A DNA stretch of 64,000 nucleotides from Patescibacteria group bacterium (GTDB lineage: Bacteria > Patescibacteriota > Patescibacteriia > UBA10025 > JAHIVO01). The notes below the pieces were generated by a model, which ran no database searches, had not been told where the DNA came from, and worked only from the letters and a program-made list of their open reading frames with translations. Positions 1 through 64,000 of the stretch are shown piece after piece. Positions within the stretch are counted from its first letter, which is position 1; each line of letters opens with the position of its first letter. Both the position numbers and the translations under genes were made by a program. Location: NCBI GenBank assembly GCA_041660605.1, contig JBAZWB010000001.1:9295-73294 (forward strand). Direction: 5' to 3'.

Positions 1-657
1 GAAGTGGAGATTCACGTATTAGGCTATGCGAATAATTTTGATTTGAAGATAATTAGAAACAAACTGCAGTTCGTAGTTGAGAGTTATAATCAGCGCATTA
101 GGAAAGTGATAAAATTGCTTCAAGGTACAAGTGAAACCAAGTTGGATTTTGATCAAATTCGCCAGACAAAATCAAAGTTTGATTCTATCACTAAATATGA
201 TATTGCTAAGGCCTTATGCGGGGAGCGAGGCTGGCCACCGACCAAGCAGTTACAATTACTGAATTTGATGAATCGGGGAGGGCACGCTTTTGTGCCTTAT
301 AGTAACGACCTTTATTCTCCACACGATGCTTGTAAAATTATCAAGCAGGCTGGTGGGGTGTGTGTTTTGGCCCATCCAGCTGCCTATATTAAGAAGACAA
401 AGCCTGGTCTGGATAAAAATCAAATTGAGGAGCTAATAAAAGAATTGATCGAAATTGGATTAATTGGCCTGGAAGCTCATTATCCTGCCTATACGCCAGA
501 ACAAGAACAATATATATGCGGATTGGCGAAACGATTTAATCTAATAACAGTTGGTGGGTCGGATTGGCACGGTCCGTATCATCACCCGGAAAGAATATTC
601 GGTATGGTGGGGACTACTCAGGAAGAATTTGAAGCTATTAAGGAACTAATAAAGTAA
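1..657 (+). CDS. PHP-domain phosphoesterase, C-terminal part; the reading frame is open to the window edge, so it is probably 5'-truncated
   Basis: PHP-family His motifs (LAHPAAY, LEAHYPAY, GGSDWHGPYHH); ORF runs 4..657 in frame from position 1. Confidence 0.55.
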   Translation, partial: EVEIHVLGYANNFDLKIIRNKLQFVVESYNQRIRKVIKLLQGTSETKLDFDQIRQTKSKFDSITKYDIAKALCGERGWPPTKQLQLLNLMNRGGHAFVPYSNDLYSPHDACKIIKQAGGVCVLAHPAAYIKKTKPGLDKNQIEELIKELIEIGLIGLEAHYPAYTPEQEQYICGLAKRFNLITVGGSDWHGPYHHPERIFGMVGTTQEEFEAIKELIK

Positions 658-794
658 TATAAGTTTTTTGATATCAGAGGTTAGATGACCCTTGACTTTT
701 TATGTTAAAAATGTAAAATATAGCATTAAAGTAATCAGCACTTTGACTTGTTAATAAGTAGAAATAACAATACACGCATTGGAGGATTGTAATA

Positions 795-1781
795 ATGAAG
801 ATCGCTGTAGTAATCGGTGGAGGCAGCTGTCCCGGCATAGCGCCCTTAGTGTATTACTTGCACAGTAAAGCAAGGCAAGCAGGGCACAGCATTCATTTCT
901 TCAGAGGGTGGGACGGTCTGAAGCTTGGACAGCCGGCGTCAGTTTCTCCTGACGTAACCTTTCTCGTCAAGCCAGGCTCACCGATAGGCACCTCACGGTA
1001 TAATCTTACTGGCGAGGATATTGCCTCTATGAAGAGCCAGCTCGCGGAGTTTGGGGCAATAATCGCCGTTGGCGGCAATGATACCCTGAGCGTCCTGACG
1101 CGCTTGTTGGAATTCCAGGGCATACGCATTGCGGTGCCAAAAACCCTCGACAATGACCTGATGGGCACGGACTACACTCTCGGGCATTGGTCGGTAGTGG
1201 AATATCTGGTGGGTGCGATTTTACGCGCCCGTTATTCGACTCTGGATCACCACCGATTTTTGGTGGTGGAGACTATCGGTCAAGACGCCGGCTGGGTCGC
1301 GCTAAGAGCTGGCCGGGCAGTAGGCGCGGATTCCATCATCATTCCTGAGATGGGAGTGTCTTTGCCGGACGTTGTTAAAGCTATCGCAGAGCGGCCAACA
1401 GGATTGGTGGTCTTGACCTCGTCAGCGCGGATTTTGGGCCTGGAAACTCCAGAGGCTGAAGTGACAGCAGGTGATGGTTTTGGCAATCCTCACTATGAGG
1501 ACCGCCGGATCGGCCATTTATTGGCTGCCCGTATCCATGCTGAATTCGGCTTTGATGCCCGCTGCGAAGTTTTGACCGATTCGGTCAGAGGCGGCAGCAC
1601 ATCGTCATTTGATCTGTTGCTGGCACAGCGCTTTGCCAACTCCGCCATCAATGTCCTGAGCAGGCTCGGTCCGAACAAATGCGTGATGCTTGGTCTCAAG
1701 GGTTATCGCATTGAGATGTCTGTTTTGGACCAGGCTCCGGGCCGCAAATTTGTCGCAGCGGAAGATATACTGGCTCTTTAG
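795..1781 (+). CDS. pfkA: 6-phosphofructokinase (ATP/PPi-PFK family)
   Basis: N-terminal GGGSCPG, GGNDTLSV and PKTLDNDL motifs typical of the PFK family; RBS GGAGG 8 nt upstream; about 56% GC, unlike its neighbours. Confidence 0.8.
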   Translation: MKIAVVIGGGSCPGIAPLVYYLHSKARQAGHSIHFFRGWDGLKLGQPASVSPDVTFLVKPGSPIGTSRYNLTGEDIASMKSQLAEFGAIIAVGGNDTLSVLTRLLEFQGIRIAVPKTLDNDLMGTDYTLGHWSVVEYLVGAILRARYSTLDHHRFLVVETIGQDAGWVALRAGRAVGADSIIIPEMGVSLPDVVKAIAERPTGLVVLTSSARILGLETPEAEVTAGDGFGNPHYEDRRIGHLLAARIHAEFGFDARCEVLTDSVRGGSTSSFDLLLAQRFANSAINVLSRLGPNKCVMLGLKGYRIEMSVLDQAPGRKFVAAEDILAL

Positions 1782-1893
1782 CCTTTTTGGCATCGAGCCA
1801 CGGGCTGTGGTTATGGTAAAACATAACTTCAGCCTTTTTTATTTGCTTAAGTGTAAAAAAAGAATTATAATATTAGCAACTTAGGCATTTTAT

Positions 1894-3303
1894 ATGGCAT
1901 TAAAAAAAATTTACGGCCTGAAAAAAATTGGCAATAAAGAAAAGAAAAAGATTTTAGATATTGCCAAAGGTTCAGCGGCGCTAAATGGGGCCGGTGAGAT
2001 TTCTGTTGTGGAGAATCCTAATTATATTTATCCCCGCTACAGCTTTTATCCTTTGGCCGATAAAATTCAGCAACCACTTGCCCAGTTAAAAGGGGTAGTC
2101 ACTGATATGGACGGGACTACCACTACCACGGAAGTTCTCTGTATCAATTCTTTGGAATATATGGTCAGGGTAATGACCGGCCGCGAAGAGGCGATAAAGT
2201 GGACTGGGCTTGATCATCTGAAAGATTATCCTCATATTATAGGCAACAGTACGACCAAGCATGTGGAATATCTGCTGAAAGCGTACGGGAAGTTTATCCG
2301 GCCTTTATTTGTTAAACGGTCTTTTATTAATGCCGGCGTTTGGACATTAGTTGCCGGCCAGGACGAAAACCGGCGCAGGGAAGTGAGTAATAATATTCAG
2401 GTGTTTGGCGCCGCTGGGTTATTAAAAGAGCCATTGGTTTTAGCTCTGCAAAAACACCGTCAGGTTACAGCAGAGGCGGCAAGAAGAGTAGCAAAAAAAT
2501 TGGAGAAGAGATACCTCCTCAAACTGAAAATAACCACCCAGAATGATTTAGTCAGGGCGGGCGTGGATATTTATTATCAGCGCTATCATTATATATTGGG
2601 AAAAATTGATCAGGGAAAAGGCAAAACGATTCGGAAATCATTGGGCCTCACCCGCCATTTAATTGAGCCGATGCCGGGTATTGGGATTTATTTATCTTTA
2701 TTAAGGGGGTGGCTAGGGAAAGATTTGGTTAAGTTTTATCCATATTTAGAGGCGCATCTATTAAGTAACCGCTATTTGCGATATTCAAAAAAATATTTAA
2801 GCACCTGTAAAAAAAATCTTGGGCAGATCGGCGCTTATTATGCAAAAAATCCCGTGCCTATCGCTATTGTTACTTCTTCCATCGAGTATGAAGCCAGAAT
2901 TGTATTAAATGAAGTGTTTAAAGAAATCAGGCGGCAAATAGCTGAATGGCCGTTATCGGCAGGCAAAAAAGAGAAGTTAAAAAAATATTTTTCTGATTAT
3001 AAAAATATTTACAATGGTTTTATTACTGCCTCTGATTCCAGCGAAATAAGGTTAAAGCCGCACCGGGACCTTTTTTCGTTAGCCTTGCACCAGTTAGGGA
3101 TAGGGCCACGGGACTTTAAATATGTTATCGGTTTTGAGGACAGTGAATCCGGCCTATTAGCTATCCGGGCGGCAGGCATCGGCAAAAGCATCGCCGTACC
3201 GTTCACAGATACCCTGGGTCATGATTTGAGTTCGGCCAATATCATCCTTTATGGTGGAATACCAGAAGCCATTTTGATACACCGGACATTTGTGAAAATA
3301 TAA
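1894..3303 (+). CDS. HAD-superfamily hydrolase-like protein
   Basis: DxDGT motif (VVTDMDGTTTT) and a C-terminal GFEDSESG motif; very low GC (about 33%). Confidence 0.55.
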   Translation: MALKKIYGLKKIGNKEKKKILDIAKGSAALNGAGEISVVENPNYIYPRYSFYPLADKIQQPLAQLKGVVTDMDGTTTTTEVLCINSLEYMVRVMTGREEAIKWTGLDHLKDYPHIIGNSTTKHVEYLLKAYGKFIRPLFVKRSFINAGVWTLVAGQDENRRREVSNNIQVFGAAGLLKEPLVLALQKHRQVTAEAARRVAKKLEKRYLLKLKITTQNDLVRAGVDIYYQRYHYILGKIDQGKGKTIRKSLGLTRHLIEPMPGIGIYLSLLRGWLGKDLVKFYPYLEAHLLSNRYLRYSKKYLSTCKKNLGQIGAYYAKNPVPIAIVTSSIEYEARIVLNEVFKEIRRQIAEWPLSAGKKEKLKKYFSDYKNIYNGFITASDSSEIRLKPHRDLFSLALHQLGIGPRDFKYVIGFEDSESGLLAIRAAGIGKSIAVPFTDTLGHDLSSANIILYGGIPEAILIHRTFVKI

Positions 3304-3366
3304 TAAAAAAGCGCTGACCGTGGTCGGTCGGCGCTTCAGCTTCGATTGATTACGAAAGATCATTGG

Positions 3367-4395
3367 TTACACAAGAACTGATTGTGCTTTTGATAGCGAC
3401 TCGATTACCCGAGTCAGCTCATGCATAGTAACGGTCGCAGTGCCAATCTTGCCCACTACGACAGCCGCTGTGTAGGCGGACAGTTTTACCGCGTCAATCA
3501 GCTCGATGTTGCTGGCTAAGGCCAGTGAAATGGTGCCGACAACGGTATCGCCTGCGCCAGAAACGCAAATAGCGTTTTGTTCCAAGGCAGGGATGTGATT
3601 AACGGCACCATCGGTGGTGACCAGGGTCATGCCTTCATTATCGCGCGTCAGCAGGACGTTTGTGCCGATTTGCTCAGCCATATGTCTGGCGATTAATTCA
3701 GCAGACTGATGGTCATCAGGGATAGCCTTCCCGAGAAGCGTGGCCGCCTCTTTTCGGTTTGGCGTAATCAGATAGGCACCCTGCAAGCAGGTAATGTCGA
3801 AATTATCCTTGATATGGACATCGACGATTACTTTTTTGCCCTGTTGGGAGCATATTTCAATCGTCCGCCTGATAAGCTCCGGACTGACCATGCCGCGATT
3901 GTAGTCGGTGATGACGACGATTGAGTACCCATTGCCCATCAGGGTATTGATGACCTTTTCGATAACCCAGGGGGCTACCACTTCTCTAGACTCTCGGGCA
4001 ACGCAGAGGAGTTGAGTATCGCCGTCAAGAAAACGTTCTTTTTTGGTAGTCGGCCTCTGAGGGTCAATTACCATTGAATCCGTGTCGATTTCGTGCTTTC
4101 TCAGCAACTCTCGCAGCTCTATGCCAGTGGTGTCCATCCCGATAACACCGATGAGTTTCGATTTGCCGCCAAGAGCAGCTATATTGGCAGCGACGTTACC
4201 CGCGCCGCCTGGCATTGTTTCCTTTCTTGTGGTCTGGATGACTGGTACCGGCGCCTCGCTGGAGGTTCTTTCATTAGAACCGAAAGTAAAAGCGTCAAAA
4301 ATCACGTCCCCGATTGTCGTTACCTCACCTCGAGAAGTTTCTATTTGTTTGGCAAGGTTCAGCAGATGCACTGTGTTGTTCACATTCCCCTCCAA
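3367..4395 (-). CDS. PfkB/ribokinase-family sugar kinase (resembles HldE/RfaE domain I)
   Basis: GGAGNVAANIA and VSGAGDTVVG motifs of the ribokinase fold; downstream of a nucleotidyltransferase in the same orientation. Confidence 0.7.
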   Translation of the reverse strand: MEGNVNNTVHLLNLAKQIETSRGEVTTIGDVIFDAFTFGSNERTSSEAPVPVIQTTRKETMPGGAGNVAANIAALGGKSKLIGVIGMDTTGIELRELLRKHEIDTDSMVIDPQRPTTKKERFLDGDTQLLCVARESREVVAPWVIEKVINTLMGNGYSIVVITDYNRGMVSPELIRRTIEICSQQGKKVIVDVHIKDNFDITCLQGAYLITPNRKEAATLLGKAIPDDHQSAELIARHMAEQIGTNVLLTRDNEGMTLVTTDGAVNHIPALEQNAICVSGAGDTVVGTISLALASNIELIDAVKLSAYTAAVVVGKIGTATVTMHELTRVIESLSKAQSVLV

Positions 4396-4482
4396 AGTTC
4401 GAATATGAGTTTGAAGCGTTTGCAGTTTTAGGCAATATACCGTTTATTTTTTAACCGTATACTCCTTAAAACATCAAACAAT

Positions 4483-5319
4483 TTATTTTTTCCAATCTTT
4501 CAGCACTTCCTCGTATATTTCCGGAGTGCCGACGTCGTACCATTGGCCTTCGAACAGGTAGCCATAGAGCAGGCCTTCGTCTGCCAGCTGGGGGAAGACG
4601 TCTTTTTCCAGCATGGAGTAGCCTTTTTTAATGATGTATTTGAGGATGTCGGGGTTAAAAACAAAAAGTCCAGCATTAATCAGATGCGAGGTGATGTTTT
4701 TGTTTTCCGGTTTTTCATTGAATGAAACAATTTTGTTTCCGCGCAATTTGACCACGCCGAAATCAAAAGGCTTGTTGCTGGAGGAGATCGCCAGGGTAGC
4801 CACACCGCCGTGCGACTGATGATATTTGACTACGTCCTTAATATTGATATCAATCAGTACATCGCCGTACATCATGACAAATGGCGCCCGTTCAAAATAT
4901 TTTCTGGCTAAGCGCAGGGGAGTGGCCGTGCCTTGCTCCTGTTTTTCTTTTATATAAGTGATCTTAACGCCAAACCGGGAGCCGTCTCCGAAATGCGCGA
5001 CGATTTTTTCGCCAAGATGTCCGATAAGAATATAAATGTCTTTGAAGCCGCTTTCCCTAAGCGTTTCAATTGAGTACTCGAGTATCGGCTTGCCATGGAC
5101 GGGGATTAAAGTCTTCGGAATTTCGTAAGTGAACGGCCTCATATTTATTCCCCGGCCGGCTGCCAAAATAAAAGCGCGGTTAATTTTTGGTTCCAGTGAT
5201 TGACTTAGTAAGTATTCAATGGCGTGAGAACGGTTCCTGATGCGCGCACCGTCAATCACCCCATCTATCAGGGGGAGTAGGTCTTTTTTTAGGGTTATCG
5301 TCAGTCTTTTCCTGTCCAT
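4483..5319 (-). CDS. Sugar-phosphate nucleotidyltransferase with an N-terminal ribbon-helix-helix-like domain
   Basis: ILAAGRGINMRP...KTLIPV NTP-transferase signature, preceded by about 45 aa that look RHH/CopG-like (RLTITLKKDLLPLIDGV...RNRSHAIEYLL). Confidence 0.6.
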   Translation of the reverse strand: MDRKRLTITLKKDLLPLIDGVIDGARIRNRSHAIEYLLSQSLEPKINRAFILAAGRGINMRPFTYEIPKTLIPVHGKPILEYSIETLRESGFKDIYILIGHLGEKIVAHFGDGSRFGVKITYIKEKQEQGTATPLRLARKYFERAPFVMMYGDVLIDINIKDVVKYHQSHGGVATLAISSSNKPFDFGVVKLRGNKIVSFNEKPENKNITSHLINAGLFVFNPDILKYIIKKGYSMLEKDVFPQLADEGLLYGYLFEGQWYDVGTPEIYEEVLKDWKK

Positions 5320-5473
5320 AATTTTATTTGATCAATATTCATCATACATCATCATACGTTATATGCAATATAGTTATCCACATATCATAGCATATTAGGC
5401 TAAAATTAGCTTAAATAACAATAAAAACACCATACTCTTTACCTGGTGGTACGTGTTATTAATCTATAGATTG

Positions 5474-6145
5474 TCAGTCTTCTATATTACTATTCTCTGG
5501 GCTAGCTTGTTGTATTGCGCTAATTTTTTGGGGATAAATTATATTATTGAATAATACCCCCTCAATTTTATACTCGATTTCTGGATTTGTAGATTTTATT
5601 GCAGAGCCAAAAAGATTGATTTTATTAATTTCACCTGTTGGCTGCGAATCATTGGGATAAAAATAGTATCCGGAGTAAGAATCATTTACCTCAGCACCAG
5701 CCGACGTCTCTGATTTTATATGTCCCTGCGACTGAATATGCTTTTCCAGATACATTTTGACGGCTTCGGGGAACTGCAAATACTGCTCCTGCGTCAGCAG
5801 ATATTCAAAGAAGACGGGATCATCATTATTTATATAATCTTCAAGCCATTGGTTCCTTTCTACGGCCGTATCAACCATATTATTCTTGATGTTTTTTTTC
5901 TGCCAGCTGGCGCCATATCGGTACTGGCGGTTATAGTTCAATAGTTTTTCTGTAAGCGTTTGATTTTTTACCGACTCGGAGGCCTTATTCACATGCATGA
6001 CCAGGTTAATCAAAATTAAAGTGGCACCGACAAATAATGCCAATAATAATAAAAAAATAATCAGGAGTTTATGGATTTTTTTACCTTTTTTAATAGTAGG
6101 ATCAATAGGTCCTGGGGTAATTTTCTTTTTACTTTTAGCCGCCAT
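5474..6145 (-). CDS. Membrane-anchored hypothetical protein
   Basis: N-terminal Lys-rich segment followed by one TM helix (LLIIFLLLLALFVGATLILINLV); no recognised domain. Confidence 0.4.
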   Translation of the reverse strand: MAAKSKKKITPGPIDPTIKKGKKIHKLLIIFLLLLALFVGATLILINLVMHVNKASESVKNQTLTEKLLNYNRQYRYGASWQKKNIKNNMVDTAVERNQWLEDYINNDDPVFFEYLLTQEQYLQFPEAVKMYLEKHIQSQGHIKSETSAGAEVNDSYSGYYFYPNDSQPTGEINKINLFGSAIKSTNPEIEYKIEGVLFNNIIYPQKISAIQQASPENSNIED

Positions 6146-6349
6146 TTAGATTTGTATGAATTAATATACTCATTTTAGCATTTATCTCAGATAAAATGTA
6201 CCTTGATATTTTAATGTAGAAAACATTAATACAAATCAGAAAGATCTTACTATAGACTAACACTTAACCTTGACATAATAGTCTTCTTTTGTTACAGTAA
6301 CCCGATTAGTTTGTGTTCTTTTTTACATTTTTAACAACGGAGTAATGCT

Positions 6350-7861
6350 TTGGAGAAAATTATATTGGCGACCAGAGATGACTTACTCCGTACTGTATCA
6401 GAGTTCGGAGGAGAAATCATAGGCGATCCACCACCGCCATCTGGCTACGGCTACCATCCGAGGGCCATGGCCGAGACCGCCGCTAATCGCCTTCGGTTGC
6501 GTGAGTTAAGTAAGCAAGCGAGGAGCGGATTATTGATTAATGGGGAAGTTATACATATTTCTCCTGAACTCTATGAACGATTGTACATCGGTAAACGGGT
6601 ACCACTGACGATGTACCATGATGAACGTCACCCGGCAGTAACGCTTTTACCGGCCTGGAAGCAAGAAAATATTGTTGATCATTTTTCTGATCCAATCGGC
6701 TTCGAGCGAATGCGTCTGTGGTTTGGCTCCTTCGATTTCTTTATTCAAGAAGACAGTTGGTTGGAGCAGGTACTCTGTACTCCACCATTCTGGCGAATGG
6801 GGAGCATTGTCCAGCTCGGTAACTTGGTCGCTCCGCTGCCGATTGGTCTGCGGTCAGATCAGGAAATTGTCTTCCTGGGAGAGCCATTCAGACATACGCG
6901 GTGGATTCACTCGCGGCTTGCGGCAGCCATGGCTGAAGTGCTGCTTGCTCGACTCGGCTTTTCTTCCGTCGAACGCGCGTCTATCGTACTGGCAATCGCT
7001 TACCACGACATCGCCATACCGGCGGGTGGAGATGCGATAAAACGCATTGATCCGTGGTTTCTCAATGAGGAGCGGAATTTCGCCTGGGTATTGCAGCAGT
7101 ATGGCCTGGATAAGAAGTGGGAGAGGCAGTATGGCTTTGACCTCCAGCAGGCAGCGGCCTGGGTGCGCAATGAAGGCATGCCTGGCTTCCTCTTGGATTT
7201 TTTAGACAAGCTGTCCTATGTGACGCTCGATTGCCATGCACTTGGTCTCCAGCGTGATGGCCAGACGCGCCGCTTCTGCCTGGAGCACCAGCTCTTCGCT
7301 GATGTCTGGCTCGACCTGCAGTGTTCCGAAGATCGTCATCGTCTGGCTTTCACTGATCCGCGCCGGCTCTGCAATTTTCTGATGGCACGGGCGCATGCCT
7401 CAAGCGAATTGTATTACAATCCGTTTGCCAGGACATATGATTACTTACTGACTGAGGTTGTCGGTGAACTGTACAAGCATGGGCTGGTTACCTGGCAAAA
7501 TCTGGTGACCTGGAGTCAAGATGAGTTGTTGCGGGTTATCGAGAAGAAGAGTCGTCTTTTCCACTCGCTGCGTAAACTACTCGATACCATACCGAATATC
7601 TTGGAACCGCAGCAGCTGGATTTCCGGTGGTTTCCGACCGAGGAGGAGCGCGACGCTTTTGCGGCAACACTTGGAGATCGTTTGCACCACCGGGATAAGA
7701 CCAAGCCCTTCACCACATGTCTTGACTGGCCGGTCTTCACTGACCCGGACAAGCGCCTGACGACAGCTCCGCTCCATTCGTTCCTTTCTGATCAGCAGAT
7801 CTTTGAGCTTGAGTGGCTCGCTCGCTCCAGGGCCGGCTACTATGTCTACTACCGCAAGTAA
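6350..7861 (+). CDS. HD-domain (metal-dependent phosphohydrolase-like) protein
   Basis: H...HD...D arrangement (RHTRWIHSRL ... LAIAYHDIAIP ... RIDP); TTG start with GGAG 9 nt upstream; about 57% GC. Confidence 0.5.
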   Translation: MEKIILATRDDLLRTVSEFGGEIIGDPPPPSGYGYHPRAMAETAANRLRLRELSKQARSGLLINGEVIHISPELYERLYIGKRVPLTMYHDERHPAVTLLPAWKQENIVDHFSDPIGFERMRLWFGSFDFFIQEDSWLEQVLCTPPFWRMGSIVQLGNLVAPLPIGLRSDQEIVFLGEPFRHTRWIHSRLAAAMAEVLLARLGFSSVERASIVLAIAYHDIAIPAGGDAIKRIDPWFLNEERNFAWVLQQYGLDKKWERQYGFDLQQAAAWVRNEGMPGFLLDFLDKLSYVTLDCHALGLQRDGQTRRFCLEHQLFADVWLDLQCSEDRHRLAFTDPRRLCNFLMARAHASSELYYNPFARTYDYLLTEVVGELYKHGLVTWQNLVTWSQDELLRVIEKKSRLFHSLRKLLDTIPNILEPQQLDFRWFPTEEERDAFAATLGDRLHHRDKTKPFTTCLDWPVFTDPDKRLTTAPLHSFLSDQQIFELEWLARSRAGYYVYYRK

Positions 7862-7978
7862 ACTCCAGCAGATGAACATTGCGTTCACTACTGGAGTTTT
7901 TTATTTTGCAATAGTTGCAATTATTATAAATCAAAAAACGCCTCTACATAGTAGAAACGTCTTTTGTTAATTCCGGCA

Positions 7979-8093
7979 ATTGCCTACTTTCCCCACGGAT
8001 TGCCCCGTAGTATCATCGGCGTAACCAGGCTTAACTTCTGAGTTCGGGATGGGATCAGGTGTGACCCTGGCACTTAAATCACCAGAGGCCAGG
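7979..8093 (-). rRNA. rrf: 5S rRNA
   Basis: Reverse complement reads ...CACACCTGATCCCATCCCGAACTCAGAAGTTAAGCC...GCCGATGATACTACGGGG...TGGGGAAAGTAGGCAA, which matches 5S consensus blocks. Confidence 0.85.
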
Positions 8094-8261
8094 AAATAAA
8101 ATGTTTTATTTCCTACGCCTCTTCAGTTTTGGCGATTTACGGTTTTAATGGCGTCAGATAGAATACGGCGCCAAAAAATAAGATAACTAGAATGAATATG
8201 AACACTAACTGACCATTTTTTACGTTATGCATTTTTGATTTTGCTATAAAAATTCAGTCTG

Positions 8262-11412
<3,151 letters not shown>

Positions 11413-11796
11413 AACACTGAACTTTTCGTTTAGTTATTTTAGTTCGAAAGATGCTTACGTTACCTTATATTACTACTAAATTGTTAAGGTTCCTTGCCAA
11501 CAACTGAGATTCCGACCAGCTATACATTATATATAGCGTTCCGATATTTCAGTTTTGGCAAATTAAGTACTGGTGACCCCGCTACTCCACTTCACTGCGT
11601 TCAGTCTCAGACCCTTCGATTCGCCTACGGCTCACTCAGGGTTGTTACCCTCGCTACGCTCGGGTAACAAAAATCCCGCGGGTGCGGGATAAAATCGGCA
11701 CTAAGATAAATTACGATTTTACCCGCTTTTTGTAGTTAATATTAAGTTTATTTGCATATATATTTGCTTGTGGATTAACTGTTAATTTCAGTGTAG

Positions 11797-11832
11797 TTCA
11801 GTATAACCTTATTGCCGGCGGGTGTCAAGTTA
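11797..11832 (-). promoter_or_regulatory. sigma70-like promoter for the 23S-5S operon (TTGACA-N17-TATACT on the minus strand)
   Basis: Minus strand reads GGTAACTTGACACCCGCCGGCAATAAGGTTATACTGAACT about 390 nt upstream of the mature 23S 5' end. Confidence 0.45.
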
Positions 11833-12308
11833 CCATTTTATAGGCATTTTTACGTAATTTTCATTAAATTTATTAACACATATAGAATTACTAATTATTA
11901 TATGAACAAATTGACAAATTATTTTATCGGCGTTACTTTTTAATCAGATTGTAGGCGTTACATATTGTGATGTTCATTTCAGGAGGTATTTATGCCATTG
12001 AATACGCACTTAGGCCAAAGCACAAATGAATTGGTTATTATCGGAGCGCTGATGTGCCATGGAGATCCCCGCGTGGCTATACACGTTTTAGCTGTGACTG
12101 GAGATCCGGAGTTAGCAGTAAATACTGCCATAGACGCTAATCTCGTCTTTGATTCAATGTCCGACATAGCAGGCGATGACGATTGCGACTGAAGGTTCAC
12201 GAAGATTTTTTTGGCAAAATCAAACCTGGCGATTTAATTTGTCAGGTTTTTTATTAAATTAAATAATAAAACACCCCCGACCGGAATCCGGTCAGGGGCA
12301 TAGTTGAA

Positions 12309-13595
12309 TCAAAGGGCGTTGCTGCCAATATCAGGGCGGTAGTAGGCGCCGTCAAAGCTGATGAGCGCAGCAGCTCGGAGGGCCCGCGATAAGGCCTCCT
12401 GTAATGTTCGGCCAATGGCAGTGACGATGAGTACGCGGCCGCCGTTGGTAATGAGCTGTTGTTCATTGTTATATGCAGTGCCGGCCTGCATGACAACCAC
12501 GCTTTCAATCGCTTCGGCTGCTTCGATGCCCGTGATCAGTTTGTCCTTTTCATACGTGCCAGGGTAACCATCGGAGGCGATGACCACGCCGGCGACATAC
12601 TGATCGGAAAATTGAATATCCAATTCGCCGAGCGTTCCATTGACGCAGGCCAGGACAATATCCAGGAACGGCGTGATGAGCAAGCGCGCTATGGCCTGCA
12701 TTTCCGGATCACCGAACCGGGCATTGACTTCGAGTACCATCAGCCCCTCTTCGGTCTGCATGAAGCCAACGTAGAAACAGCCGCCAAACTGACGTCCTTC
12801 CGCTTTCATCGCGAGCAGTAACTGCTGGACAATAGTATTCACATCGTCCATCAAGGGATCAGTCCAGGCAAGAGGTCCGCATACGCCCAGGCCGCCAGTC
12901 ATGGTGCCGGTATCGCCTTCGCCGCTGTATTTGTAGTCCTGGACAATAGGCAAGACGGTGAAGTTGTCATCACTGACGATAACCATGGCGGAGAATTCCT
13001 TTCCTTCTAGGAATTTTTCGATGACCACCTGGTTGCCGGCATTGCCAAAGGAGCGATCGACCATAATGATCTTCAGGGCAGCCTCAGCTTCGGCCAGGGT
13101 TCGACAGACGAGCGCACCCTTTCCCAGCGCCGGACCGCTGACTTTGATAACGCAGGGGTAGTCGACGGTATGAACATAGTCAAGAGCTGTTTGGTAATCA
13201 TCGAAAACGCGGAACGGCGCAGTGGGAATGTCGTGTTTTTCCATCAACCCTTTGGCAAAGGCTTTTGACAGTTCGATCTCAGCTGCGACGGCTGGCGGGC
13301 CGAACGCCTTGATGCCAGCGGCCTGGAATTTGTCGATGATGCCGAGGCCCAGCGGATCTTCCGGGCCGACGATAACGAGGTCGATGTTTTGCCTCTGAGC
13401 CAAGTCGAGCAGGGCATCGACTTCATGCGCCTTAATCTTAATATTGACGCATTTCGGCAGTCTGAGAGTGCCGGCATTGCCCGGGGCAATGAAAATGGTG
13501 TCAATATCTTCCAATGATTGCGTGATCAGAAGCCACACAATGGCAAATTCTCTGCCGCCGCTGCCAACAACCAGGATTCTTTTTCCTGTCCGCAT
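12309..13595 (-). CDS. purD: Phosphoribosylamine--glycine ligase
   Basis: N-terminus MRTGKRILVVGSGGREFAIVW and an ATP-grasp architecture; full-length 428 aa. Confidence 0.88.
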   Translation of the reverse strand: MRTGKRILVVGSGGREFAIVWLLITQSLEDIDTIFIAPGNAGTLRLPKCVNIKIKAHEVDALLDLAQRQNIDLVIVGPEDPLGLGIIDKFQAAGIKAFGPPAVAAEIELSKAFAKGLMEKHDIPTAPFRVFDDYQTALDYVHTVDYPCVIKVSGPALGKGALVCRTLAEAEAALKIIMVDRSFGNAGNQVVIEKFLEGKEFSAMVIVSDDNFTVLPIVQDYKYSGEGDTGTMTGGLGVCGPLAWTDPLMDDVNTIVQQLLLAMKAEGRQFGGCFYVGFMQTEEGLMVLEVNARFGDPEMQAIARLLITPFLDIVLACVNGTLGELDIQFSDQYVAGVVIASDGYPGTYEKDKLITGIEAAEAIESVVVMQAGTAYNNEQQLITNGGRVLIVTAIGRTLQEALSRALRAAALISFDGAYYRPDIGSNAL

Positions 13596-13831
13596 TACAT
13601 CCTCTTTCTTTATATGGGTTTATTAAGGTTCCTTATTAATTTTTATTGTCTTATCTTACTATATTAGGCTAAAAAGGCAAATGTTATCTTTAGTGCCTAT
13701 TTTTTTATATCATTAAATTTCCCCGACATCTTTTGCAGGGGGCAGCTTTAATATTATGTATCAGCAGTAATATGCAGTTTGGCCTGGCCGGATAATTGTA
13801 TTTCTCTTCGGGCGGCAGAGCCTGCCGCGTT

Positions 13832-15895
13832 TTATAATTTTAATTCTCCGTAAAGCCTGTCAAACCGCTTAATCATTTGATAATCATCAAGACCGCCAGC
13901 AACCTCATCATACCTGGCTGGATTTGCGGTTCTTAATGTTTCTCGCGCTTTATCAAACAAGCTTTTTATATTTTCTTCTGACGGATTTCTGGGAATCAAA
14001 ATTTCATAATTTCTTAAATGGCTAGATTCTTTAAATAAATGTCTCATCTCCAGGGCATCTTCAGGTTTTGCCCAGGGTAAGAAGCCTGCAAATAATTGCG
14101 GGATAACTTCTCTCATGCGAACGCGGAATCTCGGACTTTCTTTAAAAAAATTTTCAAAATCCGGGCGCTGTTTTAATTCGTCGTAGACAAGACTTTGCAA
14201 ATTGCCATCTGCAAATATCATGATAGGGGCATGATGCTCTGAAAGAGTTTTGTCTTTAAGGTACTCTCTTAAAATTTGATGAAAGTTTATCTCAGGATGA
14301 TTCCGTGAAATTTTATATAATGTTTCGATCTCTGATATATCAGCGTCGTTGGCAATTTTTGCATATTCTTGCCCTATAGCTTCGGCAAACGGTTGGGGCA
14401 ATTCTCCCGGGACACCCTGCCGTACCATGACCTGGAGCGCCCGTGACGCAAAAAACTGACGCACCTCCCCCGGACTCACCAGATTTCCCGTTTGATTTGG
14501 TTTCTCTATTGCCAACTGGTAAAATGAGAGTATATGCCGAAGCTGTTCTTCCTTATGGGGTGATGTTGCCGACAACTCTTGTGCCATCCGCTGGACAATC
14601 GGCTCCATGCGAGTAAGAGTATAATCCAAATTTTCTATTCCCTTTGTTTCCAAATTTCGTTTAGCCCAAGTAGCATCCACGGTAGTCGCGTTTGCTCCGC
14701 CTTCCCGGGAAACAGTCACAAAAGTGTTCCAGGCGTGGCCCTCGCCGCCCATCTCGAGAGAACCCTGTTTTTTACGTTTGGGCGCGAATTCCTCCCTGCC
14801 AGACTCAAAAGTGCAGTAGGTGTCGCGCAAACGGTTAAATGAGGTTTGGTTCGCCTTGAGCGCCTCAAAAACCGCTTTTACCATGCTGGCGAAATTCCTG
14901 CATACGCCGTTGCCGTTCCATTCTACATCGCCGCGTTTTTTTAACCCTTCACTTAGCAGTTGGACGGTAGTGTTCTGGTCTTCTCTCGTTTTTTCCTGGC
15001 TTTCAGTTGATTTATCCGACCGAGTTTCGTTGTATTTGGTCAGATCAATGACCAATTGTGTGGCGAGCTCAATCGCTTGTTTCGGGGTCAATCCATCGAG
15101 GTGTTCAATATTCAATTGTTTGGATAGTTCTGCGCCCTCCTGGCCTAAGTATTCACTTATAAAAGCATAGAGGTGTTTATCCCAATCTTTTTCCTTTACA
15201 GTCGCTTGGTAGGTAGCCGTTCCAGGCACCTCGCCAGCCAGCTTTTCCTTCTGGGTGATATATTTTTCAACTGCAGGTGGAATCGGATGGGAGGTTTTCG
15301 AAGGGGCGACATGAGGGTTGAAGGCATCAAGATCCGAGAAGGCGATTTTTTCATCATCGCTGGCCTGGATTTCAAGCAGCGGATTGTGGGTTAATTGTTC
15401 ATTGTTTTCCCGGGACTGCAAATAATATTCCTTAGCCTGCTGCCAGGTATCGAAATCCCTGCATGTTGTACCGACAAAATAACCTGTTCGTGAATGGACC
15501 AGTCCGGGAAGAGTAACGCGATATTTACCGTCCGGCGTATCGTCAATTCTATAAAAACTTGCTGTGAATGTTTTTTTCAATGACATCCTTTCAAAAGTTT
15601 CTTTGGTGCGTTCCTTCGCCAGTTCAACGGCTTGTTCAGCCTCCATTCGCGTGGCAAACGCTTTTTTGGTTGTTCCGAAAATTGCTTCGCGTTGTTCATG
15701 AATAAGGCCGGGCAGGTTCACTTCAAAACCGCTTTCCGTTTCGTTGATATCGTATAAGCTCGATCCCGTTTTTATATCATTTGGCTGTAGTTCTCTTTGA
15801 GGCGCTTCAATAGCTACTGCAGCCTCTTCTTCTGGTTGAGGATTCTTTTCTTCCAACGGTTCCGGCCGGCGAATTTGTTGTTCTAGATTTTCCAT
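13832..15895 (-). CDS. Large hypothetical protein (687 aa) with two N-terminal copies of a roughly 50-aa repeat (FxVxLPGLxH...GTT)
   Basis: Long ORF; internal repeat ESGFEVNLPGLIHEQREAIFGTTKK / DGKYRVTLPGLVHSRTGYFVGTTCR; no recognised catalytic motif. Confidence 0.55.
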   Translation of the reverse strand: MENLEQQIRRPEPLEEKNPQPEEEAAVAIEAPQRELQPNDIKTGSSLYDINETESGFEVNLPGLIHEQREAIFGTTKKAFATRMEAEQAVELAKERTKETFERMSLKKTFTASFYRIDDTPDGKYRVTLPGLVHSRTGYFVGTTCRDFDTWQQAKEYYLQSRENNEQLTHNPLLEIQASDDEKIAFSDLDAFNPHVAPSKTSHPIPPAVEKYITQKEKLAGEVPGTATYQATVKEKDWDKHLYAFISEYLGQEGAELSKQLNIEHLDGLTPKQAIELATQLVIDLTKYNETRSDKSTESQEKTREDQNTTVQLLSEGLKKRGDVEWNGNGVCRNFASMVKAVFEALKANQTSFNRLRDTYCTFESGREEFAPKRKKQGSLEMGGEGHAWNTFVTVSREGGANATTVDATWAKRNLETKGIENLDYTLTRMEPIVQRMAQELSATSPHKEEQLRHILSFYQLAIEKPNQTGNLVSPGEVRQFFASRALQVMVRQGVPGELPQPFAEAIGQEYAKIANDADISEIETLYKISRNHPEINFHQILREYLKDKTLSEHHAPIMIFADGNLQSLVYDELKQRPDFENFFKESPRFRVRMREVIPQLFAGFLPWAKPEDALEMRHLFKESSHLRNYEILIPRNPSEENIKSLFDKARETLRTANPARYDEVAGGLDDYQMIKRFDRLYGELKL

Positions 15896-15959
15896 ATTTT
15901 TTATGATGCCCAGGACCCCGAACTATACGCACTTCGTTCGTAAATACAAGGCAAGGAGG

Positions 15960-16003
15960 ATTTAAATGCTGGGAGGATTTTTTGTCAAACTAAAGTTTGA
16001 CAA
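15960..16003 (-). promoter_or_regulatory. Promoter (TTGACA-N17-TTAAAT, minus strand) whose -35 box lies inside a perfect 9-4-9 palindrome, TTGTCAAAC-TAAA-GTTTGACAA
   Basis: Seen directly at 15982-16003, about 90 nt upstream of the 687-aa gene start; operator-like geometry. Confidence 0.4.
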
Positions 16004-16051
16004 TCCGGAATCGGGCTATGGCGGAACAAGTAAGGCTGGTCTTTTTAAAGA

Positions 16052-16135
16052 TGCCCAGGAGAGGATTTGAACCTCCAAGCTCTTGCGAGCACTAGCTCCT
16101 AAGGCTAGCGTGTCTACCAGTTGCACCACCTGGGC
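16052..16135 (-). tRNA. tRNA-Leu (anticodon TAG) with a long variable arm
   Basis: Reverse complement GCCCAGG..GTGCAACTGGTAGACAC..CTAGCCTTAGGAGCTAG..(long variable arm)..GGAGGTTCAAATCCTCTCCTGGGCA: 7-bp acceptor, anticodon loop CTTAGGA, TPsiC-like GGTTCAAAT. Confidence 0.8.
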
Positions 16136-16235
16136 ATGAGCAGTTTCTGATAATATTCTACCTATTATAATTAAAACTAGCAAAAAATCAAGTGCAGATA
16201 GGCAGAATTTGAGTTATTCCATTCAATGATATCTT

Positions 16236-16826
16236 GTGATATCCGCAGTCTGTCGGGTCACACTCGACAGCCTTTTTTTTATCGTATATAATTATCCTAT
16301 GAATGAACCGGAGAAAAAACAAATAATAAAAAAATCCCACGCCCTGCCGGTAATCCTGGTGGTTGTTTGGGTAGCTATCATTGGTTTATTTGCTTATAGC
16401 GTCTGGTCAGGCAAGCAGGATAAGAATGAAAATAATTACGATGAAATCGCATTAACTTCTCCGGAAAATACTAATTCCGAAGAAATTTCCGCCCCTGCAG
16501 TAAATGTTAATATGACTGAAGACGAAAAGACCCAGGCCAGGATCAGGGATTCAAAAAGGCTGTCAGATATGAAGAGACTGCGCTCAATCCTGGATGAATA
16601 TCGCTCGAAGAATGGCTATTATCCCGAGGAGCTAGAAAATATCGTACCGGACTATATAGACGCATTGCCCCAAAACCCCGGCCCTGGCGGCCAGCCGTAT
16701 GTTTACAACGGCATTGGCTCTAAGCCCTATACTTATTACGCTCTAAGCTATGAATTAGAAGTTGGAGACGAGGGGATAGACCCCGGACTTCATATTGCCG
16801 CGCCGGGCAGCATAGCCGAGCCGTAA
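16236..16826 (+). CDS. Membrane-anchored hypothetical protein (alternative start at 16299, MNEPEKK)
   Basis: Single N-terminal TM helix (LPVILVVVWVAIIGLFAYSVW); C-terminal Gly/Pro-rich region (NPGPGGQPYVYNG). Confidence 0.45.
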   Translation: MISAVCRVTLDSLFFIVYNYPMNEPEKKQIIKKSHALPVILVVVWVAIIGLFAYSVWSGKQDKNENNYDEIALTSPENTNSEEISAPAVNVNMTEDEKTQARIRDSKRLSDMKRLRSILDEYRSKNGYYPEELENIVPDYIDALPQNPGPGGQPYVYNGIGSKPYTYYALSYELEVGDEGIDPGLHIAAPGSIAEP

Positions 16827-17058
16827 ATTTTAATTACAAAACGACCGCGGTTGGCCGGTTGGAAGACCGGTTTTTTTAGTTACCAACGCGGGTTTTGTAT
16901 AAACATCCAAGTGAAGCCAGTATCCAAATTGGCTTATTGTTTGGCATTGGGGACACGCCATTACGCTTGACAAAATTCAAATATTTTGATAGGGTAGTAC
17001 ATTGAAGAATTCCGAACTTTGACATTTCATTAAACGTTAGTCGTATAAGGAGGTGCTC

Positions 17059-17610
17059 ATGAGTAGTGAGCAAAACGCCAAAAACCTTAAATTTGGCTTT
17101 ATGATTTTAAGCTGCGCTCTTTGTATAATCAGCGCGGCTGTGATTTTCTGGTCGGTTGGATTTTGGCCGATCGGTGGGGAAACACCTAAGGATCCGTTCC
17201 CGCAAAGGATACGGGAGGTTCATGTTACTGAACTAAACTTACAGGCGGCCGATCAAGTCATGCAGGGACGCCTTCGTTTCCTTGAAGAAAGGGGACTGAC
17301 CCAGGGCCCTGTTTCCTCGATCTTTCCGTTCCTATATGGAAATTTGGAATCACACTATGGCGCTTTGCGATCAATGGCGTCGACTGTACGTTCCTTGGCC
17401 AGGATTTTGCCTGACACGGCAGCCATGAGCCAACAGCCTGAAGCGGTAAAGAGCGGAATCAGTGGCTTGTTGTCTCAGGCCAGAACTTTCAACGGCAACT
17501 ACGTGTTTAAGCACAAAGTGCTGGTGGAACATCGCGGCTGGTTCATCCTATTTGTCCTCTCGCTGTTCGGCGGGATTTACACCATCATTAACCGCGCAAA
17601 GGAGGCCTAG
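17059..17610 (+). CDS. Membrane hypothetical protein
   Basis: AAGGAGG 5 nt upstream of the ATG at 17059 (track ORF begins at a GTG at 17053); N- and C-terminal TM helices. Confidence 0.5.
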   Translation: MSSEQNAKNLKFGFMILSCALCIISAAVIFWSVGFWPIGGETPKDPFPQRIREVHVTELNLQAADQVMQGRLRFLEERGLTQGPVSSIFPFLYGNLESHYGALRSMASTVRSLARILPDTAAMSQQPEAVKSGISGLLSQARTFNGNYVFKHKVLVEHRGWFILFVLSLFGGIYTIINRAKEA

Positions 17611-18594
17611 ATGTTTATCGAGAAACCTAAGGTTCACCGGAGCGGTTTGCCCTACCTTTTGTGGAAGCTGACATACCGGAATTGGATATGGAAAAAAGGC
17701 GTTCCAACGCGCAAATCCATCTGCCCGTTTACCTGGCGAACGGTGATAATTGGCATCATAACGCTGGCATGTCATCTCGTGTATGCGCCGTTAAGGATTG
17801 TCTTCTATGAGATCCTTTACCGGTTCGCCAGAGTGCTGTTCAAGAATGACTTCTTGGCTACAGCGGCGGTGTGGCTTGTAACGTTGCTATTGATTTACTT
17901 GGTAGGACTGGAAATGTTCTTTCCATGGATCATTGGTTTTGCGGTGACGATGTTTGCTGCTGGGGGAGTCTGTTTCGGCATTGGCAGTCTGATAGGCTGG
18001 TTCTTCATGAAAACTGCTCCCGGGAAATCATTCACGCGTTTCATAATCCAGCCTACGGTGGGTGGCATCATCAGGGGTTCCGTGGTCGTGTTTTACCGAA
18101 TCCCGCGATTTGTCGTTATTGTCTACCAGCGCTACTACGCCCCGAAGTATAAGCTTCCGTCGGATCGGTATGAATTCAATAGCGGCAGGAGCCAGGCAGT
18201 CATTCTGCTTCTCTTCTGGCTAGCACTGCTCGGGTTGCCATTTCTTGGCTTATTAGGCGGCGCCATCGGCCTAGTACCACAGCTCATCCCATTTCTGCCG
18301 GTTTTGCCAAGTGGATTGGCCGGGTTGCTGACGATTTTGGCAGTTGAATTGATCTTGGTGGCCATCACAACTGTCTACTCCTACTTCGAACTGAAGAAAA
18401 TGGACCGGGAAATATTCTATACAAGATTCCCACAATATCGTCCGGCACCCAAGCCGTCTTTCGTGAAAGAGCATATCACCCAGCCGCTTAAGGCAAAAGC
18501 TAAAAGTGTCTGGGAAACGCATTTTCAGATTTTCGTTGATTGGGGAAAAGCAAAATGGTCCAAAATGTGCCCCGAAATAGAGTTTGTAGACTAA
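17611..18594 (+). CDS. Polytopic membrane hypothetical protein
   Basis: At least 6 hydrophobic helices; start overlaps the previous stop (TAGATG), which suggests translational coupling. Confidence 0.5.
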   Translation: MFIEKPKVHRSGLPYLLWKLTYRNWIWKKGVPTRKSICPFTWRTVIIGIITLACHLVYAPLRIVFYEILYRFARVLFKNDFLATAAVWLVTLLLIYLVGLEMFFPWIIGFAVTMFAAGGVCFGIGSLIGWFFMKTAPGKSFTRFIIQPTVGGIIRGSVVVFYRIPRFVVIVYQRYYAPKYKLPSDRYEFNSGRSQAVILLLFWLALLGLPFLGLLGGAIGLVPQLIPFLPVLPSGLAGLLTILAVELILVAITTVYSYFELKKMDREIFYTRFPQYRPAPKPSFVKEHITQPLKAKAKSVWETHFQIFVDWGKAKWSKMCPEIEFVD

Positions 18595-18794
18595 CGTCTT
18601 AAGTTAGCACATCCCCCCTGCCTTGTGGAAACGCAAGTGCAGGGTTTTTTTATAAAAAATTCTTGGGTCATTGGTTTTTGGAGAGGAAAATCAGCTGGTT
18701 TAATGACCGGTTTTTTTGTTTGACAACGGTTTTGTAATACAATAAGATAAAATAATTTGTACATTGTCATAACCTTAAACTCTAGAGGAGTAGT

Positions 18795-20018
18795 ATGAGC
18801 AAAAGTAATCCTGGGACAGACGAAATCCCGGTAGGGGGGGTCATTGTCAAATCGTCAACTACCGCTGCGGGTTCTGCAGAAGAATTGGCCCGAAGATTCC
18901 GGGTGCTATTAGGGCAAGAAGTGGGCCCTGATTGTAATATCTATGGCCGTTTTGGTTCAGTGAATTCCAAATCCGTGGAGCGAGCTTTGTTAAGGCATGA
19001 GCTTGGTGCTGCCGCGGCCTTAACATTTGCCTCGGGTATGGCGGCCATAACCACTACTATGCTTGCCCTGCTGCAGCCGGGCCAGGTACTTATCTGCAGC
19101 AAACCAGTCTATGGATGCACTGATGACTTGGTGCGCAATATCCTTGCCAAGTGGGGGATCAAAACGGTTTTCGTGGACACTTCGAACATGGATATGGTCT
19201 CCGATGCTGTTCACCAGAACCGTGACCAGATAGGGGTGGTGTTCATTGAATCGCCGTCTAACCCAATCATCCGCTTGTCGGACATCAAGGCGATCAGCGA
19301 TCTGGTCAAACATGTCTGCAAGAACGCCTGGGTGGTGGTGGACAACACTTTCCTGGGCCCGCTATTCCAACATCCTTTTGAACTCGGAGCTGATATAGTA
19401 ATATATTCAGCCACTAAGTTTTTGGGCGGGCACAGCGATATTGTCGGCGGCGTTGTTTTAACTGCCAGAGCCGAAGATATGAACATGATTCTTGCTTGTC
19501 GGCATACTACCGGACCGATTATGGCGCCGGAGGTATGCTGGCTGCTGGAAAGGTCTCTGGGAACACTGGGAATGCGCATGTTGTTCCAGAGTAATTCGGC
19601 ACAAAGCATCGCTAAGATGATGAGTGAGCATCCGACAGTGGAAAGAGTGCTGTATCCCGGGCTTCTTTCTTCTAGTAATGATCCGGAACAGTTCGCGATT
19701 TTTCGGACTCAATGCACCGGACCGGGTTCGATGATTTCCGTGTATTTACGAGGAGGGCGGCAGACAGTTTTCAGTTTCCAAGATGCACTGGAAGAATACT
19801 TGAAGCGTGAGGGATTTGGCGATTCGATCGCGGTCAGTTTGGGCGGGATCCATACCCTCCAAGAGCACCCTGCCTCAACTTCACATGCAGGCGTGCCGGA
19901 AGAAGAAAGACTTCAAGCTGGTATTACCGAGAACTTGGTCAGGATTTCAGTCGGTGCCGAGGTTCCAGAGGTACTGCACAAAGCCATCGGGTTTGCACTT
20001 GATAAGATAGCGGCGTAG
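18795..20018 (+). CDS. PLP-dependent Cys/Met-metabolism enzyme (cystathionine gamma-synthase / gamma-lyase / O-acylhomoserine sulfhydrylase family)
   Basis: Family signature including YSATKFLGGHSD (PLP-lysine); RBS GGAGTAG upstream; TTGACA-N17-TAAGAT promoter at about 18722. Confidence 0.8.
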   Translation: MSKSNPGTDEIPVGGVIVKSSTTAAGSAEELARRFRVLLGQEVGPDCNIYGRFGSVNSKSVERALLRHELGAAAALTFASGMAAITTTMLALLQPGQVLICSKPVYGCTDDLVRNILAKWGIKTVFVDTSNMDMVSDAVHQNRDQIGVVFIESPSNPIIRLSDIKAISDLVKHVCKNAWVVVDNTFLGPLFQHPFELGADIVIYSATKFLGGHSDIVGGVVLTARAEDMNMILACRHTTGPIMAPEVCWLLERSLGTLGMRMLFQSNSAQSIAKMMSEHPTVERVLYPGLLSSSNDPEQFAIFRTQCTGPGSMISVYLRGGRQTVFSFQDALEEYLKREGFGDSIAVSLGGIHTLQEHPASTSHAGVPEEERLQAGITENLVRISVGAEVPEVLHKAIGFALDKIAA

Positions 20019-20046
20019 TGAGATTTCTGGAGTTTGGTCTTTTAAG

Positions 20047-20079
20047 CGGAAGTTCGTTTTTGAACTTCCGTTTTTATTT
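20047..20079 (+). terminator. Rho-independent terminator after the PLP enzyme gene
   Basis: CGGAAGTTC-GTTTTT-GAACTTCCG followed by TTTTTATTTT. Confidence 0.55.
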
Positions 20080-20502
20080 TAGTAATTTTTTACCATAACC
20101 GAAAATTTTTTTTGGAGTCCTTTTGAATATTAGCAAAGCTCGTTTTTTATGCTAAAATAAAGGTAGAAAAGGACATTGACAGGAGAAAAAACAGACGGCG
20201 CTCGCGGAAATTTTTCAGGAAAAATTTCCGCAAGTTTAATCTGGAAGATTAAACAAAATGATAAATCATTTTTGCGCCGTCGCATTCATTCGCCGTCGTC
20301 AAAACATGTGCATAAGCGCCTTTTCAAACATAAATAATCGCTCATTGATAGCTTAAACCATGCCAACCACTTGCCACAACGCAGGTAGAAAGAGAGGTAA
20401 CTGCTAATTGATTTTTAGTAGGAAGAAAACGTGGGTCTCTTCTTACGATTGTTATTTGCCAATCAAGCACTCACAGAAATTCTGTATTTGAAGGACTTCA
20501 AT

Positions 20503-21069
20503 ATGCTGAAGCAAAATCTACTTTACCGATTATTGGCGTTACCTTTGGCCATCATGTTTCTGCTGCCAGGCTGCACGGGAGTGAAAGCCCCGACTGTCAG
20601 CGAGCCGGAACAGCCGTTTGCCAAAGAGGAAGCCAAGGCCGCGCTTTATGAATCCTGGATCGCCCAGATGGATCCGTATGTCTCCCAAGCCAAAGACGGG
20701 CAGTACGTCTTTGACGAGGTAGGATTCAACGCCACGCATACCTTAATTGCCGGCACCGATTTAGCCGCAGTTCAGGAACTGACGCAAGGCATTCCGATTG
20801 TCAACGCGCAGATGCTGCAGGAGGCAAAGAATCCCGGTTCGACTGCGCTTGGTCAAGCGTGTTGGTATTTCTGGTGGGGCCATAAGTGCTGCTATTGGGG
20901 GGCAAACGCACAACGGGCGATCGGGTGGCTTCGTTATTTTGGAACACTTCCAGCCATTGGATTCGTAGGGAAATTTTGGGAGCAAGTAGCAAATAATATC
21001 TACCTTGCCCATGGTGGTTTTTGTACCAATATGAATTGGTTGGGAACATGCTGGATGTCGACTCCGTAG
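20503..21069 (+). CDS. Putative lipoprotein, Cys/Trp-rich (track ORF starts at 20431)
   Basis: Signal peptide with lipobox MLKQNLLYRLLALPLAIMFLLPGC; C-terminal CWYFWWGHKCCYWG cluster. Confidence 0.45.
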   Translation: MLKQNLLYRLLALPLAIMFLLPGCTGVKAPTVSEPEQPFAKEEAKAALYESWIAQMDPYVSQAKDGQYVFDEVGFNATHTLIAGTDLAAVQELTQGIPIVNAQMLQEAKNPGSTALGQACWYFWWGHKCCYWGANAQRAIGWLRYFGTLPAIGFVGKFWEQVANNIYLAHGGFCTNMNWLGTCWMSTP

Positions 21070-21150
21070 TTCATGAGGTGGGAGATTTCAATGTCTCCCA
21101 CCTACCTTTAACCACAATCACATTTAAATAATCAGTAATTAATAATTCTT

Positions 21151-21444
21151 ATGCATTCATCAATATTGTACGCGGTAGTAATAGTTTCCGTAATTTTTAT
21201 TACCGGTGATTTTATCAGGTTGAGTAAACTGCCTATTAATAAGAGGACCGTTTGGTTAATGTACTTCAGGACTTTAATCCTTTTTCTGTACACTTCATTG
21301 GTAATCATTAACTGGGATTTAAAAATTGTAAGCGAAAGGACTGTTAGTTGGACCAATATTGCCGTTACCGCAGTATGGTTAGTCTCGTGGTTGTTTGAAA
21401 GAAAACATTTATTAAAAAATATTGGAGTCAACGATAAATTATAA
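21151..21444 (+). CDS. Small membrane protein (low-GC islet)
   Basis: 97-aa ORF with 3 predicted TM helices; local GC about 27%. Confidence 0.35.
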   Translation: MHSSILYAVVIVSVIFITGDFIRLSKLPINKRTVWLMYFRTLILFLYTSLVIINWDLKIVSERTVSWTNIAVTAVWLVSWLFERKHLLKNIGVNDKL

Positions 21445-21465
21445 ATAGTAAATTAATCAAAAAAT

Positions 21466-21741
21466 ATGTACAAAGAAATTTTTATTGTAGCGGGAGCATT
21501 ATTAGTACTTTTGGTAGGTTATAATAATTATAGTTCAAAAGCCAAATTTCAGAATATAGTGGCTGCGCGTTTAATATTTTTTCGTTCGCTTGTTGGAATG
21601 ATTTATATTACCGTTATCTATTATGTTGTATTAGTCTGGCAAACATTTTCTGTTCTCTATTATTTAATACTAATCGCTTCGGTGATAATACTTGCCATCA
21701 TCGACCGCCAAATTAAAAAAACAGCAACGAAAGCCAACTAA
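21466..21741 (+). CDS. Small membrane protein (low-GC islet)
   Basis: 91-aa ORF with 3 predicted TM helices; local GC about 25%. Confidence 0.35.
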   Translation: MYKEIFIVAGALLVLLVGYNNYSSKAKFQNIVAARLIFFRSLVGMIYITVIYYVVLVWQTFSVLYYLILIASVIILAIIDRQIKKTATKAN

Positions 21742-21777
21742 AAATAACTAATTTTAAAATAAGAAGTAAATAAAAAT

Positions 21778-21879
21778 ATGCAATCAGAACCCCAAGACAT
21801 GAAAAGATCCACCGCGGTAATTATCCTGGTGATCATAGCGATCGTCCTGATCGCCGGAGCGGTGTACTTGCTCTTTTGA
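21778..21879 (+). CDS. 33-aa single-TM micro-protein (MQSEPQDMKRSTAVIILVIIAIVLIAGAVYLLF), not in the ORF track
   Basis: ATG at 21778, TGA at 21877; followed by the hairpin GACGACC..GGTCGGTCGTC and a T-run (terminator). Confidence 0.3.
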   Translation: MQSEPQDMKRSTAVIILVIIAIVLIAGAVYLLF

Positions 21880-22229
21880 AACAAGTTCACAACCAAAAAG
21901 ACGACCTTAGTTTTGCAGGTCGGTCGTCGCTTTTGGAGCTTTTTCCACGAAATAGTTGCGATGCTTGCTTATTCATCCTCAGCAACCTATAAATAGGTGT
22001 GTTCGGATGGAAAAGCTATATTTGGGCAACGCGATTATTCCAGAGCTTATTTAAATTGTAGGACATTGGGCAATACTGTCAAGTTATTATTGATGCTATG
22101 TTTATTTGCTAATATTAGTTAAAAAAATAAGCGATAAATTTTCCCCTAAGCCGGAGGCCTATTCATTAATACGGCTGGGTGTGGAAAAAATTTCGTTTAT
22201 TGATATTTTAATAATTAATTTTCAAGGTT

Positions 22230-22649
22230 ATGAACCTGAACAAAGCGGAATTGATCGGCAATCTGGTCGCTGATCCGATCGTAAAATCTTTACCGTCGGG
22301 CCAGTCCATCGCCAATTTTCGCATGGCCACCAGCCATATCTGGAGGGACGTGAAAACAAAAGAAAAAAAAGAGAGCACGGAGTATCATCCGATTATCGCC
22401 TGGGGCAAACTGGGCGGAGTGGTAGAAAAATATCTGAAAAAGGGGGATAAGGTTTATATTGACGGCCGCCTGCACAGCCGGACATGGGCTGGCAAAGACG
22501 GCGCCAAGCATACGGTGACTGAAATTGTCGCTCAGAATCTGATCATGCTCGGCGGGGCTAAAAGAAAATCAGAGCAGGACAACAAGAAGGTGAATGATGA
22601 AGTGGTAGTCGAGGAAATCGACATGAGTAAAGAATCTGCTGAAAAATAA
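22230..22649 (+). CDS. ssb: Single-stranded DNA-binding protein
   Basis: MNLNKAELIGNLVADP...ANFRMATS OB-fold N-terminus typical of SSB; 139 aa. Confidence 0.85.
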   Translation: MNLNKAELIGNLVADPIVKSLPSGQSIANFRMATSHIWRDVKTKEKKESTEYHPIIAWGKLGGVVEKYLKKGDKVYIDGRLHSRTWAGKDGAKHTVTEIVAQNLIMLGGAKRKSEQDNKKVNDEVVVEEIDMSKESAEK

Positions 22650-22982
22650 AAAGTTATTTATCCTCCCGGCAGTTGGTTTAATAACTGGCCACCGCGGAGG
22701 AGTATGGAGCTTCATCCGCCTTCGCCTTAAATATTACCGCAGTGATTCATTATTAAGATGTTAGCTTTGGTGGATTGCGCCATTAAAAATAAATGGAACT
22801 TCATACTCCCAATCTTACCGTTTTCGGGGAAGGTCTTCGGTAGGGTTGGGGAATGAGGGTCTTAAGAAGAAGAGAATATAATTGCGTTGCTTTTTACCGC
22901 CACCTCCCCAACCGACTAATATTTGTAAATTTAACGCTATTCACCCCTCCTTATCCAAGGAGGGGAAAGCCCATAGCGATTA

Positions 22983-25349
22983 ATGAACCAATTTATAAAT
23001 AAAGGGGAGGTGGCGGTAAAAAGTACTAAACAAAAGCATATGAAAAAAATAATTGTTTTAGCAGTCTTAATGATTATATTAATTCCGTTTATCACCGCAG
23101 AAGCCGAACCCGCCGTGCACCTAGTAATCAGTGAAATCAAAACAACCGGCGGCAGCGGCAAAAGCACTGACGAATTCGTTGAGCTTTATAATCCTACTGA
23201 AACTGATGTATCTATGTCCGGCTGGCGGCTGATAAAAAAAACCGCCTCCGGGAGCGAATATCCGCTGGTTGATGATTTTGGAGACAAAGCAGTAAAAGCC
23301 CATTCTTTTTTTCTGGTTGCACACCCCGTCGGCTACCTTGGAGAGGCGGCTCCGGATTTTTACTATACATCTACAAATTCCCTGGCAGACAATAACACGG
23401 TGGTTTTAATTGATAATAATAACCAGGCTGCAGATAAGGTTGGTTTTGGTTCGGCTGTGGATTTTGAGGGAGTAGCCGTGGGTAATCCTGGCGCCAATAA
23501 AAGCGTTGAACGGAAGGCCCGGGCTGATTCAACCGAAGAAACCATGTCTGAAGGCGGTCCGCATTATTTTCTAGGCAATAGCGAGGAGACGGATAACAAC
23601 GCACAGGATTTTATTAGTCGTTCGGTGGCCGAGCCGCAAAATTCTTCGTCAGAGCTGGAGTATCTGGATATAGAAATCCCGGAAATTCCCGAGGAACCCG
23701 CTGATAATAATTCAAATACTAATAGTCAAAATTCCAATGCGAATAAGGCAGTTGTTTATTCTGATAAAATTATTATTACTGAAATATTCCCGAATCCGGA
23801 AGGCGCTGACGACGGTGAATTCATCGAATTATTTAATAATGGCAATCAGGCGGTTGATTTATCAGGCTGGCAGGTGAGTGATGAGACCAGCCGGCATTTT
23901 ATAATTAAATCGGAGGATTTTGAAAATACCGTTATCGGCAGCGGCGGCTATTTTTTAATTAAAAAAGAAATTTCCGGCATTAGTCTGAATAACACCGGCG
24001 ACGCGGCAAAAATATACCAGCCAAATGGAAATTTATTAAACAGCGTAGAGTACACCGGTTGCCAGGAAAACAAATCTTTTAGTTTAATAAACAGCCAGTG
24101 GGTCTGGACTGATGAGCTTACTCCCGGCCGGGAAAATAAACTGGCAATTGAAAATACCTTACCCGAGGCGCAGTTTGAACTGGAAAAGGGAGACTATAAG
24201 GTTGGCCAAAAGATTGCCTTTGACGCTTCAGAATCAAGCGACGCTGATGGCGATGAACTGGAATATTTTTGGGAATTCGGCGATGAAGGCAGCGCGGAAG
24301 GAGTTAAAGCAGAACATAGCTATATCAAGGCTGGCGAATATACAGCCAGATTGCTGGTTCGCGACAGTAAAGACGGCGAGAGCGAGTTGGAACAAAAAAT
24401 ATCCATTACTGATTATGAATATTCGGGTAGAATAATATTAAATGAGCTGTTGCCCGCCTGTTCGCCGACTGACGCGGAATGTGAATTCGTAGAATTATTC
24501 AATGAAGATTCGCGCGATATAAACCTAGCGGGCTGGCAGGTGACTGATCTGAAAAAATATTTTACTTTTTCTGATAAAGACATTATCAAAGCAGGCGGTT
24601 TTTTAATCATTAAACGCCAGGACAGCAAAATTACGCTTAACAATGACAAAGATACGGTTTATTTAATTGATCCACGCGGGAAAATTATCAATGGCGTGGA
24701 ATTTACCAAAGCCAAGAAGGACTTCTCTTTCTCTTTTGATTTTGACTCTGGCCGGTGGCAATGGACAGAAAAATCGACGCCGGGCGAGGAAAACGAGATT
24801 ATATCAAATGAGGAAGTTGAGGCACAGTCGTTATTGGAGGAGGATAAAAATATCAATGGGGAAACAGTGGTATTAAATAGTTCGCCGATAGAAATGCCAA
24901 TTGGTGAAATAAAAGAAGATTCATTGGGCAAGATTCTAAAAATAACCGGCGAGGTGGAGAGCGCCAACAGCCGGGGCATTTACCTGATGGATGAGCTGGG
25001 CAACATTCTGCGTGTTTATATTCAGGCAAAGACAGGTATCCCGCAGCCCGAGGTCAGCCCCGGTGACACTATGACAGTCGTTGGATTGCTGGACAAAACC
25101 ACCGCTGGGTTGCGGCTCCTGCCGCGTACTGCGGGAGACATTACGGTAGAGAAGAAGAAAACCGAGGGGGAAGTGCTGGGCGCGTCCACTGAAAGCGAAA
25201 AGATTGATATTCCTGTTGATGATAAGAGCAGGCAAATCCGCTTGTACCTGATAATCGCCGGGGCAGCAGTTGTGGTATTAATCGCCGGTTTGGCGGTAAA
25301 AAGGTTTATTAATAAAAAGGATTCTGACAAGGAAGCGGCCTTAGATTGA
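22983..25349 (+). CDS. Secreted/anchored surface protein with 3 lamin-tail-like (LTD) repeats, a PKD-like domain and a C-terminal TM anchor (alternative start 23040, MKKIIVL)
   Basis: Three copies of ...SEI..(N)P.G.D..EF(I/V)EL(Y/F)N......L.GW.. ; PKD-like FDASESSDADGDELEYFWEFGDEGS; C-terminal hydrophobic helix followed by KRFINKK. Confidence 0.65.
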   Translation: MNQFINKGEVAVKSTKQKHMKKIIVLAVLMIILIPFITAEAEPAVHLVISEIKTTGGSGKSTDEFVELYNPTETDVSMSGWRLIKKTASGSEYPLVDDFGDKAVKAHSFFLVAHPVGYLGEAAPDFYYTSTNSLADNNTVVLIDNNNQAADKVGFGSAVDFEGVAVGNPGANKSVERKARADSTEETMSEGGPHYFLGNSEETDNNAQDFISRSVAEPQNSSSELEYLDIEIPEIPEEPADNNSNTNSQNSNANKAVVYSDKIIITEIFPNPEGADDGEFIELFNNGNQAVDLSGWQVSDETSRHFIIKSEDFENTVIGSGGYFLIKKEISGISLNNTGDAAKIYQPNGNLLNSVEYTGCQENKSFSLINSQWVWTDELTPGRENKLAIENTLPEAQFELEKGDYKVGQKIAFDASESSDADGDELEYFWEFGDEGSAEGVKAEHSYIKAGEYTARLLVRDSKDGESELEQKISITDYEYSGRIILNELLPACSPTDAECEFVELFNEDSRDINLAGWQVTDLKKYFTFSDKDIIKAGGFLIIKRQDSKITLNNDKDTVYLIDPRGKIINGVEFTKAKKDFSFSFDFDSGRWQWTEKSTPGEENEIISNEEVEAQSLLEEDKNINGETVVLNSSPIEMPIGEIKEDSLGKILKITGEVESANSRGIYLMDELGNILRVYIQAKTGIPQPEVSPGDTMTVVGLLDKTTAGLRLLPRTAGDITVEKKKTEGEVLGASTESEKIDIPVDDKSRQIRLYLIIAGAAVVVLIAGLAVKRFINKKDSDKEAALD

Positions 25350-25360
25350 AGATGGCTGAT

Positions 25361-25420
25361 CCCGTTTAGAAATATTAATTTCTAAACGGGGTTGACAAAT
25401 TGAACGATCTGGGGTAAGGT
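25361..25420 (+). promoter_or_regulatory. Perfect palindrome CCCGTTTAGAAA-TATTAA-TTTCTAAACGGG abutting a TTGACA -35 box (short member of the CCCCGTTAGAAAAT element family)
   Basis: Seen at 25361-25397; downstream candidate -10 TAAGGT / TGCTATGTT; precedes the 25483 gene. Confidence 0.4.
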
Positions 25421-25482
25421 GCTATGTTAAAAAGAAAAGGAAGTAAAATAGCACCTAAAATTTCCAAGGACGAGGAGAAGAA

Positions 25483-25947
25483 ATGGACAAGCAAAAAACT
25501 GGTCTCAATTGTGGGTGTGCCAATACTTTGGCATTATTGCTGAAACAGGGCAGAGGTGATGATGAAGCCGAGCGGCACGAGATTCTTAATGAGTTAGTAA
25601 CGGAGTTACTGGCTTCTGATTTTAACGAAGATAAGGTTGCCCATCTGGCTGACCAGTTGTGCGCGGCGGGCATGGATGGCGCCGAAGTTGGCGGGTATAT
25701 GCTGTCCTGCATGGCTTTTCAAGAAGCCTCCAGCGGTGACAAAGGCCATGAAACCTGGGAACGCTGTAAGGTAAAGTGGATTATAGCCTGCCGGCGTTTC
25801 GAAATTAACGAATTCTCAATCAGAGAAGCGCTAAGAGTCGGCGCAGAATTCAGGGCACCTCTGGCGAAACTTTCGCCTGAAGATCGGGCCTTTGCCATTT
25901 ACAAGCGTTTCTTCGAATCAGTAAGTGCGGAGGAAGAGGAAGAATAA
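25483..25947 (+). CDS. Hypothetical protein, acidic C-terminus
   Basis: 154-aa ORF, RBS AGGAGAAG upstream; no recognised domain. Confidence 0.45.
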   Translation: MDKQKTGLNCGCANTLALLLKQGRGDDEAERHEILNELVTELLASDFNEDKVAHLADQLCAAGMDGAEVGGYMLSCMAFQEASSGDKGHETWERCKVKWIIACRRFEINEFSIREALRVGAEFRAPLAKLSPEDRAFAIYKRFFESVSAEEEEE

Positions 25948-26134
25948 GGCGGGCAAGTAAAATCTGTTACGCCAAAAATTATTTGTCTAAAATACCCAAG
26001 GGTCGCTGTGAAAGCACGGCGCCCTTTTTTTTGCATTGACAGCGAAGTAAAGAAGTGATTAACTCTTATAAAAGAGGGAACGTTCATTGAAACAGGAAAA
26101 ATGGATTTTTCAATATAGAAGAGGGAGAAGTGTC

Positions 26135-27421
26135 ATGAGTCGTATCAGGAACTTTCGTTTAGATAATGGGGCACAGGTATTAATCGCTCCGGATGAGCGC
26201 GCTATTGATGTGGGGTTGGCTATCGCTTTGCGAGCGGGCAGTGCTGATGAGCTAACGAAGCTTTACGGCGCCACGCATTTACTGGAGCATTTGATGGGAC
26301 ACAATCTTGGCAAGCACCAAATGCTAACGCAGACCAGCCAGGAAATTGATCGGTTGACTACTGGGTCCAACGCTTCAACCGATCGGCATGTGACGATTTT
26401 TCATTTTGAAACCACCGCCGGCAATTTTTCTGATTTGATTGAGCTGGCATATCAAATGATTGTTCATCCGCATATTTTCCGGCCGATGGTGGACACGGCA
26501 ATCGGCCAAGTGGCTGAAGACATCAATCGCACAGACAGTGAACCAGACCGGTTAGTGGCAGACAGGATCATGTCTGATTTTCACCTCGGCGAGGAAGTAA
26601 GGCATTCTATTTTTGGCACGGTTGAAGGTTTGGGCCGTATTAGCATACCGGCACTGCGCCAGTATCACCGCCAAATTGTTTGCGGGCAAAGGATGGTGAT
26701 CGTAGTTACCGGAAAAATCAGGGTTGGCACAGCAGAAAGAATAATCAGGAAGCAATTTGGTAATTTGCCGGCTGGACAGGCAGTTTTGCCGATTTCTTTC
26801 AGACCTAGCCTGCGGCGACGCCTGACCTGCCTGCCGAATCATGACCTGCCGACAGTCTTTTACGGAGTGTCATTTCCCCTTCCTTTCACGCCATGGGACA
26901 AGCACTCCTTGCCTTACCATTACATAAGCAAGCGATTAGTCGGGCTGGATTCATCGTCGCTTACCTTAAGGGTGGTTAAGGAGCTGGGTACTTCATACAG
27001 TTTTGCAGGAGATGTCTGGGATTTTCCGGACGGCAGCCGTTTTTTAATCACTTCAACGGCAGAACCAAAAAATCTTCTCCAGCATATATTTCTGATTTTT
27101 CTGGAATTGGCAGAGCTGGGGAACGGGAGTCTTAAACCAGGCAACCTTGATATGATTACCCGACATTTGCGCCATGAAATTGACAAGCAAGCTCTCAGCC
27201 CAATGGATCAGGCTAATGAATTTGCAGAACAGCTGGTCACTAACGGCCGGATTACTACTAGCAGTTCATTTGCCAGAAGCGCCAGCATGATAAATGTTGA
27301 AAAGGTCAGAAGACGGGTCCGCACCCGCTTGCAGCCGACCCAGTCGCAGGTATCAATGGTCGGCCCGGTAGATCGTACATTATTACAGCGCGTCAGGCGC
27401 CTTATCAGTTCGCAAAACTGA
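26135..27421 (+). CDS. M16-family (pitrilysin/insulinase-like) zinc peptidase homologue (track ORF starts at a TTG at 26087)
   Basis: Inverted zinc-binding motif HLLEH (..GATHLLEHLMG..); GAGGGAGAAG RBS before ATG 26135. Confidence 0.6.
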   Translation: MSRIRNFRLDNGAQVLIAPDERAIDVGLAIALRAGSADELTKLYGATHLLEHLMGHNLGKHQMLTQTSQEIDRLTTGSNASTDRHVTIFHFETTAGNFSDLIELAYQMIVHPHIFRPMVDTAIGQVAEDINRTDSEPDRLVADRIMSDFHLGEEVRHSIFGTVEGLGRISIPALRQYHRQIVCGQRMVIVVTGKIRVGTAERIIRKQFGNLPAGQAVLPISFRPSLRRRLTCLPNHDLPTVFYGVSFPLPFTPWDKHSLPYHYISKRLVGLDSSSLTLRVVKELGTSYSFAGDVWDFPDGSRFLITSTAEPKNLLQHIFLIFLELAELGNGSLKPGNLDMITRHLRHEIDKQALSPMDQANEFAEQLVTNGRITTSSSFARSASMINVEKVRRRVRTRLQPTQSQVSMVGPVDRTLLQRVRRLISSQN

Positions 27422-27515
27422 CAAGTTGCATTACACCAAAAAGATGAACGCTTGGTTCCGATACCAGGCGTTTTTTTATATTTTTTTATTTAATACGCGG
27501 AGTAATTTCCCGGTA

Positions 27516-27580
27516 GCAGAGCAAGCTCTGCACCTACGCATATTAAACTGGGTAGGTGGCGAGCTTGCTCGCCTACGTAG
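27516..27580 (+). repeat. Double-hairpin repeat unit (GCAGAGCAAGCTCTGC..ACCTAC...GTAGGT..GGCGAGCTTGCTCGCC); an inverted copy lies at 61589-61650
   Basis: About 62-nt near-identical sequence at two loci in opposite orientation; forms a three-helix structure. Confidence 0.6.
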
Positions 27581-27611
27581 ATTTCTTCCTCAACAATTTT
27601 AAAAAGTAATC

Positions 27612-27755
27612 GTGGTTATCCCGCCATCGCCCTCGCCAGCTCGGGCTACGGCGGGATTGTTAACTTCGCTTAATTTTGTTCGTCATTTTATTAATTATTA
27701 AATACGTGGTTATCCCGCTATCACCTTCGCTCCACTCAGGTTCAGCGGGATTGTT
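27612..27755 (+). repeat. Two direct copies (27612-27661, 27706-27755) of a roughly 50-nt hairpin unit GTGGTTATCCCGCC...GGCGGGATTGTT
   Basis: Seen directly; each unit is an interrupted palindrome (ATCCCGCC / GGCGGGAT). Confidence 0.5.
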
Positions 27756-27837
27756 CAAGTAGCCAAATTTCCATCGCTGATTTTTTTATTTATGTATTTT
27801 TATTCAGCTCGTAAATTTTGCTACTTGAACAAAAAAA

Positions 27838-27906
27838 CCAGGGATAATCACTTGCGCCAGTCCTTTAACATTATATTAAAGAATAAGTGTAAGCGATTAT
27901 CCCTGG
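27838..27906 (+). repeat. Nested hairpin element CAGGGATAATC...(CTTTAACATTATATTAAAG)...GATTATCCCTG
   Basis: 11-bp perfect inverted repeat arms enclosing an inner palindrome. Confidence 0.4.
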
Positions 27907-27977
27907 AACATGTAATGAACTCTTTTCTCTTTTTATTTTTGTTTTTCTAGCCTCATTATAGCGCAAAAAATGGGTTT

Positions 27978-28069
27978 TGTCAACCCCGTTTAGAAAATTT
28001 TTATTAAACACTATTTAATCAAATAAACTGGCTATTCCGAAACAACTAGCGCATAAATAAATCAATTTT
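27978..28069. repeat. Palindromic element, CCCCGTT(T)AGAAAAT family, copy 2; its TTGACA faces left (minus strand)
   Basis: Left end TGTCAACCCCGTTTAGAAAAT, right end ATTTTTCTAACGGGG; about 92 nt. Confidence 0.5.
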
Positions 28070-28237
28070 TCTAACGGGGCCAAGCGAAAGCATCTTATTT
28101 ATTTGAACAAAAAAATTGGATAAAATAATGTTGACAATTAGCCGGGAATTCATTAAGGTAATATGATTGCATTGATCTTTGACATTAATGTGAAATAAAG
28201 TAAATGAAGATAAAATCTTTTTTGGAGGTATGTAATT

Positions 28238-30604
28238 ATGTCTAACCCACTTGCGAATCCTAAGCCGGGCACTTACACAGATGTGCGCGAATTGGATTAT
28301 TTTAGCGTAGTTCCGCTTACTACGGTCGGTTTTCTTGTTAAGCTATTTGAATATTACCGGGCACAATGCACGGTACTCTACAACTTCGCCTTAAGCGGTG
28401 AGGGCAGCGGGCATCCAGGCGGCAGTATTTCTGCCGGCCGTATCATGCTGGCGCTTCTCCTGGAGTCCACGTCTTTTGACATCACCCAGCCGCGCCGGCC
28501 AGACGCCGATAGGTTCATCCAAGCTGAAGGCCATACTGCTCTTGGTGGATATGCTGTGCGCGCCTTGTTCGATGAATTCGCGCGTGTTGATCAGTGTAGT
28601 CTTCTGCAAGGGTTGGATGATGCTTTGCGTTTAAGACTGGTTGATCTGTTGCGCTTCCGGCACAATTCAGAACATAATCTGCCGCTTTCTGTTTTGCATA
28701 ACAGTAAATCGTTAGGCGGCCACCCCGATCCTTCCATTCCTTTTGTGGATCTGGCTACTGGCGCTTCGGGCGTTGGTGAGTGCGCCGCTGTTGGCAGAGC
28801 ACTAACTCTTCTGGACCATTTCGGCAGAAATGCTCCCTGGGTGCACTTCCTGACAGGCGAAGGGAGTATGACGCCTGGCCGTGTTGCCGAGGCGGCAGCT
28901 ATAGCGGCCAGCGGGCATATCTGGAACCTGGTAGGGCACGTGAACTTCAATAATTGCTCTATCAATTCGGACAGAGTGTGCCCGGCAGACGGCCAGCCTG
29001 GAGACTATATGCAATGCACTCCCGCTGGATTTTACCTGATGCATGGCTGGAATGTATATGAAGTTGACGGCACCAGTTTTCCGCAGATCATTATGGCTCA
29101 GCGCCTGGCGCGCCAGCAAAACAACGGTTTGCCGACGGCTATTGTGTATCACACCATCAAGGGCGAAGGTTACGGCATTGAAGGCAGGAAGTCGCACGGT
29201 GCCGGCCACCCCTTCTGCAGCGAAGCGTATTACCACTCACTGGCAGGGTTTGAAGCAGCCTTTGGCGTGCAGGTACCAAGGCGTGTCAATGAGGAGTCGC
29301 CCGTGGAGATTGAAAAACTGTATTTCAATACTCTCATGACCTTCCGCCAAGCAGCAGAAATGTTTACTGATTTGCCGCATTACGTTGGTGAGCGAATAGT
29401 GAAAAGCCATGATAATCTCGGGAGCCTGAACCGGACGCCTCGGAAGGGATGCCCGCAGTTAGGCCGTCTTTATGATGGCAGCGGAGGTATTTCTCCAGAG
29501 GAGATCCCCGCGGATCTGGTACTTCAGCCTGGCACCAAAACCACTTTACGCCTTCAGCAGGCCAGGGTACTTCGGCTTATCAATAAGATAACTGGCGGGG
29601 CGTTAATTTGCTGCTCTGCTGATCTGGACGAATCAACTTCTATTATTGAGGCAGCCAGGGATTTCGCTATGGGTTTTTGGGATGCGGCGGAAAATCCTTA
29701 TTCACGTTTGCTGGCTATCGGTATTCGTGAGGATGGCGGTGTTGGGGCAATGACCGGCGCGTGTGAATTCAATATGGGTGTTGTCGCGTCCTACGGCGGA
29801 TTTTTGTCGGCGATGGGACATACGGCAGCGCGCTTGCATTGCGATGGTGAGCAGGGATATTCGCTGGCTACCGGCAGTCACTACCGGACTGTAGTATTGG
29901 TTAACGCGCATACTGGTTATGGGACTGGTCCGGATGGTGCGTCACATGCTGATGGCCAGTGCACGCAGCTTTTTGAAGGTAATTTTCCCCTAGGATTTGC
30001 GATTACCCTGACACCCTGGAGTCCGGATGAATTGTATTCGCTGACAGTAGCTGGCTTGCTGAAACGACCGGCTGTACTGGCATCTTTCGTTACCAGGCCG
30101 GCAGAGGTTGTGCTGGATCGCGTGCAATATGGCCTGCCACCGGCGACTGCCGCGGCTAAGGGCGTTTACGCATTTCGTACGGCTGATCCTACCGACCCGC
30201 AGTACCGTGGCACTATCTTCCTCCAGGGGAGCGCGGTAACCTACGAGTTCATCCAGCATGTCCTGCTGAAGATTGACGAGGCTGGCTGGAAGATGAATGT
30301 CTTCTATATAGCCAGCCGCGAGCTCTATGAGCTTCTGTCCGCAGAAGAGCAACGCGCTATCGTGCCGGATTACTGCCTGGCTGAGGGCATGGGCATCACC
30401 GATTTCACCATGCCTACTATGGAATGGATGGTCGGCAGCCGCTTTGGCCGCGAATATTCGCTGCATGCTTTTTCCGCCGGATACTTTCCTGGCAGCGACG
30501 CCGCTTCGGCCGTACTGAAGGAAATGGGCATGGACGGTCTGTCGCAGTTGCTGAAGGTGCAGGAGTATGCCGAAGCATTTCACCAGAAGTTTCACATTAA
30601 ATAG
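28238..30604 (+). CDS. tkt: Transketolase, divergent and long (788 aa) with insertions
   Basis: SGHPGGS thiamine-diphosphate motif, DRFIQAEGHTALGGYA, TGASGVGECAAVGRA, GEGSMTPGRVAEA...NFNNCSINSD (GDG-X-N TPP motif), all co-linear with TktA; about 58% GC. Confidence 0.75.
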   Translation: MSNPLANPKPGTYTDVRELDYFSVVPLTTVGFLVKLFEYYRAQCTVLYNFALSGEGSGHPGGSISAGRIMLALLLESTSFDITQPRRPDADRFIQAEGHTALGGYAVRALFDEFARVDQCSLLQGLDDALRLRLVDLLRFRHNSEHNLPLSVLHNSKSLGGHPDPSIPFVDLATGASGVGECAAVGRALTLLDHFGRNAPWVHFLTGEGSMTPGRVAEAAAIAASGHIWNLVGHVNFNNCSINSDRVCPADGQPGDYMQCTPAGFYLMHGWNVYEVDGTSFPQIIMAQRLARQQNNGLPTAIVYHTIKGEGYGIEGRKSHGAGHPFCSEAYYHSLAGFEAAFGVQVPRRVNEESPVEIEKLYFNTLMTFRQAAEMFTDLPHYVGERIVKSHDNLGSLNRTPRKGCPQLGRLYDGSGGISPEEIPADLVLQPGTKTTLRLQQARVLRLINKITGGALICCSADLDESTSIIEAARDFAMGFWDAAENPYSRLLAIGIREDGGVGAMTGACEFNMGVVASYGGFLSAMGHTAARLHCDGEQGYSLATGSHYRTVVLVNAHTGYGTGPDGASHADGQCTQLFEGNFPLGFAITLTPWSPDELYSLTVAGLLKRPAVLASFVTRPAEVVLDRVQYGLPPATAAAKGVYAFRTADPTDPQYRGTIFLQGSAVTYEFIQHVLLKIDEAGWKMNVFYIASRELYELLSAEEQRAIVPDYCLAEGMGITDFTMPTMEWMVGSRFGREYSLHAFSAGYFPGSDAASAVLKEMGMDGLSQLLKVQEYAEAFHQKFHIK

Positions 30605-30693
30605 TTTGGAGGGATTAGTTCTATACGCCGCCGGCTCGTGCAAACACGGGTTGGCGGTTTTTTTATTAATAATTAGTTGTATAGGCAGCTTAA

Positions 30694-30825
30694 CCCCGTT
30701 AGAAAATTATAAAACATCTATTTGGTTATTAAAGAAGGATAAAACCAAATTACCGTTTAAAATCACCATGGCCATTAGCTAATTTTCTAACGGGGTTGAC
30801 AGCACCTGTAATTGAACGCTAAAAT
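30694..30825 (+). repeat. Palindromic element copy 3 (15-bp terminal inverted repeats CCCCGTTAGAAAATT / AATTTTCTAACGGGG, about 102 nt) fused to the promoter TTGACA-N18-TAAAAT
   Basis: Terminal repeats at 30694-30708 and 30781-30795; TTGACA 30796-30801; TAAAAT 30820-30825; the interior is the reverse complement of the copy-4 interior. Confidence 0.55.
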
Positions 30826-30885
30826 GAATAATCTAGAAAAGCAAAATAAGTATTGATCTTTACCATATTACAAGAGAGGTTTGTG

Positions 30886-32106
30886 ATGAATAAAGCAGAC
30901 GCGGTTTTAATGCAAGCAATTGAAGCCAACGGATTGGCAGACCGCCTGACTCAGCTCGACCGAGAAACAGCTTTTTTGGTTCTCAAACAAGCCAGAGAGC
31001 TTGAAGCGAGAGGTAGAACTATAGTTCACTTAGAGATCGGCGAGCCTGATTTTTCTTCGCCGGCCGAAGTGGACCAGGCCACTATTCAGGCGATTAAGGA
31101 CGGACAGACGCACTATGTCGGTTCGCAAGGCATCCCCGAACTGCTGGAAGCGATCGCGGCGGACGTTTCTGAAACGCGCGGGATTTCGGTCGATCCGAGC
31201 AATGTAATCATGACCGTGGGCGCGAAAGAGGTGATTAGCTTCACGATCTTATCGCTGGTCAATCCTGGCGAAGAGGTAATCTACGCTACGCCTTCTTATC
31301 CCATCTATCCGTCGCTGATCAATCTTTTTGGCGGCGTCCCCAGACCGCTTCGCCTGCGTCCGGAAATTGGCTTCAACCTTGAACTGGATGAATTCGAATC
31401 ATTGCTCGGCGAAAACACGAAACTGATCATCCTGAACTACCCGCACAATCCTACCGGCTGTATATTCAGGCCCAAAGCACTGAAAAGAGTTGTCGAGCTG
31501 GCAGCAGAGCGGGGCATCTGGATACTGGCGGATGAAGTTTATAAGGACATTATCTATGATGATGCCTTTACCAGCGTAGCGACTCTTAAGGGCGGGCTTG
31601 ACCATATTATCCTAATGGATGGGTTTTCGAAATCATTTGCCATGACGGGTTACCGGATCGGTTATGCCGTAGTACCGGATTGCCTGCGCAAGCCATTTGT
31701 TGACTTGTGCAACAATATGCATTCGTGCGTAACCTCGTTTGTGCAGGTGGGCGCGATAGCCGCTCTGGCTGATCCGACAGGAGAGGTTCGCCGGCTCATA
31801 CAGCAGCGGAGGCTGGAGTTCCGGGCCCGCCGCGATCTTATTTGCGAGGGTTTGCGCCACATCCCCAGTTTCCGCCTGACAGCCACTCCGCCAGGCGCCT
31901 TCTATGTTTTTCCGGATATCCGGGAGACCGGGCTCACTTCTGATGTTCTGGAGCAGAGATTGCTGATAGAAGGCGGCGTGGCAGGGCTTTCTGGCACAGC
32001 CTTCGGACCGGAGGGAGAGGGCTTCCTGCGACTTTCGTACGCGAATTCACAAGACAACATCAAGTTGGCTCTTGAATGGATCGCAACATTTGTCGGCAAG
32101 CTCTAG
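30886..32106 (+). CDS. Class I/II PLP aminotransferase (aspartate/aromatic type)
   Basis: LILNYPHNPTG, SKSFAMTGYRIGY (PLP-lysine) motifs; AGAGAGG RBS before ATG 30886 (track ORF 30853). Confidence 0.8.
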   Translation: MNKADAVLMQAIEANGLADRLTQLDRETAFLVLKQARELEARGRTIVHLEIGEPDFSSPAEVDQATIQAIKDGQTHYVGSQGIPELLEAIAADVSETRGISVDPSNVIMTVGAKEVISFTILSLVNPGEEVIYATPSYPIYPSLINLFGGVPRPLRLRPEIGFNLELDEFESLLGENTKLIILNYPHNPTGCIFRPKALKRVVELAAERGIWILADEVYKDIIYDDAFTSVATLKGGLDHIILMDGFSKSFAMTGYRIGYAVVPDCLRKPFVDLCNNMHSCVTSFVQVGAIAALADPTGEVRRLIQQRRLEFRARRDLICEGLRHIPSFRLTATPPGAFYVFPDIRETGLTSDVLEQRLLIEGGVAGLSGTAFGPEGEGFLRLSYANSQDNIKLALEWIATFVGKL

Positions 32107-32292
32107 TCTTGATAGCACATCAGATGATGTTCTATAACCGGACGTCCCGTGACGTTCGGTTTTTATTATATAAAACAAATAACCTAGATGGGCATTTGTT
32201 AGTTAATATTAGTATTCAATAAATAATCTTATATTCTTAAATATTTAATGCACATAGAAACAACCGTTAAAAGCTGGTACAATGTAATAGCT

Positions 32293-35070
32293 ATGCCAAG
32301 CAAAGAAAAAAAATTTATTATTATAGATGCCAACGCCTTACTCCATAGGAGTTTTCACGCGTTGCCGCCGCTGACCACCAAAAAAGGCCAGCTGATAAAC
32401 GCCGTTTACGGCTTCACCTCCGTCCTGCTGAAAGTATTCAAGGAGTTCAAGCCGTCATACATGGCGGTGGCTTTTGACATGAAGGAAAAAACTTTCCGGC
32501 ACAAGGAATTCAAAGCATACAAAGCCACGCGGGTAGCGGCGCCGGATGAATTCTACGCGCAGATACCGCTGGCCAAGAAAGTGTTGGACGTTTTTAATAT
32601 TCCGGTGATCGAAAAAGAGGGGTTTGAAGCTGATGACGTGATCGGCACGATTGCCGAGAGCAACCAGCAGGCGAAGATTCCCACTATTATCGTAACTGGC
32701 GACAAGGACACTTTTCAGCTGATCAATGATTATGTAAAGGTTTTTACCCTGCGCAAAGGAGTTTCCGATACTATAACCTATGACAGCGAAATGGTCAGGC
32801 AAAGATACGGCCTGGAGCCGTCGCAGATGATTGACCTGAAAGCGCTGGCCGGAGACCAATCCGATAATATCCCGGGAGTGAAGGGCATTGGGGAAAAGGG
32901 AGCGATTGACCTGCTGAAAAAATTCGGTTCACTGGAAAAAATTTACCAGGAAATTGAAAAAAATGCCGACACAGAAAAGATAAAACCGCGCCAGTTAAAG
33001 CTTTTAAAAGAGCAGAGAAAAGAGGCGGAAATGAGCAAAAAATTGGCCACCATAGTATTGGATGTGCCGATAAATTTCAATCTTGAGGCTTGCGAACTTG
33101 GCGCTTATGACAAACAGAAAGTTTTTACCCTGTTCAAAGAGTTAGAATTCAGAAGTATGCTGTCTCGTCTGCCGGATTTCAAAGAAAAAAAGATCGCTCC
33201 AGAGAGCCAACCGGCGGTGGTTGAGGAAAAAACAGATATAACTCCCGTGATGGATGAGCCTCAGAAATCCGCTTCCAGCAAAGAAAAATATAAACTGATC
33301 AATACAGACAGCGATTTCGCGGAATTTTTTAGTGAATTAAAAAAACAGACGGCTTTTGCCCTGGATACGGAGTCAACCAACCTTGACCCTTTCCGCGCCA
33401 AGCTTCTGGGCATCAGCGTCTGCTGGACTGAAGGGGAAGCTTATTATTTGAACGTTAAGGATAATCCGCATTGGTTAAAAAGCCTGAAGCCGGTTTTTGA
33501 AAATAAAAAAATAGAAAAATTCGGTCACAATATAAAATACGACCTGGCGATGCTGCGGCAGTCTGGTTTAGATGTGGACCCGGTTAGCTTTGACAGCATG
33601 GTCGCTTCCTATTTGCTAAACCCCGGTTCGCGCGGACACGGGCTGGACAATCTGGCTTTTGAAGTTTTCGGCTATCAGATGCAGCCGATAGAGGATTTGA
33701 TCGGCAAAGGGAAAAAGCAGATTTCCATGGAAATAGTGCCGCTGGATAAAGTCTCCTGGTATTCAGCCGAGGACGCTGATTATACCTATCGTTTGTGCCG
33801 GTATTTCAAGCCAGAGCTGGAAGAAAAAAACATTCTCAGCCTGATGGAAAAGATAGAAATGCCTTTAGTGCCTGTCCTTACCACTCTGGAGCAGAACGGC
33901 GTGAAGATTGACTCAGAATTTTTATCCAAAATGTCCGGGGAAGTTAAGCGCAAGCTGGAAGTGCTGGAAAAGAAGATTTATCAGCAGGCCGGCATCACTT
34001 TCAATATCAATTCTCCTCTGCAGATGAAGGAGGTTCTTTTTGAACGTCTGGAAATCAGCACGGAAGGCCTGGGCAAGACGAAGACCGGAATTTCCACGGC
34101 CGCGGCCGAGCTGGAAAAAATGAAAGGCAAGCATCCGATCATTCCTTTAATAACTGATTATCGTGAGCTGTCAAAACTGCAGTCCACGTATTTAGAGGCT
34201 TTGCCGCGCCTAGTTAATCCGAAAACGGGGAGAGTGCACACCAGTTTCAATCAAACAGTGACTGCCACCGGACGTTTGTCTTCTTCAGATCCAAATTTAC
34301 AAAATATACCCATCCGCACCGAGGAAGGCCGGAAGATCAGGCAGGCTTTTATCGCGGCCAAAGGCTTCAAAATAATTTCAGCGGATTATTCGCAGATAGA
34401 ATTGCGCATCATTGCCTCGCTGGCTAATGATGAAAAAATGATCGAGTCTTTCCATAAAGGCGAGGATATCCACCGGCGCACGGCCGCGGACATTTACAAT
34501 ATTCCGCTGGATGAGGTGACCAAGGACCAGCGTTATGAAGCCAAGGAAGTCAATTTTGGCATTATCTACGGCATGGGCGCCTGGGGTCTGGCCAGTCGGA
34601 AGAATATGTCGCGGGAAAGAGCGAGGGCTTTCATTGAAAAATATTTTTATACTCACCCGGAAATACAGGAATATATCGCCACGACCATTAATCTGGCACA
34701 CGAACAGGGTTATGTGGAAACTTTATTCGGCCGCCGGCGGTATCTGCAGGAGATAAATTCTTCCATGGCGCAGGTTCGCGCGTCCGCCGAAAGGATGGCC
34801 GTCAATATGCCGGTGCAGGGCACGGCGGCGGATCTGATCAAGATCGCCATGATCAACATTGATAAAAAATTATCAAATTTCAGCCCGAAGTCAAAAATGT
34901 TGTTGCAGGTGCATGACGAGCTGGTCTTCGAGGTGCCGGCCGGCGAGGTGGAGAAAATGGCGGATTTTATCGCCGAAGAAATGAATTCAGTTTATAAACT
35001 CAAAGTACCCATAAAAACCGAGGTATCTTATGGCGATAACTGGGGCGAACTTACGGATATTATTAAATAA
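32293..35070 (+). CDS. polA: DNA polymerase I
   Basis: 5'-3' exonuclease N-terminus (KKFIIIDANALLHRSFHAL), 3'-5' exonuclease-like middle, and polymerase motifs (DYSQIELRI, QVHDELVFE); track ORF begins at 32248. Confidence 0.9.
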   Translation: MPSKEKKFIIIDANALLHRSFHALPPLTTKKGQLINAVYGFTSVLLKVFKEFKPSYMAVAFDMKEKTFRHKEFKAYKATRVAAPDEFYAQIPLAKKVLDVFNIPVIEKEGFEADDVIGTIAESNQQAKIPTIIVTGDKDTFQLINDYVKVFTLRKGVSDTITYDSEMVRQRYGLEPSQMIDLKALAGDQSDNIPGVKGIGEKGAIDLLKKFGSLEKIYQEIEKNADTEKIKPRQLKLLKEQRKEAEMSKKLATIVLDVPINFNLEACELGAYDKQKVFTLFKELEFRSMLSRLPDFKEKKIAPESQPAVVEEKTDITPVMDEPQKSASSKEKYKLINTDSDFAEFFSELKKQTAFALDTESTNLDPFRAKLLGISVCWTEGEAYYLNVKDNPHWLKSLKPVFENKKIEKFGHNIKYDLAMLRQSGLDVDPVSFDSMVASYLLNPGSRGHGLDNLAFEVFGYQMQPIEDLIGKGKKQISMEIVPLDKVSWYSAEDADYTYRLCRYFKPELEEKNILSLMEKIEMPLVPVLTTLEQNGVKIDSEFLSKMSGEVKRKLEVLEKKIYQQAGITFNINSPLQMKEVLFERLEISTEGLGKTKTGISTAAAELEKMKGKHPIIPLITDYRELSKLQSTYLEALPRLVNPKTGRVHTSFNQTVTATGRLSSSDPNLQNIPIRTEEGRKIRQAFIAAKGFKIISADYSQIELRIIASLANDEKMIESFHKGEDIHRRTAADIYNIPLDEVTKDQRYEAKEVNFGIIYGMGAWGLASRKNMSRERARAFIEKYFYTHPEIQEYIATTINLAHEQGYVETLFGRRRYLQEINSSMAQVRASAERMAVNMPVQGTAADLIKIAMINIDKKLSNFSPKSKMLLQVHDELVFEVPAGEVEKMADFIAEEMNSVYKLKVPIKTEVSYGDNWGELTDIIK

Positions 35071-35124
35071 AAAAAGCCAAGGAGGTGAATCCCGGGCTTT
35101 ATAATCTAGAGTCGTAAGGATCGA

Positions 35125-35445
35125 CTACAATGTAAGTGACAAGTGGCCGGATTTTTCGACCTTGATAATACCGTTGCCAATCATGCGTAGAAGTTTCCGA
35201 TCTACGGTTGATGAGCTATAGGTTTGGTCGAGGTAGGTATGCAGCGTATCAATACTGACCTTTTCCTGGCATTTGGCGGTAAGGTATTCGATGGTAAGGG
35301 CAACTCCGCAGGCTGGTTTATGAGTCAAGGCGGAGTCGTTAATGCACTTTCTAATGAATTCGATTCTCTCGTTTTCACTAGTAAAGAGTGTTAGGGTTAC
35401 CTTGCCGCGGACATAAGTTAAGAAAGGTCCGACCATATTTGCCAT
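35125..35445 (-). CDS. Hypothetical protein (106 aa)
   Basis: ORF between polA and holA; no motif recognised. Confidence 0.35.
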   Translation of the reverse strand: MANMVGPFLTYVRGKVTLTLFTSENERIEFIRKCINDSALTHKPACGVALTIEYLTAKCQEKVSIDTLHTYLDQTYSSSTVDRKLLRMIGNGIIKVEKSGHLSLTL

Positions 35446-35531
35446 TTTTCCTCCATCATTGGTGTTGTTTGTTTTAGTGTCAATTTTTATTACGTCATGT
35501 TAATATATACGGAGAACTAGTATTTGTCAAT

Positions 35532-36518
35532 ATGATTATCTTACTTTACGGGCCGGATACCTACCGGTCCAGACAACGACTGCATTTTTACCGCGAAGGG
35601 TTCAAGAAAAAATACGACCCTTCGGGTTTGAATATGGAGTATTTTGACGGTGAAAAACTGACCATAGAAGATTTCGGCAAAAGCGCGGGTCAGATGGGTT
35701 TTCTGGCGAAAAAACGGTTTATGGTGGTGGAGAACGTCATCAGCAAGAGCAAAAGCAAAAAAATACAGGAAGAATTAGTGGGTTACCTGAAAAATAAATG
35801 GTCGGATGACAACGTCCTGATTTTTCTGGAAGACAGCGAGGCGGAACCACGTAAAAAAGGGAAGAAGAAAACTACGGCCGTAAAATCACTCATGAATTAT
35901 TTACTGGAGGGCAAGGCGGAAGAATTTTCGTTATTGCAGGGCGAGCAGCTGAATAAATGGATCAGGGATGAGGTGAAAAAGCGGGGAGGCAGGATCAGCG
36001 ATCCGGCGGTTTTGGAGATGGCCAGCCTGGTTGGTTCTGATTTATGGAGTATGGTTTCGGAAATTGAGAAATTAATCAACTATAAAAAAGGCGGATTAAT
36101 ATCGGCGGAGGAGGTCAAACAGATGGTCAGGGCCAGATTTGATGAAAATATTTTTCACCTGACGGACGCCCTGGCCGCAAAAAACGCCGGTTTGGCCCTG
36201 AAATTGCTCAATGACCAGATCGCCCTGGGCAGCCATGAACTGTATATTTTAACCATGCTCATCAGGCAGTTCAGAATTCTGCTGCAGACGCGGGAACTGA
36301 TTGACCAGGAGCCAAATTATTATACAGTCGCTTCGCGGCTGCGGATACACCCTTTTGTCGCGCAGAAAGCCATTCGCGACGCACGGCGGTTCAAGCTGGA
36401 GGAATTGCAGGAGATCTACCGCCAGCTCCTGGAAATTGATATAAAAATAAAATCAACCAGCGAAGATCCTCTCCTGCTGTTTGATTTATTGGTAACCAGA
36501 GTCTGCCGTAAAGCTTAG
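35532..36518 (+). CDS. holA: DNA polymerase III delta subunit
   Basis: N-terminus MIILLYGPDTYRSRQRL and overall HolA-like layout (328 aa). Confidence 0.7.
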   Translation: MIILLYGPDTYRSRQRLHFYREGFKKKYDPSGLNMEYFDGEKLTIEDFGKSAGQMGFLAKKRFMVVENVISKSKSKKIQEELVGYLKNKWSDDNVLIFLEDSEAEPRKKGKKKTTAVKSLMNYLLEGKAEEFSLLQGEQLNKWIRDEVKKRGGRISDPAVLEMASLVGSDLWSMVSEIEKLINYKKGGLISAEEVKQMVRARFDENIFHLTDALAAKNAGLALKLLNDQIALGSHELYILTMLIRQFRILLQTRELIDQEPNYYTVASRLRIHPFVAQKAIRDARRFKLEELQEIYRQLLEIDIKIKSTSEDPLLLFDLLVTRVCRKA

Positions 36519-36523
36519 ACAGA

Positions 36524-36787
36524 TTATTTCAGTTTGCCGAGCGCCTTCATCATCCGCGATTTCAGTCGTGAGGCGGTGTTTCTTTTGATGATTTTGCTCT
36601 GAGCTGACTTGTCCAGAATCTTAACCGCTTTTTTTACTGCTTCGCTGGCTTTTGCTTTATCTTTTGTTACTAGTACTTTCCGGGCAGTTTTCATGGCCTG
36701 CTTGATTCTGTTTTTGACGGCCACATTTTTGGCAGTATGTCTTTTTGTCTGCTTCAAATGTTTGATAGCTGCTTTTTTGATTGGCAT
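36524..36787 (-). CDS. rpsT: 30S ribosomal protein S20
   Basis: MPIKKAAIKHLKQTKRHTAKNVAVKNRIK... Lys/Ala-rich 87 aa, typical of S20. Confidence 0.85.
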   Translation of the reverse strand: MPIKKAAIKHLKQTKRHTAKNVAVKNRIKQAMKTARKVLVTKDKAKASEAVKKAVKILDKSAQSKIIKRNTASRLKSRMMKALGKLK

Positions 36788-37241
36788 AGGTTTGTTGGTA
36801 GTAAGTAGTTAGTTGTTTGTAGGAATCAGTGTAGCAGGGTTTATTTATTTTATCAAGGGTTTTAATTTACTTTTCTGTCCGCACCCCGCTATCCAGCGGG
36901 GCAGGCGCCAAAGTAACAAAAGAAGTGCCGCCGGTACAAAGAAATTAACAAAAACAGGCTCGTCGTCATTCCGCGTTGTAAACTCGCTCCTCGCTGTCGC
37001 TGCGTTCGCTCAAACAGTACAACGCGGTTGCCCATGGGCAACCATTCCTCCTCGCTCTGTTTTCGCCGCGCCCGCCGAAGCTTCGCTTCAGCGTTGCGGG
37101 CGGGTAACATTTCTTTGTAATCGGCGGATTAAATAATTTTACTACGATTACTCCGCAATGGGCGGGCTTGGGCATTATTAAAGAATTGGGAAATTGATGA
37201 TTGTAAATTGTTTGGAATTTGGGAATTGGATATTGGTACTT

Positions 37242-38174
37242 TTAAATAGGGATATCCAGCGCCGGATACTTTTTCCAGTCAGGGTCGGAGAAGTGCCACC
37301 ATTCAGTAGCAAAAGGCACGAATCCGGATTTGACCATGGCTTTTTCTAAAATCAGCATATTCTCCTGAGCTTTTTTAGAATGGCTGGGGTGGCCGCGGTG
37401 CGCGCGCGGCGAGAATTCATCGAACAGAGTCGGCATCTGCAGCTCGTGGCCGTTCATATCTACCAGCGTGCAATCAACCGCTGCCGCGCGCGTGTGGAAC
37501 GGTTTTTTTTTGGGATTGCCGATATAGCGTTCGTCCGGCATAAATTTCCACATTTGTTTCTGCACTGACAGGGGCCGATAGCTGTCCCAGATTTTCAATC
37601 CAAAACCCTGGCGGCGGAGCAGGCGCTGGGCTTGCTTCAGTTTCTCGGCGATAGTTTGCCGGGTTAAGATTATTTTATTCAGGTAAAGAGGTTTTTTCAG
37701 GAAGTTTTTATCAGTGGCATATATCGGCTCTGTAATAATAGTGGGGTCAATATTTTTTATTGCCACCAGGTTATTTTTATGCAGGAGGGAAGTTTTGTAT
37801 TTTCCCGGGCCCAGCGGTTTCAATTTAGCAATCTTTGCCTGCAACCCGCGCCGGTGTAATTTTTCCCGGAGTTTTTCGGTAAAAACGCCCTGGTCGTATC
37901 CCAGGCAGATGATATCCGGCCGCAGCGCCTCAATGATTTTTAGCTTATCGCCGCGATTGCCGAGCACTACGCGGTTGGCCAGGCCCAGCGCTTTCAGATT
38001 CTCCACTCTTTCAATTTCATTGAAATACGGCGAGTATCCCTTAACTTTTTTAACCGTTTCATCCAGGCCTACAACCACCATTAAAAAATCACCTCTGGTT
38101 TTCGCTTGTTTTAGCAGATAGAGGTGGCCGGGGTGGATTATATCGAATGTTCCGGTGATGAGGACCTTGGTCAT
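37242..38174 (-). CDS. Fusion protein: N-terminal cytidylyltransferase-like nucleotidyltransferase (HldE domain II-like) plus C-terminal VanX/DdpX-type D-Ala-D-Ala dipeptidase (M15D)
   Basis: N-terminus MTKVLITGTFDIIHPGHLYLL (HxGH); C-terminus HTRAAAVDCTLVD...EWWHF (VanX zinc-site motifs). Track ORF extends to 38246. Confidence 0.6.
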   Translation of the reverse strand: MTKVLITGTFDIIHPGHLYLLKQAKTRGDFLMVVVGLDETVKKVKGYSPYFNEIERVENLKALGLANRVVLGNRGDKLKIIEALRPDIICLGYDQGVFTEKLREKLHRRGLQAKIAKLKPLGPGKYKTSLLHKNNLVAIKNIDPTIITEPIYATDKNFLKKPLYLNKIILTRQTIAEKLKQAQRLLRRQGFGLKIWDSYRPLSVQKQMWKFMPDERYIGNPKKKPFHTRAAAVDCTLVDMNGHELQMPTLFDEFSPRAHRGHPSHSKKAQENMLILEKAMVKSGFVPFATEWWHFSDPDWKKYPALDIPI

Positions 38175-38403
38175 GGGGGTAGTTAATAGTAGGTAGTGAG
38201 TAGTAGGGAGAAGGTAATTAGCAGCTAATAATATATTAGCAGGCAATATTTAAGATAGGATTAAGCAATATACTACATAATTATAGCAGATTTGGCGGTG
38301 GATATATCGCTTTGACAAAACAGGCGTTCCGGTAGTAAGATTAACTCTTCTCAAAAAACAAACACAGAAAATGATATCTTTGAAAAATAGATTGGAGGAA
38401 GCA

Positions 38404-39873
38404 ATGTGCAGATTTCTTTATATCCACGATCCCAACAAAAGGATTGCTGGGATTGATATTACTGAAAGAATGTTTTGCGGACTTTCTGTACAACAACATG
38501 GCGGTCAAGATGGCGGTGGCATTGCCTATGTCGACGACGATGATGATGGCGGAAGTTTTGTTAAGGTTAGCAAGTTTTTTGGTCTGGTGGGAAGTCAGTA
38601 CGATCCCAATGGGGATAAGGGCAATCCATACAGGGATACATTTGCAAAATTGGCTAGAAGCAGGGCATTTAAGGCTTTGGGATTTCTGCGCTACTCGACG
38701 GCTGGTGCAGCCAACAATCTCATCCATTATCCGCCGCAGTATATTGATGAACTCAGCGTTGGTCGTGTGGTGCTGGCAATGAATGGGGATGTGCCAAATT
38801 TAGACAAACATCGTTCTGAGTTGACGAGCCAGGGAGTGGAGTTCTACTCGCAGAATGATAGCGAGTTTATGTTGCGATCACATTGCCACACCATGAGGTG
38901 CCAGGGCTGTACACGGGTAGCGGCTCTTCAGAAATACATGCAAGCAATACCAGGAGCTTATTCCGGGGTGGTCATGACAAAGGATAAAACGTATTTTGTC
39001 AGGGATCCCTGGGGTTTTCGGCCTTTTGTGGTCGGCTTGATTGATGGCAGTATCATCGTTGCCGCTTCCGAATCGTGTGCGCTTGATATGTTAGGAGCCA
39101 AGTTTCTATTTGAAGTGAAACGCGGCGAGATTATTGAGGTGGACGATGACGGCACGATGACTCATTACGATTTTCCCGGGCCGCTACCATTGCATTCCGC
39201 GCATTGCATTTTTTGCCTTGATTACTTCGCCAGCCCGGTCAGCAAGGTATTTATTGATGGCCGTGACATTGCCGATGTCCGTCAAAAAGGCTCATACTCT
39301 TTTGCGCTCGGCAGACAGCTCGCGGGCGAACACCCAGTTAGCGCGGATTTCGTAGCTTCATTGCCTTATTCCGGTGATCTAGCCGCAATTGGTTATTCTG
39401 AACAGTCCGGATTATCTTTTAAGGCGATATTCATCAGAAATATCTACGTGCCGCGTACGTTTATCATGTCACAGCAGCAAATCAGGGAGATGTTCGTTCG
39501 CCTTAAGTTTGCCTTAATGTCAGATGTTTTCCGTAAGCCAAGTCATCGGCGAGTCTGCCTGGTTGACGATTCAATCGTTCGGGCAACCACCATGCAGGGA
39601 ATCGTCGAAATACTTCGTGAGGCAGGTGCCGAAGAGATTCATCTGCGGATAAGTTTTCCGCCAATCACTGATCCATGTTTCATGGGCATAGCCATGCCGA
39701 CGAAACAGGAACTCATTGCCTCGTCAATGAGTGTGCCAGAGATACAGAGGCATCTCAAAGTAGATTCACTTGGTTATCTGTCTCCGGAGGGGGTAGCTAC
39801 CGTGTTGAAGCGTCGTGGTGACAATATTGAGGATTATTGCACTGCCTGCTACTCAGGGAAATATCCTATCTAA
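38404..39873 (+). CDS. purF: Amidophosphoribosyltransferase
   Basis: Met-Cys start (MCRF, Ntn-hydrolase nucleophile), QQHGGQDGGGIAYVD, PRTase motif VCLVDDSIVRATTM; start set at ATG 38404, not the track's 38371. Confidence 0.85.
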   Translation: MCRFLYIHDPNKRIAGIDITERMFCGLSVQQHGGQDGGGIAYVDDDDDGGSFVKVSKFFGLVGSQYDPNGDKGNPYRDTFAKLARSRAFKALGFLRYSTAGAANNLIHYPPQYIDELSVGRVVLAMNGDVPNLDKHRSELTSQGVEFYSQNDSEFMLRSHCHTMRCQGCTRVAALQKYMQAIPGAYSGVVMTKDKTYFVRDPWGFRPFVVGLIDGSIIVAASESCALDMLGAKFLFEVKRGEIIEVDDDGTMTHYDFPGPLPLHSAHCIFCLDYFASPVSKVFIDGRDIADVRQKGSYSFALGRQLAGEHPVSADFVASLPYSGDLAAIGYSEQSGLSFKAIFIRNIYVPRTFIMSQQQIREMFVRLKFALMSDVFRKPSHRRVCLVDDSIVRATTMQGIVEILREAGAEEIHLRISFPPITDPCFMGIAMPTKQELIASSMSVPEIQRHLKVDSLGYLSPEGVATVLKRRGDNIEDYCTACYSGKYPI

Positions 39874-39898
39874 GTTCAGTCAGATTTTTGATTTTACA

Positions 39899-39936
39899 AA
39901 GCCGTTCTCATTTGGAGGAGAAGAACGGCTTTTTTA
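39899..39936 (+). terminator. Rho-independent terminator of purF
   Basis: AAGCCGTTCTC...GAGAAGAACGGCTTTTTT. Confidence 0.55.
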
Positions 39937-39939
39937 AAT

Positions 39940-40030
39940 ATGAAGAAACGCCTACGGTTTTTCTTCATCGCATCTTTTCCCTAAGTTGTATCGCTCACCT
40001 TGGGACCTTATAACCCAAGGTTCGCGATGA
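39940..40030 (+). repeat. Roughly 90-nt repeat element, copy 1 (begins with the hairpin ATGAAGAAA-N11-TTTCTTCAT and ends ...CCTTGGG..CCCAAGGTTCGCGATGATTTATT)
   Basis: Near-identical to 45827-45960, same orientation, except for a 35-nt hairpin insertion in copy 2. Confidence 0.6.
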
Positions 40031-40352
40031 TTTATTATTTTTAATAGTTACGCCTTCCATCGGTTTTACCTCTAGCGAAAGTGGATGCGGCACGAAACCC
40101 GCGTGCTCGCGATTTTTTATAATTAATCTATAAAGGGGCTTGGTAGGATGAGTAGTCGATGCTTGGCATGATTATTAAATAGACATCTATTGATAATTGT
40201 GGGTGGTTTTATTAAGTGTGGTTTATAACTCAATAACGTCTGTCACTTTTTTAATTTGACATATTTGCTTTATTTTTGTTAAGATACGCTAATTAATGTA
40301 ATTGAAAGATCATTGTTATAACCTATAAAACTCTAGTTAGGAGGAGTTACAA

Positions 40353-41813
40353 ATGTCAGGAAAAAACGTACTGACAGCGCTAAGCAATCTGCCGGAACTC
40401 ATTCTGGCGATTATCCAAAAGCCGGATCTCATCATGGAGATTATCGGCAGGTGGAGGGAGCTGTTCAAGGTTCCCAGCAAGCAGAAACGCCAGCTGGGAG
40501 ACTTACTGCTGGATGAGCATCCCGCGATCACGCGTTTAGTGCTCAGGCAGGTCATGGCGGGTTCTCTGGATCTGAGCAAGTTTGTGACTGATTTGCCGGA
40601 AACGTATCAGGAAGATGCCAACCTCCGGATCACGGCTGTTTTGCTTTTCCTGTACGCGACCAACGATTCGCTTCTGAATAGGACGGACAAAGGATTTCCG
40701 ACTGTTGAATGGCTGGATCTCAAGGCACCTGAACCGACTCCCGTGGTGCGCGGAAAAAAGAAAACCGGCAAGAAAGGAAAGAAGACGCCTAAGGGTGCCG
40801 ACAATGCCAAGCCAGGCAAACCCGTGCCGGCCTCGAAACTGAAAGGCGTGAAGAAATTCGCGGACTTGCTGGCCAAATGCGGCAGCTTAGCAAATTTGCT
40901 GGCAACTTTCGAAGCGCACTCCGGCAAGGATGGGAAACTGACGCCATTTCTGCACGTCTGCGAAATATCAAACAGCACCTGGTATCAGTGGGCAAAAAAG
41001 GCGCACGCGATGGAAGCGGAAGCTGAAAAGGGTGGCGGAAAACCTGACAAGGGGTCGCCTGAAGGAGAAAAAGCCGTCCGTGGAAGGCTGGGAGAATTTA
41101 TCACCCAGCACAAAACGGCTGCCGAAGCCCTGAAAGTCCTGCAGTCTAAGCCGGAAGACAAAACGGTCCATGAATACGCAGAGTCGCTGGGCATTTCCGA
41201 CGCCAGTTACTACGCTTGGCCGGCCAAGCTGGTGGAATTAGCGGAAAAGGAGTCGAAAAAACCAGATGGAGGTCCTGGCAACGCCGACGACGGAACCGAT
41301 GTTACCTCTAAGGTGGTGGCCAAGCTTGGCAATAAAGCCAACGCCAAAGAGATGATTAAGGAAGCTGGGTCTATGTTGCAGCTGGCCATTAATCTTGGTG
41401 TCGCTGGCCTGACTACGTCCAATCTTGGTTATATTCTGCTCCACAAGTACGGTTTGCGCCTTAGTAAGGTGCTGGCGGAACCTGACGGAGCCGATGCGCC
41501 AGACGGTGGTAATCCTCCGGACACTGGCAAGAAGGGTAGCGCTGACACTACCTCACCGATCATGGCTGGGTTGTCTATATTGACTTCCGCAGATATGTCT
41601 GATGATCAGAGGCAGAAATTCTGCGAATTTGCCAGCGCTTTAGGCGCTAGTACAGCCAGTGAAGTTTTCGAAATCGTGGAGAAGGGAGTGAAGGATGATT
41701 TTCCCAAGGCGGCTGCGAAGTTTGTGGAAGCAGGGATTTTAACAGCTTCGTCAGCAGGGGAGCCTCCGGTGGAACAGAAATACTTTAAGTGGAAGTTCAA
41801 ACTGGTCCACTAG
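40353..41813 (+). CDS. Hypothetical protein (486 aa) with a Lys-rich low-complexity segment; first gene of a 3-gene operon
   Basis: TAGGAGGAG RBS; TTGACA-N17-TTAAGAT promoter at about 40253; KKKTGKKGKKTPKG tract. Confidence 0.5.
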   Translation: MSGKNVLTALSNLPELILAIIQKPDLIMEIIGRWRELFKVPSKQKRQLGDLLLDEHPAITRLVLRQVMAGSLDLSKFVTDLPETYQEDANLRITAVLLFLYATNDSLLNRTDKGFPTVEWLDLKAPEPTPVVRGKKKTGKKGKKTPKGADNAKPGKPVPASKLKGVKKFADLLAKCGSLANLLATFEAHSGKDGKLTPFLHVCEISNSTWYQWAKKAHAMEAEAEKGGGKPDKGSPEGEKAVRGRLGEFITQHKTAAEALKVLQSKPEDKTVHEYAESLGISDASYYAWPAKLVELAEKESKKPDGGPGNADDGTDVTSKVVAKLGNKANAKEMIKEAGSMLQLAINLGVAGLTTSNLGYILLHKYGLRLSKVLAEPDGADAPDGGNPPDTGKKGSADTTSPIMAGLSILTSADMSDDQRQKFCEFASALGASTASEVFEIVEKGVKDDFPKAAAKFVEAGILTASSAGEPPVEQKYFKWKFKLVH

Positions 41814-41968
41814 GATTCAACGTTATTTGATAGTAGTCTAAGTTCACGCTCTCTCGGGGGTGTGAACTTTTTTATTCCTCCCGCTTAAATATTTCATATT
41901 GACTTAAATTGTTTTATATAATAAGATTGGCTAATTATGTTCTTTTTCACAATCAATTGGAGGGGAAA

Positions 41969-42889
41969 ATGAGAATAAATTCCATTTTCAGTGTGGAAAC
42001 ATATCTCAAGAAACTTCTGGAAATTCTCCCCAAGTTTGACCAGGAATTATTCTGGAATGTTTTGGGGAAGCAGAGGTGGTTTCTGGAAATTATTGGCAGC
42101 CTGAAATTGCCGGCCTTATGCCTTCTGGACGATGAAAAATACTGGCGGTTTATCGGCAGCAATAACTGGCTGTCAGGTTTCAGCGGTGAGGTGACTTTTG
42201 ACGAGCTGGCAGCTGCTTTTCCAACCTGGTACCGCGATCCAGGCGCGTCTATGTCTGCTGAATCTTTTCAGGTCGCCCTGGGATTGTTTATCTGGCTGAA
42301 AACCGCCGAGCAAATGGGACTGGTAAGGCTGGTAAAATCCAAGCCTAAGCCGGTTAAAGACGGAAAAACATTGGCAGAAGAAGCGCAGTGCCGGGAAATT
42401 GCCGCTCGTTTCAACAAAGTGGGCTTGTGGAGGAAGGTTTTGGATGGCAAATTGCCTTTTGCCTCGTTGGACAGTTTACGCCAGTGGGTGAGTGAGCATC
42501 AGAACACATTTGGCTTGCCAGTCGACGTGGTGACAGCCTTCATTACCCAGAAGTCGGTTTGTTTCTCGCAGTCCGGCCGGATATTTTGGCGCCATCCCTG
42601 CGGATTTATTTTTACCGACGAGTGCTACCGCTCTTTCAGAAGTTTATTTATCCAGGATGATCCTGCGGCTGAAGCTGGATCGGTGGCGGACCAGTATCAC
42701 AGGCACGGGGGCAATGATACCAGGTGGAGCGATAGATTCTCCGAAGAATACGGTTTTGGCTGGTTTATCGTTACTACTCTGGCGGAATACTATTTTGGCA
42801 GCCTGGGCAAGGTACCGAAGACGCCACCGTTTTCAGAGGCAAGTGCGGTTATTGAGACGACCCTGCAGATCAGTCCGAACAAAATCTAA
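41969..42889 (+). CDS. Hypothetical protein, paralogous to the N-terminal extension of the downstream sigma factor
   Basis: GGAGGGG RBS before ATG 41969; shared blocks with the next gene (FWNVLGKQRWF/FWGFLSKQGWF; LFIWLKTAEQMGL/LFYWFRTAEKMEL; WRHPCGFIFTDECYR/WQHPSGLRLTEDAYCR). Confidence 0.5.
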   Translation: MRINSIFSVETYLKKLLEILPKFDQELFWNVLGKQRWFLEIIGSLKLPALCLLDDEKYWRFIGSNNWLSGFSGEVTFDELAAAFPTWYRDPGASMSAESFQVALGLFIWLKTAEQMGLVRLVKSKPKPVKDGKTLAEEAQCREIAARFNKVGLWRKVLDGKLPFASLDSLRQWVSEHQNTFGLPVDVVTAFITQKSVCFSQSGRIFWRHPCGFIFTDECYRSFRSLFIQDDPAAEAGSVADQYHRHGGNDTRWSDRFSEEYGFGWFIVTTLAEYYFGSLGKVPKTPPFSEASAVIETTLQISPNKI

Positions 42890-42989
42890 GCCTGTATCCA
42901 GCAATGGTACAGGCTTTTTTATTTGACGATTGCACGCTTATATATTAGAGTATCTTAATAAAGTTCTTTGATAAAAGAGGAGTAGAAAA

Positions 42990-45248
42990 GTGAAAATAAC
43001 TGATACGACAAGCGTTTTCTATTTTTTCCAGCAGTTGATGCAATCACTGCCAACATTGGAGGCGGGTGATTTTTGGGGATTCTTATCCAAACAGGGATGG
43101 TTTTCATCGATGGTGAGCAGCGTAATTGTCCCACCACCGGAGAGTTTTGGAACACAGGAATTCTGGCGACTGACCAACAATCAATTTTGGCTGATGGATG
43201 TTTTGGATGCAGCGAGCAATAACGGGAAATGCCTGGTTTCCGGTGAATTGCGCCGTTTGTTTCCGAAATCTCTGAGGTCATGCCGAACTCAAAAACCGGG
43301 GAAATCTTTTATCCTGGCATGCGAGCTTTTTTATTGGTTTCGCACTGCCGAGAAGATGGAGTTATTTAGCGTAATTCAGGCTGCCCAGACGCAAACGGCA
43401 TTGTACGTTTCGCTGGAATCCGGCAAGTCAGTTGAGATTAGCCGGGCGATTCAGGATATTTGGACGCAGTGCGGTTTATGGACTGAAGTGGCTAAGCGTC
43501 TCAATGCCACGATTGATGAGCTGCGTGAGTGGCTTAAGTGTTACGCGAATTTGCTGCAAGACGGCATTACCAGCGAGATCCTACGGCCTTTTCTGACCGG
43601 ACAGGCGGAAAAAACCGGGGACGGCTGCTGGCAGCATCCTTCCGGGTTACGTTTGACTGAAGATGCATATTGTCGACTGGTGTTCTTATCAGTAGAGCAG
43701 AACATCAGCGAAAGGGAGCTGATTGTCGCGACTTACGAGAATTATAAAGCCGGCGAGATGAAGCAGATATGCGAACATTTGTGCCTGTCTGCCACGCATT
43801 TTCTGGTTTTGGTGCAGTACTACCGCGGTTCGCTGACTAGGAACAATCTAGAAAGCATTAACAGTTTTTTTGATCCACCGCAGCCGGTTGACGGCTGCAG
43901 CGGCCTGGATCTGCTGTTGGCTTTATTAGAAAAAGCCGATGACTATCTTTTTCCCACGTTTTCCCGGATTATGAATCATGATGCCCGGGCACTTGCATTG
44001 TCTGAAGAAATTGAGCCAGTGCTCCGTTCAGTTCTGCGGCCGCTTAGTGATGACGATTTTTTTGAATATCTGCTGGAGCACGAATCTATTCTGCCTCTTC
44101 TGCCGAGAACCGAAAACGGTAGGACGGTGCCCTGGAGTGTTTTTTCGCAGTATGCCCCGGGAATATTAAGGCAGGTAGTCAGCCAGGAAGTTTTGCTCGA
44201 GGTAGCGCTTTGTTTTGTCTGGCTGTTTCACGCCCGCCTTACGCTTGATTTCAGCGTTTCGGTACCCGTGAAAAAGAGGAGAGCAAGGTCTGCGGCTGTT
44301 GTGGTTGATGTTGATATTGACGGGGATCTGGACGCGCACAGCGAAACGCAATATTCCCCGCGCCGCAGGCGAAAACATTCCAAATATGATATTCTCGAAA
44401 ATCCATCGCTGGATTTGTATTTAGTGGAGATTGGCCGGACTCCTTTGATTAACAGGGACGAGGAGGTGGCTTTGGCAAAGCGTATTCAGGATGGCGATAT
44501 TGAAGCTTTGCATAAGCTGGTGAAAGCCAACTTGCGTTTTGTCGTTTCTGTAGCCAAGTGTTTTCAAAATCAAGGTTTGCCATTAGCGGATCTGATTAAT
44601 GAGGGAAACATCGGGTTGATTAAAGCCGCCAAACGTTTTGACTGGACGCGCGGCTTCAAATTCATCAGCTACGCGGTTTGGTGGATTCGCCAGACTATTT
44701 GCCAGGCCTTGGCAGAGGGTGCCCGGACAATCAGATTGCCGTTGAACCGCATAGGTACCCTGCACAAGATCAACAAAACCAGGGAGAAATTGCTTCAAGA
44801 CCTTGGTCACCCTCCCAGTGATAAGCAAGTGGCCGATGAACTTGGGATGAAAGAGGAAGATGTGGCCTTTACTTTGATGGCGGGTAGTGGGTCGCTTTCG
44901 CTGGATAACACGCTCTCGACTTCCGGCGATAGTGAAACTACTTTGCTGGAAGTCATACCTGATACCGGTCCGGCTCCGACGCAGACAGTCATGGATGATA
45001 GTCTGCATGGCGAGATTATGGCAGCGCTTGATCAGCTGAGTGTGAGAGAAACAAGGATAATCAAGCTTTATTTCGGTATTGACCAGGAAAAAGCCCTGAC
45101 TCTGGAGGAAATTGGGGCTATTGAAAACGTGACTCGGGAAAGGGTCCGACAGATAAAAGAGGATGCGATTCGCAGGTTGCGCAGAGGGAAAGCGTCAAAA
45201 TTTTTACGGGCTTATTTCGATGATCAGGATAGGGAGGGAGCAAGATAG
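42990..45248 (+). CDS. rpoD: RpoD-like sigma-70 factor carrying a roughly 440-aa N-terminal extension
   Basis: C-terminal 290 aa show regions 1.2-4.2 (EEVALAKRIQDGD, ANLRFVVSVAKCFQNQGLPLADLINEGNIGLIKAAKRFD, YAVWWIRQTI, TLEEIGAIENVTRERVRQIKEDAIRRLRR); GTG start with AAGAGGAG RBS. Confidence 0.8.
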   Translation: MKITDTTSVFYFFQQLMQSLPTLEAGDFWGFLSKQGWFSSMVSSVIVPPPESFGTQEFWRLTNNQFWLMDVLDAASNNGKCLVSGELRRLFPKSLRSCRTQKPGKSFILACELFYWFRTAEKMELFSVIQAAQTQTALYVSLESGKSVEISRAIQDIWTQCGLWTEVAKRLNATIDELREWLKCYANLLQDGITSEILRPFLTGQAEKTGDGCWQHPSGLRLTEDAYCRLVFLSVEQNISERELIVATYENYKAGEMKQICEHLCLSATHFLVLVQYYRGSLTRNNLESINSFFDPPQPVDGCSGLDLLLALLEKADDYLFPTFSRIMNHDARALALSEEIEPVLRSVLRPLSDDDFFEYLLEHESILPLLPRTENGRTVPWSVFSQYAPGILRQVVSQEVLLEVALCFVWLFHARLTLDFSVSVPVKKRRARSAAVVVDVDIDGDLDAHSETQYSPRRRRKHSKYDILENPSLDLYLVEIGRTPLINRDEEVALAKRIQDGDIEALHKLVKANLRFVVSVAKCFQNQGLPLADLINEGNIGLIKAAKRFDWTRGFKFISYAVWWIRQTICQALAEGARTIRLPLNRIGTLHKINKTREKLLQDLGHPPSDKQVADELGMKEEDVAFTLMAGSGSLSLDNTLSTSGDSETTLLEVIPDTGPAPTQTVMDDSLHGEIMAALDQLSVRETRIIKLYFGIDQEKALTLEEIGAIENVTRERVRQIKEDAIRRLRRGKASKFLRAYFDDQDREGAR

Positions 45249-45250
45249 AC

Positions 45251-45290
45251 AGCCGGCATGATAGTTTATACTGTTATGACCGGCTTTTTT
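45251..45290 (+). terminator. Rho-independent terminator of the sigma-factor operon
   Basis: AGCCGGCATGATAG...CTGTTATGACCGGCTTTTTT. Confidence 0.5.
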
Positions 45291-45826
45291 ATTTCGGGAA
45301 ACCCCATTTAAGAAACGGTGTTTCCCGACGCCTTTCCCCAAAGTTAAGGCATTTATTTCGTCGCGCAGCCTGGCGGCTTTTTTTCGAGAAGCGTTTGATT
45401 GATCGTTCACTTTTTATGAAATAACCCTAATTGTGTGATTGAGAGCGGTGTCTTTATTCAAAAAAAATACCCTCATCAATAATCCCCTTACAGTTCGGGC
45501 ATGTCATCTCCTTGTGCCTCCGGAGACACTCCTACGCTGTTGGGCTATGGAGGATGATTGATGAGGGACGGGGTTAGCCTAAGAAAGCGGTGGTCGTGAA
45601 CGGGGCATCCATCGCGACCAAGCTTAGGCTCATGGCTCTCGAGAAGAGCTATTAATATTCTAGCATATTTTGACTGTCCCGCAAGATTGCACCCAACGGT
45701 CACCGGAGTTTTTTTGTGAGTGTGGATCCATTCAGTGTATTTAGTGACTTCGTGATGTTTTTTCTGACTTTTTAAGCGCAGTAATTTCGTCTCGTAACTG
45801 AGCCGCTTTTTCAAATTCCAAAATCT

Positions 45827-45960
45827 ATGAAGAAACACCTACGGTTTTTCTTCATCGCTACTTTTCCCTAAGTTGTATCGCTCACCTTGGGACCTCCCGC
45901 CCGACTGCTTCACATTCGAAGCGGGCGCGGTATAACCCAAGGTTCGCGATGATTTATTTT
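45827..45960 (+). repeat. Repeat element copy 2 (with a 35-nt GC-rich hairpin insertion); overlaps and extends the 3' end of uvrB
   Basis: Aligned base by base with 39940-40030; the uvrB reading frame continues through it. Confidence 0.6.
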
Positions 45961-47959
45961 GATTTCTAATTGCTGCAAGCTGGTCTCTCAATAAAGCTGC
46001 TTTCTCGAAATCTAGATTCTTTGCTGCTATTTCCATTCTAGACTCAAGGTCTTCAATGAGATGCGGGATTTCTTCTTTGGGAATATTTTTGAAAAATGAC
46101 TGGGAGGAATCTTCCTCCTTAAGTCTTCCGCCGGCTAAGCGCGATTCTTTGATAGCTTTTATAATGGATTGCGGAGTAATGTGATGTTTTTTATTATAAT
46201 CTTCCTGCATTTTTCTGCGCCGCACGGTTTCTTTTATTGCCCTGTCCATTGAGCCGGTCACCTTGTCCGCATACATGATGATGTGCCCTTCGAGATGCCG
46301 TGCGGCGCGGCCCATGGTCTGCATCAGCGCGGTTTCCGAGCGCAGATAACCTTCTTTATCGGCATCCAGGATGGCAATCAGGGAAACTTCCGGCAGATCC
46401 AGCCCTTCACGCAAAAGGTTGATCCCCACCACTACGTCAAACTTCCCTAAGCGCAGATCACGCAGTATTTCCAGCCTTTCCATAGTGTCCACTTCAGAGT
46501 GCAAATACTGGACTTTTACGTCCAAATCAGCCAGATATTCCGTCAGATCTTCAGACATGCGCTTGGTCAGGGTGGTAACCAGCACCCGCTGTTTTTTCGC
46601 CACGGTTTTTTTAATTTCTCCTAAGAGGTCATCAATTTGATTTTTTGTCGTCCGGATTTCAATAGTCGGATCCAGCAAGCCGGTTGGCCGGATTAACTGT
46701 TCGACGATCTGGTCTGAAATTTCCTTCTCATATTCACTGGGCGTAGCGGAAGCATAGATAGTTTGCCTGGCGCGCTTTTTAAATTCTTCAAAAGTCAGCG
46801 GCCGATTGTCCATGGCAGCCGGCACGCGGAAGCCGAAATTAACCAGCGTTTCCTTGCGTGAACGGTCGCCGAAGTACATGCCTTTGATCTGCGGCAGGGT
46901 CATGTGCGATTCGTCTATGAACAGCAGGAAGTCTTTAGGGAAGAATTCAAACAGTGTATTTGGTGGAAGTCCCGGCCGGCGCCCGTCGAAATAGCGCGAG
47001 TAATTTTCAATGCCATTGCAAAAACCGATTTCCCGGATGGTTTCAATGTCATAGCGGGTCCGCTGTTCCAGCCGCTGGGCTTCCACTAGTTTGTTTTCGC
47101 TCTGGAATTTTTTGACCTGCTCTTCCATGTCGTGCTGGATTTGCTCCAGCGCGTTTTTCATCATCTCGTCCGGCGCCAGATAGTGCCGCGCCGGGTAAAT
47201 ATCCACTTCCGGCAGCTGAGCAACTATTTTGTTCGTTAGAGAATCAACTTCAGAGATTTTTTCTATCTGGTTGCCGAAGAATTCAATCCGATAAAAATTG
47301 TTTTCTGAGAAAGGCGGGAAGACTTCCAGGATTTCGCCCAGCACGCGGAAACGGCTGCGCCACAAATCAGTCTGGTTCCTCTGATACCGGTTGTTGACCA
47401 GCGCGTGCAGGATAATGTTGCGGTCGTAGTTTTGCCCGGATTTGAGATTTATCACATCGCGCTTGTATTCCGTGGGCGAGCCGAGGCCGTAAATGCAGGA
47501 AACCGAGGCCACGATGATCACGTCGTTTCTGGAGAGCAGGGCCTGCGTTGAGGCATGCCGCAGGCGGTCGATTTCTTCGTTGAGCTGAGTCTCCTTTTCT
47601 ATGTAGGTGTCGGTTCTGGGTATATAGGCTTCAGGCTGGTAGTAGTCGTAATAGGAAACAAAATAATTGACGGAATTATCAGGGAAAAAATCCTGGAATT
47701 CGCTGGCCAGCTGGGCAGCCAGCGTTTTATTATGCGAAATAATCAGCGTCGGTTTCTGCAATTGCTGGATGACGTTGGCCATGGTGAAGGTTTTCCCTGA
47801 GCCGGTTACGCCTAATAATGTCTGGTTGCGATGGCCTTTTTTTAGGCCAGCCACGAGCTTTTTAATGGCTTGAGGCTGATCTCCGGTTGGTTTGAATGGT
47901 GACTTTAATTTAAACTTCATAAGTAAATATACTATAACTTTGGCGGTCGGATTCGTCAA
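45839..47959 (-). CDS. uvrB: Excinuclease ABC subunit B
   Basis: Walker [10 protein letters not shown], helicase motifs, and C-terminal UVR motif [12 protein letters not shown]; the last roughly 45 codons are supplied by the repeat element. Confidence 0.9.
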
Positions 47960-47966
47960 AGGTTGG

Positions 47967-48102
47967 CCCCGTTAGAAAATTAGCCAATGGCCGTTTGATA
48001 ATAAACAATAATTTTATTTGAACCTTCTTTAATAACCAAAAAGATGTTTTATAATTTTCTAACGGGGTTGACAAAAAGAGGAAACCGTAGTAGGTTGTAG
48101 TG
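47967..48102 (+). repeat. Palindromic element copy 4 (terminal repeats CCCCGTTAGAAAATT / AATTTTCTAACGGGG, about 107 nt) with outward TTGACA-N17-TAGGTT
   Basis: Terminal repeats at 47967-47981 and 48053-48067; TTGACA 48068-48073; interior is the reverse complement of the copy-3 interior (for example ...CCTTCTTTAATAACCAAA.AGATGTTTTATAATT). Confidence 0.55.
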
Positions 48103-48129
48103 TTTAAAAGTGGTAAAATATATTTAACT

Positions 48130-51024
48130 ATGTCAAGGGAAACTTTTCATCCTAATTATGCCGATGCAGTTAAAGATGAATCAAATGATTCTAATTCTTT
48201 TGATAAAAAAAAGAATGTACATGGCAGTAAGTTGCAGGAAATTTTAAAATATTTTGACAGAACATTGGTACCGGGTCTGGATTTGAACGCAGTGTATCCA
48301 GAGTACGTAGGAAAAGAAGCTGATGTACAGGGTATAGATCAAGAGAAAGAGAAGGCGCTACTGGATCATTTAAATACTCAATATAAAGCCCTGACGGGGG
48401 GTCATGAAGTCCTCACAGAGATGAGCGAAGTTGAGCAACAGAAAGTTGGAGGATTAATAGAGGAGGTTGTTGAACAATATTGGAAGCCCACCATATCAAT
48501 GCACACGAAAGAGGCATTAGCAGATTTTATAGATAATCTCATTGTTCAACTCAATCAGGAAGGGGTTGAGCAGGTTTTGGAAAAAAGCTTAGATTTAAAC
48601 GAGAAAGGGAATATTAATAAAGTGGGTCATTGGATTAAACTTTTAGAAGAGCTTTATTGGCGTTCTGAGCGAATTGATCCGGAATCGAGAGAAGAGTACT
48701 TTCGGGATTTTGAATCTGAAGATGCCGTCGTGAAAAAGATAGTTGGAGAATTGATGGAAAAAATTAAGAACGAATCCGAGGGAAACTATTTTTTGAATGA
48801 ACGCATTAAATATCTCGTCGAGTGTATTAAAAAGGGAGAAGTCCCTGAAGTCGACACCTTACCGTTTGATTTTGATTTTGGGCACTATGCTAAATGGCAA
48901 GAAAATGGGAGACTCGCGGTGACACCAATGGGTGACGATGGTGATATTGAGGATGATATTGAAATGTATACAAAACTTGAGAATACTTTTTTAGAGGAAA
49001 TGGGTGCAACTCACAGCGATAAAGAAAAGAGCGCACTTCAAAAAGAAATGCAGGAAACACTCAGTGCGGTTGCCAATAAAATCCGTACTTCATATTACTT
49101 TGAGGAGTTGAAGCCATATCAACTCCGTTCTTTTACTGATCAGGTTGGGGACGATAAAGATAAATCATCTGATCAATCGCTATATGATTTTGAATACCTG
49201 CATTCACGTCAGATGAGGAAACAAATTGAAAAAGATTTTGGGATAGTGGTTGAGTATATTAATTTGCCAGTCCGGAATAAATTTTTTCAATTTATTAAAG
49301 AGAAAAATATTAAAGATATCGAACCAGCAAAGAATTTTTCCAAAAAATATGGGGAAGCAGGGCTGGTAACATTTTTATCTTTGGCACAGGATCCGACAAT
49401 AGGCAACAAACTGGTAGAACTTGGTAATCGCCTGCCTGAAGATGATGCTTATCGATTATTTGATCAGTATCATAGACTCATCACAAGCGCTAGCAGCAAA
49501 GCAGAAAAAATCCAAACGCTTCTTGCGCAGCAATACCCAGAAATAAATTTATCCAGGGAAGAACTTTCTGATTGTTTCATGGTACGCGCAAAGGATTTAT
49601 TAAATGAAAGCTTCAATAAAATGGAGGATGGAAAGCTAGATATTGATCAGGTTCTTGCAGAACTTAATCAGGAAACGGCAATACAAGAAGTTTTACGTGT
49701 TCAGTTCATGAAGATTGCCGAGCTTCTATCGAAAGATGATGTTGACTTGGAGACATATAACCATACGCAAGAAATGGTTATAAAAAGTATCGGAGAGTCA
49801 GGTCTAGTGAGCGAGGCGGCATATTTGCGTGCTTTAAACGCCATGGGCAAACTAAAACCCATGCCGGAATTATACTGGAAAGTTGACCGGGAGCCGGAAG
49901 AGTACAATAAACGTTTGGGTGTTAATGTACCGGAGGTACTGAAAAGAGTAGGCCAAGGTGGCAACGAAAAGACCTTATTGGAATTCGGTCCGGGTAGCGG
50001 TCTGGCCAAGCACAAACTGCGGTTATCCGGTGCGGCTGATAATTTTACGGAATTTGCCATGAGCGACGCGCTTTATTACGATTTAGCTGAACCAATAAAA
50101 CATTTAATTGATTTTGATAAAATCCAGGCCAAACTGGGCAAAGAATTAAATGCACAGGACAAGCAATCATTAATTGAGTATATAAAACGGACTATCGTCA
50201 TAAAAGTCGGCCAGACAGCTGTTGATAAGATTGAGTATGATCAGGAGTTTCAAAGTGATATTGCTCATAGTCCCAATGCCCTGAAAGAGTATATAAAAAA
50301 ATCCGGACATAAAGTTTCTCTTGCCGACACGGTGCCGACTGATCAAGCCGTAGAAACTCCGGATGGCCCAATATATGCTGAAAAATTTGAAGTAGCAAAA
50401 CAATCTCCAGCTTGGCAGGAAGCACGACGGCTTTTCATGGGTGAAGTGGAAAAATATTTGCGGGACGATTTTGATGAGCAGGATGTTTATGAAATATTGA
50501 ATGCCCATCCAGCCGGAATCATGATCGGGGACTTTAATGACGTTACAAAACTGAAAAATGACCAATTGGATTTTGCCCTGGGCGTCAGGTCGACGGTCTA
50601 TGTGGAGCGCGAGCAATATCCTGAATTTATTAAAAACGTGATAGCAAAATTAAAAGATGGAGGAATCTACATTGACGATAATGTGAGGGAAAATTTCGGC
50701 CGGTACTATCGCTTAGCAGAACTGAAGCAGGTGCAGGAGGACTTAGTTGAGCTGAAACGAAAAGGTGGGATAGATTTTGATGTCACTATTTCTCTGGTTA
50801 TCGGGCGTGGCGTGGCAGAAGAAGATTATAAAAAGGACGATGCGCCTATCGCCGTCGTTATTGCTAAGGGTAAAGCTGATCTATCAGTCGTTTCTGAAAA
50901 TTTATTGAAGTCCAGCAAGTTAGTCGGTTTGGACGAAGTGGTTGCTAATGGCGATTATCTGAAAAGCCTGGATCAGTCTGGTCGGGTTAAAAAATCAATT
51001 AATACATTACCACGAGCCGCTTAG
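48130..51024 (+). CDS. Large hypothetical protein (964-974 aa; track start is the GTG at 48100)
   Basis: Long low-GC ORF; possible SAM-binding motif I-like stretch KTLLEFGPGSGLAKHKL; otherwise no motif recognised. Confidence 0.55.
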   Translation: MSRETFHPNYADAVKDESNDSNSFDKKKNVHGSKLQEILKYFDRTLVPGLDLNAVYPEYVGKEADVQGIDQEKEKALLDHLNTQYKALTGGHEVLTEMSEVEQQKVGGLIEEVVEQYWKPTISMHTKEALADFIDNLIVQLNQEGVEQVLEKSLDLNEKGNINKVGHWIKLLEELYWRSERIDPESREEYFRDFESEDAVVKKIVGELMEKIKNESEGNYFLNERIKYLVECIKKGEVPEVDTLPFDFDFGHYAKWQENGRLAVTPMGDDGDIEDDIEMYTKLENTFLEEMGATHSDKEKSALQKEMQETLSAVANKIRTSYYFEELKPYQLRSFTDQVGDDKDKSSDQSLYDFEYLHSRQMRKQIEKDFGIVVEYINLPVRNKFFQFIKEKNIKDIEPAKNFSKKYGEAGLVTFLSLAQDPTIGNKLVELGNRLPEDDAYRLFDQYHRLITSASSKAEKIQTLLAQQYPEINLSREELSDCFMVRAKDLLNESFNKMEDGKLDIDQVLAELNQETAIQEVLRVQFMKIAELLSKDDVDLETYNHTQEMVIKSIGESGLVSEAAYLRALNAMGKLKPMPELYWKVDREPEEYNKRLGVNVPEVLKRVGQGGNEKTLLEFGPGSGLAKHKLRLSGAADNFTEFAMSDALYYDLAEPIKHLIDFDKIQAKLGKELNAQDKQSLIEYIKRTIVIKVGQTAVDKIEYDQEFQSDIAHSPNALKEYIKKSGHKVSLADTVPTDQAVETPDGPIYAEKFEVAKQSPAWQEARRLFMGEVEKYLRDDFDEQDVYEILNAHPAGIMIGDFNDVTKLKNDQLDFALGVRSTVYVEREQYPEFIKNVIAKLKDGGIYIDDNVRENFGRYYRLAELKQVQEDLVELKRKGGIDFDVTISLVIGRGVAEEDYKKDDAPIAVVIAKGKADLSVVSENLLKSSKLVGLDEVVANGDYLKSLDQSGRVKKSINTLPRAA

Positions 51025-51788
51025 GAGCCAGATGGTAAGGTTGACCAGAGGAAGTTAAATAGAATTTTAAAGTTGTTGGCAATCTCTTCATTGTCGATCA
51101 GTACGCCAACGGCGTTTTTCTTTTGGAAAGTTATCAGTGAAATTTTGTGCCCGCTGATTTTAATATCCATCCGGAAAGGGAACTTATTGACGGGGATTAA
51201 TCTTGCCTCAATAAATTTATCAGAGTTAGTTTTATTTAATGCATTGGTATCCGGCGAGATAACACGATTGAACAATTTTTTTTGCACGCGAGTTTTTATG
51301 TATATTGGCGCGTAATCTGGAATATATTCTAGAAGGTCGCCCTTTTCCTCTATGCTGTCAATTGGTTGGTTATTTGACAGAAGTTCCTCGTAGATTTTTA
51401 TTATACCCTCTTGGCCCTCGAAGAAACGAACTCCGGGCTTGTTCATCGTTAATCGGTAGGTTGAGGCAAGTTGCTCAAAATTACTTTGCAGCACTTTTTT
51501 TTGCTGGTTAAGTTGGTGCTCATTTTTTTCTACTAAAGCTTTCAGCTGTTCCGGCGGCTCTACGGTAAATACTTTCTTCCCACGCTCTTCAGTTTCCAAA
51601 ACTAGGCCTTTCTTAATGAGGTCGCCAAGGATGTCGTAGGTATTGCCCCGTTTATAGGGGACTTTGGGCAGGAGCTTGCCCATATTAGCTTTGCCCAATA
51701 ACAATAAGGCCTCATAAACGGTGGCCTCTTTTTCTGAAAGGCCAATTTGGTTGAGAGTTTTAGCAATGGGGGAGGTAGGAGGGGGCAT
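51021..51788 (-). CDS. TrmB-family HTH transcriptional regulator (paralogue 1)
   Basis: N-terminus IGLSEKEATVYEALLLLGKANMGKL...GLV winged helix of the TrmB type; its C-terminus resembles that of the 56377-57135 protein. Confidence 0.55.
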   Translation of the reverse strand: MPPPTSPIAKTLNQIGLSEKEATVYEALLLLGKANMGKLLPKVPYKRGNTYDILGDLIKKGLVLETEERGKKVFTVEPPEQLKALVEKNEHQLNQQKKVLQSNFEQLASTYRLTMNKPGVRFFEGQEGIIKIYEELLSNNQPIDSIEEKGDLLEYIPDYAPIYIKTRVQKKLFNRVISPDTNALNKTNSDKFIEARLIPVNKFPFRMDIKISGHKISLITFQKKNAVGVLIDNEEIANNFKILFNFLWSTLPSGS

Positions 51789-51988
51789 ATTATTTGAGGT
51801 TAATCCCTGTGGATAAGTCTGTCCACAAGAGTTTTTTAGTTAACTTAGAAAGTCTGCTTACGGGTTAATTCTAGCAAACTAATTAATTAATGTCAATATT
51901 CAATGACATTTTAGGTTAATAATATTTAATAAATTAATCCCTTTATCACAAGCGAGTATCACTTTTTAAATTCTATTGGCATTTACCG

Positions 51989-52017
51989 TTGACAAAAATA
52001 CTAAGTGGGTATATACT
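51989..52017 (+). promoter_or_regulatory. Near-consensus sigma70 promoter TTGACA-N17-TATACT with no ORF downstream
   Basis: TTGACA 51989-51994, TATACT 52012-52017. Confidence 0.5.
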
Positions 52018-52024
52018 GATTCGT

Positions 52025-52520
52025 TACGCTAAAAATTCGTTCTTTCGGAAGAAGCTCTTTTTCAAAAGCACTGAAGCCAAATGACTATGAAGCGTCATCA
52101 AACATTGGTGGCAATTCAAGCCGGCTTATCAGTCGAAAGTAGATCAGCTGTTTAATCAAGGGTTGATGCAAGTAATAGGAGAGAGACAGCCCTTGGCAAA
52201 GCAACCATTTATTTTCTGGCGATACTCGTCAGTGGCGCTCCCGGCGCTCGCAAACACCGCGAGACCAGGAGAACAGTGTTGAGTATCAAATGAGTGATGA
52301 GGAGGGAACTTTGACAATTGAATAAATGATATGCGCCGCCTTTCATAAGCATCGGGGCGGGCACCGGAGAGAGCACCTTCGCTTCATATTTATATGCGGC
52401 ATGGTGAAAGCGGCAGTGAAAACTGCTGAAGAGCTTAGAAAACTTTTAGAATTCATTAACATGAATATATACCAATAAAAGGGACTCTCTCATTAAATGA
52501 GCATGAGTCCCTTTTAGTTT
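52025..52520 (+). ncRNA. Candidate noncoding RNA of about 490 nt, family unidentified
   Basis: Strong promoter, no ORF above 50 codons, many local hairpins, ends at a bidirectional terminator (GGGACTCTCTCATTAAATGAGCATGAGTCCC then TTTT). Confidence 0.3.
52481..52520. terminator. Bidirectional rho-independent terminator
   Basis: Hairpin flanked by A-run and T-run on both strands. Confidence 0.5.
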
Positions 52521-52893
52521 GGTTTGGGCAAAGAGAGGAGAGAGAAGCAGTGAAGGCCTAATAGCAATATACAATATTCGAGGCCACATATCTGTCTCTT
52601 CTCTTTGCTCTTTTAGAAAGTAATTGTTCTTTTCCTCCTACGCGTAAACGCTATGGAGGACACAGTCAGTGTTTGAAGTTTTCCATTTGGAATTATTGGA
52701 TCGGCATAAACGACTTGCGCTTGTTGCAAGCGTCATGCGGGTCAACGAAGGAGAGAGGATAATGGAAAATTTTTAGCCAGACGGTTAGCCCGTTGTCGGG
52801 AATCCAAGATTTCCGGTTCGCGCAACAAGTTCGCGGATCGGGAGGACGGCAAACGAGACACAGACGCTAGCCCCAAGTGCGCCCCCACACCTT

Positions 52894-53166
52894 TTAGTCT
52901 TCGTGAATTGAGTGTTGGATACGTCGTTTCAATTGGCCCCACGCCTTCGCATGTTTCTTGAGCTGGCGTTCACGTTCGTACGCATCTTTTCTGGAAGCGT
53001 ACGCTTCATAGTAGATAATTTTCCACGGCCGAAACGAACGGGTATAGGTACTTTCGCCATTATTGTGCTGTATTAATCTTTGTTGCGGCTGTTTGGTGAA
53101 GCCAATGTACTTTTTACCCGGATATTTAACACTCTTTAATATGTACATAAAGTAATACATATACAT
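52894..53166 (-). CDS. Small GIY-YIG nuclease-domain protein (UPF0213/COG2827-like); alternative start at 53148
   Basis: YILKSVKYPGKKYIGFTKQPQQRLIQHNNGES...WKIIYYEAY...ERERQLKKH matches the GIY..YIG..R..H.N..E pattern. Confidence 0.7.
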   Translation of the reverse strand: MYMYYFMYILKSVKYPGKKYIGFTKQPQQRLIQHNNGESTYTRSFRPWKIIYYEAYASRKDAYERERQLKKHAKAWGQLKRRIQHSIHED

Positions 53167-53244
53167 ATTATATCATGGTAACTAAAAGGTGTGGGGTGCA
53201 GTTGGGAATAAACTCAACTGAAAAATCAAAAACAAAGTCCCGTC

Positions 53245-54660
53245 GTGGAAACACAGATGGGCGAGGAGAGGAAAATGTTTGTACGAGTTAGAATGTCCAG
53301 CGTCGCAGAGCCAGGAAAGCTCTGGACCGGCGATACGCCAGAGGATGGTGCTGTCGCTGAAGTTGAACTTGTCGAGTTGCACTGCGAATGCGGTGCGTCA
53401 ACCCGAAAGTTCAGAATTTCCAACGAGCTACCCGTGCAGCTTGTTGGCGAGGCAATTGATGTGAGTCAGTTGCCGATTGCCTACATCTCTTGCGGAGGTG
53501 TGGGATCGACCCGTGACTCCGTAGAGGCATTGGAGGCATGGAATTGGTCGGGTCGCGTCGGTGGCTCGGTCATAATTGATCCACTCGTTGTTCTCGAGGG
53601 ATATGTTTCTTGTCCTCCGCCTACGAAGAATGGATTCAAGTGGATATGCTTGTATAGTGGATCCACTTTGAACGGATTCGTCCTTGTCCGTTTGGATAAG
53701 AGTGGAAATCTCCACCCGGATCACTGTCCCCTCGTCCGTACGGTAGATCAGGCACGGGAATGCCCGCCTTGTAGGGAGAAACGCATTTCCGCGGCCTTGA
53801 ATGGTGTCGAGGAGATGTTCATCATTGAAACCGACGTCGAGTATCTTAAGGTCGGCGAAGGTGAAGAGCTCCCTGCTCACGCCGTTCGGGCATGGGCAGC
53901 TGCACCCACGTTGGAGGGGGCAAAGAAGGGAAAGATTTCTTTCCTCTATGAAGGTGGGGCAGGTGGCCGTCGTGGGCCGCAAGCCACCGGTCATCTTCAG
54001 GACTTATGTTGCCTGAGGGTGAAGATCAAAAATGGAAGAGTTTCACATCTTCTCTGGGTTATGAAATCCGGGGAGATGATAGAGGACACTCATTATGAGT
54101 TCATTGGTGAGTGCCAGATCGCTGGTATCAACCTTAAGGTTGGCCAGTGGTTTCCGGACTACCTAATACCAAAGGAGGCCGAAACTCCTTTGGTAGAATC
54201 GGACCCAGTACCCCTTTTCTTAAATGAGGAGCTAATTTCGCTCGCCAATAGAGCGAAAGACGTTTCTGGTGAGAGTGACTACGCTCTTGCTAACTCAATT
54301 TTTGCCTACCTTTTGGAAAAGTTTTTCCAGGAAGGCGAGAATTCAGGTCTCGAATTAGAGCTCGAAACACAGGACCTAGAAGGTCGTGGTCCGAGTGAGG
54401 TCTTCTATGACCTTCTGGTCGCCAGAGCGGGTGAGAGCACGCTCTGTATTCCGGTACCTTTGCTGGAAAGCAAGAGCGCCTTGACTGCAGCAAAAGCTGC
54501 AGCGAAGGTGTTTCGTCGGGAGCACGAGCGTGATTCTAGATCGGATCCGACCGAGATGAAAATTCTCTGGCAGGAAGTACTTGAAAAGGTGGGAAGAGAG
54601 GCTCTTGAGGCTTCCTTCTACCACCTGGTAGATAAGGTAGAAATACCTTTTCTCGAGTAG
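53245..54660 (+). CDS. Hypothetical protein A (471 aa), GC-rich, with Cys clusters (CECG...CPLV...CPPC)
   Basis: Coordinates taken from the track; GTG start; conserved leader AAACAAAGTCCCG.CG...GGGCGAGGAGAG; followed by the hairpin GGAGGTGACGTTTGCACAAACGCCACCTCC. Confidence 0.5.
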   Translation: METQMGEERKMFVRVRMSSVAEPGKLWTGDTPEDGAVAEVELVELHCECGASTRKFRISNELPVQLVGEAIDVSQLPIAYISCGGVGSTRDSVEALEAWNWSGRVGGSVIIDPLVVLEGYVSCPPPTKNGFKWICLYSGSTLNGFVLVRLDKSGNLHPDHCPLVRTVDQARECPPCREKRISAALNGVEEMFIIETDVEYLKVGEGEELPAHAVRAWAAAPTLEGAKKGKISFLYEGGAGGRRGPQATGHLQDLCCLRVKIKNGRVSHLLWVMKSGEMIEDTHYEFIGECQIAGINLKVGQWFPDYLIPKEAETPLVESDPVPLFLNEELISLANRAKDVSGESDYALANSIFAYLLEKFFQEGENSGLELELETQDLEGRGPSEVFYDLLVARAGESTLCIPVPLLESKSALTAAKAAAKVFRREHERDSRSDPTEMKILWQEVLEKVGREALEASFYHLVDKVEIPFLE

Positions 54661-54842
54661 TTCTTTTTGAAATCAACGCATTGCACATGTGCTTGGTTTC
54701 AGCAATCGGAGGTGACGTTTGCACAAACGCCACCTCCCTCTTTTCCAGTTCGTGAGTACACATTCTCGGACTGAAAAAGAAACCAAAACAGAAACAAAAA
54801 ACAAAGTCCCGACGGTTTTCACCGTACGGGCGAGGAGAGAGT

Positions 54843-55829
54843 ATGAGAACGAGTAGTAGAGGAAATGAGTCACAGCTAATCGAGGGCGCGAGAGTCATGG
54901 CGCCCTTTGATGAATCTATCTTCTCAGACATCATTTCAGCCGTTAAGGGTTGCCGGAGCTGGGAGTTACTGGCAACCGAAGGAATGTGGGGACGCAAAGG
55001 GTTTCTAGTCCTCGCCGGGCCTAGCAACGGCGTACAACTGTACGTAGAATGCGATCATATCCGACGGCCTGGGAGAACGACGGAGATGGTGTGGATTTGG
55101 GGTTGGGCACCAAACCCATTTTCACGGTTGGTAATGGTTGAACCCAATTGCCAGTCTGAAGCGGATTTGCTATCCATCCTTCGATGGGTCGCTAACCGTG
55201 CCGGGATCAGCACGGGGAAACTAATTGGAATTCGGGAAATTCCTGGGTTCCAGTCTGAGGAGAGTTTTCCTTTCCCCTGGCCCAGCGTCGGTGAGAAAGT
55301 GAACCACCAAGACGGCTGGTTCACTCGTTCCAAGATTGTATATCGGGTTGAAAAACCCGAATGGTTTGAAGGGGATGCTTTCCGTATCGCGGAAGGTATT
55401 TACATCACCTTCCCAGACGGTTCCTACCGCTTGGTCCAATCGGCTAAGGAGTTTTTCTCCTGGCCGGGGTGGTCGCTTGGTCCATCGATCCCGACGGATA
55501 TACCCGGCGTTATCTCGGGATATGGGGGGCCAACTCACCGGCAGGGCGACCTGATGGTGTGGCCGGCTCCCGGTGATCTAGGTGAGTGGGAAGGAGAATT
55601 GAGTTTCCGGGGCTTAACCCTGGATACTAGTCACTTTCTTTTGGTAGACGAAAGTCTGCCGGAGGGGAAGGGGTCGCTCGACCGTCATACGGTCGAAAGA
55701 AACGATGATGGTTCGGTGGTGATTACTCACCCCGAACACGCTACCGTGGAACTTCCGGCAGGGAAGTATATTATTGGGCTCTTGCCCGGTACTTCCCGGC
55801 CATTTAGCCGAGACAGGGATCTCGACTAA
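54843..55829 (+). CDS. Hypothetical protein B (328 aa), GC-rich, Trp/Gly/Pro-rich
   Basis: Same conserved 5' leader and the same 3' hairpin as gene A. Confidence 0.5.
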   Translation: MRTSSRGNESQLIEGARVMAPFDESIFSDIISAVKGCRSWELLATEGMWGRKGFLVLAGPSNGVQLYVECDHIRRPGRTTEMVWIWGWAPNPFSRLVMVEPNCQSEADLLSILRWVANRAGISTGKLIGIREIPGFQSEESFPFPWPSVGEKVNHQDGWFTRSKIVYRVEKPEWFEGDAFRIAEGIYITFPDGSYRLVQSAKEFFSWPGWSLGPSIPTDIPGVISGYGGPTHRQGDLMVWPAPGDLGEWEGELSFRGLTLDTSHFLLVDESLPEGKGSLDRHTVERNDDGSVVITHPEHATVELPAGKYIIGLLPGTSRPFSRDRDLD

Positions 55830-56167
55830 TATTGCACTAATGGAGGTGACGTTTGCACAAACGCCACCTCCTTCATTTCCAGCCTATCACCCTACGCTAA
55901 AGCTTCGGGTGGTTGTCTGAAAAAGAAATTTTGTCTCCCCGCACCGGATCAGGCGCTGCGTTTGTTCATTACATTACGAATAAGCGCGGCCTCCTCTCTC
56001 CAGCCTGGTCCGATGCGGGGAGGGAATTATTAAATAATAGCGGTTAGATGTCACAAACCGCGCCGTCGGAGATAGATTTTTTCCGCTGGTTTTTTATGTT
56101 ATAATGATTTTAGCGAATCTCTGTCTATGTACGGAGTTTCGTTAATTCATCTTTCATAGGAGGATAT

Positions 56168-56269
56168 ATGGAAGATTTACACGTACGTCCGCACCTTTAC
56201 GTTCGCCCACGTCCGCCATCTGTAGATATGATGAACGGTAATGTGAAGCTGAACGACGACGAGAACTGA
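56168..56269 (+). CDS. 33-aa Pro/Arg-rich peptide MEDLHVRPHLYVRPRPPSVDMMNGNVKLNDDEN (not in track)
   Basis: AGGAGGATAT RBS directly upstream, extended -10 TGTTATAAT at about 56128, own terminator GGAGTGCCAACCGGCACTCCTTTTTT. Confidence 0.4.
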   Translation: MEDLHVRPHLYVRPRPPSVDMMNGNVKLNDDEN

Positions 56270-56295
56270 GAACCACCCTGTTCTAACTTTCTCGT

Positions 56296-56322
56296 CAGAA
56301 TTTCTGGAGTGCCAACCGGCAC
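56296..56322 (+). terminator. Rho-independent terminator of the peptide gene
   Basis: GGAGTGCC-AACC-GGCACTCC followed by TTTTTT. Confidence 0.6.
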
Positions 56323-56376
56323 TCCTTTTTTAATATAAAAACAGCCATTTATTCATTTAATAATGAGTGTGACTTT

Positions 56377-57135
56377 CTATTCTTCAGGCAGGCTATTCCA
56401 AAGCGTCATAAAAATAAAACACAGTATCTGCGCCATTGCGGGATCCTCAATGAGTACTACCTTCAAGCTTTCCCCTTCTATGGACGCGATAGCAATGTTG
56501 TCCCCAAAAAGCTGGATACCCGCTGGAATGTTAATATTTTCTTTAAGGAAACGAAATTTTCGGTAGTTGCCTAATGTTTCGCTAAATCGCTTATGCGCAA
56601 GAATTCTACGATCGGTAATAGCGTACGCTGTTGTTGATTGTTTTATGCGTTTCAAAGTTAAACGGCGGTATACCTCTTCCGCTTTCATAATTGGGAAGAA
56701 TGTATCAAGCGACCCGAACCAGTAATTGTCTTTATTTTCTTTGATTAGCTTATCAATGATTGCACGAGCGCCCGCTTTTCCCTCATAGTACGTAACTTGT
56801 GTAGAGGGGGTTTTGTGCTTGATCGCCTGGGTGAGTGCAGGAATGAGCTTTTCAATTACATTTTTGTCCTGCACAATCTTTTCTTCTTCTTGGTTGAGAA
56901 ATTCTCGGAATGCTTCAGTCGGCGGTGTGGCGGTGATTAACTGTCGTTTACCTTTGATAATACGGGAAATCAATCCTCTTTTTTGCAACTTTTCAAGATA
57001 AAAATAAACCGTACTGCGCCTGATGCCCGTAAGGCGAGCCAAATTCGCCGGATTATTGGGCTCGTGCTGCAAACAGGCGAGGTAAATAGCTATTTCCTTC
57101 TCCTCTAAACCTAGCTTTTTTAGAAGTTTTTCCAT
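56377..57135 (-). CDS. TrmB-family HTH transcriptional regulator (paralogue 2)
   Basis: LGLEEKEIAIYLACLQHEPNNPANLARLTGIRRSTVYFYLEKLQKRGLI; C-terminus ILCFIFMTLWNSLPE parallels ILFNFLWSTLP of paralogue 1. Confidence 0.55.
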   Translation of the reverse strand: MEKLLKKLGLEEKEIAIYLACLQHEPNNPANLARLTGIRRSTVYFYLEKLQKRGLISRIIKGKRQLITATPPTEAFREFLNQEEEKIVQDKNVIEKLIPALTQAIKHKTPSTQVTYYEGKAGARAIIDKLIKENKDNYWFGSLDTFFPIMKAEEVYRRLTLKRIKQSTTAYAITDRRILAHKRFSETLGNYRKFRFLKENINIPAGIQLFGDNIAIASIEGESLKVVLIEDPAMAQILCFIFMTLWNSLPEE

Positions 57136-57366
57136 TTGAAGGGTTATTATCTTTTAAAGTGACGACATTTATTGACACTATTATTGTATCATTATTGGTT
57201 AAAAAATGCAATATTTCTGCTAAATTTTGATAAATTCAAAAAATTTGTATAATCTTAGTTGACATATATTTCGGATAACTTACACTGATATATTAAAACA
57301 AATAAAGAAATAGTTATTTGAAAACCAGCTTTTAATTGAGCTGCGACTTAAAACAAAGGAGTATCT

Positions 57367-57927
57367 GTGAGACATGCATCTGTTACCAGATCAAAAAGCA
57401 TGACCGTCAACGGTAGCGACCCCCGGTGGAGAACCATCAACGGAGATAGTTACCACTTCGTAAATGAAAGGCTTGATATTAAGGACTTTCCAATTTCTAA
57501 TCCCGTGAAGCGTGAAGTTGAGTATGAAGAAATCACATTCGACCGCTCAGTAACTACACAAGAAATCTTAGATACGATTAGGTCTCAAGATTTGTGGCAT
57601 CCCGAAAGGGATGAGGCCGAGACGTACTTCGATGCTCTTTCAAACTCCAAAAGGCAATTAGACGAGTCTCCCATCGTTGCTTTGTGTGGTACCTTTATTG
57701 GTGGGAATCATAGGTATGATCGTGGCGTCTCTTGCATTATTGCCAACAAGGATGGACGTAGCCTGAGCCTCTTTTATACTGGTAAGGCATGGGTCCAGAA
57801 GTGCCGTTTCCTTGTTGTTCATAAACGTACAGGCGTTAATAATGATATATATGACTCTCCCGAGGACGTCATACTCCAATGCTATATGCTGCCAGCGATC
57901 AAAGCGACCCTAGATTTAATTCGATAA
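57367..57927 (+). CDS. Hypothetical protein (186 aa)
   Basis: GTG start with AAGGAG 5 nt upstream; no motif recognised. Confidence 0.4.
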   Translation: MRHASVTRSKSMTVNGSDPRWRTINGDSYHFVNERLDIKDFPISNPVKREVEYEEITFDRSVTTQEILDTIRSQDLWHPERDEAETYFDALSNSKRQLDESPIVALCGTFIGGNHRYDRGVSCIIANKDGRSLSLFYTGKAWVQKCRFLVVHKRTGVNNDIYDSPEDVILQCYMLPAIKATLDLIR

Positions 57928-58064
57928 ACTTGATCTTTCAAACTCGCTATACTGAAAAAGGATTAGCGAGTTTTTTTATATAAAAAGCACAATTTTTTTT
58001 ATTTACAGCAGTGCAGTATCGTCACTTTTTAGTCCGCCGTTAATCTGATATAATAACGGTAATT

Positions 58065-58646
58065 ATGATCAGTCATTTAACGGGAAAAATCATTGCCAAG
58101 ACAGCCCGTTCTGTCGTACTTGATGTGAATTCAGTGGGCTACGAGGTAGCTGTCCTACCGATTTTATTGGAAAAAGCGAATAAGGGCGAAGAACTGTCTT
58201 TGTTCACTTATCTTTGCGTACGCGAAGATGCCATGGATTTATACGGCTTCAAAACCACGGAAGAAAAAAATTTCTTCCACGATTTGATCGGCGTTACCGG
58301 TATCGGGCCAAAATCCGCCATGACCGTTATGTCGCTGACTTCTTTGCGCGACCTGAAAAAAGCCATTGCCCACGGCGACGCCTCGTTGCTAACCAAGGTT
58401 TCCGGCATTGGCAAGAAAACTGCTGAACGCATTATATTGGAATTAAAAAACAAAGTAGAGATAAGTTTGGGCCAAGGCGAAGAGCTGGGAATGAGCAGCG
58501 CTGACAGCCAGGCCATAGACGGGCTGATCAGCCTGGGCTATACCGCCCGGGAAGCCCGGGAAGCGCTTCAGCAAGTGGATAAGAAAATCACGGAAGCCAA
58601 AGACCGGATAAAGGCTGCCCTGAAATTGCTTGGGAAGAATAAATAG
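58065..58646 (+). CDS. ruvA: Holliday junction branch-migration complex subunit RuvA
   Basis: MISHLTGKII...VLDVNSVGYEV N-terminus, HhH motifs (GIGPKSAM, VSGIGKKTAERI), C-terminal domain III. Confidence 0.85.
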   Translation: MISHLTGKIIAKTARSVVLDVNSVGYEVAVLPILLEKANKGEELSLFTYLCVREDAMDLYGFKTTEEKNFFHDLIGVTGIGPKSAMTVMSLTSLRDLKKAIAHGDASLLTKVSGIGKKTAERIILELKNKVEISLGQGEELGMSSADSQAIDGLISLGYTAREAREALQQVDKKITEAKDRIKAALKLLGKNK

Positions 58647-58746
58647 TATTTGGCTTTTGGCCTATAGCATATGGTTTGATATTGTACTGGCCATAAACTA
58701 TTTGCCAAAGGCTATATGCTATGGGCATTAAGCAGTCATATAAACC

Positions 58747-59772
58747 ATGGAATTTAAAGAGATAAAAAGTCAGAAAGAATTAAATACCTTTATCGGCTCG
58801 CAAACACGAGCCCAATTTTTACAATCCTGGGGATGGGGAGAATTCCAAGTGGGGTTAGGCAGGCAAATCTGGCGTTTGGGAGTTTTAGAGAACGAAAAAA
58901 TAATAGGTAGCGCCTTAATAGTCAGGCAGCCTTTGCCGTTCGGTAAGTGCTATTTGTATTGTCCGCGCGGCCCGGTAGTTGACGGGCAGCTGCCCGTGGA
59001 TAAGCATCTGGCGGTTTTGAAAACTTTGGCGTCGGACATCGTCGGCCGCGCGGCCCGGTCAGGCGCCATGTTCGTTAAGCTTGAACCACCCTTGGTAAAA
59101 ATTCACCGGCGGGCATTTGATGATTTATTAAGGGAATTTAATTATCGTGAAGCCGGTTTTGTGCAGCCGCGTGACAGCTGGTATCTGGATTTGTCGAAAA
59201 GCGAAGAGGAATTGATCCAAGCCATGCACCAGAAGACCAGGTACAATATCCGTTTAGCTGAAAAAAAAGATGTGCACGTGAGGGTTTCAAATAATCCAAA
59301 AGACTTTGAAATATTTTGGCAGCTGAATAAAATGACCAGTGAGCGTGACCAGTTCCAGACGCACAGCCAGGATTATTATCAAAAAATGCTGGAAACCTTG
59401 CTGCCGGCTGGTTTTCAGAAAATTTTTATCGCGGAATATGAGGGAAAATCTATTGCCGCTAATATTGTAGTTTTTTACGGCGACACGGCCACCTATTTGC
59501 ATGGCGCTTCGGCTGACGAATACCGCAATGTCATGGCGCCGCATTTATTGCAATGGCGGCAAATCCAGGAGGCGAAAAAGCTGGGCTTGCGGTACTACGA
59601 TTTTTGGGGCGTGGCGCCCGAGGGTTCAATCAAGGAAAAAGCCTGGGCCGGCATCACGCGTTTCAAGAAAGGGTTCGGCGGAACGGGCGTTTCTTATCTT
59701 GGCGCTTTTGATTTGATATTAAACAAATTCTGGTATAAGCTTTATAAAATTGGACAGAAAATTAAAAGCTAG
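58747..59772 (+). CDS. FemAB-family peptidoglycan branch aminoacyltransferase-like protein
   Basis: FLQSWGWGEF N-terminal motif and overall FemX-like layout (341 aa). Confidence 0.65.
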   Translation: MEFKEIKSQKELNTFIGSQTRAQFLQSWGWGEFQVGLGRQIWRLGVLENEKIIGSALIVRQPLPFGKCYLYCPRGPVVDGQLPVDKHLAVLKTLASDIVGRAARSGAMFVKLEPPLVKIHRRAFDDLLREFNYREAGFVQPRDSWYLDLSKSEEELIQAMHQKTRYNIRLAEKKDVHVRVSNNPKDFEIFWQLNKMTSERDQFQTHSQDYYQKMLETLLPAGFQKIFIAEYEGKSIAANIVVFYGDTATYLHGASADEYRNVMAPHLLQWRQIQEAKKLGLRYYDFWGVAPEGSIKEKAWAGITRFKKGFGGTGVSYLGAFDLILNKFWYKLYKIGQKIKS

Positions 59773-59775
59773 ATC

Positions 59776-60549
59776 ATGTCTATTATCGAAAATACAAGCA
59801 TAATTATTTTAGCAGCCGGCAAGGGGACGCGCCTGAACGGCGGCCAGCCGTCTGCCATGCCCAAGGTGATGTATGAAATTTGCGGCCGGCCGATGCTGGC
59901 CTATATTTTGGAGACGCTTGATTCCATGGGCTTTTCGGATATCACCATTGTGGTCGGTTATCAGTCAGAAAAAATAAAAGAATATTTCGGAGATAAATAT
60001 AAGTACGCCCAGCAAACTGAGCAAAGAGGCACCGGGCATGCGGTGATGTGCGCCTTGCCGATGGCAGATCCGGCCAAAGAGAATATATTGGTCATACAGG
60101 GCGATGATTCGGCATTTTATCAGCCGCAAACCCTGCAGGATTTGATAAAGTTACGCACGGAAAGCGGTTCGGTTATAAGTTTGCTGACATTAAAACATCC
60201 ACAGCCAGGAGAGCTTGGGCGCATTATCCGTGATCAGTCGGGAAATGTCATGGCCATTAAAGAAAAAGAAGTTTTAAGTGACGAAGAAAAGAAGATTGAC
60301 GAAATCAATGCCGCGGCTTATTGTTTTAGCGCGAAATGGCTGAGGGAGAATATACAGAATCTTAAGCCCTCAGCGACCGGCAAAGGGGAGTTGATCTTGC
60401 CTGACCTCATTCATCTGGCCGTTGAGCAGAAACTGGCGGTCAGGCCGCACATGATTTCCAATCTTGACGAGTGGGTGGGCGTCAATACCGCGCATCAGTT
60501 AGATATTGCCAATGAAATAATGGGCCGGCGTTTGAAAGAGGTAAAATAG
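59776..60549 (+). CDS. Sugar-phosphate nucleotidyltransferase (GlmU N-terminal domain-like)
   Basis: IIILAAGKGTRL..PKVM...GRPML signature, GTGHAV. Confidence 0.7.
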   Translation: MSIIENTSIIILAAGKGTRLNGGQPSAMPKVMYEICGRPMLAYILETLDSMGFSDITIVVGYQSEKIKEYFGDKYKYAQQTEQRGTGHAVMCALPMADPAKENILVIQGDDSAFYQPQTLQDLIKLRTESGSVISLLTLKHPQPGELGRIIRDQSGNVMAIKEKEVLSDEEKKIDEINAAAYCFSAKWLRENIQNLKPSATGKGELILPDLIHLAVEQKLAVRPHMISNLDEWVGVNTAHQLDIANEIMGRRLKEVK

Positions 60550-60693
60550 GAAATATCCTCCACAGTCGGATTTGTCACTGCAGTACCCCGCACAAACTCG
60601 CGCCCTCATCGTTTTTTCACTTGCCTGCGCCCATAGTTTCCGCCAAAGTCGGATCAGCCTCTGGCTGACAATGGATACCCAGTCCCATCTTAC

Positions 60694-60765
60694 GCCCTTA
60701 TCGTTCAATGGATAGGACGCAAGATTCCGGATCTTGTAATGCAGGTTCGAATCCTGCTGAGGGCA
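60694..60765 (+). tRNA. tRNA-Arg (anticodon CCG)
   Basis: GCCCTTA/TGAGGGC acceptor (one G-U pair), D-arm GTTC-AATGGATA-GGAC, anticodon stem CAAGA/TCTTG with loop TTCCGGA, T-arm CAGGTTCGAATCCTG. The antisense ORF 60499-60810 is spurious. Confidence 0.75.
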
Positions 60766-61119
60766 GGATGGGACTGGGTAGAGCCGAAGATGGATGTTCC
60801 CCCGCCACATGGAAATTAATAAATCAAAGTAGGGCGGGGCCCGCCTCTGGCGGGGACTCTCGGCAGGGGCATGGCTGACTGGCGCAGGATAGCGCTTTTG
60901 ATTATATTTAAAAGTTGCCCAGAGAAAACACCAAAAGAATACAGAAAAACGTATTGCCTCCCCGCACTACCGCTAGTAATTTTTTTTATTCAATAGCATA
61001 TCATTATATATTACTGTAGTTTTAAGCTACGGAATATTGGAATTGACACGGTATTCACGATGTGTTAAATTATTATGAAATAAAAATATCGTACAATTTT
61101 TTCAAGAGAGGCGGGAGTA

Positions 61120-61317
61120 ATGAGGATAACTCGCGTAGCAAAATTGTTTAAACGCATATGCATCAAAGAAGTGCCCGGAAAACCTGGATTCGTAGTTGGC
61201 GGGGAATACTCCGTCCATCAGCACCAAGTTGTTCCCAGTCCAGCGAAATACTGGGTTGACTTACCTAGAGGGAGAGTTGATCTGACTAAAGACGAAGCAG
61301 AGAGTTGCTTTAAGTGA
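61120..61317 (+). CDS. Small hypothetical protein (65 aa)
   Basis: GAGAGGCGGGAG RBS; TTGACA-N17-TAAATT promoter at about 61044. Confidence 0.35.
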   Translation: MRITRVAKLFKRICIKEVPGKPGFVVGGEYSVHQHQVVPSPAKYWVDLPRGRVDLTKDEAESCFK

Positions 61318-61588
61318 GACGTGCGTTTCTCATAGTTCTATCAAGGCTGCTAGCTTGGGCGGCCTTTTTTAATTCAGCCAAGTTGATTTTTTGCCGAAAT
61401 TGTGATAAAATAGAGATGGTGATCCGAACAAGCTTATGTTTGTGAGGATCCCGGTCCTCTTTTCTTAAGAAGGGGACTTAGGCCCGCACCACCAGATTGT
61501 CAGTTATTATATGAATAGCTGCCAGCCTGGTGCGGGTCTTCTTTAATATTTAACGACTAGCTCCCGCGGGGCGGATTGATTAAACCCA

Positions 61589-61650
61589 GGCGAGCAAGCT
61601 CGCCACCTACCCTTTCAAATATGCGTAGTAGGTGCAGAGCTTGCTCTGCT
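61589..61650 (-). repeat. Inverted copy of the 27516-27580 double-hairpin repeat
   Basis: The reverse complement matches GCAGAGCAAGCTCTGCACCTAC...GTAGGTGGCGAGCTTGCTCGCC. Confidence 0.6.
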
Positions 61651-61755
61651 AGTGTATAAAACCCCCGCGATGGCTGGGCCTTCTCCCGAATAATTACCCT
61701 GAAGATTTCCCATCTTTGCGGGTAATAAACAAAAGGTGTGGGCCTTCTTTAATAT

Positions 61756-61783
61756 TTGACTATTTATTGTTGACTGCTATAAT
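61756..61783 (+). promoter_or_regulatory. Promoter TTGACT-N16-TATAAT driving the riboswitch-met operon
   Basis: Seen directly. Confidence 0.5.
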
Positions 61784-61804
61784 TATTTACACACTTTAAC
61801 AATC

Positions 61805-62040
61805 AAACCTTATCAAGAGAGAGCTGAGGGTTCTGGCCCAACGACGCTCCGACAACCATCCTACGCTTTTCATTGCATTCAAAGCTTTGGATGGCGTAGC
61901 CCTAGTAATGAGGCTACGCCACGAGTTAATTAAGTGAAAGAGCAGCAGGAACGGTGCCAAGTCCAGCCTAGCCATTTACGGATGGCCGGGATAGATAAGA
62001 GATAAAACAATCTCTTAGATAATAAGAGATTTTTTGTTAC
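61805..62040 (+). ncRNA. SAM-I (S-box) riboswitch with an enlarged P3/P4 region and a terminator expression platform
   Basis: CTTATCAAGAGAGAGCTGAGGGTTCTGGCCCAACGACGCTCCGACAACC matches CUUAUCAAGAG.GG.GGAGGGA.UGGCCC..GAA.CC.GCAACC; GGTGCCAAGTCCAGC matches GGUGCUAAAUCCAGC; P1 3' strand GATAAGAG; terminator ATCTCTTA-GATAA-TAAGAGAT + TTTTTT at 62011-62036. Confidence 0.75.
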
Positions 62041-62065
62041 TTAAAGATAACCAAGTGTAACTAAA

Positions 62066-63028
62066 ATGGGCCAATCATTTTCTGAAAAAGTTAAGGATCC
62101 TTCGTATTATCCGGTATTATACGAAATGTTGCCTCCACCGGGAAACGGCAACCATTCGGCCTCGCAGGCTTTTCTGAAAGTCCTGGACAAGATTTTTCAT
62201 AATGTGCGGATTGATGCCATTAATATTCCGGAGATTCATGAGGAAAAAGGCCAGTCTGGCCAAAAAGAAGTTCAGACTTTTGACAAAGCCGTTCCGCGCC
62301 AGTTTGCCCGAGAGATATTAAAACACCGGAAAGATTTTGAAGTCATCATCAACCACGTAGTTGTGCACCAGCCGCCGGAGATATTTCATCAATGGGCAGC
62401 GGAAACATATGATGAATTTGGCCTGAAAAATTTAATTTTGGTAGGCGGCGAATCGCCGAAAATCAAATACCCCGGTCCGACTGTTACTGAGGCTGCAGAA
62501 TATCTGCGCGACAAATACGTTTCCGGGGTGAAAGATAATAAATGCGCGTTGCTTGGCGGCATTACCATCCCGACCAGGCGGCACGCGCAGGTTGAACAGG
62601 ATGAGCCGGCCCGTTTGGTGAAGAAAAGCCAGAGCGGCATAGAATTTTTTACCAGCCAGGTAATCTACGAGGCAGAAACGACGAAAAGCCTCTTGAGCGC
62701 CTATAACACCTATTGCCATAAAGCCGGCGTAAAACCAAAAAGGATTTTTATCAGCTTCGCGCCGGTTTCTACGCCAAAAGACATTAAATTTCTCCGCTGG
62801 CTGGGAGTCAGCATTCCCGAAGAGGTTGAGCAGCATCTGCTGGAAGGCTGGGTCGGCATGGGTTGGCGTTCGGTGGAATTATGCCAGGAAATATTGTCGG
62901 ATATTTTAAATCATATCAGAAAATTCAAGCTGAAAGTGCCGATCGGCATAAATGTCGAGCATATCATGAAGTATAATGTGGAATTGTCCAAGGAGCTGCT
63001 GGTAAATTTATCCGAGACTTTGAAATAA
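62066..63028 (+). CDS. Methylenetetrahydrofolate reductase-like protein (MetF family)
   Basis: Co-linear similarity to MetF (VLYEMLPP, VGGESP, QVIYEAET...FISFAPVSTPKDIKFLRWLGVSIPEEV); downstream of a SAM riboswitch. Confidence 0.6.
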   Translation: MGQSFSEKVKDPSYYPVLYEMLPPPGNGNHSASQAFLKVLDKIFHNVRIDAINIPEIHEEKGQSGQKEVQTFDKAVPRQFAREILKHRKDFEVIINHVVVHQPPEIFHQWAAETYDEFGLKNLILVGGESPKIKYPGPTVTEAAEYLRDKYVSGVKDNKCALLGGITIPTRRHAQVEQDEPARLVKKSQSGIEFFTSQVIYEAETTKSLLSAYNTYCHKAGVKPKRIFISFAPVSTPKDIKFLRWLGVSIPEEVEQHLLEGWVGMGWRSVELCQEILSDILNHIRKFKLKVPIGINVEHIMKYNVELSKELLVNLSETLK

Positions 63029-63061
63029 CTAGTGGTTAAAATAATTTATTAAGGTTAAACT

Positions 63062-64000
63062 ATGATACCTTTGTCTATTGAACTTAATGGAACTTTTCCC
63101 CGTTCGGAAGCGCTGGTCAGCGCCACCCGTGATTTCGACAGAAAAAGGATCGGTGAGGATGAATTGCGCCGGATTCTCTTAAAACAGCAGGACAGCCTGG
63201 TGCAATTTCAGGAAAAGCTGGGAGTCATTAATTTCTCAGATGGTTTGCTGAATTGGCAGGATTTATTCCGTCCATTTTCGGTTTTTTGCCAGGGCATAAA
63301 GCCGGTTACCCTGACCCGTTTTGCCGATACCAACACTTTTTTCCGGCAGCCAAGCGTTTCCGCAAAACTGCAATATACCGGCCAGGGAATCAGTGACTTT
63401 TTCAGAAGTTCAGCGGATAAGAAATGGAAAGCTACTTTGCCCGCGCCATTTTATTTCGCCCGCGTTGCAGAAGATAAGCATTATGGTTCGATAAAAAAAT
63501 TAGCCTTAGCCTTCACCGATGTTTTAGCAGATCTAATTATTGACCTGACAAAAAAATCATATAAGTCATTTCAGCTGATTGACCCTTACCTGGGTTATTG
63601 GGGCGCCAATCGCTCTGAAATTTTATTAGTCAAGGAAACAATTGGTCGTCTGATTGAAAAAACCAAAGCTTCTATTATATATCAAACATCATTCAATTGC
63701 TCAGTCGATGCACTAAAAATGCTGGCAGAAACGGACCTGGACGGGATTGGCATAGATTTTTTCAATACCGATATTAACGCCGTGCCTTCGCTTGGCGGCA
63801 GGAAAGCTTTATCAGCCGGGTGCCTGGACAGCCGAACCTCATTAGTTGAAGATCCAAAAACGCTGGCCCAGTTTATTGAGCAGGCTATTAAAAAAATAAA
63901 ACCGCGCGAATTAAAAGCCACCGCCAATCTTGATCTGCAGTACGTGCCGGTGCCGATTGCCCAGTCTAAACTGCTGAAATTGCAGGCAGCCATAAAATTA
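63062..64000 (+). CDS. Cobalamin-independent methionine synthase (MetE) catalytic-domain-like protein, 3'-partial at the window edge
   Basis: ORF open to the window end (not in track); URO-D/MetE-like blocks (LTRFADTNTFFRQP, IDPYLGYW, GIGIDFF, SAGCLDSR). The antisense track ORF 63682-63993 is spurious. Confidence 0.55.
   Translation, partial: MIPLSIELNGTFPRSEALVSATRDFDRKRIGEDELRRILLKQQDSLVQFQEKLGVINFSDGLLNWQDLFRPFSVFCQGIKPVTLTRFADTNTFFRQPSVSAKLQYTGQGISDFFRSSADKKWKATLPAPFYFARVAEDKHYGSIKKLALAFTDVLADLIIDLTKKSYKSFQLIDPYLGYWGANRSEILLVKETIGRLIEKTKASIIYQTSFNCSVDALKMLAETDLDGIGIDFFNTDINAVPSLGGRKALSAGCLDSRTSLVEDPKTLAQFIEQAIKKIKPRELKATANLDLQYVPVPIAQSKLLKLQAAIKL

Follow-up and report, generated by a model that had tools for sequence, protein, structure and literature searches.

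Miniature inverted-repeat elements adjoining −35 boxes in a Patescibacteria group bacterium belong to a widespread family and probably inserted at existing promoters

Four palindromes in a 64,000-nucleotide stretch of DNA from a Patescibacteria group bacterium (the window) end exactly where a TTGACA hexamer begins, which raises the question of whether such elements bring promoters to the neighbouring genes, bind a regulator of these genes, or simply adjoin promoters that were already there. The first-pass annotation had proposed a MITE-like mobile palindrome that donates promoters or, equally, an operator defining a regulon. The analysis confirmed the four loci and their terminal inverted repeats, which measure 13-15 bp: the 15-mer CCCCGTTAGAAAATT occurs six times in the window with up to two mismatches, against 0.22 expected. 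The junction GGGG-TTGACA is found at all four elements. Matches to TCTAACGGGGTTGACA with up to three mismatches number five (0.36 expected), one of them being the distal end of the third element (TCTAACGGGGTTAAGC), where no TTGACA is present. As had been claimed, TTGACA lies directly at the element ends: four of the 43 such hexamers in the window are preceded by GGGG, and every one of these marks an element end. No additional copy, whole or decayed, was found elsewhere in the 64,000 nt.

The elements are described here without strand. The first (E1, 25360-25391) is a minimal copy consisting of the inverted repeats only, T-CCCGTTTAGAAA-TATTAA-TTTCTAAACGGG-G; its 12-nt arms (CCCGTTTAGAAA) lie 6 nt apart, as annotated, both have the same extra T/A, and the predicted hairpin amounts to −18.1 kcal/mol. 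E2 (27984-28079) is a 96-nt copy with arms CCCCGTTTAGAAAATT and AATTTTTCTAACGGGG, one indel in each, and an interior unrelated to those of E3 and E4. The latter two (30694-30795, 102 nt; 47967-48067, 101 nt) have perfect 15-bp repeats, and their interiors are reverse complements of one another, as previously noticed, nearly identical over the first 32 nt and diverged in the remainder. Each copy has TTGA on one side and a distal remnant of a target duplication on the other: TTGA 25392-25395 and CTGA 25356-25359 for E1, at positions set by the family-wide analysis; TTGA 27983-27980 and TTGG 28083-28080, on the minus strand, for E2; TTGA 30796-30799 and TTAA 30690-30693 for E3; TTGA 48068-48071 and TTGG 47963-47966 for E4. 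In all four copies the duplications match at three of four positions and none is perfect, a point against the explanation that we favour.

The −10 boxes that had been proposed at these sites held up in part. The promoter scan ranked those next to E2 and E3 as the top two matches in that 5.8-kb region. The E2-adjacent promoter (27955-27983, minus strand) is TTGACA (27983-27978), 17 nt, TATAAT, a 12/12 match, and the E3-adjacent one (30796-30825, plus strand) is TTGACA-18-TAAAAT (11/12), with an aminotransferase start downstream at 30886. At E1 and E4 the −10 boxes match at only three of six positions and fail the scan: TAAGGT (25415-25420), 17 nt from TTGACA 25392-25397 and upstream of a 154-aa ORF (25483-25947), all on the plus strand, and TAGGTT in TTGACA-17-TAGGTT (48068-48096, plus strand). 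Further downstream of the E4 site, an extended −10 (TGgTAAAAT) precedes ATG 48130 of a 964-aa protein. The copy described as flipped, E2, indeed has its TTGACA on the minus strand, but it does not serve tkt, as had been supposed. The promoter faces left and is predicted to drive a non-coding unit of about 115 nt (27830-27948, minus strand; z = −6.2), for which Rfam returned no match; the unit is rich in A on its 5′ side, continues with an imperfect hairpin of 34 bp and a run of U, and ends at a terminator. The tkt-like gene, whose protein has a nearest homologue 50% identical, is provided with a separate TTGACA-17-TAAGGT, which lies 50 nt away from the opposite end of E2. The divergent promoter (TTGACG-17-TATAGT; 47931-47959, minus strand) of uvrB, whose product has UvrB domains, is found on the far side of E4, at a distance of 7 nt. 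The genes served are functionally unrelated: the unknown 154-aa protein, the small non-coding unit, the aminotransferase and the unknown 964-aa protein.

The family was sampled with the exact 11+11-nt pattern CCGTTAGAAAA-N55-85-TTTTCTAACGG, which matched at least 120 loci in GTDB genomes and at least 120 in JGI metagenomes. Among the GTDB matches listed, 69 came from Patescibacteria, 16 from Omnitrophota, 8 from Planctomycetota, 7 from Desulfobacterota-like genomes, 4 from Nitrospirota and the rest from others; the matches listed span about 12 named groups, mostly Patescibacteria and Omnitrophota. The pattern had no match in 2.9 million viral contigs, and no Rfam or literature match for the family was found. 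In 233 unique copies the unit reads Y-CCCGTTAGAAAA(T) ... (A)TTTTCTAACGGG-R, the conservation of the repeats being partly by construction, and the interior is unconserved and about 65-75 nt long, or absent. In 96-97% of these copies the outermost pair (−2/+2) consists of complementary bases (C..G in 135, T..A in 86). Outside it, an exact 4-bp direct repeat is present in 137 of the 233 (59%) against 18.7 (8%) expected from re-paired flanks, a count reached in none of 1,000 re-pairings; the excess was replicated in a second sample. The duplicated target is T-N-N-A, weakly favouring a purine before and a pyrimidine after. More than 15 other genomes contain minimal versions measuring 26-34 nt, and many of these versions are themselves flanked by a 4-bp duplication. 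Some insertions interrupt sites of known uninterrupted sequence: a 16S rRNA is broken at GTGCCAG^CAGCCGCGG with CCAG duplicated (locus L022), and at the ssb start (ATGAAYCT) the element is present in six genomes, the site being empty in the window at 22230. Conserved terminal repeats, the 4-bp duplication, variable interiors, both orientations, hairpin-only versions and insertions of this kind bear out the proposed mobile palindrome. The four window palindromes belong to this very widespread miniature transposon, of which we found no description.

The copies fall into positional classes. In the −35 class (21 of 234 copies, about 9%), a TTGAC-like hexamer lies in the exact register seen in the window, with a good −10 at 16-18 nt in 15 of the 21. 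Of the 11 copies whose duplicated target reads TTGA, 9 continue with CA, CC or TA. The contrast with the window, where all four copies abut TTGACA, reflects a lineage bias and is another point against the favoured explanation. In the start-codon class (69 of 234, about 29%), the last base of the copy is the first base of a real gene; hosts include TopA, ClpP, SSB, TpiA, UvrB, SMC, FolD, S13, enolase, GroES and L24, among others, and the terminal purine rebuilds ATG or GTG. A reading frame beginning at the old start runs uninterrupted across the element, up to a stop that touches the new start, in 31 of 51 cases (about 6 expected). The two samples gave 19/31 (3.3 expected) and 12/20 (2.6 expected), counts reached in none of 2,000 shuffles each; neither the other frame nor the other orientation shows an excess. 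Since the open frame ends in a stop that touches the new start, translational coupling is implied and may operate at these copies. Two copies at the uvrB start, in L047 and L061, are of unequal length and have different interiors; the frame is open in both, ended by different stop configurations. Other copies lie in frame within DUF72, LPG-synthase, ComEC and nucleotidyltransferase genes, reading PVRK...FSNG, and in four cases the repeat pair exactly encloses a tRNA gene.

No GIY-YIG domain is known to perform transposition by itself. Nonetheless, the autonomous partner of the family is most likely a nuclease unit of this type. The 10-nt end core YCCCGTTAGA, common to the MITE copies, bounds co-linear units of 275-390 bp whose sole gene encodes an 85-90-aa GIY-YIG nuclease. 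Among homologues of two such proteins found beside copies (12 protein clusters, at least 10 contexts), nearly every one fetched is bounded by (T/C)CCCGTTACAAAT or (T/C)CCCGTTAGAGA, and the stop codon lies in or overlaps the right repeat; adjacent second ORFs in L261 and L265 have no clear repeats. Inverted repeats of at least 14 nt flank 10 of 26 GIY-YIG ORFs and none of 300 controls. One unit (L268) occupies the start codon of a glycosyltransferase gene and has a TGAA duplication; the ATG of the host gene leads in frame into the nuclease gene, whose TGA overlaps the rebuilt GTG. The nearest solved structure to the partner proteins is the UPF0213 protein BH0048 (PDB 1ZG2). The sole GIY-YIG unit of the window (52883-53196, minus strand; 314 bp) is of related architecture and not the cognate of E1-E4. 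It has different, perfect 15-bp repeats (CCCCACACCTTTTAG) and a single 88-aa ORF (53160-52894), whose stop codon falls within the right repeat and whose ATG has an extended −10 (TGaTATAAT) 6 nt upstream; no unit combining the E1-E4 repeat with a nuclease was found in the window. Clean duplications are rare at nuclease-bearing units (one perfect in about seven contexts), which counts against the favoured explanation. We infer that the nuclease moves the elements.

If the element carried or created the −35 box and switched on its neighbour, it would resemble the Correia elements, whose ends are reported to give rise to promoters (PMC2649163, PMC10969869). The four window junctions, with a −10 at 17-18 nt, and the 21 similar family copies fit this proposal. 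However, the first four bases of TTGACA fall on the target positions that are duplicated (+3 to +6), and CA and the −10 belong to the outer flank; the −35 box is therefore target DNA and not cargo. TTGAC pre-existed any insertion into R-TTGA-C, other tetranucleotides (TGAA, TAAA, TTCA and others) take the duplicated position in about 90% of family copies, and the opposite interiors of E3 and E4 rule out a directional internal promoter. With distal remnants visible in the window as well, we infer that the promoters pre-date the insertions, leaving promoter donation only a small chance. An operator for a dimeric regulator is very improbable, despite perfect dyad symmetry directly upstream of the −35 box in all four copies and co-varying arms in minimal copies. 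The half-sites lie 6 nt apart in one copy and 64-72 nt apart in the other three, the copies are bordered by target duplications, no function unites the genes served, and the same ends occur at start codons and within ORFs, tRNA genes and 16S rRNA, in other phyla and about 12 named groups. Hardly credible at all is an invertible switch in which a recombinase flips the segment between the repeats. It would explain the reverse-complementary E3 and E4 interiors, and inversion of Correia elements was reported (PMC10969869), but the promoter lies outside the repeats, so that flipping changes nothing; E1-E3 are base-identical, with no mixed orientation, in two independent assemblies of this genome, and random insertion orientation accounts for the pattern.

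Two further proposals concern the fate of the elements and the enzyme that moves them. Past insertions could now be kept for a host function, for instance as an insulator, as a stem for RNase III or for processing, or as a module that controls translation from the 5′ side. This would be compatible with the favoured explanation and is improbable, although the repeats of E3 and E4 are perfect despite decayed duplications and differing interiors, L047 and L061 have identical repeats around interiors roughly 55-60% alike by eye, the framed tRNA genes recall a processing stem, and Correia hairpins are RNase III substrates (PMC10969869). Selecting copies by exact repeats inflates their apparent conservation, and independent insertions at one hot spot could mimic orthology. 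A better, still doubtful, case can be made for a conventional DDE/DDD transposase, the GIY-YIG genes being cargo like the tRNA genes. The closest candidates are piggyBac, with CCC ends and TTAA duplication, and its prokaryotic relative IS1380 (PMC10813416): the ends here also start with CCC and the 4-bp duplication has outer T and A, clean duplications are typical of DDE chemistry, and nuclease-bearing units mostly lack them. Against this, TTAA is a minor target in our family and an extra Y/R pair precedes CCC; the ends of IS1678 (IS1380 family) are unlike the family ends. In about 1.7 Mb of loci, no DDD transposase with family ends and no transposase-sized ORF between such repeats were found, and the sole transposase seen beside a copy (in L099) is of the ISKra4 family and comes with different repeats of its own. 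Finally, several unrelated repeat flavours all frame a unit-filling GIY-YIG ORF.

Other known systems share some of these traits. REP/REPIN sequences are short palindromic intergenic repeats with a single-gene autonomous partner (RAYT), moved by HUH Y1 enzymes, with a conserved GTAG head and no target duplication. The present family is likewise dispersed, short and palindromic with a probable single-gene partner, but as a rule it duplicates 4 bp, and the gene associated with it encodes a GIY-YIG nuclease. Homing endonucleases bind DNA through a dedicated domain and use repair to home to a single cognate site. The partner proteins share the GIY-YIG catalytic domain with free-standing homing endonuclease genes and small UPF0213/COG2827 proteins, but are single-domain, repeat-framed and found at many unrelated sites, with non-coding derivatives making target duplications. 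Correia elements (CREE/nemis) duplicate TA. Like the present family, they are MITEs that measure about 100-150 bp, have terminal inverted repeats, lie mostly just upstream of genes, are linked to promoters and form a hairpin when transcribed; unlike it, they are confined to Neisseria and are reported to carry or complete their own promoter hexamers along with an IHF site, whereas our family has an unconserved interior and a T-N-N-A duplication. Association of Correia elements with the uvrB promoter was reported (PMC2649163, PMC10969869). Rickettsia palindromic elements insert in frame in protein-coding genes and are translated along (PMC10969869), as are some copies here. They are restricted to one genus, measure about 150 bp and encode a conserved peptide; start-codon rebuilding and stop-start coupling are not described for them, and the four window copies are intergenic.

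Together, these data favour, with a probability of roughly 0.75, a non-autonomous terminal-inverted-repeat transposon (MITE) that targeted existing −35 boxes and has a likely GIY-YIG partner. Each window copy would have entered the TTGA of an existing sigma-70 −35 hexamer, leaving the gene-side TTGA with its CA, spacer and −10 intact, so that the promoter should still work and the element merely adjoin it, whatever the orientation of the interior (E3 and E4 being mutually flipped). The design of the family would be harmless at the 5′ edges of genes. In two of the three frames the repeats contain no stop codon and, since the last base is a purine, insertion into ATGAA rebuilds ATG or GTG. Ribosomes from the old start would read through the element, stop either at the right-repeat TAA or at a TGA overlapping the rebuilt start, and presumably re-initiate on the host gene.

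Four palindromic elements (E1 to E4) lie within 23 kb of the window, each with the junction GGGG/TTGACA at one end. E1 (25360-25391) is a bare hairpin whose two repeats, T-CCCGTTTAGAAA and TTTCTAAACGGG-G, stand 6 nt apart around TATTAA; E2 (27984-28079), E3 (30694-30795) and E4 (47967-48067) are 96-102 nt long and end in inverted repeats of 15-16 nt, perfect in E3 and E4. The TTGACA end of E2 faces left. The interior of E3 is the reverse complement of that of E4, and the interior of E2 is unrelated. In these respects the first-pass annotation, which had described four palindromic loci with inverted terminal repeats next to TTGACA, a minimal first copy, a flipped second one and mutually reverse complementary interiors in the third and fourth, was accurate. 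Allowing two mismatches, the 15-mer of the repeat occurs 6 times in the window against 0.22 expected; a 16-mer spanning repeat and TTGACA occurs 5 times with up to three mismatches (0.36 expected), one of the five being the distal end of E3, which has no TTGACA. The window contains 43 TTGACA hexamers, of which only four, all adjacent to elements, are preceded by GGGG, and relaxed searches of the window found no copies beyond E1 to E4. The predicted hairpin stems range from -16.7 to -28.3 kcal/mol. Two other assemblies of the same uncultured Patescibacteria genome are base-identical over 16-22 kb, and the nearest homologue of the transketolase-like (tkt-like) protein near E2, sought for orthologous empty sites, is 50% identical and so too distant to serve that comparison. 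A metagenome scan with a 22-mer specific to E3 and E4, for copies from the same genome or its relatives, gave no matches, and BLAST of E3 against 72,556 plasmids gave chance matches only. Rfam returned nothing credible on E1 to E3, either at gathering scores or at E up to 10; the sole signal, psRNA6 overlapping the left end of E3, was sub-threshold (13.5 bits against a gathering score of 60) and was taken as chance.

GTDB contigs, one genome per species, were scanned for the exact ends, CCGTTAGAAAA-N55-85-TTTTCTAACGG, with TTGACA left out of the pattern. At least 120 loci were found, and at least 120 again in JGI metagenomes. The GTDB matches listed included 69 from Patescibacteria, 16 from Omnitrophota and 8 from Planctomycetota, together with Desulfobacterota-like, Nitrospirota, Nitrospinota, Bacteroidota, WOR-3, Chloroflexota and other groups, the family spanning about 12 named groups; viral contigs gave no match to the element pattern. 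The core YCCCGTTAGAAAA is present in 233 copies, with repeats of 13-17 bp and weak pairing for 1-4 nt further inward. Among these 233 unique copies the conserved part is Y-C-CCGTTAGAAAA, the interior (about 35% G+C) shows no conservation, and the outermost pair co-varies, being C..G in 135 and T..A in 86. Outside this pair stands a 4-bp direct repeat, T-N-N-A, perfect in 137 of the 233 copies where 18.7 were expected; the duplication was replicated in a second sample. Copies measure 26-111 bp, have no transposase gene and can be locally dense (3-4 copies per 8-12 kb in loci L242, L218, L138 and L087). Between species, the sequence without the element is known independently for two sites. One is the 16S rRNA sequence GTGCCAG^CAGCCGCGG, where L022 has CCAG duplicated; the other is the start codon of ssb, empty in the window and occupied in six genomes (L009, L098, L142, L162, L187, L201). 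Judged on sequence, the family is a MITE by every structural criterion (conserved repeats, target duplication, small size in multiple copies), as the annotation had supposed of its mobile palindrome. Literature searches with the repeat sequence as literal text, over 8 million papers, returned unrelated matches only, by title mostly primer-type sequences, and searches on MITEs in Patescibacteria/CPR and on start-codon or coupling transposons found nothing relevant.

Many genomes have minimal copies of the E1 kind, and many of these copies are flanked by their own duplications. In L089 (1932-1958), L196, L241 and E1 itself, departures from the consensus are mirrored in both arms (GTTGGA/TCCAAC is one example, the additional T/A of E1 another), which would follow from selection for pairing or from copying of one arm onto the other. 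A subfamily of seven (L012, L036, L041, L054, L057, L081, L120) has a conserved interior of two hairpins in which the changes look compensatory by eye, and the orientation of the duplication with respect to the interior is constant across the seven. At least four of them (L012, L054, L057, L081) are in-frame insertions within an ORF, that of L012 encoding a nucleotidyltransferase domain.

At every window element the TTGA of TTGACA falls on the duplicated target positions, and CA, the spacer and the -10 box are ordinary flank. The distal remnants of the duplication read CTGA (E1), TTGG (E2), TTAA (E3) and TTGG (E4); three of four bases match at all four elements, though the repeats of E3 and E4 are perfect. 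Across the family, a TTGAC-like hexamer adjoins 21 of 234 copies in exactly the window register, with a good -10 in 15 of the 21, and where the duplicated target is TTGA the next bases are CA, CC or TA in 9 of 11 cases. Since TTGA lies on duplicated positions, the register recurs family-wide and TTGA is followed by such bases, E1 to E4 appear to have inserted into the first four bases of pre-existing -35 boxes, leaving the gene-side hexamer intact. Such boxes are occupied by all four window copies, against about 9% of the family. No sigma-70 match in their region is better than the promoters beside E2 (12/12) and E3 (11/12); the credible -10 annotated after TTGACA stands for E3, and the boxes beside E1 and E4 are weak. 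The genes served encode an unknown 154-aa protein (E1), a non-coding hairpin unit of about 115 nt (E2), an aminotransferase (E3) and an unknown 964-aa protein (E4, with uvrB diverging from its other side), and share no evident function. The tkt-like gene, which had been counted among those served by the element, has its own promoter and not that of E2.

The unit beside E2 (27830-27948, minus strand) is driven by a consensus promoter, TTGACA-17-TATAAT. It contains no ORF, consists of an A-rich 5' part followed by a 34-bp imperfect hairpin and a U run (z = -6.2), has no Rfam match, and may be an unannotated small RNA. Several more hairpins occupy the same intergenic region (27513-27832): a repeat of about 50 nt, CGTGGTTATCCCGC...GCGGGAT, is present twice (27611-27657 and 27705-27757), and 27513-27576 and 27751-27832 are long inverted repeats. 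Between E4 and the -35 box of uvrB downstream of it there are 7 nt (47920-47967). Elsewhere in the window, the 23S rRNA gene (8266-11406, minus strand) spans 3141 nt against a model of 2925 positions and so probably carries an insertion of about 200 nt.

That E3 and E4 have opposite interiors, and E2 an unrelated one, speaks against any directional contribution from the interior. Together with the placing of TTGA on duplicated positions, the unrelated genes and the separate promoter of the tkt-like gene, this leaves both regulatory readings of the palindrome, as a donor of promoters and as an operator defining a regulon, unsupported. The window copies do resemble Correia elements in where they sit, and the family resembles the Rickettsia palindromic elements in being translated. 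It differs from both in its 4-bp T-N-N-A target, in a promoter that is target DNA and not cargo, in rebuilding start codons and maintaining the reading frame, in its spread over about 12 named groups and in its associated gene. A promoter-bearing MITE of the Correia type was rejected on the position of TTGA within the duplication, the location of CA and the -10 in the flank, and the absence of TTGACA at about 90% of copies. An operator for a dimeric factor fits poorly with half-sites 6 nt apart in one copy and 64-72 nt apart in the others, beside unrelated genes. An invertible promoter switch is contradicted by a promoter lying outside the repeats and by the identity of the two other assemblies, and a terminator role by stems with no T run after them and by upstream genes that have terminators of their own. 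The core sites of integron attC are ordered 5'-RYYYAAC ... GTTRRRY-3'; E3 and E4 read 5'-GTTAGAA ... TTCTAAC-3' on both strands and show a target duplication, which excluded this assignment. With their CCC ends (after an extra Y/R pair) and 4-bp duplication, T-N-N-A, the elements recall piggyBac/IS1380, which has CCC ends and duplicates TTAA (PMC10813416). TTAA is rare among the family's targets. As a parent this group was set aside, the likeness being a resemblance only: the ends of IS1678 differ (CCTGAATAATTCATAC...), no clear ends were found for IS1247, and about 1.7 Mb of loci held no DDD/DDE transposase between the same ends. An ISKra4-family transposase beside the L099 copy has its own, other repeats.

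A real gene begins on the element's final base in 69 of 234 copies, with recognisable N-termini following it (TopA, ClpP, SSB, TpiA, UvrB, SMC, FolD, S13, enolase, GroES, L24 and others). This position is held by 53 of 86 T..A-ended copies against 15 of 135 C..G-ended ones. The target was A/TGAA/Y: duplication leaves the old ATGAA upstream, and the terminal purine of the element rebuilds ATG or GTG downstream. Read from the old start (M-N-P-V-R-K...), 19 of 31 copies have no stop in any part of the A+T-rich element (3.3 expected; 0 of 2000 shuffles); a replicate sample gave 12 of 20 (2.6 expected; 0 of 2000 shuffles). Open frames are at background level in the other frame and in the opposite orientation; the repeats are free of stops in two frames. 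In most open-frame copies the frame closes at a TAA in the right repeat, 7 nt ahead of the rebuilt start, or at a TGA that overlaps this start; in a few it continues beyond or is fused in frame to the gene. The uvrB start copies of two Giovannonibacteria (L047, L061) differ in interior length and sequence; in each of the two the frame is open, with one copy in each stop configuration. The best reading of this pattern is that ribosomes would translate through the element from the old start and then re-initiate at the rebuilt one. Insertion sites recur, at the ssb start in six genomes and at the uvrB start in the same two Giovannonibacteria, and in L145 (295-1160) successive genes of a ribosomal-protein operon have elements on their start codons.

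The window copies are intergenic. Elsewhere, copies persist in frame and stop-free inside DUF72, LPG synthase (LPG_synthase_C), ComEC (Competence) and nucleotidyltransferase (NTP_transf_2) domains, where their sequence reads PVRK...FSNG. In an orthologous pair from related Paceibacterota (L086, 320-418; L114, 4107-4206) the coding sequence of an ABC ATPase begins within the element, which provides its start codon and its first 18 residues. The right half, which is coding, is highly conserved between the two loci, differing at about 5 places by eye, and the left half is strongly diverged. Five tRNA genes start in the terminal few bases of an element, and four intact ones are framed exactly by a repeat pair: Ser-cga, Pro-cgg, Thr-cgt and Pro-tgg (L088, 1660-1768; L184, L224, L227). 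In L088 a second tRNA-like gene, of class II and broken, has the whole unit in its anticodon arm. The idea that interiors are degenerate tRNAs was dropped, ARAGORN detecting four true tRNAs among 234 copies and none in the rest even at relaxed thresholds. In L022 an element (7539-7644) occupies the universally conserved 515-533 region of the 16S rRNA gene, 30 nt downstream of a group I intron (7217-7511).

No transposase-sized ORF was found between such repeats in about 1.7 Mb of loci. Small GIY-YIG nuclease ORFs beside copies in L204, L102, L099 and L004 are framed by the same 10-nt end core. Nearly every homologue whose contig was retrieved is an 85-90-aa protein filling a 275-392-bp unit that ends in (T/C)CCCGTTACAAAT or (T/C)CCCGTTAGAGA, with the nuclease stop in or overlapping the right repeat; second, adjacent ORFs in L261 and L265 have no clear repeats. 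The homologues form 12 protein clusters in at least 10 unrelated genomic contexts, Omnitrophota and Patescibacteria included, and most lie on contigs under 2 kb, as is usual for repeated sequences. Of 26 GIY-YIG ORFs, 10 have inverted repeats of at least 14 nt on either side; among 300 random controls there were none. Repeats of other types also frame GIY-YIG genes, among them a perfect 15-bp pair, CCCCACACCTTTTAG, bounding a 314-bp unit in the window (52883-53196, minus strand) with one 88-aa ORF whose stop codon lies inside the right repeat. An extended -10, TGaTATAAT, stands 6 nt ahead of the ATG, which points to a leaderless mRNA; this repeat was not found again in the window or in 266 loci searched. 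PF01541 is present in the partner units and in the window unit; the 85-90-aa proteins have this catalytic domain only, with no added DNA-binding domain, and the nearest solved structure is an uncharacterised UPF0213 protein. The unit in L268 sits on the start codon of a glycosyltransferase gene with TGAA duplicated; the host ATG runs in frame into the nuclease (MNPVRDYS-MFYTY...), whose TGA overlaps the rebuilt GTG, an arrangement that follows the logic of the non-coding start-codon copies. In L297 the ATG of the next gene directly follows the nuclease stop. Three matches to the nuclease-unit patterns in viral contigs were taken as chance because all were GC-rich coding sequence with no GIY-YIG gene, and a literature search on GIY-YIG with inverted repeats or duplications found no description of such units. 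In L253-L261 and L245-L252 a unit lies antisense inside an IS5-family transposase gene, which it splits into a DUF772 ORF and a DDE_Tnp_1 ORF; the insertion position is identical in two diverged IS lineages.

The units are a candidate autonomous partner of the elements, and their nuclease is inferred to move them. A homing endonuclease gene with one cognate site was rejected, given proteins of 85-90 aa with a catalytic domain only, in at least 10 unrelated contexts. The elements may instead be mobilised in trans by a conventional transposase, and the scarcity of clean duplications around the nuclease units themselves speaks for this. We give a probability of about 0.45 to the joint reading, namely that the GIY-YIG units are previously unrecognised ultra-small autonomous elements, start-codon-preferring and host-expressed, of which palindromes of the E1 to E4 type are the non-coding derivatives. 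The autonomous unit would then be about 280 bp long with one gene for an 85-90-aa nuclease, and would insert on T-N-N-A targets, start codons being preferred. Its nuclease would be expressed from borrowed host initiation signals and the ribosome returned through the stop-start overlap, and the palindromes of 100 nt and 28 nt would have reached Patescibacteria, Omnitrophota and some ten further named groups by spreading. The chance that the autonomous form of the family is a new class of mobile element is substantial.

The family is of the MITE kind. It has no Rfam match and no mention of it was found in the searchable literature; a 2024 review of prokaryotic MITEs nowhere mentions start codons (PMC10969869). 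Rebuilding the start codon, keeping the frame open and coupling translation would be a new way to limit insertion damage. A palindrome followed by TTGACA is not to be read as a regulatory module, since in this family the palindrome marks the landing site of a mobile element; where genomes of candidate phyla are poorly annotated, family palindromes offer a means of finding promoters, start codons and tRNA 5' ends. Patescibacteria have small genomes that are generally considered poor in mobile DNA; the family is dense in some of them. If a small GIY-YIG nuclease does mobilise these elements, it would represent a new enzyme class for bacterial transposons and would provide a function for the widespread UPF0213-type proteins.

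Follow-up and report, generated by a model that had tools for sequence, protein, structure and literature searches.

The uvrB-purF region

The window, i.e., the whole 64-kb stretch of Patescibacteria DNA analysed here, carries between the ends of purF and uvrB two copies of a short, hairpin-forming repeat. These copies, referred to here simply as the 'element', are separated by a 5.8-kb interval which holds genes for an orphan 486-aa protein, a 306/326-aa protein, and a divergent sigma-70, as well as two displaced remnants of a uvrB 3' end (B and C). The features are as follows.

39898-39935, plus strand: intrinsic terminator of purF, a hairpin followed by T6 (-17.6 kcal/mol)
39939-40036, plus strand: copy 1 of the element (covariance model R1, 119 bits), made up of hairpin 1 (39940-39968), linker (39969-39989), hairpin 2 in short form (39990-40028), and tail GATTTATT (40029-40036)
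40045-40122, plus strand: 'c1b', the 3' two-thirds of an extended hairpin 2 of the type seen in related locus L003 (nhmmer E 2.7e-5 versus L003)
45250-45290, plus strand: intrinsic terminator of rpoD (sigma-70; -23.1 kcal/mol)
45294-45349, plus strand: 'w3', a partial element consisting of a type-II hairpin 1 (TCGGGAAAC..GTTTCCCGA) and linker
45345-45395, minus strand: remnant 'C', an older, decayed uvrB 3' end (NASRKKAARLRDEINAL; E ~1e-4 in an 851-nt search space)
45741-45821, minus strand: segment 'B', a displaced uvrB 3' end (LEFEKAAQLRDEITALKKSEKTSRSH, then a stop; tblastn E ~3e-10)
45826-45958 (3' limit 45958/60), plus strand: copy 2 of the element (R1, 102.5 bits), made up of hairpin 1 (45827-45855), linker (45856-45876), hairpin 2 (45877-45950), and tail (45951-45958)
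45896-45930, plus strand: GC-rich apical extension of hairpin 2, in copy 2, absent from copy 1, and unique in the window
45961-46018, minus strand: segment 'A', the in-frame UVR motif, directly upstream of the element
47920-45839, minus strand: uvrB coding sequence, 693 aa

An ENA contig equals the window at 100% over 22,121 bp, both copies included, and may share the window's source. A Logan contig (run SRR6484324) equals positions 37137-40003 at 100%, with its end falling inside copy 1, as is expected behaviour at a repeat. Scanning 38 of the 40 largest window ORFs revealed no domain of a transposase or integrase, and the neighbouring genes have no reverse transcriptase domain. The 486-aa neighbour was considered, and set aside, as a transposase, its helix-turn-helix match being weak (E 5e-5) and below Pfam's cut-off.

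Architecture of the element

The original prediction was of two copies in the same orientation, and so they are. They differ by three substitutions over a common 98 nt (96% identical), lie within unrelated flanks, and are aligned by BLAST in two blocks (E 1e-28 and 1e-10). There is no third full copy in the 64-kb window, for a total of two full and two partial copies.

Each full copy starts with hairpin 1, ATGAAGAAA-N11-TTTCTTCAT, which is the 9-bp-stem hairpin with N11 loop that had been described. The general layout of this hairpin is 9 bp plus 2-3 bp and a conserved loop, followed by a pyrimidine-rich linker of ~21 nt. Hairpin 2 lies 3' of hairpin 1 and reads ATCGC/TC/ACCTTGGG...CCCAAGGT/TC/GCGAT, that is, an outer stem of 5 bp, then an internal loop (TC/TC), an inner stem of 5-8 bp, and an apex whose length varies between 3 and 52 nt. 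GATGATTTAWT is the consensus of the tail. The copies fold with z-scores between -4.1 and -6.8, whichever strand is taken. Hairpin-2-like units also can occur in tandem, as seen with copy 1 and c1b in the window and with the second hairpin found in related locus L006. The 3' end of c1b, GCGAT followed by T6, is terminator-like. The other partial copy, w3, is ~80% identical to the 5' half of the L003 element, with one compensatory pair.

Copy 2 differs from copy 1 by 35 additional nt (45896-45930). A GC-rich hairpin had been noted there and indeed is present; its reading as an insertion is what does not hold up. The base of its stem (CCGCCCG...AAGCGGGCGCGG) is found as well in the L003 copy, which makes loss of the 35 nt from copy 1 likelier than gain by copy 2. 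As judged from these sequences, the 35-nt hairpin probably is ancestral and was then lost from copy 1.

Distribution and conservation

Among relatives, model R1 matches at L006 1295-1386 (98.7 bits), at L003 1589-1735 (E 3e-4), and at L001 4155-4225 (E 0.018), with a search of 1.5 Mb returning nothing beyond these and the window. This amounts to three elements in 1.43 Mb of related loci, at a density of ~1 per 20-30 kb where present; most close relatives have no copy within ~20 kb around uvrB. A 20-mer of the element was matched by a single metagenome record out of 241 million and by none of 185,579 species genomes, and in viral contigs the hairpin-1 pattern yielded nothing but chance matches. 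The family appears to be one of small, non-coding repeats present in a narrow group of Kerfeldbacteria-like Patescibacteria.

Stems are maintained across the family, with 97% of cells paired and 15 of 24 pairs changed on both sides. None of 500 shuffles did as well, and slid controls reached 37-50%. The arms of hairpin 1, for example, are ATGAAGAAA/TTTCTTCAT in the window versus ATGAGGGGA/TCCCCTCAT in L006. What is conserved among the window, L006, and L001 instead is the hairpin-1 loop with the CGC after it, together with the linker, the tail, and the TC/TC of the internal loop. As to which strand might be the structured one, plus gains support from three G-U pairs, but two A-C cells would turn into G-U if the opposite strand were read, so that neither is favoured.

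This covariation bears also on the suggested derivation of the element, as a SINE or MITE, from a tRNA, for which the sole support was a likeness of CCCAAGGTTCG to a T-arm. The stretch in question is simply the 3' arm of hairpin 2, which is paired with ACCTTGGG and covaries; in L006 and L001 its place is taken by CCAGGAT or GGCCT. ARAGORN, moreover, finds neither tRNA nor tmRNA genes in 39000-47000, and the Rfam tRNA model is negative at E<=10. A tRNA origin accordingly is extremely improbable. More generally, Rfam 15 gives no match over the copies, whether at gathering threshold or E<=10, and none in L001-L003 at E<=0.1. An integron attC or dif-like site was likewise rejected, the consensus boxes being absent by eye.

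Sites of occurrence

Copy 1 starts 3 nt past the T-run of the purF terminator, and w3 starts 3 nt past that of the rpoD terminator. Strong hairpins with T-runs lie 3-8 nt upstream of the element at purF, at rpoD, and in L006, with weaker upstream hairpins at L003 and copy 2. In the case of copy 2, the antisense of the adjoining UVR-coding segment resembles a weak terminator (hairpin plus T5). At one orthologous site, which is marked by a small RNA gene with a SAM riboswitch after it, L010 is empty, L006 is filled with the element, and the window has a different insert.

Constancy of position and orientation relative to upstream terminators may be viewed from two perspectives. One is that of a selected structured module rather than selfish DNA, acting at the RNA or DNA level, with occasional recombination making the copies. 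Such a module might, for example, stabilise 3' ends or insulate when placed after terminators, or it might be a small RNA or a site at which a protein binds; its overlap with uvrB would then follow incidentally from how tightly the convergent genes are packed. Along with that constancy, the covarying stems and conserved loop, linker, internal loop, and tail would be expected of such a module, as would the low copy number and the variable apical length of hairpin 2, which is a property of many functional RNAs. The window copies, however, are nearly identical within unrelated flanks, the orthologous site just described is empty in one relative and differently occupied in the window, and most close relatives go without a copy in the vicinity of uvrB. 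Neither a matching Rfam family nor a favoured strand emerges, and there is no room for a promoter between the upstream terminator and hairpin 1. Selection for such a module seems unlikely.

The other perspective is that of insertion, with the element arriving a few nucleotides downstream of an intrinsic-terminator T-run, in the direction of transcription. The mechanism of spreading would then recognise hairpin DNA or terminators; no enzyme for this was identified.

The 3' end of uvrB

UvrB codons 655-693 (45958..45842, 39 codons) and the TAG stop (45841..45839) are encoded by copy 2. The reading frame crosses hairpin 2 and then the linker, with the TAG located in the loop of hairpin 1. The overlap of the repeat with the uvrB stop thus was correctly predicted, as was translation of the C-terminus from the repeat, with the length of that C-terminus 39 aa rather than about 45. 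Among 119 listed UvrB orthologues, none has this tail other than an identical entry (P0001). These proteins end instead 2-14 residues past the UVR motif, with Lys/Arg-rich tails. A six-frame translation search of the repeat against 5.8 billion proteins returned only this genome's UvrB.

The closest orthologue, that of L001, has a homologous element at the same uvrB junction (between ...NQ and NKSSR...), with homologous hairpin 2 and linker. There 13 codons plus a stop lie inside the element, and the tail is GRGPKRYK. An RNA downstream of uvrB in L001 and L002 also was considered as a relative of the window hairpin and is not alignable with it. Given this same junction, the association of uvrB with the element is either old or imported. 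Its being old is hard to square with segment B, which is still intact. As for a putative importation, a mosaic test found no long tract of uvrB specifically closer to L001.

Segment B is a conventional, uninterrupted uvrB 3' end, out of frame and beginning right where copy 2 ends. The UVR-coding segment therefore is present on either side of copy 2, as A and as B, in what is a 76-nt duplication with 65% nucleotide identity (nhmmer E 0.002 for B versus A). Deletion of 194 nt (46015..45822) would yield a conventional 661-aa UvrB. It is B rather than the in-frame A which is closer to 91 of 111 orthologues, and A/B differences by codon position (3:1:2) are 12:9:3 by hand count. Remnant C, a third and decayed copy of the segment which adjoins w3 further on, has nhmmer matches to uvrB 3' ends at other loci. 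Displaced ends such as B or C were found downstream of uvrB in none of 81 other loci.

That the end of the gene has been remodelled, as was proposed, is borne out in that a conventional end, segment B, lies out of frame right after the repeat. Simple insertion is inadequate as the means, since it leaves the 76-nt duplication of the UVR segment unexplained. Further candidates were tried at this junction and rejected. In a diversity-generating retroelement, the repeats would differ at template adenines alone and a reverse transcriptase would be nearby; segment B, however, has an adenine at just 11 of the 24 A/B mismatches (hand count), and the neighbouring genes hold no reverse transcriptase domain. 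A self-splicing intron in uvrB has no Rfam group I or II match, copy 1 is intergenic, and nothing suggests splicing. An intron or translational bypass that makes B the real C-terminus similarly finds no intron model match, and the putative take-off site is without a stop codon.

Origin of the arrangement

The two copies might also be duplicated junctions. That is, a single element located between the convergent purF terminator and uvrB end would have recombined, Campbell-style, with the 5.8-kb segment's own copy, thereby integrating that segment. Copy 1 is indeed flanked on its left by the purF terminator, and copy 2 on its right by uvrB. In related locus L007, uvrB is the convergent neighbour of purF, with 87 nt and one common bidirectional terminator between them, and among relatives their spacing ranges from 87 nt to 6 kb. 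For the 486-aa protein of the interval, 1.84 billion representatives yield just two homologues, both distant. Each end of the interval has one half of an L003-type element (c1b left, w3 right), and remnants B and C are found within. A sigma-70 gene convergent with uvrB, however, is present also in L002, L005, L008, and L011, and is probably ancestral there; no integrase was found; and the difference between A and B goes unexplained. Occurrence of the element at the unrelated loci L006 and L003 furthermore implies that it is not merely the attachment site of the 5.8-kb segment. Integration of this sort is rather improbable.

The explanation which, taken as a whole, we lean towards, if only a little beyond even, is that of a family of non-autonomous, hairpin-rich elements which insert after terminators, with the present uvrB end acquired by recombination. 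Segment A together with the element would have come from DNA bearing an L001-like uvrB-element junction. Homologous recombination within uvrB would have joined one side of this incoming DNA, and illegitimate recombination the other, at the end of the element, stranding the conventional end, B. Counting against this explanation are the low copy number, the lack of terminal inverted repeats and of a consistent target duplication, the failure to find a transposase or integrase domain in the ORFs scanned, and the fact that conserved loops and covarying stems are also what one would expect given selected RNA or DNA function.

A bolder version is that of an undescribed, terminator-seeking mobile element of Patescibacteria which travels with a replacement uvrB end, or else of a new class of structured RNA located after terminators, either of which we regard as quite doubtful. 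Such a mobile element would need neither inverted ends nor target duplication in order to move, and by inserting it would exchange the 3' end of an essential repair gene while sparing the gene itself.

Hardly any small non-autonomous repeats have been described from the Candidate Phyla Radiation, and a search of the literature on MITEs in Patescibacteria found nothing relevant. The uvrB locus keeps several states together, i.e., a repeat-encoded end, a displaced conventional end, and an older remnant, and their being side by side makes this a clear natural example of repeats rewriting gene ends with a functional motif kept. Placement past terminators, along with filled and empty orthologous sites, provides a testable handle on the mechanism of insertion. 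For purposes of annotation, the tail of this MAG's UvrB is repeat-derived rather than a lineage-specific domain.

Comparison with known systems

Class C group II introns and IS200/IS605-type elements insert just past terminators or other hairpins, and do so without inverted ends or target duplications. The element differs from the former in having no intron RNA domains (no Rfam match) and no reverse transcriptase that could be found, and from the latter in that a Y1 transposase was not found and a conserved flanking tetranucleotide is absent. With integrative elements that target gene 3' ends there is a likeness in the new uvrB 3' end being followed by displaced, older ends in tandem; here, though, no integrase was found and the 'island' between ends is just ~135 nt.

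Elements of the Correia, ERIC, and QMITE-type MITE kind are similar in size and folding potential, are non-coding, and can alter gene ends. The label of classical MITE, which had been suggested, nonetheless does not fit, as the element lacks both conserved terminal inverted repeats and a consistent target duplication. When its two ends are compared, 10-11 of 20 positions match for the window copies and 6 of 20 for L006. The words shared between the flanks (TTTTTAA at copy 1, TCTA at copy 2, TCAA in L006) are inconsistent and set in AT-rich sequence. By contrast, the window does contain, at 30692-30795 and 47965-48069, a repeat that is truly MITE-like, its inverted ends being 18 nt long.

REP/BIME (REPIN) and SPRITE sequences are imperfect palindromes without terminal inverted repeats, located in 3' intergenic positions near terminators and often clustered or nested, with the pneumococcal SPRITE terminator-like (PMC10969869). 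The element likewise is an imperfect palindrome without inverted ends, is intergenic and repeated in its genome, lies near terminators, and has tandem hairpin units. It differs in its far lower copy number, in the absence of sequence similarity, in consisting of two unlike hairpins plus a conserved linker, and in there being no RAYT-type transposase known for the genome.

Rickettsia palindromic elements (RPEs) are short (about 100-150 nt), hairpin-forming, and non-autonomous, and are found in frame within ORFs, adding an extra peptide to housekeeping proteins (PMC10969869). The element is of similar length (~100-150 nt), is also hairpin-forming and non-autonomous, and is translated in frame within a housekeeping protein, UvrB, both here and in L001. 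RPEs, however, are inserted within numerous genes of a genome, and the peptide that they encode is conserved. In the present case a single copy is coding, its peptide shows no conservation (contrast the L001 tail), and the element replaces the C-terminal tail of UvrB and supplies its stop. Remaining copies are intergenic, after terminators, and the host phylum differs. On balance, this comparison suggests that the element resembles REP/BIME, SPRITE, and RPE sequences more than it does a classical MITE, and the repeat-supplied end of uvrB is a genuine case of remodelling, of a broadly familiar kind.

Two Copies and Their Fold

The element occurs twice in the window, as direct copies with three substitutions over a common 98 nt, and this bears out the original prediction of one repeat present twice in the same orientation. 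Sensitive searches of the 64 kb returned neither a further full copy nor a second occurrence of the block of copy 2, which is unique. Full and partial copies are as follows.

39939-40036: copy 1, after the purF terminator
45826-45958: copy 2, at the uvrB 3' end
45896-45930: GC-rich block of 35 nt, in copy 2 only
45294-45349: w3, a partial copy, after the rpoD (sigma-70) terminator
40045-40122: c1b, a partial copy right behind copy 1, with a T-run at its end

Both copies fold as two hairpins, with fold z-scores, on either strand, of -4.1 to -6.8. Hairpin 1 is ATGAAGAAA...TTTCTTCAT around an inner stem of 3 bp and a loop of UAC; hairpin 2 is ATCGC / TC / ACCTTGGG ... CCCAAGGT / TC / GCGAT, the 35-nt block forming its apical extension in copy 2. 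An ENA contig, possibly of the same source as the window, spans both copies at 100% identity over 22 kb, and a Logan contig from a different run matches 37137-40003 at 100%, breaking off within the repeat. The host belongs to the Patescibacteria and is Kerfeldbacteria-like.

Family Members in Other Genomes

Comparisons involved 80 uvrB loci of related genomes. A 20-mer of hairpin 2 had no match among species-representative genomes and matched one metagenome contig, L003. A covariance model, R1, was built on the two window copies along with that of another genome's locus, L006, the latter first detected by nhmmer. Over 1.5 Mb, R1 has five matches only.

Matches of the covariance model
Copy 1 (window): 119.3 bits
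Copy 2 (window): 102.5 bits
L006, 1295-1386: 98.7 bits
L003, 1589-1735: E 3e-4
L001 (a uvrB locus), 4155-4225: E 0.018

Base-pair cells of the five sequences are 97% paired, with change on both sides in 15 of 24 pairs. Of 500 shuffles, none attained this, and pairing falls to 37-50% in structures shifted by 1-3 columns. The alignment was model-fitted and is biased in this way towards structure; the conclusion of compensatory stem change is nonetheless safe given the size of the effect as well as the plain sequences. Hairpin 1 of L006, for example, is ATGAGGGGA/TCCCCTCAT, and for the inner stem of hairpin 2 L006 has ATCCTG/CAGGAT where L001 has GGCC/GGCC. Conserved and unpaired are the hairpin-1 loop, the CGC which follows it, the linker CTTTYCCC..., the TC/TC internal loop, and the tail GATGATTTAWT. 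Counts of G-U versus A-C indicated no functional strand.

In the partial copy w3 the linker accompanies a hairpin 1 of a second type (TCGGGAAAC..GTTTCCCGA), and identity to the L003 5' half is approximately 80%, with one compensatory pair; c1b resembles the interior and 3' arm of the extended hairpin 2 of L003. As copy 2 and L003 have a common base to the apical extension, CCGCCCG...AAGCGGGCGCGG, that extension is probably ancestral and later lost from copy 1, rather than gained by copy 2. Behind the L006 element there is another hairpin-2-like unit with a T-run. Adjoining the L003 copy (L003 2040-2270) is a GC-rich, apparently structured non-coding stretch with a terminal terminator and no Rfam match.

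Placement after Terminators

What lies upstream of each copy is as follows.

Copy 1: T-run of the purF terminator, 3 nt away
w3: T-run of the sigma-70 terminator, 3 nt away
L006 copy: terminator of a small RNA gene, 7 nt away
L003 copy: a weaker hairpin and T-run
Copy 2: GCCGCTTTTTC, 12 nt away, this being antisense of EFEKAA codons in a uvrB remnant and preceded by a weak hairpin

The small RNA gene, with a SAM riboswitch after it, is common to L006, the window, and a third genome's locus, L010. In L010 the orthologous site is empty, i.e., the terminator T-run passes directly into the riboswitch promoter, while in L006 the site is occupied by the element. The window instead has there (61554-61740) a different, strongly palindromic insert of about 190 nt, region fold z-score -7.3, to which R1 has no match; on either side of this insert stands one copy of an imperfect 26-nt direct repeat, GGTGYGGGYCTTCTTTAATATTTRAC (61522-61547 and 61735-61760), a duplicate of a terminator's 3' half. 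That the element is a selected RNA or DNA module we consider unlikely, as this presence/absence variation argues for insertion over an ancestral functional RNA.

The small RNA-like gene itself (window 61409-61545, plus strand; L006 1522-1395 and L010 2914-2790, minus strand) is unannotated, without Rfam match, and starts GGTGATCCGA... It has its own promoter and intrinsic terminator, and is conserved in the three genomes upstream of the SAM riboswitch/metK region.

The uvrB 3' End

As had been claimed, the UvrB C-terminus is translated from the repeat: the final 39 codons (NKSSR...DEEKP) along with the TAG stop, found in the hairpin-1 loop, lie within copy 2. Among 120 UvrB sequences, which include an identical entry, P0001, all other matches have at most 78% identity and cover just ~92-98% of the query, and these orthologues have short basic tails and end soon behind the UVR motif, consistent with the expectation of earlier termini.

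47920..45839, minus strand: uvrB, 693 aa
45821..45741, uvrB strand: remnant B, out of frame, immediately behind the element, encoding LEFEKAAQLRDEITALKKSEKTSRSH*
45395..45345: remnant C, NASRKKAARLRDEINAL, adjoining the w3 linker

Remnant B matches UvrB C-termini with E ~3e-10 and is nearer to 91 of 111 orthologues than is the in-frame UVR-motif segment, A. Without 46015..45822 (194 nt) the gene would again encode a UvrB of conventional type, 661 aa long. Segments A and B have only 65% DNA identity, with differences distributed 12:9:3 over codon positions 3:1:2 (hand count), a pattern that fits two sequences each evolved as coding DNA and not a recent target duplication. No comparable remnants were found 3' of uvrB in 81 other loci, though weak, C-like ones would escape detection. 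The closest orthologue, P0002, encoded at L001, terminates ...NQNKSSRGRGPKRYK*, and L001 DNA past NQ is homologous to the element tail, hairpin 2, and linker; the uvrB-element junction thus is common to two genomes with 78% identity between their UvrB proteins.

With moderate confidence, we view the element as a low-copy, non-autonomous, hairpin-rich insertion element found after terminators, with the present uvrB end (A plus element) most likely imported. That is, recombination with DNA already bearing the junction would have brought this end and stranded the conventional one, B, and C with w3 would be what an earlier round left behind. A sliding-window comparison found no long uvrB tract specifically nearer L001. 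Alternatively, and more doubtfully than the selected module considered above, the 5.8-kb interval between copies might have entered by Campbell-type integration, in favour of which are the adjacency of uvrB and purF in another locus, L007, and the orphan status of the 486-aa protein. Also encoded in the interval are a sigma factor and a protein of 306/326 aa.

40353-41813, plus strand: 486-aa protein
41909-42889, plus strand: 326-aa ORF
42990-45248, plus strand: 752-aa sigma-70

Two distant homologues of the 486-aa protein turned up among 1.84 billion representatives, and its only other match is a weak IS3-type helix-turn-helix. One same stretch of L015, another genome's locus, is matched both by the 326-aa ORF and by the sigma-70 N-terminal extension, suggesting a shared domain.

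Other Features

The uvrB frame stays open another 97 codons beyond TAG (45545-45838, minus strand), and between B and C the uvrB strand has a long hairpin, CCCTCATCAAT..ATTGATGAGGG, followed by T8 (45473-45567). Loci L001 (4335-4425) and L002 (2245-2335) have 3' of uvrB a conserved hairpin and terminator of ~90 nt, CCCCGTCA...GGTGACCGAA...TGACGGGG TTTTTT, without Rfam match and to which the window is not alignable. A 41-nt direct repeat (54708-54748 and 55842-55882; spacing 1134 nt), with GC hairpin GGAGGTGACGTTTGCACAAACGCCACCTCC inside, looks like a terminator. On the minus strand, 7971-11406 holds 23S and 5S rRNA genes; 16S is absent from the window, the rRNA genes thus being unlinked, and a 23S match of 3141 nt against a 2925-nt model suggests an insertion. 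A further repeat of ~105 nt (30692-30795, plus strand, and 47965-48069, inverted, 85-88% identical), one copy directly upstream of the uvrB start, has clear 18-nt terminal inverted repeats, AACCCCGTTAGAAAATTA / TAATTTTCTAACGGGGTT, and looks like a classical MITE.

Comparison with Known Families

No Rfam family matches the element, and 38 of the 40 largest window ORFs display no transposase or integrase domain. The element fails tests for an intron and for a diversity-generating retroelement. The suggested tRNA-derived SINE is rejected as highly improbable, the element failing tests for a tRNA derivative. Nor is the label of a classical MITE supported, the element lacking both inverted ends and a consistent target duplication. 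It is like RPEs in becoming part of a protein and, as a palindromic repeat found with terminators, it resembles REP/BIME or SPRITE (PMC10969869).

Follow-up and report, generated by a model that had tools for sequence, protein, structure and literature searches.

A sigma factor of 752 residues, encoded by a Kerfeldbacteria-like member of the Patescibacteria (CPR) with a genome of ~1 Mb, was found to carry three modules, A, B, and A′, and a disordered linker ahead of a complete sigma-70 core. Modules A and B also occur together as a free-standing protein encoded by the gene immediately upstream. The A-B/A′ domain family is unannotated, and its being either fused to a sigma factor or encoded separately beside one suggests an undescribed sigma-factor partner. 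According to our preferred reading, to which we assign a probability of roughly 0.45, the 752-residue protein would be an RpoD/SigA-type sigma factor and A-B an accessory module that associates with it in cis or in trans, where it may activate or inhibit. The window referred to below is the whole stretch of DNA analyzed (64 kb).

Organization of the locus

The three open reading frames lie in the same orientation and lie at the coordinates that a first-pass annotation of this DNA had given (Table 1). A separate Logan assembly contains the 5.9-kb segment at 100% identity, and the GC content of the segment equals that of the surroundings. The locus is chromosomal and syntenic, the order polA, holA, S20, M15, purF-like gene, cassette, uvrB being common to related loci. 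UvrB of the window shares 75–79% identity with sequences from Patescibacteria and Kerfeldbacteria, and the MAG is listed at NCBI as "Patescibacteria group bacterium." The product of gene 2 is named "hypothetical protein WCV50_04070" at NCBI.

Table 1 Features of the sigma factor locus. Positions are those of the window; promoter-like sites are consensus matches only and putative in function.
Feature	Position	Strand	Basis or remarks
Direct repeat, copy 1	39939-40049	.	Two-hairpin element of ~110 nt; intergenic region between purF-like gene and gene 1
Promoter-like site 5′ of gene 1	40256-40285	+	TTGACA-18-TAAGAT; consensus scan, 10/12 matches; TG precedes second hexamer
Gene 1	40353-41813	+	ORF, 486 aa; Lys-rich, repeated HTH-like helical units; first member of cassette
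Terminator-like hairpin 3′ of gene 1	41840-41869	+	13-bp stem and U-run; -17.1 kcal/mol, z -4.8
Two overlapping promoter-like sites 5′ of gene 2	41893-41927	+	TTCATA-18-TATAAT; TTGACT-17-TAAGAT
Gene 2	41969-42889	+	ORF, 306 aa counted from ATG; free-standing A-B protein
Terminator-like hairpin overlapping gene 2 stop codon	42888-42916	+	11-bp stem and U-run; -18.0 kcal/mol, z -5.0
Promoter-like site 5′ of sigma gene	42923-42951	+	TTGACG-17-TAGAGT; consensus scan
Sigma gene	42990-45248	+	ORF, 752 aa, start GTG; third of three co-directional ORFs
Module A (sigma aa 1-130)	42990-43379	+	Family HMM; pLDDT ~90 in full-length model
Module B (sigma aa 145-290)	43422-43859	+	HTH-like helices, WxHPxG beta-hairpin, YYRGS end
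Module A′ (sigma aa 306-434)	43905-44291	+	Internal duplicate of A, adjoins core; second HMM domain
Disordered linker (sigma aa 435-472)	44292-44405	+	Basic and acidic stretches: AAVVVDVDIDGDLD, then SPRRRRKHSKY
Sigma-70 core, regions 1.2, 2, 3, and 4, and stop codon (aa 473-752)	44406-45248	+	Pfam, NCBIfam, PDB sequence search; 64% identity to short sigma-70s of 284 aa
Terminator hairpin 3′ of sigma gene	45251-45285	+	Followed by U-run; -21.7 kcal/mol, z -7.0
Direct repeat, copy 2	45826-45971	.	35-nt insertion; overlaps last ~43 codons of minus-strand uvrB

The three genes had been described as an operon possessing both a promoter and a terminator. Both of these elements were located, the promoter in the form listed in Table 1. 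Each gene, however, ends in a strong hairpin and a U-run, and promoter-like sites and Shine-Dalgarno sequences also precede genes 2 and 3 (GGAGGGG ahead of the ATG at 41969 for gene 2 and AGAGGAG situated 7 nt 5′ of the GTG at 42990 for the sigma gene, compared with GGAGGAG ahead of the ATG of gene 1). The hairpins and U-runs after genes 1 and 2 speak against a single operon with one promoter and no internal terminators, although transcripts may read through them. Because every gene has its own terminator-like hairpin and promoter-like site, these predicted signals indicate that the three genes are not a simple operon, and the term is not established for the locus.

Length of the sigma factor

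Two gene models exist for the sigma factor: NCBI (PGAP) specifies 285 residues (MFA6097949.1, named "RpoD/SigA") and JGI 752 residues ("primary sigma factor," on a 904,720-bp contig). If the shorter model were correct, the upstream 1.4 kb would be an A-B gene, either distinct or in decay, that merely reads in frame. Besides the PGAP call itself, this model has in its favor that the sigma factor of the related locus L012 is likewise called short, at 299 residues, and that the core has its closest homologues among proteins of 284 residues. The PGAP start codon, ATT, is nevertheless preceded by no Shine-Dalgarno sequence, and neither are the internal ATG, GTG, and TTG codons near the core; such a sequence is present only at GTG 42990. 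The extension contains no in-frame stop codon, compared with 22 and 30 in the other two frames, its codon usage is that of the core, and its coding signature runs unbroken into the core, with homology to gene 2 beginning at residue 1. Given that no stop codon separates extension from core, any ribosome starting at 42990 would yield the 752-residue product. The in-frame fusion is retained in L012, and A′ always lies inside the sigma open reading frame in L006 and L013. The sequence evidence thus favors the 752-residue protein, and we give the shorter model scarcely any credence; additional internal initiation may occur within the open reading frame.

Sigma core

Pfam placed region 1.2 at residues 473–503 (PF00140, E = 7e-13), region 2 at 510–579 (PF04542, 4e-17), region 3 at 591–664 (PF04539, 2e-14), and region 4 at 679–731 (PF04545, 1e-14), with all matches above the cut-offs. 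The regions characteristic of sigma-70 groups 1 and 2 are thus complete and in order, and the nearest solved relatives of the core in a PDB sequence search were Firmicute primary SigA proteins (228 bits), with RpoS scoring lower (195 bits), in agreement with the earlier assignment of the C-terminal ~280 residues as a complete group-1-like core spanning regions 1.2 to 4.2. The accompanying statement that this core is very close to the RpoD consensus was too strong. The protein passed the sigma70-ECF superfamily model TIGR02937 (106 versus 42.9) and reached none of the NCBIfam RpoD/RpoS equivalog cut-offs (270.8 versus 555 bits for NF004208 RpoD, 252 versus 572 for NF006666, and 240.7 versus 378.7 for TIGR02394 RpoS), and its region 2.4 reads RQTICQALAE, compared with RQAITRAIAD in canonical sigma factors.

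The 752-residue protein is probably the principal sigma factor of the organism. No second sigma gene was found within the 64-kb window. The core is 47% identical between the window and L006, compared with 76% for the adjoining purF-like protein; such rapid divergence is uncommon among housekeeping sigma factors and counts against the preferred reading.

N-terminal extension and its free-standing paralog

The ~440 residues ahead of the core had been described as one domain with no counterpart in canonical RpoD. The lack of a counterpart was borne out, in that the extension matched nothing in Pfam, NCBIfam, PHROG, PDB, or BFVD, and profile searches gave neither region 1.1 nor another known family. 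The single domain did not stand, the extension consisting instead of three modules in the order A-B-A′ followed by a disordered linker. The A-B family HMM aligned with residues 7–290 (352 bits) and a second time with residues 306–434 (HMM positions 6–134, i-E = 1.4e-6), the latter repeat of module A having escaped the first-pass annotation. Module A, a Trp-rich and non-acidic unit of ~130 residues (net charge -1 to +4), aligns with the N-modules of proteins P0128–P0132 (E = 2e-12 to 3e-8). Module B shares 34% identity with the free protein P0126 (E = 1e-23) and is conserved in the fused sigma factor of L012, and A′ has homologues in the N-module of the L006 sigma factor (E = 3e-10) and in module A of P0132 and P0130 (E ~5e-6). 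The A-B protein was also compared with sigma cores as a candidate degenerate sigma paralog, in which module B would correspond to regions 3 and 4: hhalign aligned B (119–269) to sigma positions 122–265 with a probability of 3.2% (E = 0.014), and the PDB profile matches to RpoS had E ~1.

We obtained a structure model of the full-length protein, in which A and B were predicted with a pLDDT of ~90 (pTM 0.31); A′ was of low confidence, as a result of its part of the alignment containing a single sequence. The pLDDT fell below 50 across residues 381–470, consistent with disorder of the linker, which directly follows a basic KKRRARS stretch at the end of A′ (residues 428–434). The sigma factors of L006 and L012 have a basic linker as well.

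Gene 2 specifies module A (residues ~1–125) and module B (~135–285) and scored 328 bits against the A-B family HMM; an AlphaFold2 model based on a 10-sequence alignment had a mean pLDDT of 82.8. BLASTP aligned its residues 1–281 with residues 1–284 of the sigma factor (24% identity, E = 6e-24), a similarity far above that expected by chance, confirming the proposed paralogy between the first ~285 residues of the sigma factor and the upstream 306-residue protein; the four blocks that had been quoted as shared are visible in this alignment. Gene 2 was rejected as a frameshifted remnant of a tandem rpoD duplication, being an intact paralog with free-standing orthologs (P0124, E = 9e-41, and P0123). 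The extension had also been called duplicated. Two homologous copies do exist, whereas a local duplication is not supported: none of 200 bootstraps paired gene 2 with the fused copy as sisters, and 196 of 200 put it in a separate old clade. Judged from this tree, the two A-B copies in the window are ancient paralogs belonging to different old sub-lineages and not the product of a recent duplication.

Distribution of the family and cassette

An exhaustive HMM search of 1.84 billion (1.84e9) representatives yielded 13 clusters of the family, four of which have module A fused to a FliA-like sigma factor. With a family so small, the statistics rest on ~10 loci, and several of these are covered by short contigs. 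A sigma factor is fused or adjacent at every examinable locus with the exception of L005, L008, and L011; the contigs of L005 and L008 are too short to show a sigma neighbor, and L011 has no sigma gene within 10 kb of its A-module protein, which is encoded near uvrB. L011 is the closest relative of the window by UvrB, yet a sigma factor is absent from its locus. With membership of the proposed sigma-associated family defined by a profile match together with a fused or adjacent sigma factor, both gene 2 and the N-terminus of the sigma factor belong to it.

A cassette comprising a gene-1-like gene, A-B, and A′-sigma recurs in related Patescibacteria. L006 contains gene 1, A-B, and A′-sigma as three genes; L013 likewise has gene 1, XB, and A′-sigma, and L012 has XB-A′-sigma as a single open reading frame of 721 residues. 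A sigma28-like factor fused to module A is accompanied by A-B in L004 and L007 and by gene 1 in L003 and L015. The A-B unit is fused to the sigma factor in two genomes and encoded by its own gene in two others, and the fused and free forms are sisters in two pairs (the window with L005, and L012 with L013). The piece directly ahead of the sigma core in this clade is always A or A′, across two sigma classes. The conserved membership of gene 1, which had been overlooked, is apparent from homologues located 5′ of sigma or A-B genes in L006, L013, L003, L015, and L008. An earlier suggestion that the upstream protein might act on the sigma factor in trans gains strength from this distribution, in which some genomes have the module joined to sigma and others specify it by an adjacent gene. 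The free copy may be a competitor, an anti-sigma factor, or an assembly factor.

Comparison with known systems

The 752-residue protein resembles Firmicute SigA (PDB 7l7b, 8x6f, and 7ckq; 228–216 bits) in the order of regions 1.2, 2, 3, and 4, in the absence of an insert between regions 1.2 and 2.1, and in the region 4.2 helix TRERVRQI. It differs from SigA in that 470 residues of A, B, A′, and linker replace the acidic region 1.1 (~70–100 residues), as well as in its region 2.4 and its scores below the NCBIfam RpoD cut-offs. The core is closest to short RpoD/SigA-like sigma-70 proteins of ~284 residues from Zixibacteria, Limisphaerales, and others (62–65% identity over 88–91% of the 312-residue query), which share the region 2.4 variant ILQALAE but lack any N-terminal extension, and thus A, B, and A′. 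MzaA of the MZA anti-phage system is similar in its length of ~700 residues, its C-terminal sigma core, and its long N-terminal region. The sigma factor was rejected as MzaA, given that it scored 247.5 versus 800 against NF041931 and matched only the core positions (475–716 of 726), which leaves the N-terminal two-thirds of the model without a match; the PADLOC MzaA match was likewise restricted to positions 427–663 of 683, and neighboring genes had no Mza matches.

Crl, which acts on sigmaS, and RbpA, which acts on actinobacterial SigA/SigB, are small proteins that bind group 1/2 sigma factors and modulate holoenzyme formation or activity. They serve as the functional model that we propose for free A-B, although they are not known to be homologous to it or paralogous to any domain of the sigma factor that they bind. 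We know of no sigma-fused form of Crl or RbpA, and the split-or-fused pattern described here is distinctive.

Region 1.1 of sigma factors has a known regulatory role (PMC12478191). The extension occupies the same place as region 1.1 of Escherichia coli sigma70 and Bacillus subtilis SigA (Sigma70_r1_1), immediately N-terminal to region 1.2 with a flexible linker in between. Unlike module A, region 1.1 is small and acidic and mimics DNA, and the extension was rejected as a region 1.1 on this basis and for the lack of a Sigma70_r1_1 match in sequence or fold. The mycobacterial principal sigma factor has a clade-specific and functionally important N-terminal addition (PMC10011835); this addition is intrinsically disordered and is not known to have a free-standing paralog, whereas the modules described here are predicted to be folded and also occur as separate genes. 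In cyanobacteria, accessory domains on either side of the core can serve to tell sigma-70 families apart (PMC11119718), but these domains are unrelated to A-B and belong to a different phylum.

Proposed role of A-B and alternative explanations

A-B is a detachable unit, either fused ahead of A′-sigma or encoded immediately upstream. From the repeated fusion and fission, we infer that A-B physically associates with A′-sigma, in the simplest case by its module A pairing with the homologous A′. Fusion and fission indicate a functional link and not necessarily physical contact. A-B would then serve the sigma factor or holoenzyme as an accessory or regulatory component, acting in cis in its fused form and in trans as a separate protein. 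The sigma factor of the window has a built-in A-B, and its paralog encoded by gene 2, if transcribed separately, would modulate the sigma factor in trans by competing for, or adding to, the same docking surface. The Lys-rich HTH-repeat protein specified by gene 1, whose residues 121–175 have a net charge of +13, would be the third conserved member of the cassette and plausibly a DNA-binding partner. A broader version of this proposal, possible but on balance doubtful, is that CPR bacteria possess a specific sigma design in which a homotypic docking domain (A/A′) tethers the A-B subunit in cis or in trans for two sigma classes, with the free A-B of the window, expressed from its own predicted promoter, competing with the built-in copy. 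Were this so, a genome with almost no transcription factors would gain a means to tune its main sigma factor.

The extension might instead hold the sigma factor inactive until it is cleaved, for instance in the basic linker, or displaced, with free A-B serving as an anti-sigma factor. N-terminal pro-sequences and autoinhibition by region 1.1 are established principles of sigma biology, an adjacent co-oriented gene is the classic sigma/anti-sigma layout, and the ~45-residue disordered Arg/Lys-rich segment between A′ and region 1.2 would be accessible to proteases. The cassette, however, contains no protease gene, the modules are not acidic DNA mimics, and the extension and A-B were rejected as members of any known anti-sigma family (zf-HC2/RskA, FlgM, Rsd/AlgQ, or SpoIIAB type), to which they showed no similarity in sequence or fold. 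Permanent fusion of an inhibitor to a probable main sigma factor, twice independently, is also harder to explain than is fusion of a cofactor, and we consider such inhibition unlikely. A physical partnership would be lacking altogether if A-B and gene 1 specify ordinary HTH DNA-binding regulators that are linked to sigma genes by chance, with fused module B adding upstream DNA contacts. We regard this explanation as decidedly unlikely.

Finally, the 5.9-kb segment might be a mobile or phage-derived islet that carries an alternative sigma factor and regulators and is bounded, where uvrB has its 3′ end, by att-like direct repeats. The ~110-nt repeats (families D1 and D2, spacing 5887, two copies in 64 kb versus 0 expected) bracket exactly the three genes, with one copy overlapping the 3′ end of uvrB, and the sigma factor is missing from the L011 locus in spite of its UvrB relationship. 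Gene 1 also shows transposase-type and terminase-small-subunit-type HTH matches. The former match, to HTH_Tnp_1 (PF01527), covers only 31 residues and lies just below the cut-off (23.9 versus 24.1 bits), and gene 1 was rejected as an IS3-type transposase OrfA on this ground together with its score against NF033516 (22.3 versus 160) and the absence of a DDE/integrase gene from the cluster. Pfam and NCBIfam searches detected no integrase, recombinase, or transposase catalytic domain, the GC content does not depart from that of the surroundings, gene 2 and the N-terminal extension were unmatched in PHROGs and in scans of viral contigs, a method limited to close relatives, and the repeat resembles a small hairpin element. 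The cassette occupies the same position between the purF-like gene and uvrB in L006 and L012 despite only 66–76% identity of the flanking proteins, which argues that it is old and vertically inherited, and a mobile origin appears highly improbable. UvrB of the window has a C-terminal tail that is absent from UvrB of L012.

Gene models of the three-gene cassette

The first-pass annotation had proposed three ORFs and a paralogy between the sigma protein and the product of gene 2, and both were found by ORF calling and BLASTP to be real and far beyond chance. An independent Logan assembly contains the cassette segment at 100% identity. For the sigma gene, the JGI call, on a contig of 904,720 bp, is the same 752-amino-acid protein; the NCBI PGAP call comprises only 285 amino acids (MFA6097949.1), with an ATT start at Ile468, and leaves ~1.4 kb of coding sequence unannotated.

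Several features of the locus support the 752-amino-acid gene model. A Shine-Dalgarno sequence, AGAGGAG, precedes the GTG codon at 42990, and the sigma protein is homologous to gene 2 from its first residue onward. The NH2-terminal extension contains no in-frame stop codon, whereas the two alternative frames contain 22 and 30, and no stop codon separates it from the sigma core. Its codon signature also points to translation in this frame: GC contents at the three codon positions (0.53/0.40/0.53) match those of the core, as does codon usage (KL of 0.14, versus 0.55 and 0.60 out of frame). An additional short form of the sigma protein may arise by internal initiation beside the 752-amino-acid product; among candidate internal starts at codons 380 to 480, none was accompanied by a Shine-Dalgarno sequence. 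In L012, a related locus in the Patescibacteria MAG GCA_028711455.1, the sigma protein is called as 299 amino acids in the record, and the ORF is open for 721 amino acids (L012 12079-14244, minus strand). As a result of these truncated calls (285 and 299 amino acids), the extension is invisible in the main public annotation.

Features of the cassette, its flanking repeats and the sigma protein (nt, window positions; aa, sigma residues)
Feature	Position	Orientation	Description
Two-hairpin repeat, copy 1	39939-40049 nt	direct	~110 nt
Gene 1	40353-41813 nt	co-directional with gene 2 and sigma gene	ORF, 486 aa
Gene 2	41969-42889 nt	co-directional with gene 1 and sigma gene	ORF, 306 aa
Sigma gene	42990-45248 nt	co-directional with genes 1 and 2	ORF, 752 aa, GTG start
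Two-hairpin repeat, copy 2	45826-45971 nt	direct	35-nt insertion
Module A	1-130 aa
Module B	145-290 aa
Module A'	306-434 aa
Linker	435-472 aa		charged, predicted disordered
Sigma-70 core			regions 1.2-4.2
Region 1.2 (Pfam)	473-503 aa
Region 2 (Pfam)	510-579 aa
Region 3 (Pfam)	591-664 aa
Region 4 (Pfam)	679-731 aa

Modular architecture of the sigma protein

Pfam recognized the conserved regions of the core in the sigma protein and nothing in its first 470 residues or anywhere in gene 2. BLASTP aligned residues 1-281 of gene 2 with residues 1-284 of the sigma protein (24% identity, E 6e-24), and the four motif blocks that had been quoted as common to gene 2 and the extension are present in this alignment. 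The profile of the A-B family matched the sigma protein twice, once over the whole profile (aa 7-290, 352 bits) and once over profile positions 6-134 only (aa 306-434, i-E 1.4e-6). The latter segment, A', is homologous to the NH2-terminal module of the sigma protein of the related locus L006 (E 3e-10) and to the NH2-terminal modules of the database proteins P0132 and P0130 (E about 5e-6). The double profile match and these homologies define an architecture of A, B, A', linker and core.

The core itself is an ordinary sigma-70. Its closest relatives are short sigma-70 proteins of 284 amino acids (62-65% identity) and, among solved structures, it is nearest to the Firmicute primary factor SigA (228 bits, versus 195 for RpoS); it falls under every NCBIfam equivalog cut-off for RpoD and RpoS. 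The region 4.2 helix TRERVRQI is kept, and region 2.4 reads RQTICQALAE, a variant common to the short-sigma subfamily. Core identity between the window and L006 is only 47%, compared with 76% for the adjoining purF-like proteins.

We obtained a structure model of gene 2 with AlphaFold2 from a family alignment of 10 sequences (mean pLDDT of 82.8, pTM of 0.53). In the model, a low-confidence linker connects two domains that are largely helical, and the conserved WxHPxG motif sits on a small beta-hairpin. A Foldseek search of the PDB with this model yielded no match (best E of 0.8), nor did a comparison with BFVD, and a profile search of PDB sequences gave no match below an E of 0.04. The full-length sigma model has confident folds for the core, for A and for the beginning of B. 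Because the alignment lacked the L006 and L012 sequences, A' was represented by a single sequence and came out poorly modelled, and the pTM of 0.31 renders the model uninformative on inter-domain docking.

Census and genomic contexts of the A-B family

With the 440-amino-acid extension as query, a word-indexed search of 5.8e9 proteins returned only the protein itself. When 1.84 billion cluster representatives were searched exhaustively with HMMER, 13 proteins matched at E <= 1e-3, most of which are free-standing and of 254-309 amino acids; Pfam found nothing significant in the 13 outside the sigma regions. In four of them (P0128, P0129, P0131 and P0132; 432-443 amino acids), module A is fused to a different sigma factor containing regions 2-4 without region 1.2, for which reason we refer to it as FliA-like. 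A scan of GTDB genomes with the purF-like gene as anchor recovered one MAG only, and metagenome scans with the gene-1 motif and with the B-A' segments of the window and L012 were empty. The A-B family is very small (about 13 clusters) and confined to one CPR subclade; the evidence is drawn from about ten loci, of which several are on short contigs.

The arrangement of the modules differs among these loci. L006 shares the gene order of the window (polA, holA, S20, M15 and the purF-like gene), and its cassette consists of a gene-1 homologue (443 amino acids), then P0124, an A-B protein orthologous to gene 2 (E 9e-41), and then a 429-amino-acid sigma protein that begins 2 nt past the P0124 stop codon and in which only A' precedes the core. 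The record containing L006 and L010 (GCA_964415025.1, contig CAYPXF010000023.1) is titled 'uncultured Gammaproteobacteria bacterium' yet is syntenic with the Patescibacteria window, and to judge from this shared gene order and the purF-like identity of 76% the label is probably wrong. L012 is likewise syntenic (purF-like protein, 66% identity; uvrB; 974-amino-acid neighbour, 48%), and its sigma ORF carries B and A' ahead of the core. The neighbourhood of L013 is a different one; there, a gene-1 homologue (E 3e-13) is followed by P0134 (an NH2-terminal segment plus B, 271 amino acids), a terminator and an A'-sigma gene.

The FliA-like sigma factors occur in related settings. In L004 and L007, module A with a FliA-like sigma is followed by a free A-B protein, and in L003 and L015 the same fusion follows a gene-1-like protein. 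UvrB is encoded after the A-B gene in L007 (76% identical) and directly after the fusion in L015; the fusion in these two loci adjoins uvrB in the same neighbourhood as the window cassette. In L011, the closest relative by UvrB, no sigma gene lies within 10 kb of the locus, and a 265-amino-acid ORF two genes from uvrB (6934-7731) matches module A (E 6e-5). Neighbours of this ORF include an HATPase_c_3 protein and an AAA+ protein resembling sigma-54 activators.

Gene-1-like proteins (window gene 1; L013 6153-7265; L008 482-2275) are composed of helical repeat units of ~55 amino acids with the motif AGS..L.INL...NL.YI..K.LGIK..VL, separated by Lys-rich, histone-tail-like linkers. They belong to no Pfam family.

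Transcription units and flanking repeats

The cluster had been described as a three-gene operon with its own promoter and terminator, a description that the intergenic regions do not support. A strong hairpin followed by a U-run ends gene 1 (-17.1 kcal/mol, z of -4.8 versus shuffles), gene 2 (-18.0 kcal/mol, z of -5.0) and the sigma gene (-21.7 kcal/mol, z of -7.0), and each of the three genes is preceded by a promoter-like hexamer pair and a good Shine-Dalgarno sequence. The same layout of hairpin and then promoter is found in L013 between the B-module gene and the sigma gene. These predicted signals suggest three units in tandem, perhaps linked by read-through, rather than a plain operon.

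The two-hairpin repeat is present in exactly two copies in the 64 kb, 5887 nt apart, with the cassette between them. The last ~43 codons of uvrB lie within copy 2, and UvrB of L012 lacks this tail. The synteny of the cassette in L006 and L012 makes an integrated islet with these repeats as att sites unlikely; we therefore regard the repeat as a small element, although it could mediate deletion of the cassette. A permissive Rfam search of the two long flanking intergenic regions identified no RNA family.

Relation of fused and free copies

In a neighbour-joining tree of the A-B family with 200 bootstraps, gene 2 grouped with P0124 and P0123 in 196/200 replicates and was sister to the A-B segment of its own neighbouring sigma protein in 0/200. 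Gene 2 and the fused A-B are therefore old paralogs. The fused A-B of the window sigma was sister to free P0126 and the fused copy of L012 to free P0134, two pairs which indicate that fusion with, or fission from, sigma occurred at least twice.

Candidate role of the A-B proteins

In the loci compared here, module A always lies directly ahead of the sigma cores of the clade, and the A-B unit is detachable, being joined to the front of A'-sigma in some loci and encoded by an adjacent gene in others, with a gene-1-like protein usually first in the cassette. Such repeated toggling between fusion to sigma and a separate adjacent gene is a classic sign of physical partnership. Given that fusion and fission recurred, we infer that A-B binds A'-sigma physically, most simply through A:A' pairing, and that it would act as an accessory or regulatory component of sigma or of the holoenzyme. 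The free gene 2 protein, if separately transcribed, may act in trans, either as a competitor of the built-in A-B or as a supplement to it. No second sigma gene was found within the 64-kb window, and the 752-amino-acid protein is probably the main sigma factor of its genome. Since A-B is permanently fused to the probable main sigma of two lineages, we lean, from gene arrangement, toward a cofactor rather than an inhibitor.

Other identities were considered for these proteins. The view that the extension is not region 1.1 held up, in that it has no Pfam or fold match and its A modules are not acidic (net charge of -1 to +4). Nor is gene 2 what is left of an rpoD duplication after a frameshift: it is intact, has free-standing orthologs and is followed by no remnant of a sigma core. 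A known anti-sigma family was rejected for want of a sequence or fold match, and a reading of module B as degenerate sigma regions 3-4 was not adopted (hhalign probability of 3%). Assignment to MzaA or a defence system was rejected, since the match is limited to the core and its score of 247 bits is far under the cut-off of 800. Gene 1 is not a transposase, its HTH match being under the cut-off and a catalytic domain being absent. Viral origin was also rejected, with no PHROG match for gene 2 or the extension; three scans of viral contigs, sensitive to close relatives only, found none. The cluster has the same GC content as its surroundings, and the window is chromosomal, with 23S and 5S rRNA, two tRNAs, polA, holA, uvrB and purD.

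Patescibacteria genomes are tiny and have few recognizable regulators. Transcription control in CPR is almost unexplored, and a literature search on CPR/Patescibacteria sigma factors returned nothing relevant. The extension takes the place of region 1.1, and the A-B family is without match in Pfam, NCBIfam, PHROGs, PDB and BFVD. What is new here is the family of accessory modules and its split-or-fused relation with two sigma classes, by which an A-B 'hypothetical protein' becomes a testable candidate for a sigma cofactor or regulator.

Other features of the window

UvrB of the window is 75-79% identical to proteins of MAGs labelled 'Patescibacteria group bacterium' and 'Candidatus Kerfeldbacteria'. 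Downstream of uvrB is a 974-amino-acid protein without Pfam match (48100-51024); L012 has its counterpart (1017 amino acids, 48% identity) in the equivalent position, next to a TrmB-family regulator. The purF-like gene (38371-39873) encodes a divergent amidophosphoribosyltransferase-like protein with GATase_6/7 domains, a PRTase motif and an NH2-terminal MCRFLY, and is 66-76% identical in relatives with the syntenic cassette. To our knowledge, purine-synthesis genes such as the purF-like gene and purD are not typical of CPR genomes.

The 23S rRNA gene (region 7971-11406, minus strand) spans 3141 nt against a model of 2925 nt and thus carries one or more insertions. It is followed by 5S rRNA. 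Upstream of the 23S gene there are no 16S rRNA and no spacer tRNAs, and the next gene is purD, ~900 nt away; the rRNA genes are therefore unlinked. A SAM-I riboswitch match at 61807-62001 (51.6 bits) spans 195 nt against a model of 108 nt; the ORF downstream of it (62066-63028) shows weak similarity to MTHFR.

Follow-up and report, generated by a model that had tools for sequence, protein, structure and literature searches.

The window, a 64,000-nucleotide stretch of DNA from a Patescibacteria group bacterium, carries a locus with the gene order UvrB, a 974-aa protein, TrmB1, a strong sigma-70 promoter, an RNA of about 1.2 kb (RNA1 and RNA2), a run of cargo genes and RuvA (Table 1). The cargo run in the window comprises A, B, a 33-aa ORF, TrmB2 and p186. 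All features listed in the initial annotation (ORFs, promoter and terminator) are present where they had been placed.

Table 1. Features of the locus, with positions counted from the first letter of the window.
Feature	Position	Strand	Basis or remark
974-aa conserved protein	48100..51024	+	orthologs likewise convergent with TrmB1
TrmB1, TrmB-family winged-helix regulator	51021..51788	-	Pfam TrmB 4.5e-11
Palindrome TGTCAATATTCAATGACA, candidate TrmB1 operator	51891..51908	.	invariance; TrmB1 binding predicted
RNA promoter TTGACA-N17-TATACT	51989..52017	+	11/12 consensus positions
RNA1, first structured module	52023..52517	+	fold z = -3.6, covariation
RNA2, 5' part	52517..52898	+	fold z = -3.7, covariation
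Left arm of GIY-YIG inverted repeat, CCCCACACCTTTTAGT	52883..52898	.	perfect complement of 53181-53196; chance expectation 0.01
GIY-YIG gene, 90 aa, catalytic domain only	52894..53166	-	PF01541 6.4e-15
Right arm of repeat (53181-53196), then 3' strand of RNA2 terminal helix, UGCAGUUGGGAA	53181..53212	+	
A-rich spacer, small hairpin (GUCCCG...GGGC) and Shine-Dalgarno leader GGGCGAGGAGAGG of gene A	53213..53274	+	
Gene A (471 aa as annotated)	53275..54660	+	fusion of families A-N and A-C
Cassette hairpin 3' of A (GGAGGUGACGUUUGCACAAACGCCACCUCC and tail)	54708..54748	+	copy of 41-nt direct repeat
Gene B, orphan cargo protein, 328 aa	54843..55829	+	no Pfam match
Cassette hairpin 3' of B	55842..55882	+	second copy of 41-nt repeat
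33-aa Pro/Arg-rich ORF, putative gene	56168..56269	+	sequence and terminator scan
TrmB2, TrmB-family regulator, variable cargo	56377..57135	-	Pfam TrmB 2.3e-13
p186, orphan ORF at distal end of variable block, just before RuvA	57367..57927	+	
RuvA	58065-58646		beyond distal end of variable block

The 974-aa gene and TrmB1 are convergent and their ends overlap by 4 nt. Orthologs of the 974-aa protein (27–48% identical) are likewise convergent with TrmB1 in L006–L015, L002 and L096, and the protein has no match in Pfam, NCBIfam or PDB. TrmB1 orthologs (45–71% identity) were found in 10 Patescibacteria genomes, and a noncoding stretch adjoins every one of them. Together, TrmB1 and the 974-aa gene form a core whose synteny is kept in at least 10 Patescibacteria genomes. 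TrmB1 is divergent from the RNA promoter. The palindrome TGTCAATATTCAATGACA is unchanged across the six-genome alignment, and L015 and L097 also have it 5' of their RNA promoter. The -35 of the TrmB1 promoter (minus strand, 51896-51868; 11 of 12 positions match) forms the left half of the palindrome, and TrmB1 may repress its own promoter via this overlap.

Comparative evidence indicates that the entire "noncoding" stretch at 51.99–53.21 kb is one conserved structured RNA locus. A promoter-driven noncoding region had been proposed from the window alone, and this proposal is supported: the region is real, has its promoter and is conserved. Neither the promoter hexamers nor the GTTA start varies among the relatives or in the distant loci L097, L015, L064 and L074; the window's 23S rRNA promoter uses identical hexamers, and the RNA promoter is of rRNA grade. 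Transcription is predicted to start near GTTACG, at ~52023. There is no ORF longer than 66 aa within 51989-52893, codon periodicity is absent from the RNA region and 19 of its 92 gap runs are divisible by three. Identity at the DNA level is 71–83%, the same as in the flanking coding genes, and the promoter, motifs and terminator are all invariant in the six-genome alignment. No Rfam family matches the locus.

RNA1 consists of a conserved 3' core (52296-52522) and an optional 5'-proximal domain (~52035-52303), which is missing in L006 and L009. Its intrinsic terminator hairpin lies at ~52477-52516 (stem 52481-52487 / 52506-52512, then UUUU). RNA2 has a second, long terminator-like hairpin (52526-52611, then UCUUUU), the motif TTGTTCTTT at 52624-52632, a long-range helix (~52669-52684 with 52762-52777) that encloses GGAGAGAGG, the invariant UCGGGAAUCCA, and a final helix of ~22 bp with its 5' strand at 52871-52898. 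This terminal helix (helix 7 of alignment A9) is 97% paired, and TTGCAGTTGGGAA in its 3' strand is invariant among relatives. The covariation was counted on the same few sequences that yielded the structures, and on these compensatory changes affect 13 of 33 pairs in the RNA1 core (alignment A3) and 31 of 74 pairs in RNA2 (A9). Paired cells make up 93.4% in A3 and 91.9% in A9, compared with 31–48% and 43–52%, respectively, when partners are slid, and the observed score was reached by none of 500 shuffles in either alignment. The orientation of RNA2 is fixed because G-U pairs are invariant on the plus strand. The initial annotation was right that 52520-52893 is noncoding, but this stretch does not stand apart from the conserved RNA and forms its second module. 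The model of RNA1 (R1) matches the window, L006–L009, L014 and L018, and that of RNA2 (R2) matches the window, L006, L008, L009, L014 and L001. The strongly supported family is small and belongs to a single clade (7 loci for RNA1, 6 loci for the RNA2 3' module). Distant loci L097, L096 and L002 are tied in by promoter, operator and motif content, their structure not being alignable. L015 and L097 have the operator, the promoter, the GTTA start and 590–1230 nt of ORF-free sequence with 2–4 GAGAGAG motifs, and in L097 this stretch runs into an A-N gene.

The GIY-YIG gene sits antisense in the apical loop of the RNA2 terminal helix, with an extended -10 element, TGATATAAT, immediately upstream of its ATG. 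In L006, L008, L009 and L014 the hairpin is uninterrupted and has no GIY-YIG gene. Homologs with 63–66% identity lie in the 16S rRNA of L104 (helix 6) and L106 and in P3 of the RNase P RNA of L105, and the repeat core CCCACACCTTTT flanks these homologs as well. The nuclease had been proposed as a functional partner of its neighbours. Judged from its homologs, it is instead a selfish insertion resembling an IVS and no functional part of the system, because its closest relatives share the inverted-repeat stem inside 16S rRNA and RNase P RNA; PMC11270868 supports this reading. The selfish element consists of the ORF together with a stem formed by an inverted repeat of its own, and it inserts in hairpin apical loops of structured RNA genes, where the stem merely lengthens the host helix. 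The gap of ~80 nt between the GIY-YIG gene and A, described earlier as a promoter region, is not just a promoter; it contains the 3' strand of the conserved RNA helix.

Elsewhere this element sits in stable RNAs in all cases (16S rRNA twice, RNase P RNA once), which suggests that RNA2 is treated as a stable RNA gene. RNA1 and/or RNA2 could be stable trans-acting large structured RNAs with a cellular function of their own, a new class likened to OLE, GOLLD and ROOL in size and ornateness, to which the cargo is adjacent or with which it is co-transcribed by accident. Such a function would suit a large, multi-helix RNA supported by covariation, in which RNA1 has its own consensus promoter, with the hexamers of the 23S rRNA promoter, and a strong terminator; an optional domain such as that of RNA1 is found in many stable RNAs. 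However, the 3' end of RNA2 has no terminator of its own, and in every relative no break separates the RNA from the first cargo gene: a conserved leader leads into this gene within ~60–100 nt of the terminal helix, with no promoter-like region between. One and the same RNA2 module lies in front of A in the window and in front of a B homolog in L001 (R2, 55.5 bits). A family confined to a narrow clade would be unusual for an essential RNA, and the lack of an Rfam match also counts against this explanation, which we regard as less likely than not.

The N-termini of the family make the ATG at 53275 (MFVRV...) the most likely start of gene A. Counted from there, family A-N covers ~residues 1-175, and A-C takes up the last ~145 residues; the 152 matches to gene A among 1.84e9 representatives are divided between the two, and L002 encodes them as neighbouring separate genes. 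In L002, L096 and L097, which are distant CPR lineages, A-N is preceded by a TrmB gene and then by a long gap. Neither A-N nor A-C has known relatives, and structure prediction, suggested earlier, gave an A-N model (pLDDT 87) with no fold match; the single-sequence AF2 model of B was unusable. B has a single homolog among 5.8e9 proteins (57% identity), the one directly 3' of the RNA2 3' module in L001. A and B have no recognisable domains (no Pfam match) and are GC-rich (0.515 and 0.539, compared with 0.40–0.42 in the 974-aa gene and TrmB1), as had been noted, and cargo GC exceeds that of neighbouring genes by 10–20 points in five loci. The cargo has no match to any family, defence system or fold.

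The description of A and B as cassette-like is borne out by their common 5' leaders and 3' hairpins. Their boundaries are uniform, with an A-rich spacer, a small hairpin, the GGGCGAGGAG leader and ATG in front and a hairpin with a UUGCACAA apex behind, and this uniformity extends to the cargo genes of L001, L008, L009 and L014. The leader GGGCGAGGAGAGG is also found before B (54792-54842; repeat D4) and before the cargo genes of the same four loci, and GGGCG[AT]GGAG-ATG lies 5' of cargo genes in the window (twice), L001 (twice), L008, L009 (twice) and L014. The two copies of the 41-nt direct repeat after A and B are 95% identical (chance expectation 0), and hairpins with a UUGCACAA apex and covarying stems also lie behind two genes elsewhere, the B homolog of L001 (1390-1409) and one cargo gene of L009 (6738-6759). 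As originally described, the 33-aa ORF has an extended -10 (TGTTATAAT), an AGGAGG ribosome-binding site and a terminator (56306-56325); it has no homolog in ~100 CPR loci. TrmB2 has no ortholog at the corresponding position in syntenic relatives, and p186 has no family match and no homolog in any compared locus.

The initial annotation took the block between the two TrmB genes for one unit, with an architecture often seen in accessory, defence or mobile modules. On this reading it would be a self-contained island whose ncRNA, GIY-YIG nuclease, A and B cooperate. Variable presence was indeed found: A, B, TrmB2 and p186 are missing from syntenic relatives that retain UvrB, the 974-aa gene, TrmB1, the RNA and RuvA, and the high GC and cassette-like repeats of A and B also fit an island. 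However, these same relatives largely refute it, since TrmB1, the RNA and the 974-aa gene belong to the syntenic core; TrmB1 is a fixed gene beside the RNA and TrmB2 is cargo. The two regulators are only 23.5% identical, and the C-terminus thought to be distinctive of the pair is a family-wide motif (consensus NFKILFExxW, alignment A2). As an element in its own right, the GIY-YIG gene also occurs in rRNA and RNase P RNA. Searches of A, B, p186 and the 974-aa protein with PADLOC, PHROGs, Pfam and NCBIfam were all negative, no viral-contig relatives were found, and the block contains no detectable integrase, transposase or direct-repeat boundaries. We consider a cooperating island very improbable.

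The RNA gene might also be an integration hot spot like tRNA and tmRNA genes, in which case the cargo would be mobile-element remnants unrelated to RNA function. In several lineages the DNA just beyond the 3' end of a structured RNA gene does carry variable, GC-shifted cargo, and distant genomes share cargo genes patchily. However, neither the window's block nor the relatives' blocks examined contain an integrase or recombinase, no duplicated RNA 3' end marks an attR site, and the cargo genes have a uniform leader continuous with the 3' flank of RNA2, indicative of a common expression signal and not of random integration. We consider a hot spot unlikely. Cargo content changes between relatives yet comes from a common pool, and three families (A-N, one of 309 aa and one of 141 aa) each turn up in more than one locus.

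We infer transcript ends, read-through and processing from the sequence. The RNA may be a long cis-acting leader, in which transcription would meet two intrinsic-terminator-like hairpins (~52477-52516 and 52526-52617); both hairpins and their trailing U-runs are conserved. Read-through to the cargo would depend on an alternative pairing in which the GGAGAGAG motifs engage the CUCUCUC of the first terminator's 5' arm, both sequences being invariant; a protein or ligand probably sets this choice. When termination is favoured, RNA1 would be freed as a discrete RNA of 230–490 nt. When the 3' arm of the terminator is left out of the fold, the partner of CUCUCUC is GGAGAGAG in L006, L007, L008 and partly L009, and a different purine run in the window and L014; the window's own fold counts against the proposed pairing. 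This pairing is beyond the reach of covariation because both motifs never vary. Riboswitch-like leaders normally precede functionally coherent genes, whereas the cargo here is heterogeneous, which counts against a leader; the other hosts of the GIY-YIG element also suit a trans-acting, stable RNA at least as well as they suit a leader.

Our analysis suggests that the region may represent a conserved locus type of Patescibacteria (CPR), in which a structured ncRNA is followed by swappable cassettes and RuvA comes last. For this reading as a whole, including a cis-acting leader that would control the cassettes by attenuation, we estimate a probability of about 0.45.

The most notable finding of this analysis is a large structured RNA locus, new in CPR bacteria, and not the accessory or defence island that the initial annotation had proposed between two TrmB-family regulator genes. 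Every feature listed in that annotation was found where it had been placed. Synteny was anchored on TrmB1, the first of the two regulator genes, with orthologs from ten genomes (45-71% identity). The TrmB1 loci have the conserved order UvrB (706-aa ORF), a 974-aa protein, TrmB1 and a long ORF-free stretch. The 974-aa gene is convergent with TrmB1 and their ends overlap across these loci, and RuvA lies 6-8 kb further on in the related loci L006, L008 and L014, the same as in the window. Searches with tblastn found no match in the TrmB1-anchored loci for protein A (471 aa), protein B (328 aa), the GIY-YIG protein, the second regulator TrmB2 or the 186-aa ORF p186. The genes at this position in the relatives are mostly of unknown function, and they also encode a GH77 glucanotransferase, a PKD-domain protein and a SpaA-like protein. 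The block at ~53.2-58.06 kb is therefore variable among syntenic relatives, as had been suspected. TrmB1 and TrmB2, which had been taken to bracket a unit, are just 23.5% identical, and TrmB2 is nearer to TrmB proteins from other CPR lineages than to TrmB1. Judged by synteny and identity, TrmB1 and the noncoding stretch are the core of the locus, and the two regulators are no bracketing pair.

Coordinates of features in the window
Feature	Position	Strand	Remarks
TrmB1	51021-51788	minus	Pfam TrmB PF01978, 4.5e-11
Palindrome TGTCAA-N6-TGACA	51891-51908		left half is the -35 of the TrmB1 promoter (minus strand)
Promoter TTGACA-N17-TATACT	51989-52017	plus	11/12 positions match
Strong hairpin followed by UUUU	~52477-52516 (stem span 52481-52512)	plus	terminator of RNA1
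Second hairpin followed by UCUUUU	52526-52611
GIY-YIG ORF, 90 aa	52894-53166	minus	PF01541, 6.4e-15, residues 5-75
16-nt inverted repeat around GIY-YIG gene	52883-52898 / 53181-53196		CCCCACACCTTTTAGT
20-nt inverted repeat	55935-56022		90% complementary, arms 48 nt apart
33-aa Pro/Arg-rich ORF	56168-56269		AGGAGG ribosome-binding site; TGTTATAAT extended -10; terminator 56306-56325
TrmB2	56377-57135	minus	Pfam TrmB PF01978, 2.3e-13
tRNA-Arg(CCG)	60694-60765
SAM-I riboswitch	61807-62001		51.6 bits; upstream of ORF 62066-63028
rRNA region	8266-11406; 7971-8086; 11380-12330	minus; minus;

A search of PADLOC-DB found no match for A, B, the GIY-YIG protein, p186, the 974-aa protein or TrmB1, and TrmB2 gave just generic HTH matches to regulators of the Csa3/CasR type; no component of a known defence system was matched at the locus. 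Viral contigs, PHROGs, PADLOC and BFVD gave no match for A or B, and the idea that these genes came from phages or defence systems was rejected on that basis. The noncoding RNA and the variable cargo of the initial interpretation stand, the TrmB-bounded island and the GIY-YIG gene as its component do not, and a defence island bounded by the two TrmB genes is very improbable.

A, B, the 974-aa ORF and the 186-aa ORF belong to no Pfam family. The sequence LLEFGPGSGL in the 974-aa protein (window 50000-50030) resembles motif I of the class I SAM-dependent methyltransferases, with no HMM support, and distant homologs of this protein gave just faint GNAT hits. The window also carries 23S and 5S rRNA genes, two tRNAs and a SAM riboswitch. 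The 23S rRNA has 3141 nt compared with the 2925 positions of the model and contains several insertions, among them segments of 77 nt and ~45-90 nt. In its leader are a TTGACA-N17-TATACT promoter and a boxA like that of E. coli, CCTTAACAATTTA. The 5S gene adjoins the 23S gene. The rRNA genes are nevertheless unlinked, since the 64 kb contain no 16S gene.

The DNA at 51974-52885 is 71-83% identical to that of L006, L008, L009 and L014, which is as high as in the flanking coding genes. In a six-genome alignment the palindrome in front of TrmB1 and the plus-strand promoter are invariant, the predicted transcript start GTTACG comes next, and two modules follow, RNA1 and RNA2. RNA1 comprises a 5'-proximal domain that is optional (L006 and L009 lack it) and a 3' core that is conserved and closes in a terminator. 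Compared with shuffled sequence, the fold of RNA1 has z = -3.6 and that of RNA2 z = -3.7. In RNAalifold, 13 of 33 pairs were compensatory in the RNA1 core (alignment A3) and 31 of 74 in RNA2 (alignment A9). Standard pairs filled 93.4% of the cells in A3 and 91.9% in A9, compared with 31-52% when the partners were slid, and the covariation score was reached by none of 500 shuffles in either alignment; these values come from 5-6 sequences, and the structure was taken from the same alignments on which it was tested. The G-U pairs are invariant on the plus strand, indicating that this is the transcribed strand. Substitutions have no three-base periodicity and the length of only 19 of 92 gap runs is divisible by three. 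Therefore, the region is noncoding, and missed small ORFs were ruled out by the same lack of periodicity and by frame-shifting indels. The promoter-driven noncoding region noticed initially is conserved and, according to its compensatory pairs, is a structured RNA.

Rfam 15 contained nothing that matched 51700-53300 at gathering thresholds, and at E <= 10 it gave just chance-level miRNA and sRNA matches; the equivalent regions of eight related loci were likewise without a match. RNase P, tmRNA, SRP, 6S, riboswitches, OLE, GOLLD, ROOL, HEARO and group I and II introns were rejected as identities, with no hit in Rfam or ARAGORN. The string CCGGCTTATC resembles the 3' end of RNase P RNA, but it is not kept in relatives. 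A hidden 16S fragment was considered since the stem around the GIY-YIG gene resembles helix 6 of the 16S rRNA in L104, but the flanks differ and the Rfam SSU model misses the window. The covariance model of the RNA1 core, R1, matched strongly in no locus other than the window, L006-L009, L014 and L018, and the model of the RNA2 3' module, R2, matched the window, L006, L008, L009, L014 and L001. These match lists indicate that the alignable RNA family is small and limited to one clade. R1 had no match in L002, L096 or L097. A looser signature, in which the candidate operator palindrome and the same promoter are joined by a GTTA start and an ORF-free sequence of 590-1230 nt containing 2-4 GAGAGAG motifs, was present in L015 (Buchananbacteria) and in L097, a distant locus; L064 and L074 had part of it.

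DNA likeness between the leaders of the window and L002 was no better than that of shuffles. L002 (5490-5640) and L096 (9130-9250) have a common noncoding leader block, AATGTTATTCCTCTTCG..CTA...TAGCGTAAAAAACTTAA..GGTGGG.TAAGAGGG, which is unrelated in sequence to the RNA of the window. The motif TTGTTCTTT(ATA) occurs ~15 nt past the transcript start (window 52036-52047) and at 52624-52632, and 1-4 tandem copies follow the second hairpin in every relative, for example in L006, L007, L009, L014, L018, L001 (61-76) and L096 (~9978). It was rejected as a Nus-factor boxA, being absent from the 23S leader of the window, which has its own boxA.

The RNA is physically continuous with the first cargo gene, in relatives too, and the two hairpins with their U-runs lie between the promoter and the genes and are both kept in relatives. 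We favor, with a probability of about 45%, the reading that the RNA is a long cis-acting leader gating the cargo by these two terminator-like hairpins, which would control read-through into the genes. Four invariant copies of GGAGAGAG would compete for CUCUCUC, an equally invariant sequence in the 5' arm of the first terminator. When sequences were folded without the 3' arm of the terminator, GGAGAGAG:CUCUCUC pairing appeared in 3-4 of 6; both motifs are invariant, so the pairing is closed to covariation. TrmB1 would probably regulate its own expression through the palindrome, a candidate operator that overlaps its -35. The main alternative is that RNA1, RNA2 or both are stable RNAs acting in trans. 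The promoter is of rRNA grade, with the hexamers of the 23S promoter, RNA1 has its own terminator and the GIY-YIG element prefers stable RNA genes, and stable RNAs are therefore a real possibility to be set beside the continuity of RNA and cargo.

The leader reading can be compared with known systems. The leaders of riboswitches, T-boxes and protein-mediated antitermination have a promoter, a conserved folded RNA and hairpins with U-runs before the genes, as in the window, and the 5' arm of the terminator has an invariant complement upstream, as in attenuators. Unlike attenuator leaders, the RNA of the window has two modules and a length of ~1.2 kb, which far exceeds that of known leaders; the genes behind it are heterogeneous and variable, and it has no Rfam cis-regulatory match. 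OLE, GOLLD, ROOL and HEARO share with it a length of hundreds of nucleotides, many covarying helices, a narrow phylogenetic range and an association with variable or mobile genes. It differs from them in matching none of their Rfam models, and in having internal terminators and running into coding genes. The TrmB proteins of the window resemble the sugar-sensing TrmB and TrmBL1 of Thermococcales and Halobacteria in the N-terminal winged helix (PF01978) and, for TrmB1, in a palindromic candidate operator near its own promoter. They are bacterial (CPR), in contrast to those proteins, and score 17-23 bits against NCBIfam equivalog cut-offs of 500-650; no TrmB_C sugar-binding domain, C-terminal Pfam domain or PDB relative by sequence was found.

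The cargo genes have uniform signals, in agreement with the cassette-like character first noted for A and B. At the 5' end are an A-rich spacer, a small hairpin, GGGCG[A/T]GGAG (GGGCGAGGAG) and ATG, with two copies each in the window, L001 and L009 and further copies in L008 and L014. At the 3' end is a hairpin whose apex is UUGCACAA and whose stems covary; it follows A and B as a 41-nt repeat and is also found 3' of the B homolog in L001 and of one cargo gene in L009. Cargo families are shared patchily, one of 309-319 aa among L009, L014 and L002 and one of 141 aa between L006 and L009. The GC content is 51.5% in A and 53.9% in B, compared with 40-42% in the 974-aa gene and TrmB1, and cargo lies 10-20 points above conserved neighbors in the window, L002, L096, L097 and L014. 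This excess suggests an exchanged gene pool as the source of the cargo. Integron cassettes are similar in being promoterless genes of the same orientation behind a common promoter, with an imperfect hairpin after each and varying content. Unlike an integron, the locus has no integrase, its UUGCACAA-apex hairpins are not attC-like as far as examined, and its cassettes have a common 5' translation leader. No integrase or recombinase domain was found in any gene of the locus or in the examined cargo genes of relatives. That the RNA gene is an integration hot spot, behind which the genes vary, is improbable.

A consists of two separate domain families, A-N (~50 representatives) and A-C (~100), mostly found as stand-alone proteins of 140-220 aa and encoded by adjacent genes in L002. 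The start of A was set at 53275 from the N-termini of the family, M-I/L-V-K-I...PGKLWTG, which gives the gene a span of 53275-54660. Sequence and profile searches with A against PDB, Pfam, NCBIfam, PADLOC and PHROGs were all empty. A-N, the only domain of A that was modelled, gave an AlphaFold model with a pLDDT of 87 (>90 for residues 1-175) and no fold match. A-N and A-C are new families. In each of four alignments, MAFFT matched A-C with the latter half of the A-N family (TY.GSTLSEFVL vs Y.LAN.IFA.LL; CPPCR vs LCIPVPLL), which may be a distant internal duplication or an artefact. In L002, L096 and L097/L098, which were reached via A and not via TrmB, the A-N gene is downstream of a divergent TrmB gene past an ORF-free gap of 660-1000 nt, and each of these loci has an adjacent homolog of the 974-aa gene. 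Three further A-family contexts are on contigs too short to judge TrmB association; one of them, L101 (3.8 kb), has PIN genes upstream of the A-family gene and no TrmB gene within 2.5 kb.

A single homolog of B was found in 5.8 billion proteins; it is in L001, and the RNA2 3' module lies directly upstream of it (R2, 55.5 bits, E = 1.6e-12). A single-sequence AF2 model of B had a pLDDT of 40 and was unusable. The 20-nt inverted repeat just past the last cassette hairpin lies where GC-rich cargo gives way to AT-rich DNA. The candidate 33-aa ORF had no homolog among ~100 fetched CPR loci. Its sequence HLYVRPRPPS is similar, in our view, both to ribosome-arrest motifs and to YLPRPRPP, the core of proline-rich antimicrobial peptides from insects (oncocin, for instance).

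The apical loop of the RNA2 terminal helix contains the GIY-YIG gene in antisense orientation. The gene has an extended -10 just upstream of its start codon and is bracketed exactly by a perfect inverted repeat (chance expectation ~0.01). In L006, L008, L009 and L014 the flanks are contiguous and form an intact hairpin without the gene, CCCAAGUGCGC-stem-loop-stem-UGCAGUUGGG, of ~22 bp and 97% paired. Only seven relatives of the protein were found at E <= 1e-8. The three closest with readable context have the same repeat core (CCCACACCTTTT / AAAAGGTGTGGG), and all are inside structured RNA genes: a 289-nt insertion in the helix-6 hairpin of 16S rRNA in L104, the P3 hairpin of RNase P RNA just 5' of GAGGAAAGUCC in L105, and a 16S rRNA site in L106 different from that of L104. 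Since one stem is common to four host sites, the inverted repeat belongs to the GIY-YIG element. Group I and II intron models had no match at the insertion. On sequence grounds, the element is a selfish, IVS-like, non-intron insertion of CPR structured RNA genes, patchy in occurrence and located at the top of stem-loops, with a predicted nuclease activity. It had been counted as part of a defence or mobile module, and its presence in 16S rRNA and RNase P RNA, together with the hairpins of relatives that lack the gene, argues against this. Two ORF-less hairpins in RNA2 of L014 (~8790-8830 and ~8740-8775, minus strand) have the repeat stem, CCCCACAC.../...GGTGTGGGG, and may be remnants after ORF loss. 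The 16S gene of L106 has an LAGLIDADG_2 ORF further downstream (1177-1944), so two insertion types are present in one rRNA gene.

The available part of a 2024 survey of CPR rRNA insertions describes GIY-YIG ORFs in sparse insertions that belong to neither intron group, I or II, and that are located for the most part at stem-loop tops or bases (PMC11270868). The element of the window resembles these 'ISs' as described there, being a small GIY-YIG ORF at a stem-loop top, non-intron and sporadic among relatives, and the closest homologs of its protein in L104 and L106 are such 16S rRNA insertions. Unlike the cases in that part of PMC11270868, its host is an unannotated RNA to which the ORF is antisense, the L105 homolog is in P3 of RNase P RNA, and all four copies have the CCCACACCTTTT / AAAAGGTGTGGG stem, of which the same part makes no mention. 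Relative to what is described there, the rRNA cases are of a known kind, and the RNase P host, the non-rRNA host of the window and the shared stem extend the picture.

A broader and somewhat unlikely reading is that the locus is a CPR expression platform, in which a two-module RNA without Rfam relative, beside an autoregulated TrmB, would gate exchangeable cassettes that carry GGGCGAGGAG and UUGCACAA signals and code for proteins lacking known relatives, and in which the GIY-YIG element would colonise hairpin loops of any structured RNA gene.

CPR bacteria represent a large share of bacterial diversity. To our knowledge, hardly anything is known of the regulatory RNAs in these bacteria, and our literature search found no described CPR RNA of this kind. 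Apart from rRNA, few bacterial noncoding RNAs would be larger than a covariation-supported RNA of ~1.2 kb. The GIY-YIG result widens a recently described class to other structured RNA hosts and assigns to the element a conserved inverted-repeat stem; such insertions may flag unannotated structured RNA genes, and with the element defined, its mobility and its removal from host RNAs are open to direct test. The A-N and A-C families, A-N without a fold match, are targets for structural and functional work. The fixed place of the RNA before swappable genes provides a handle on the expression of lineage-specific accessory functions in reduced genomes.
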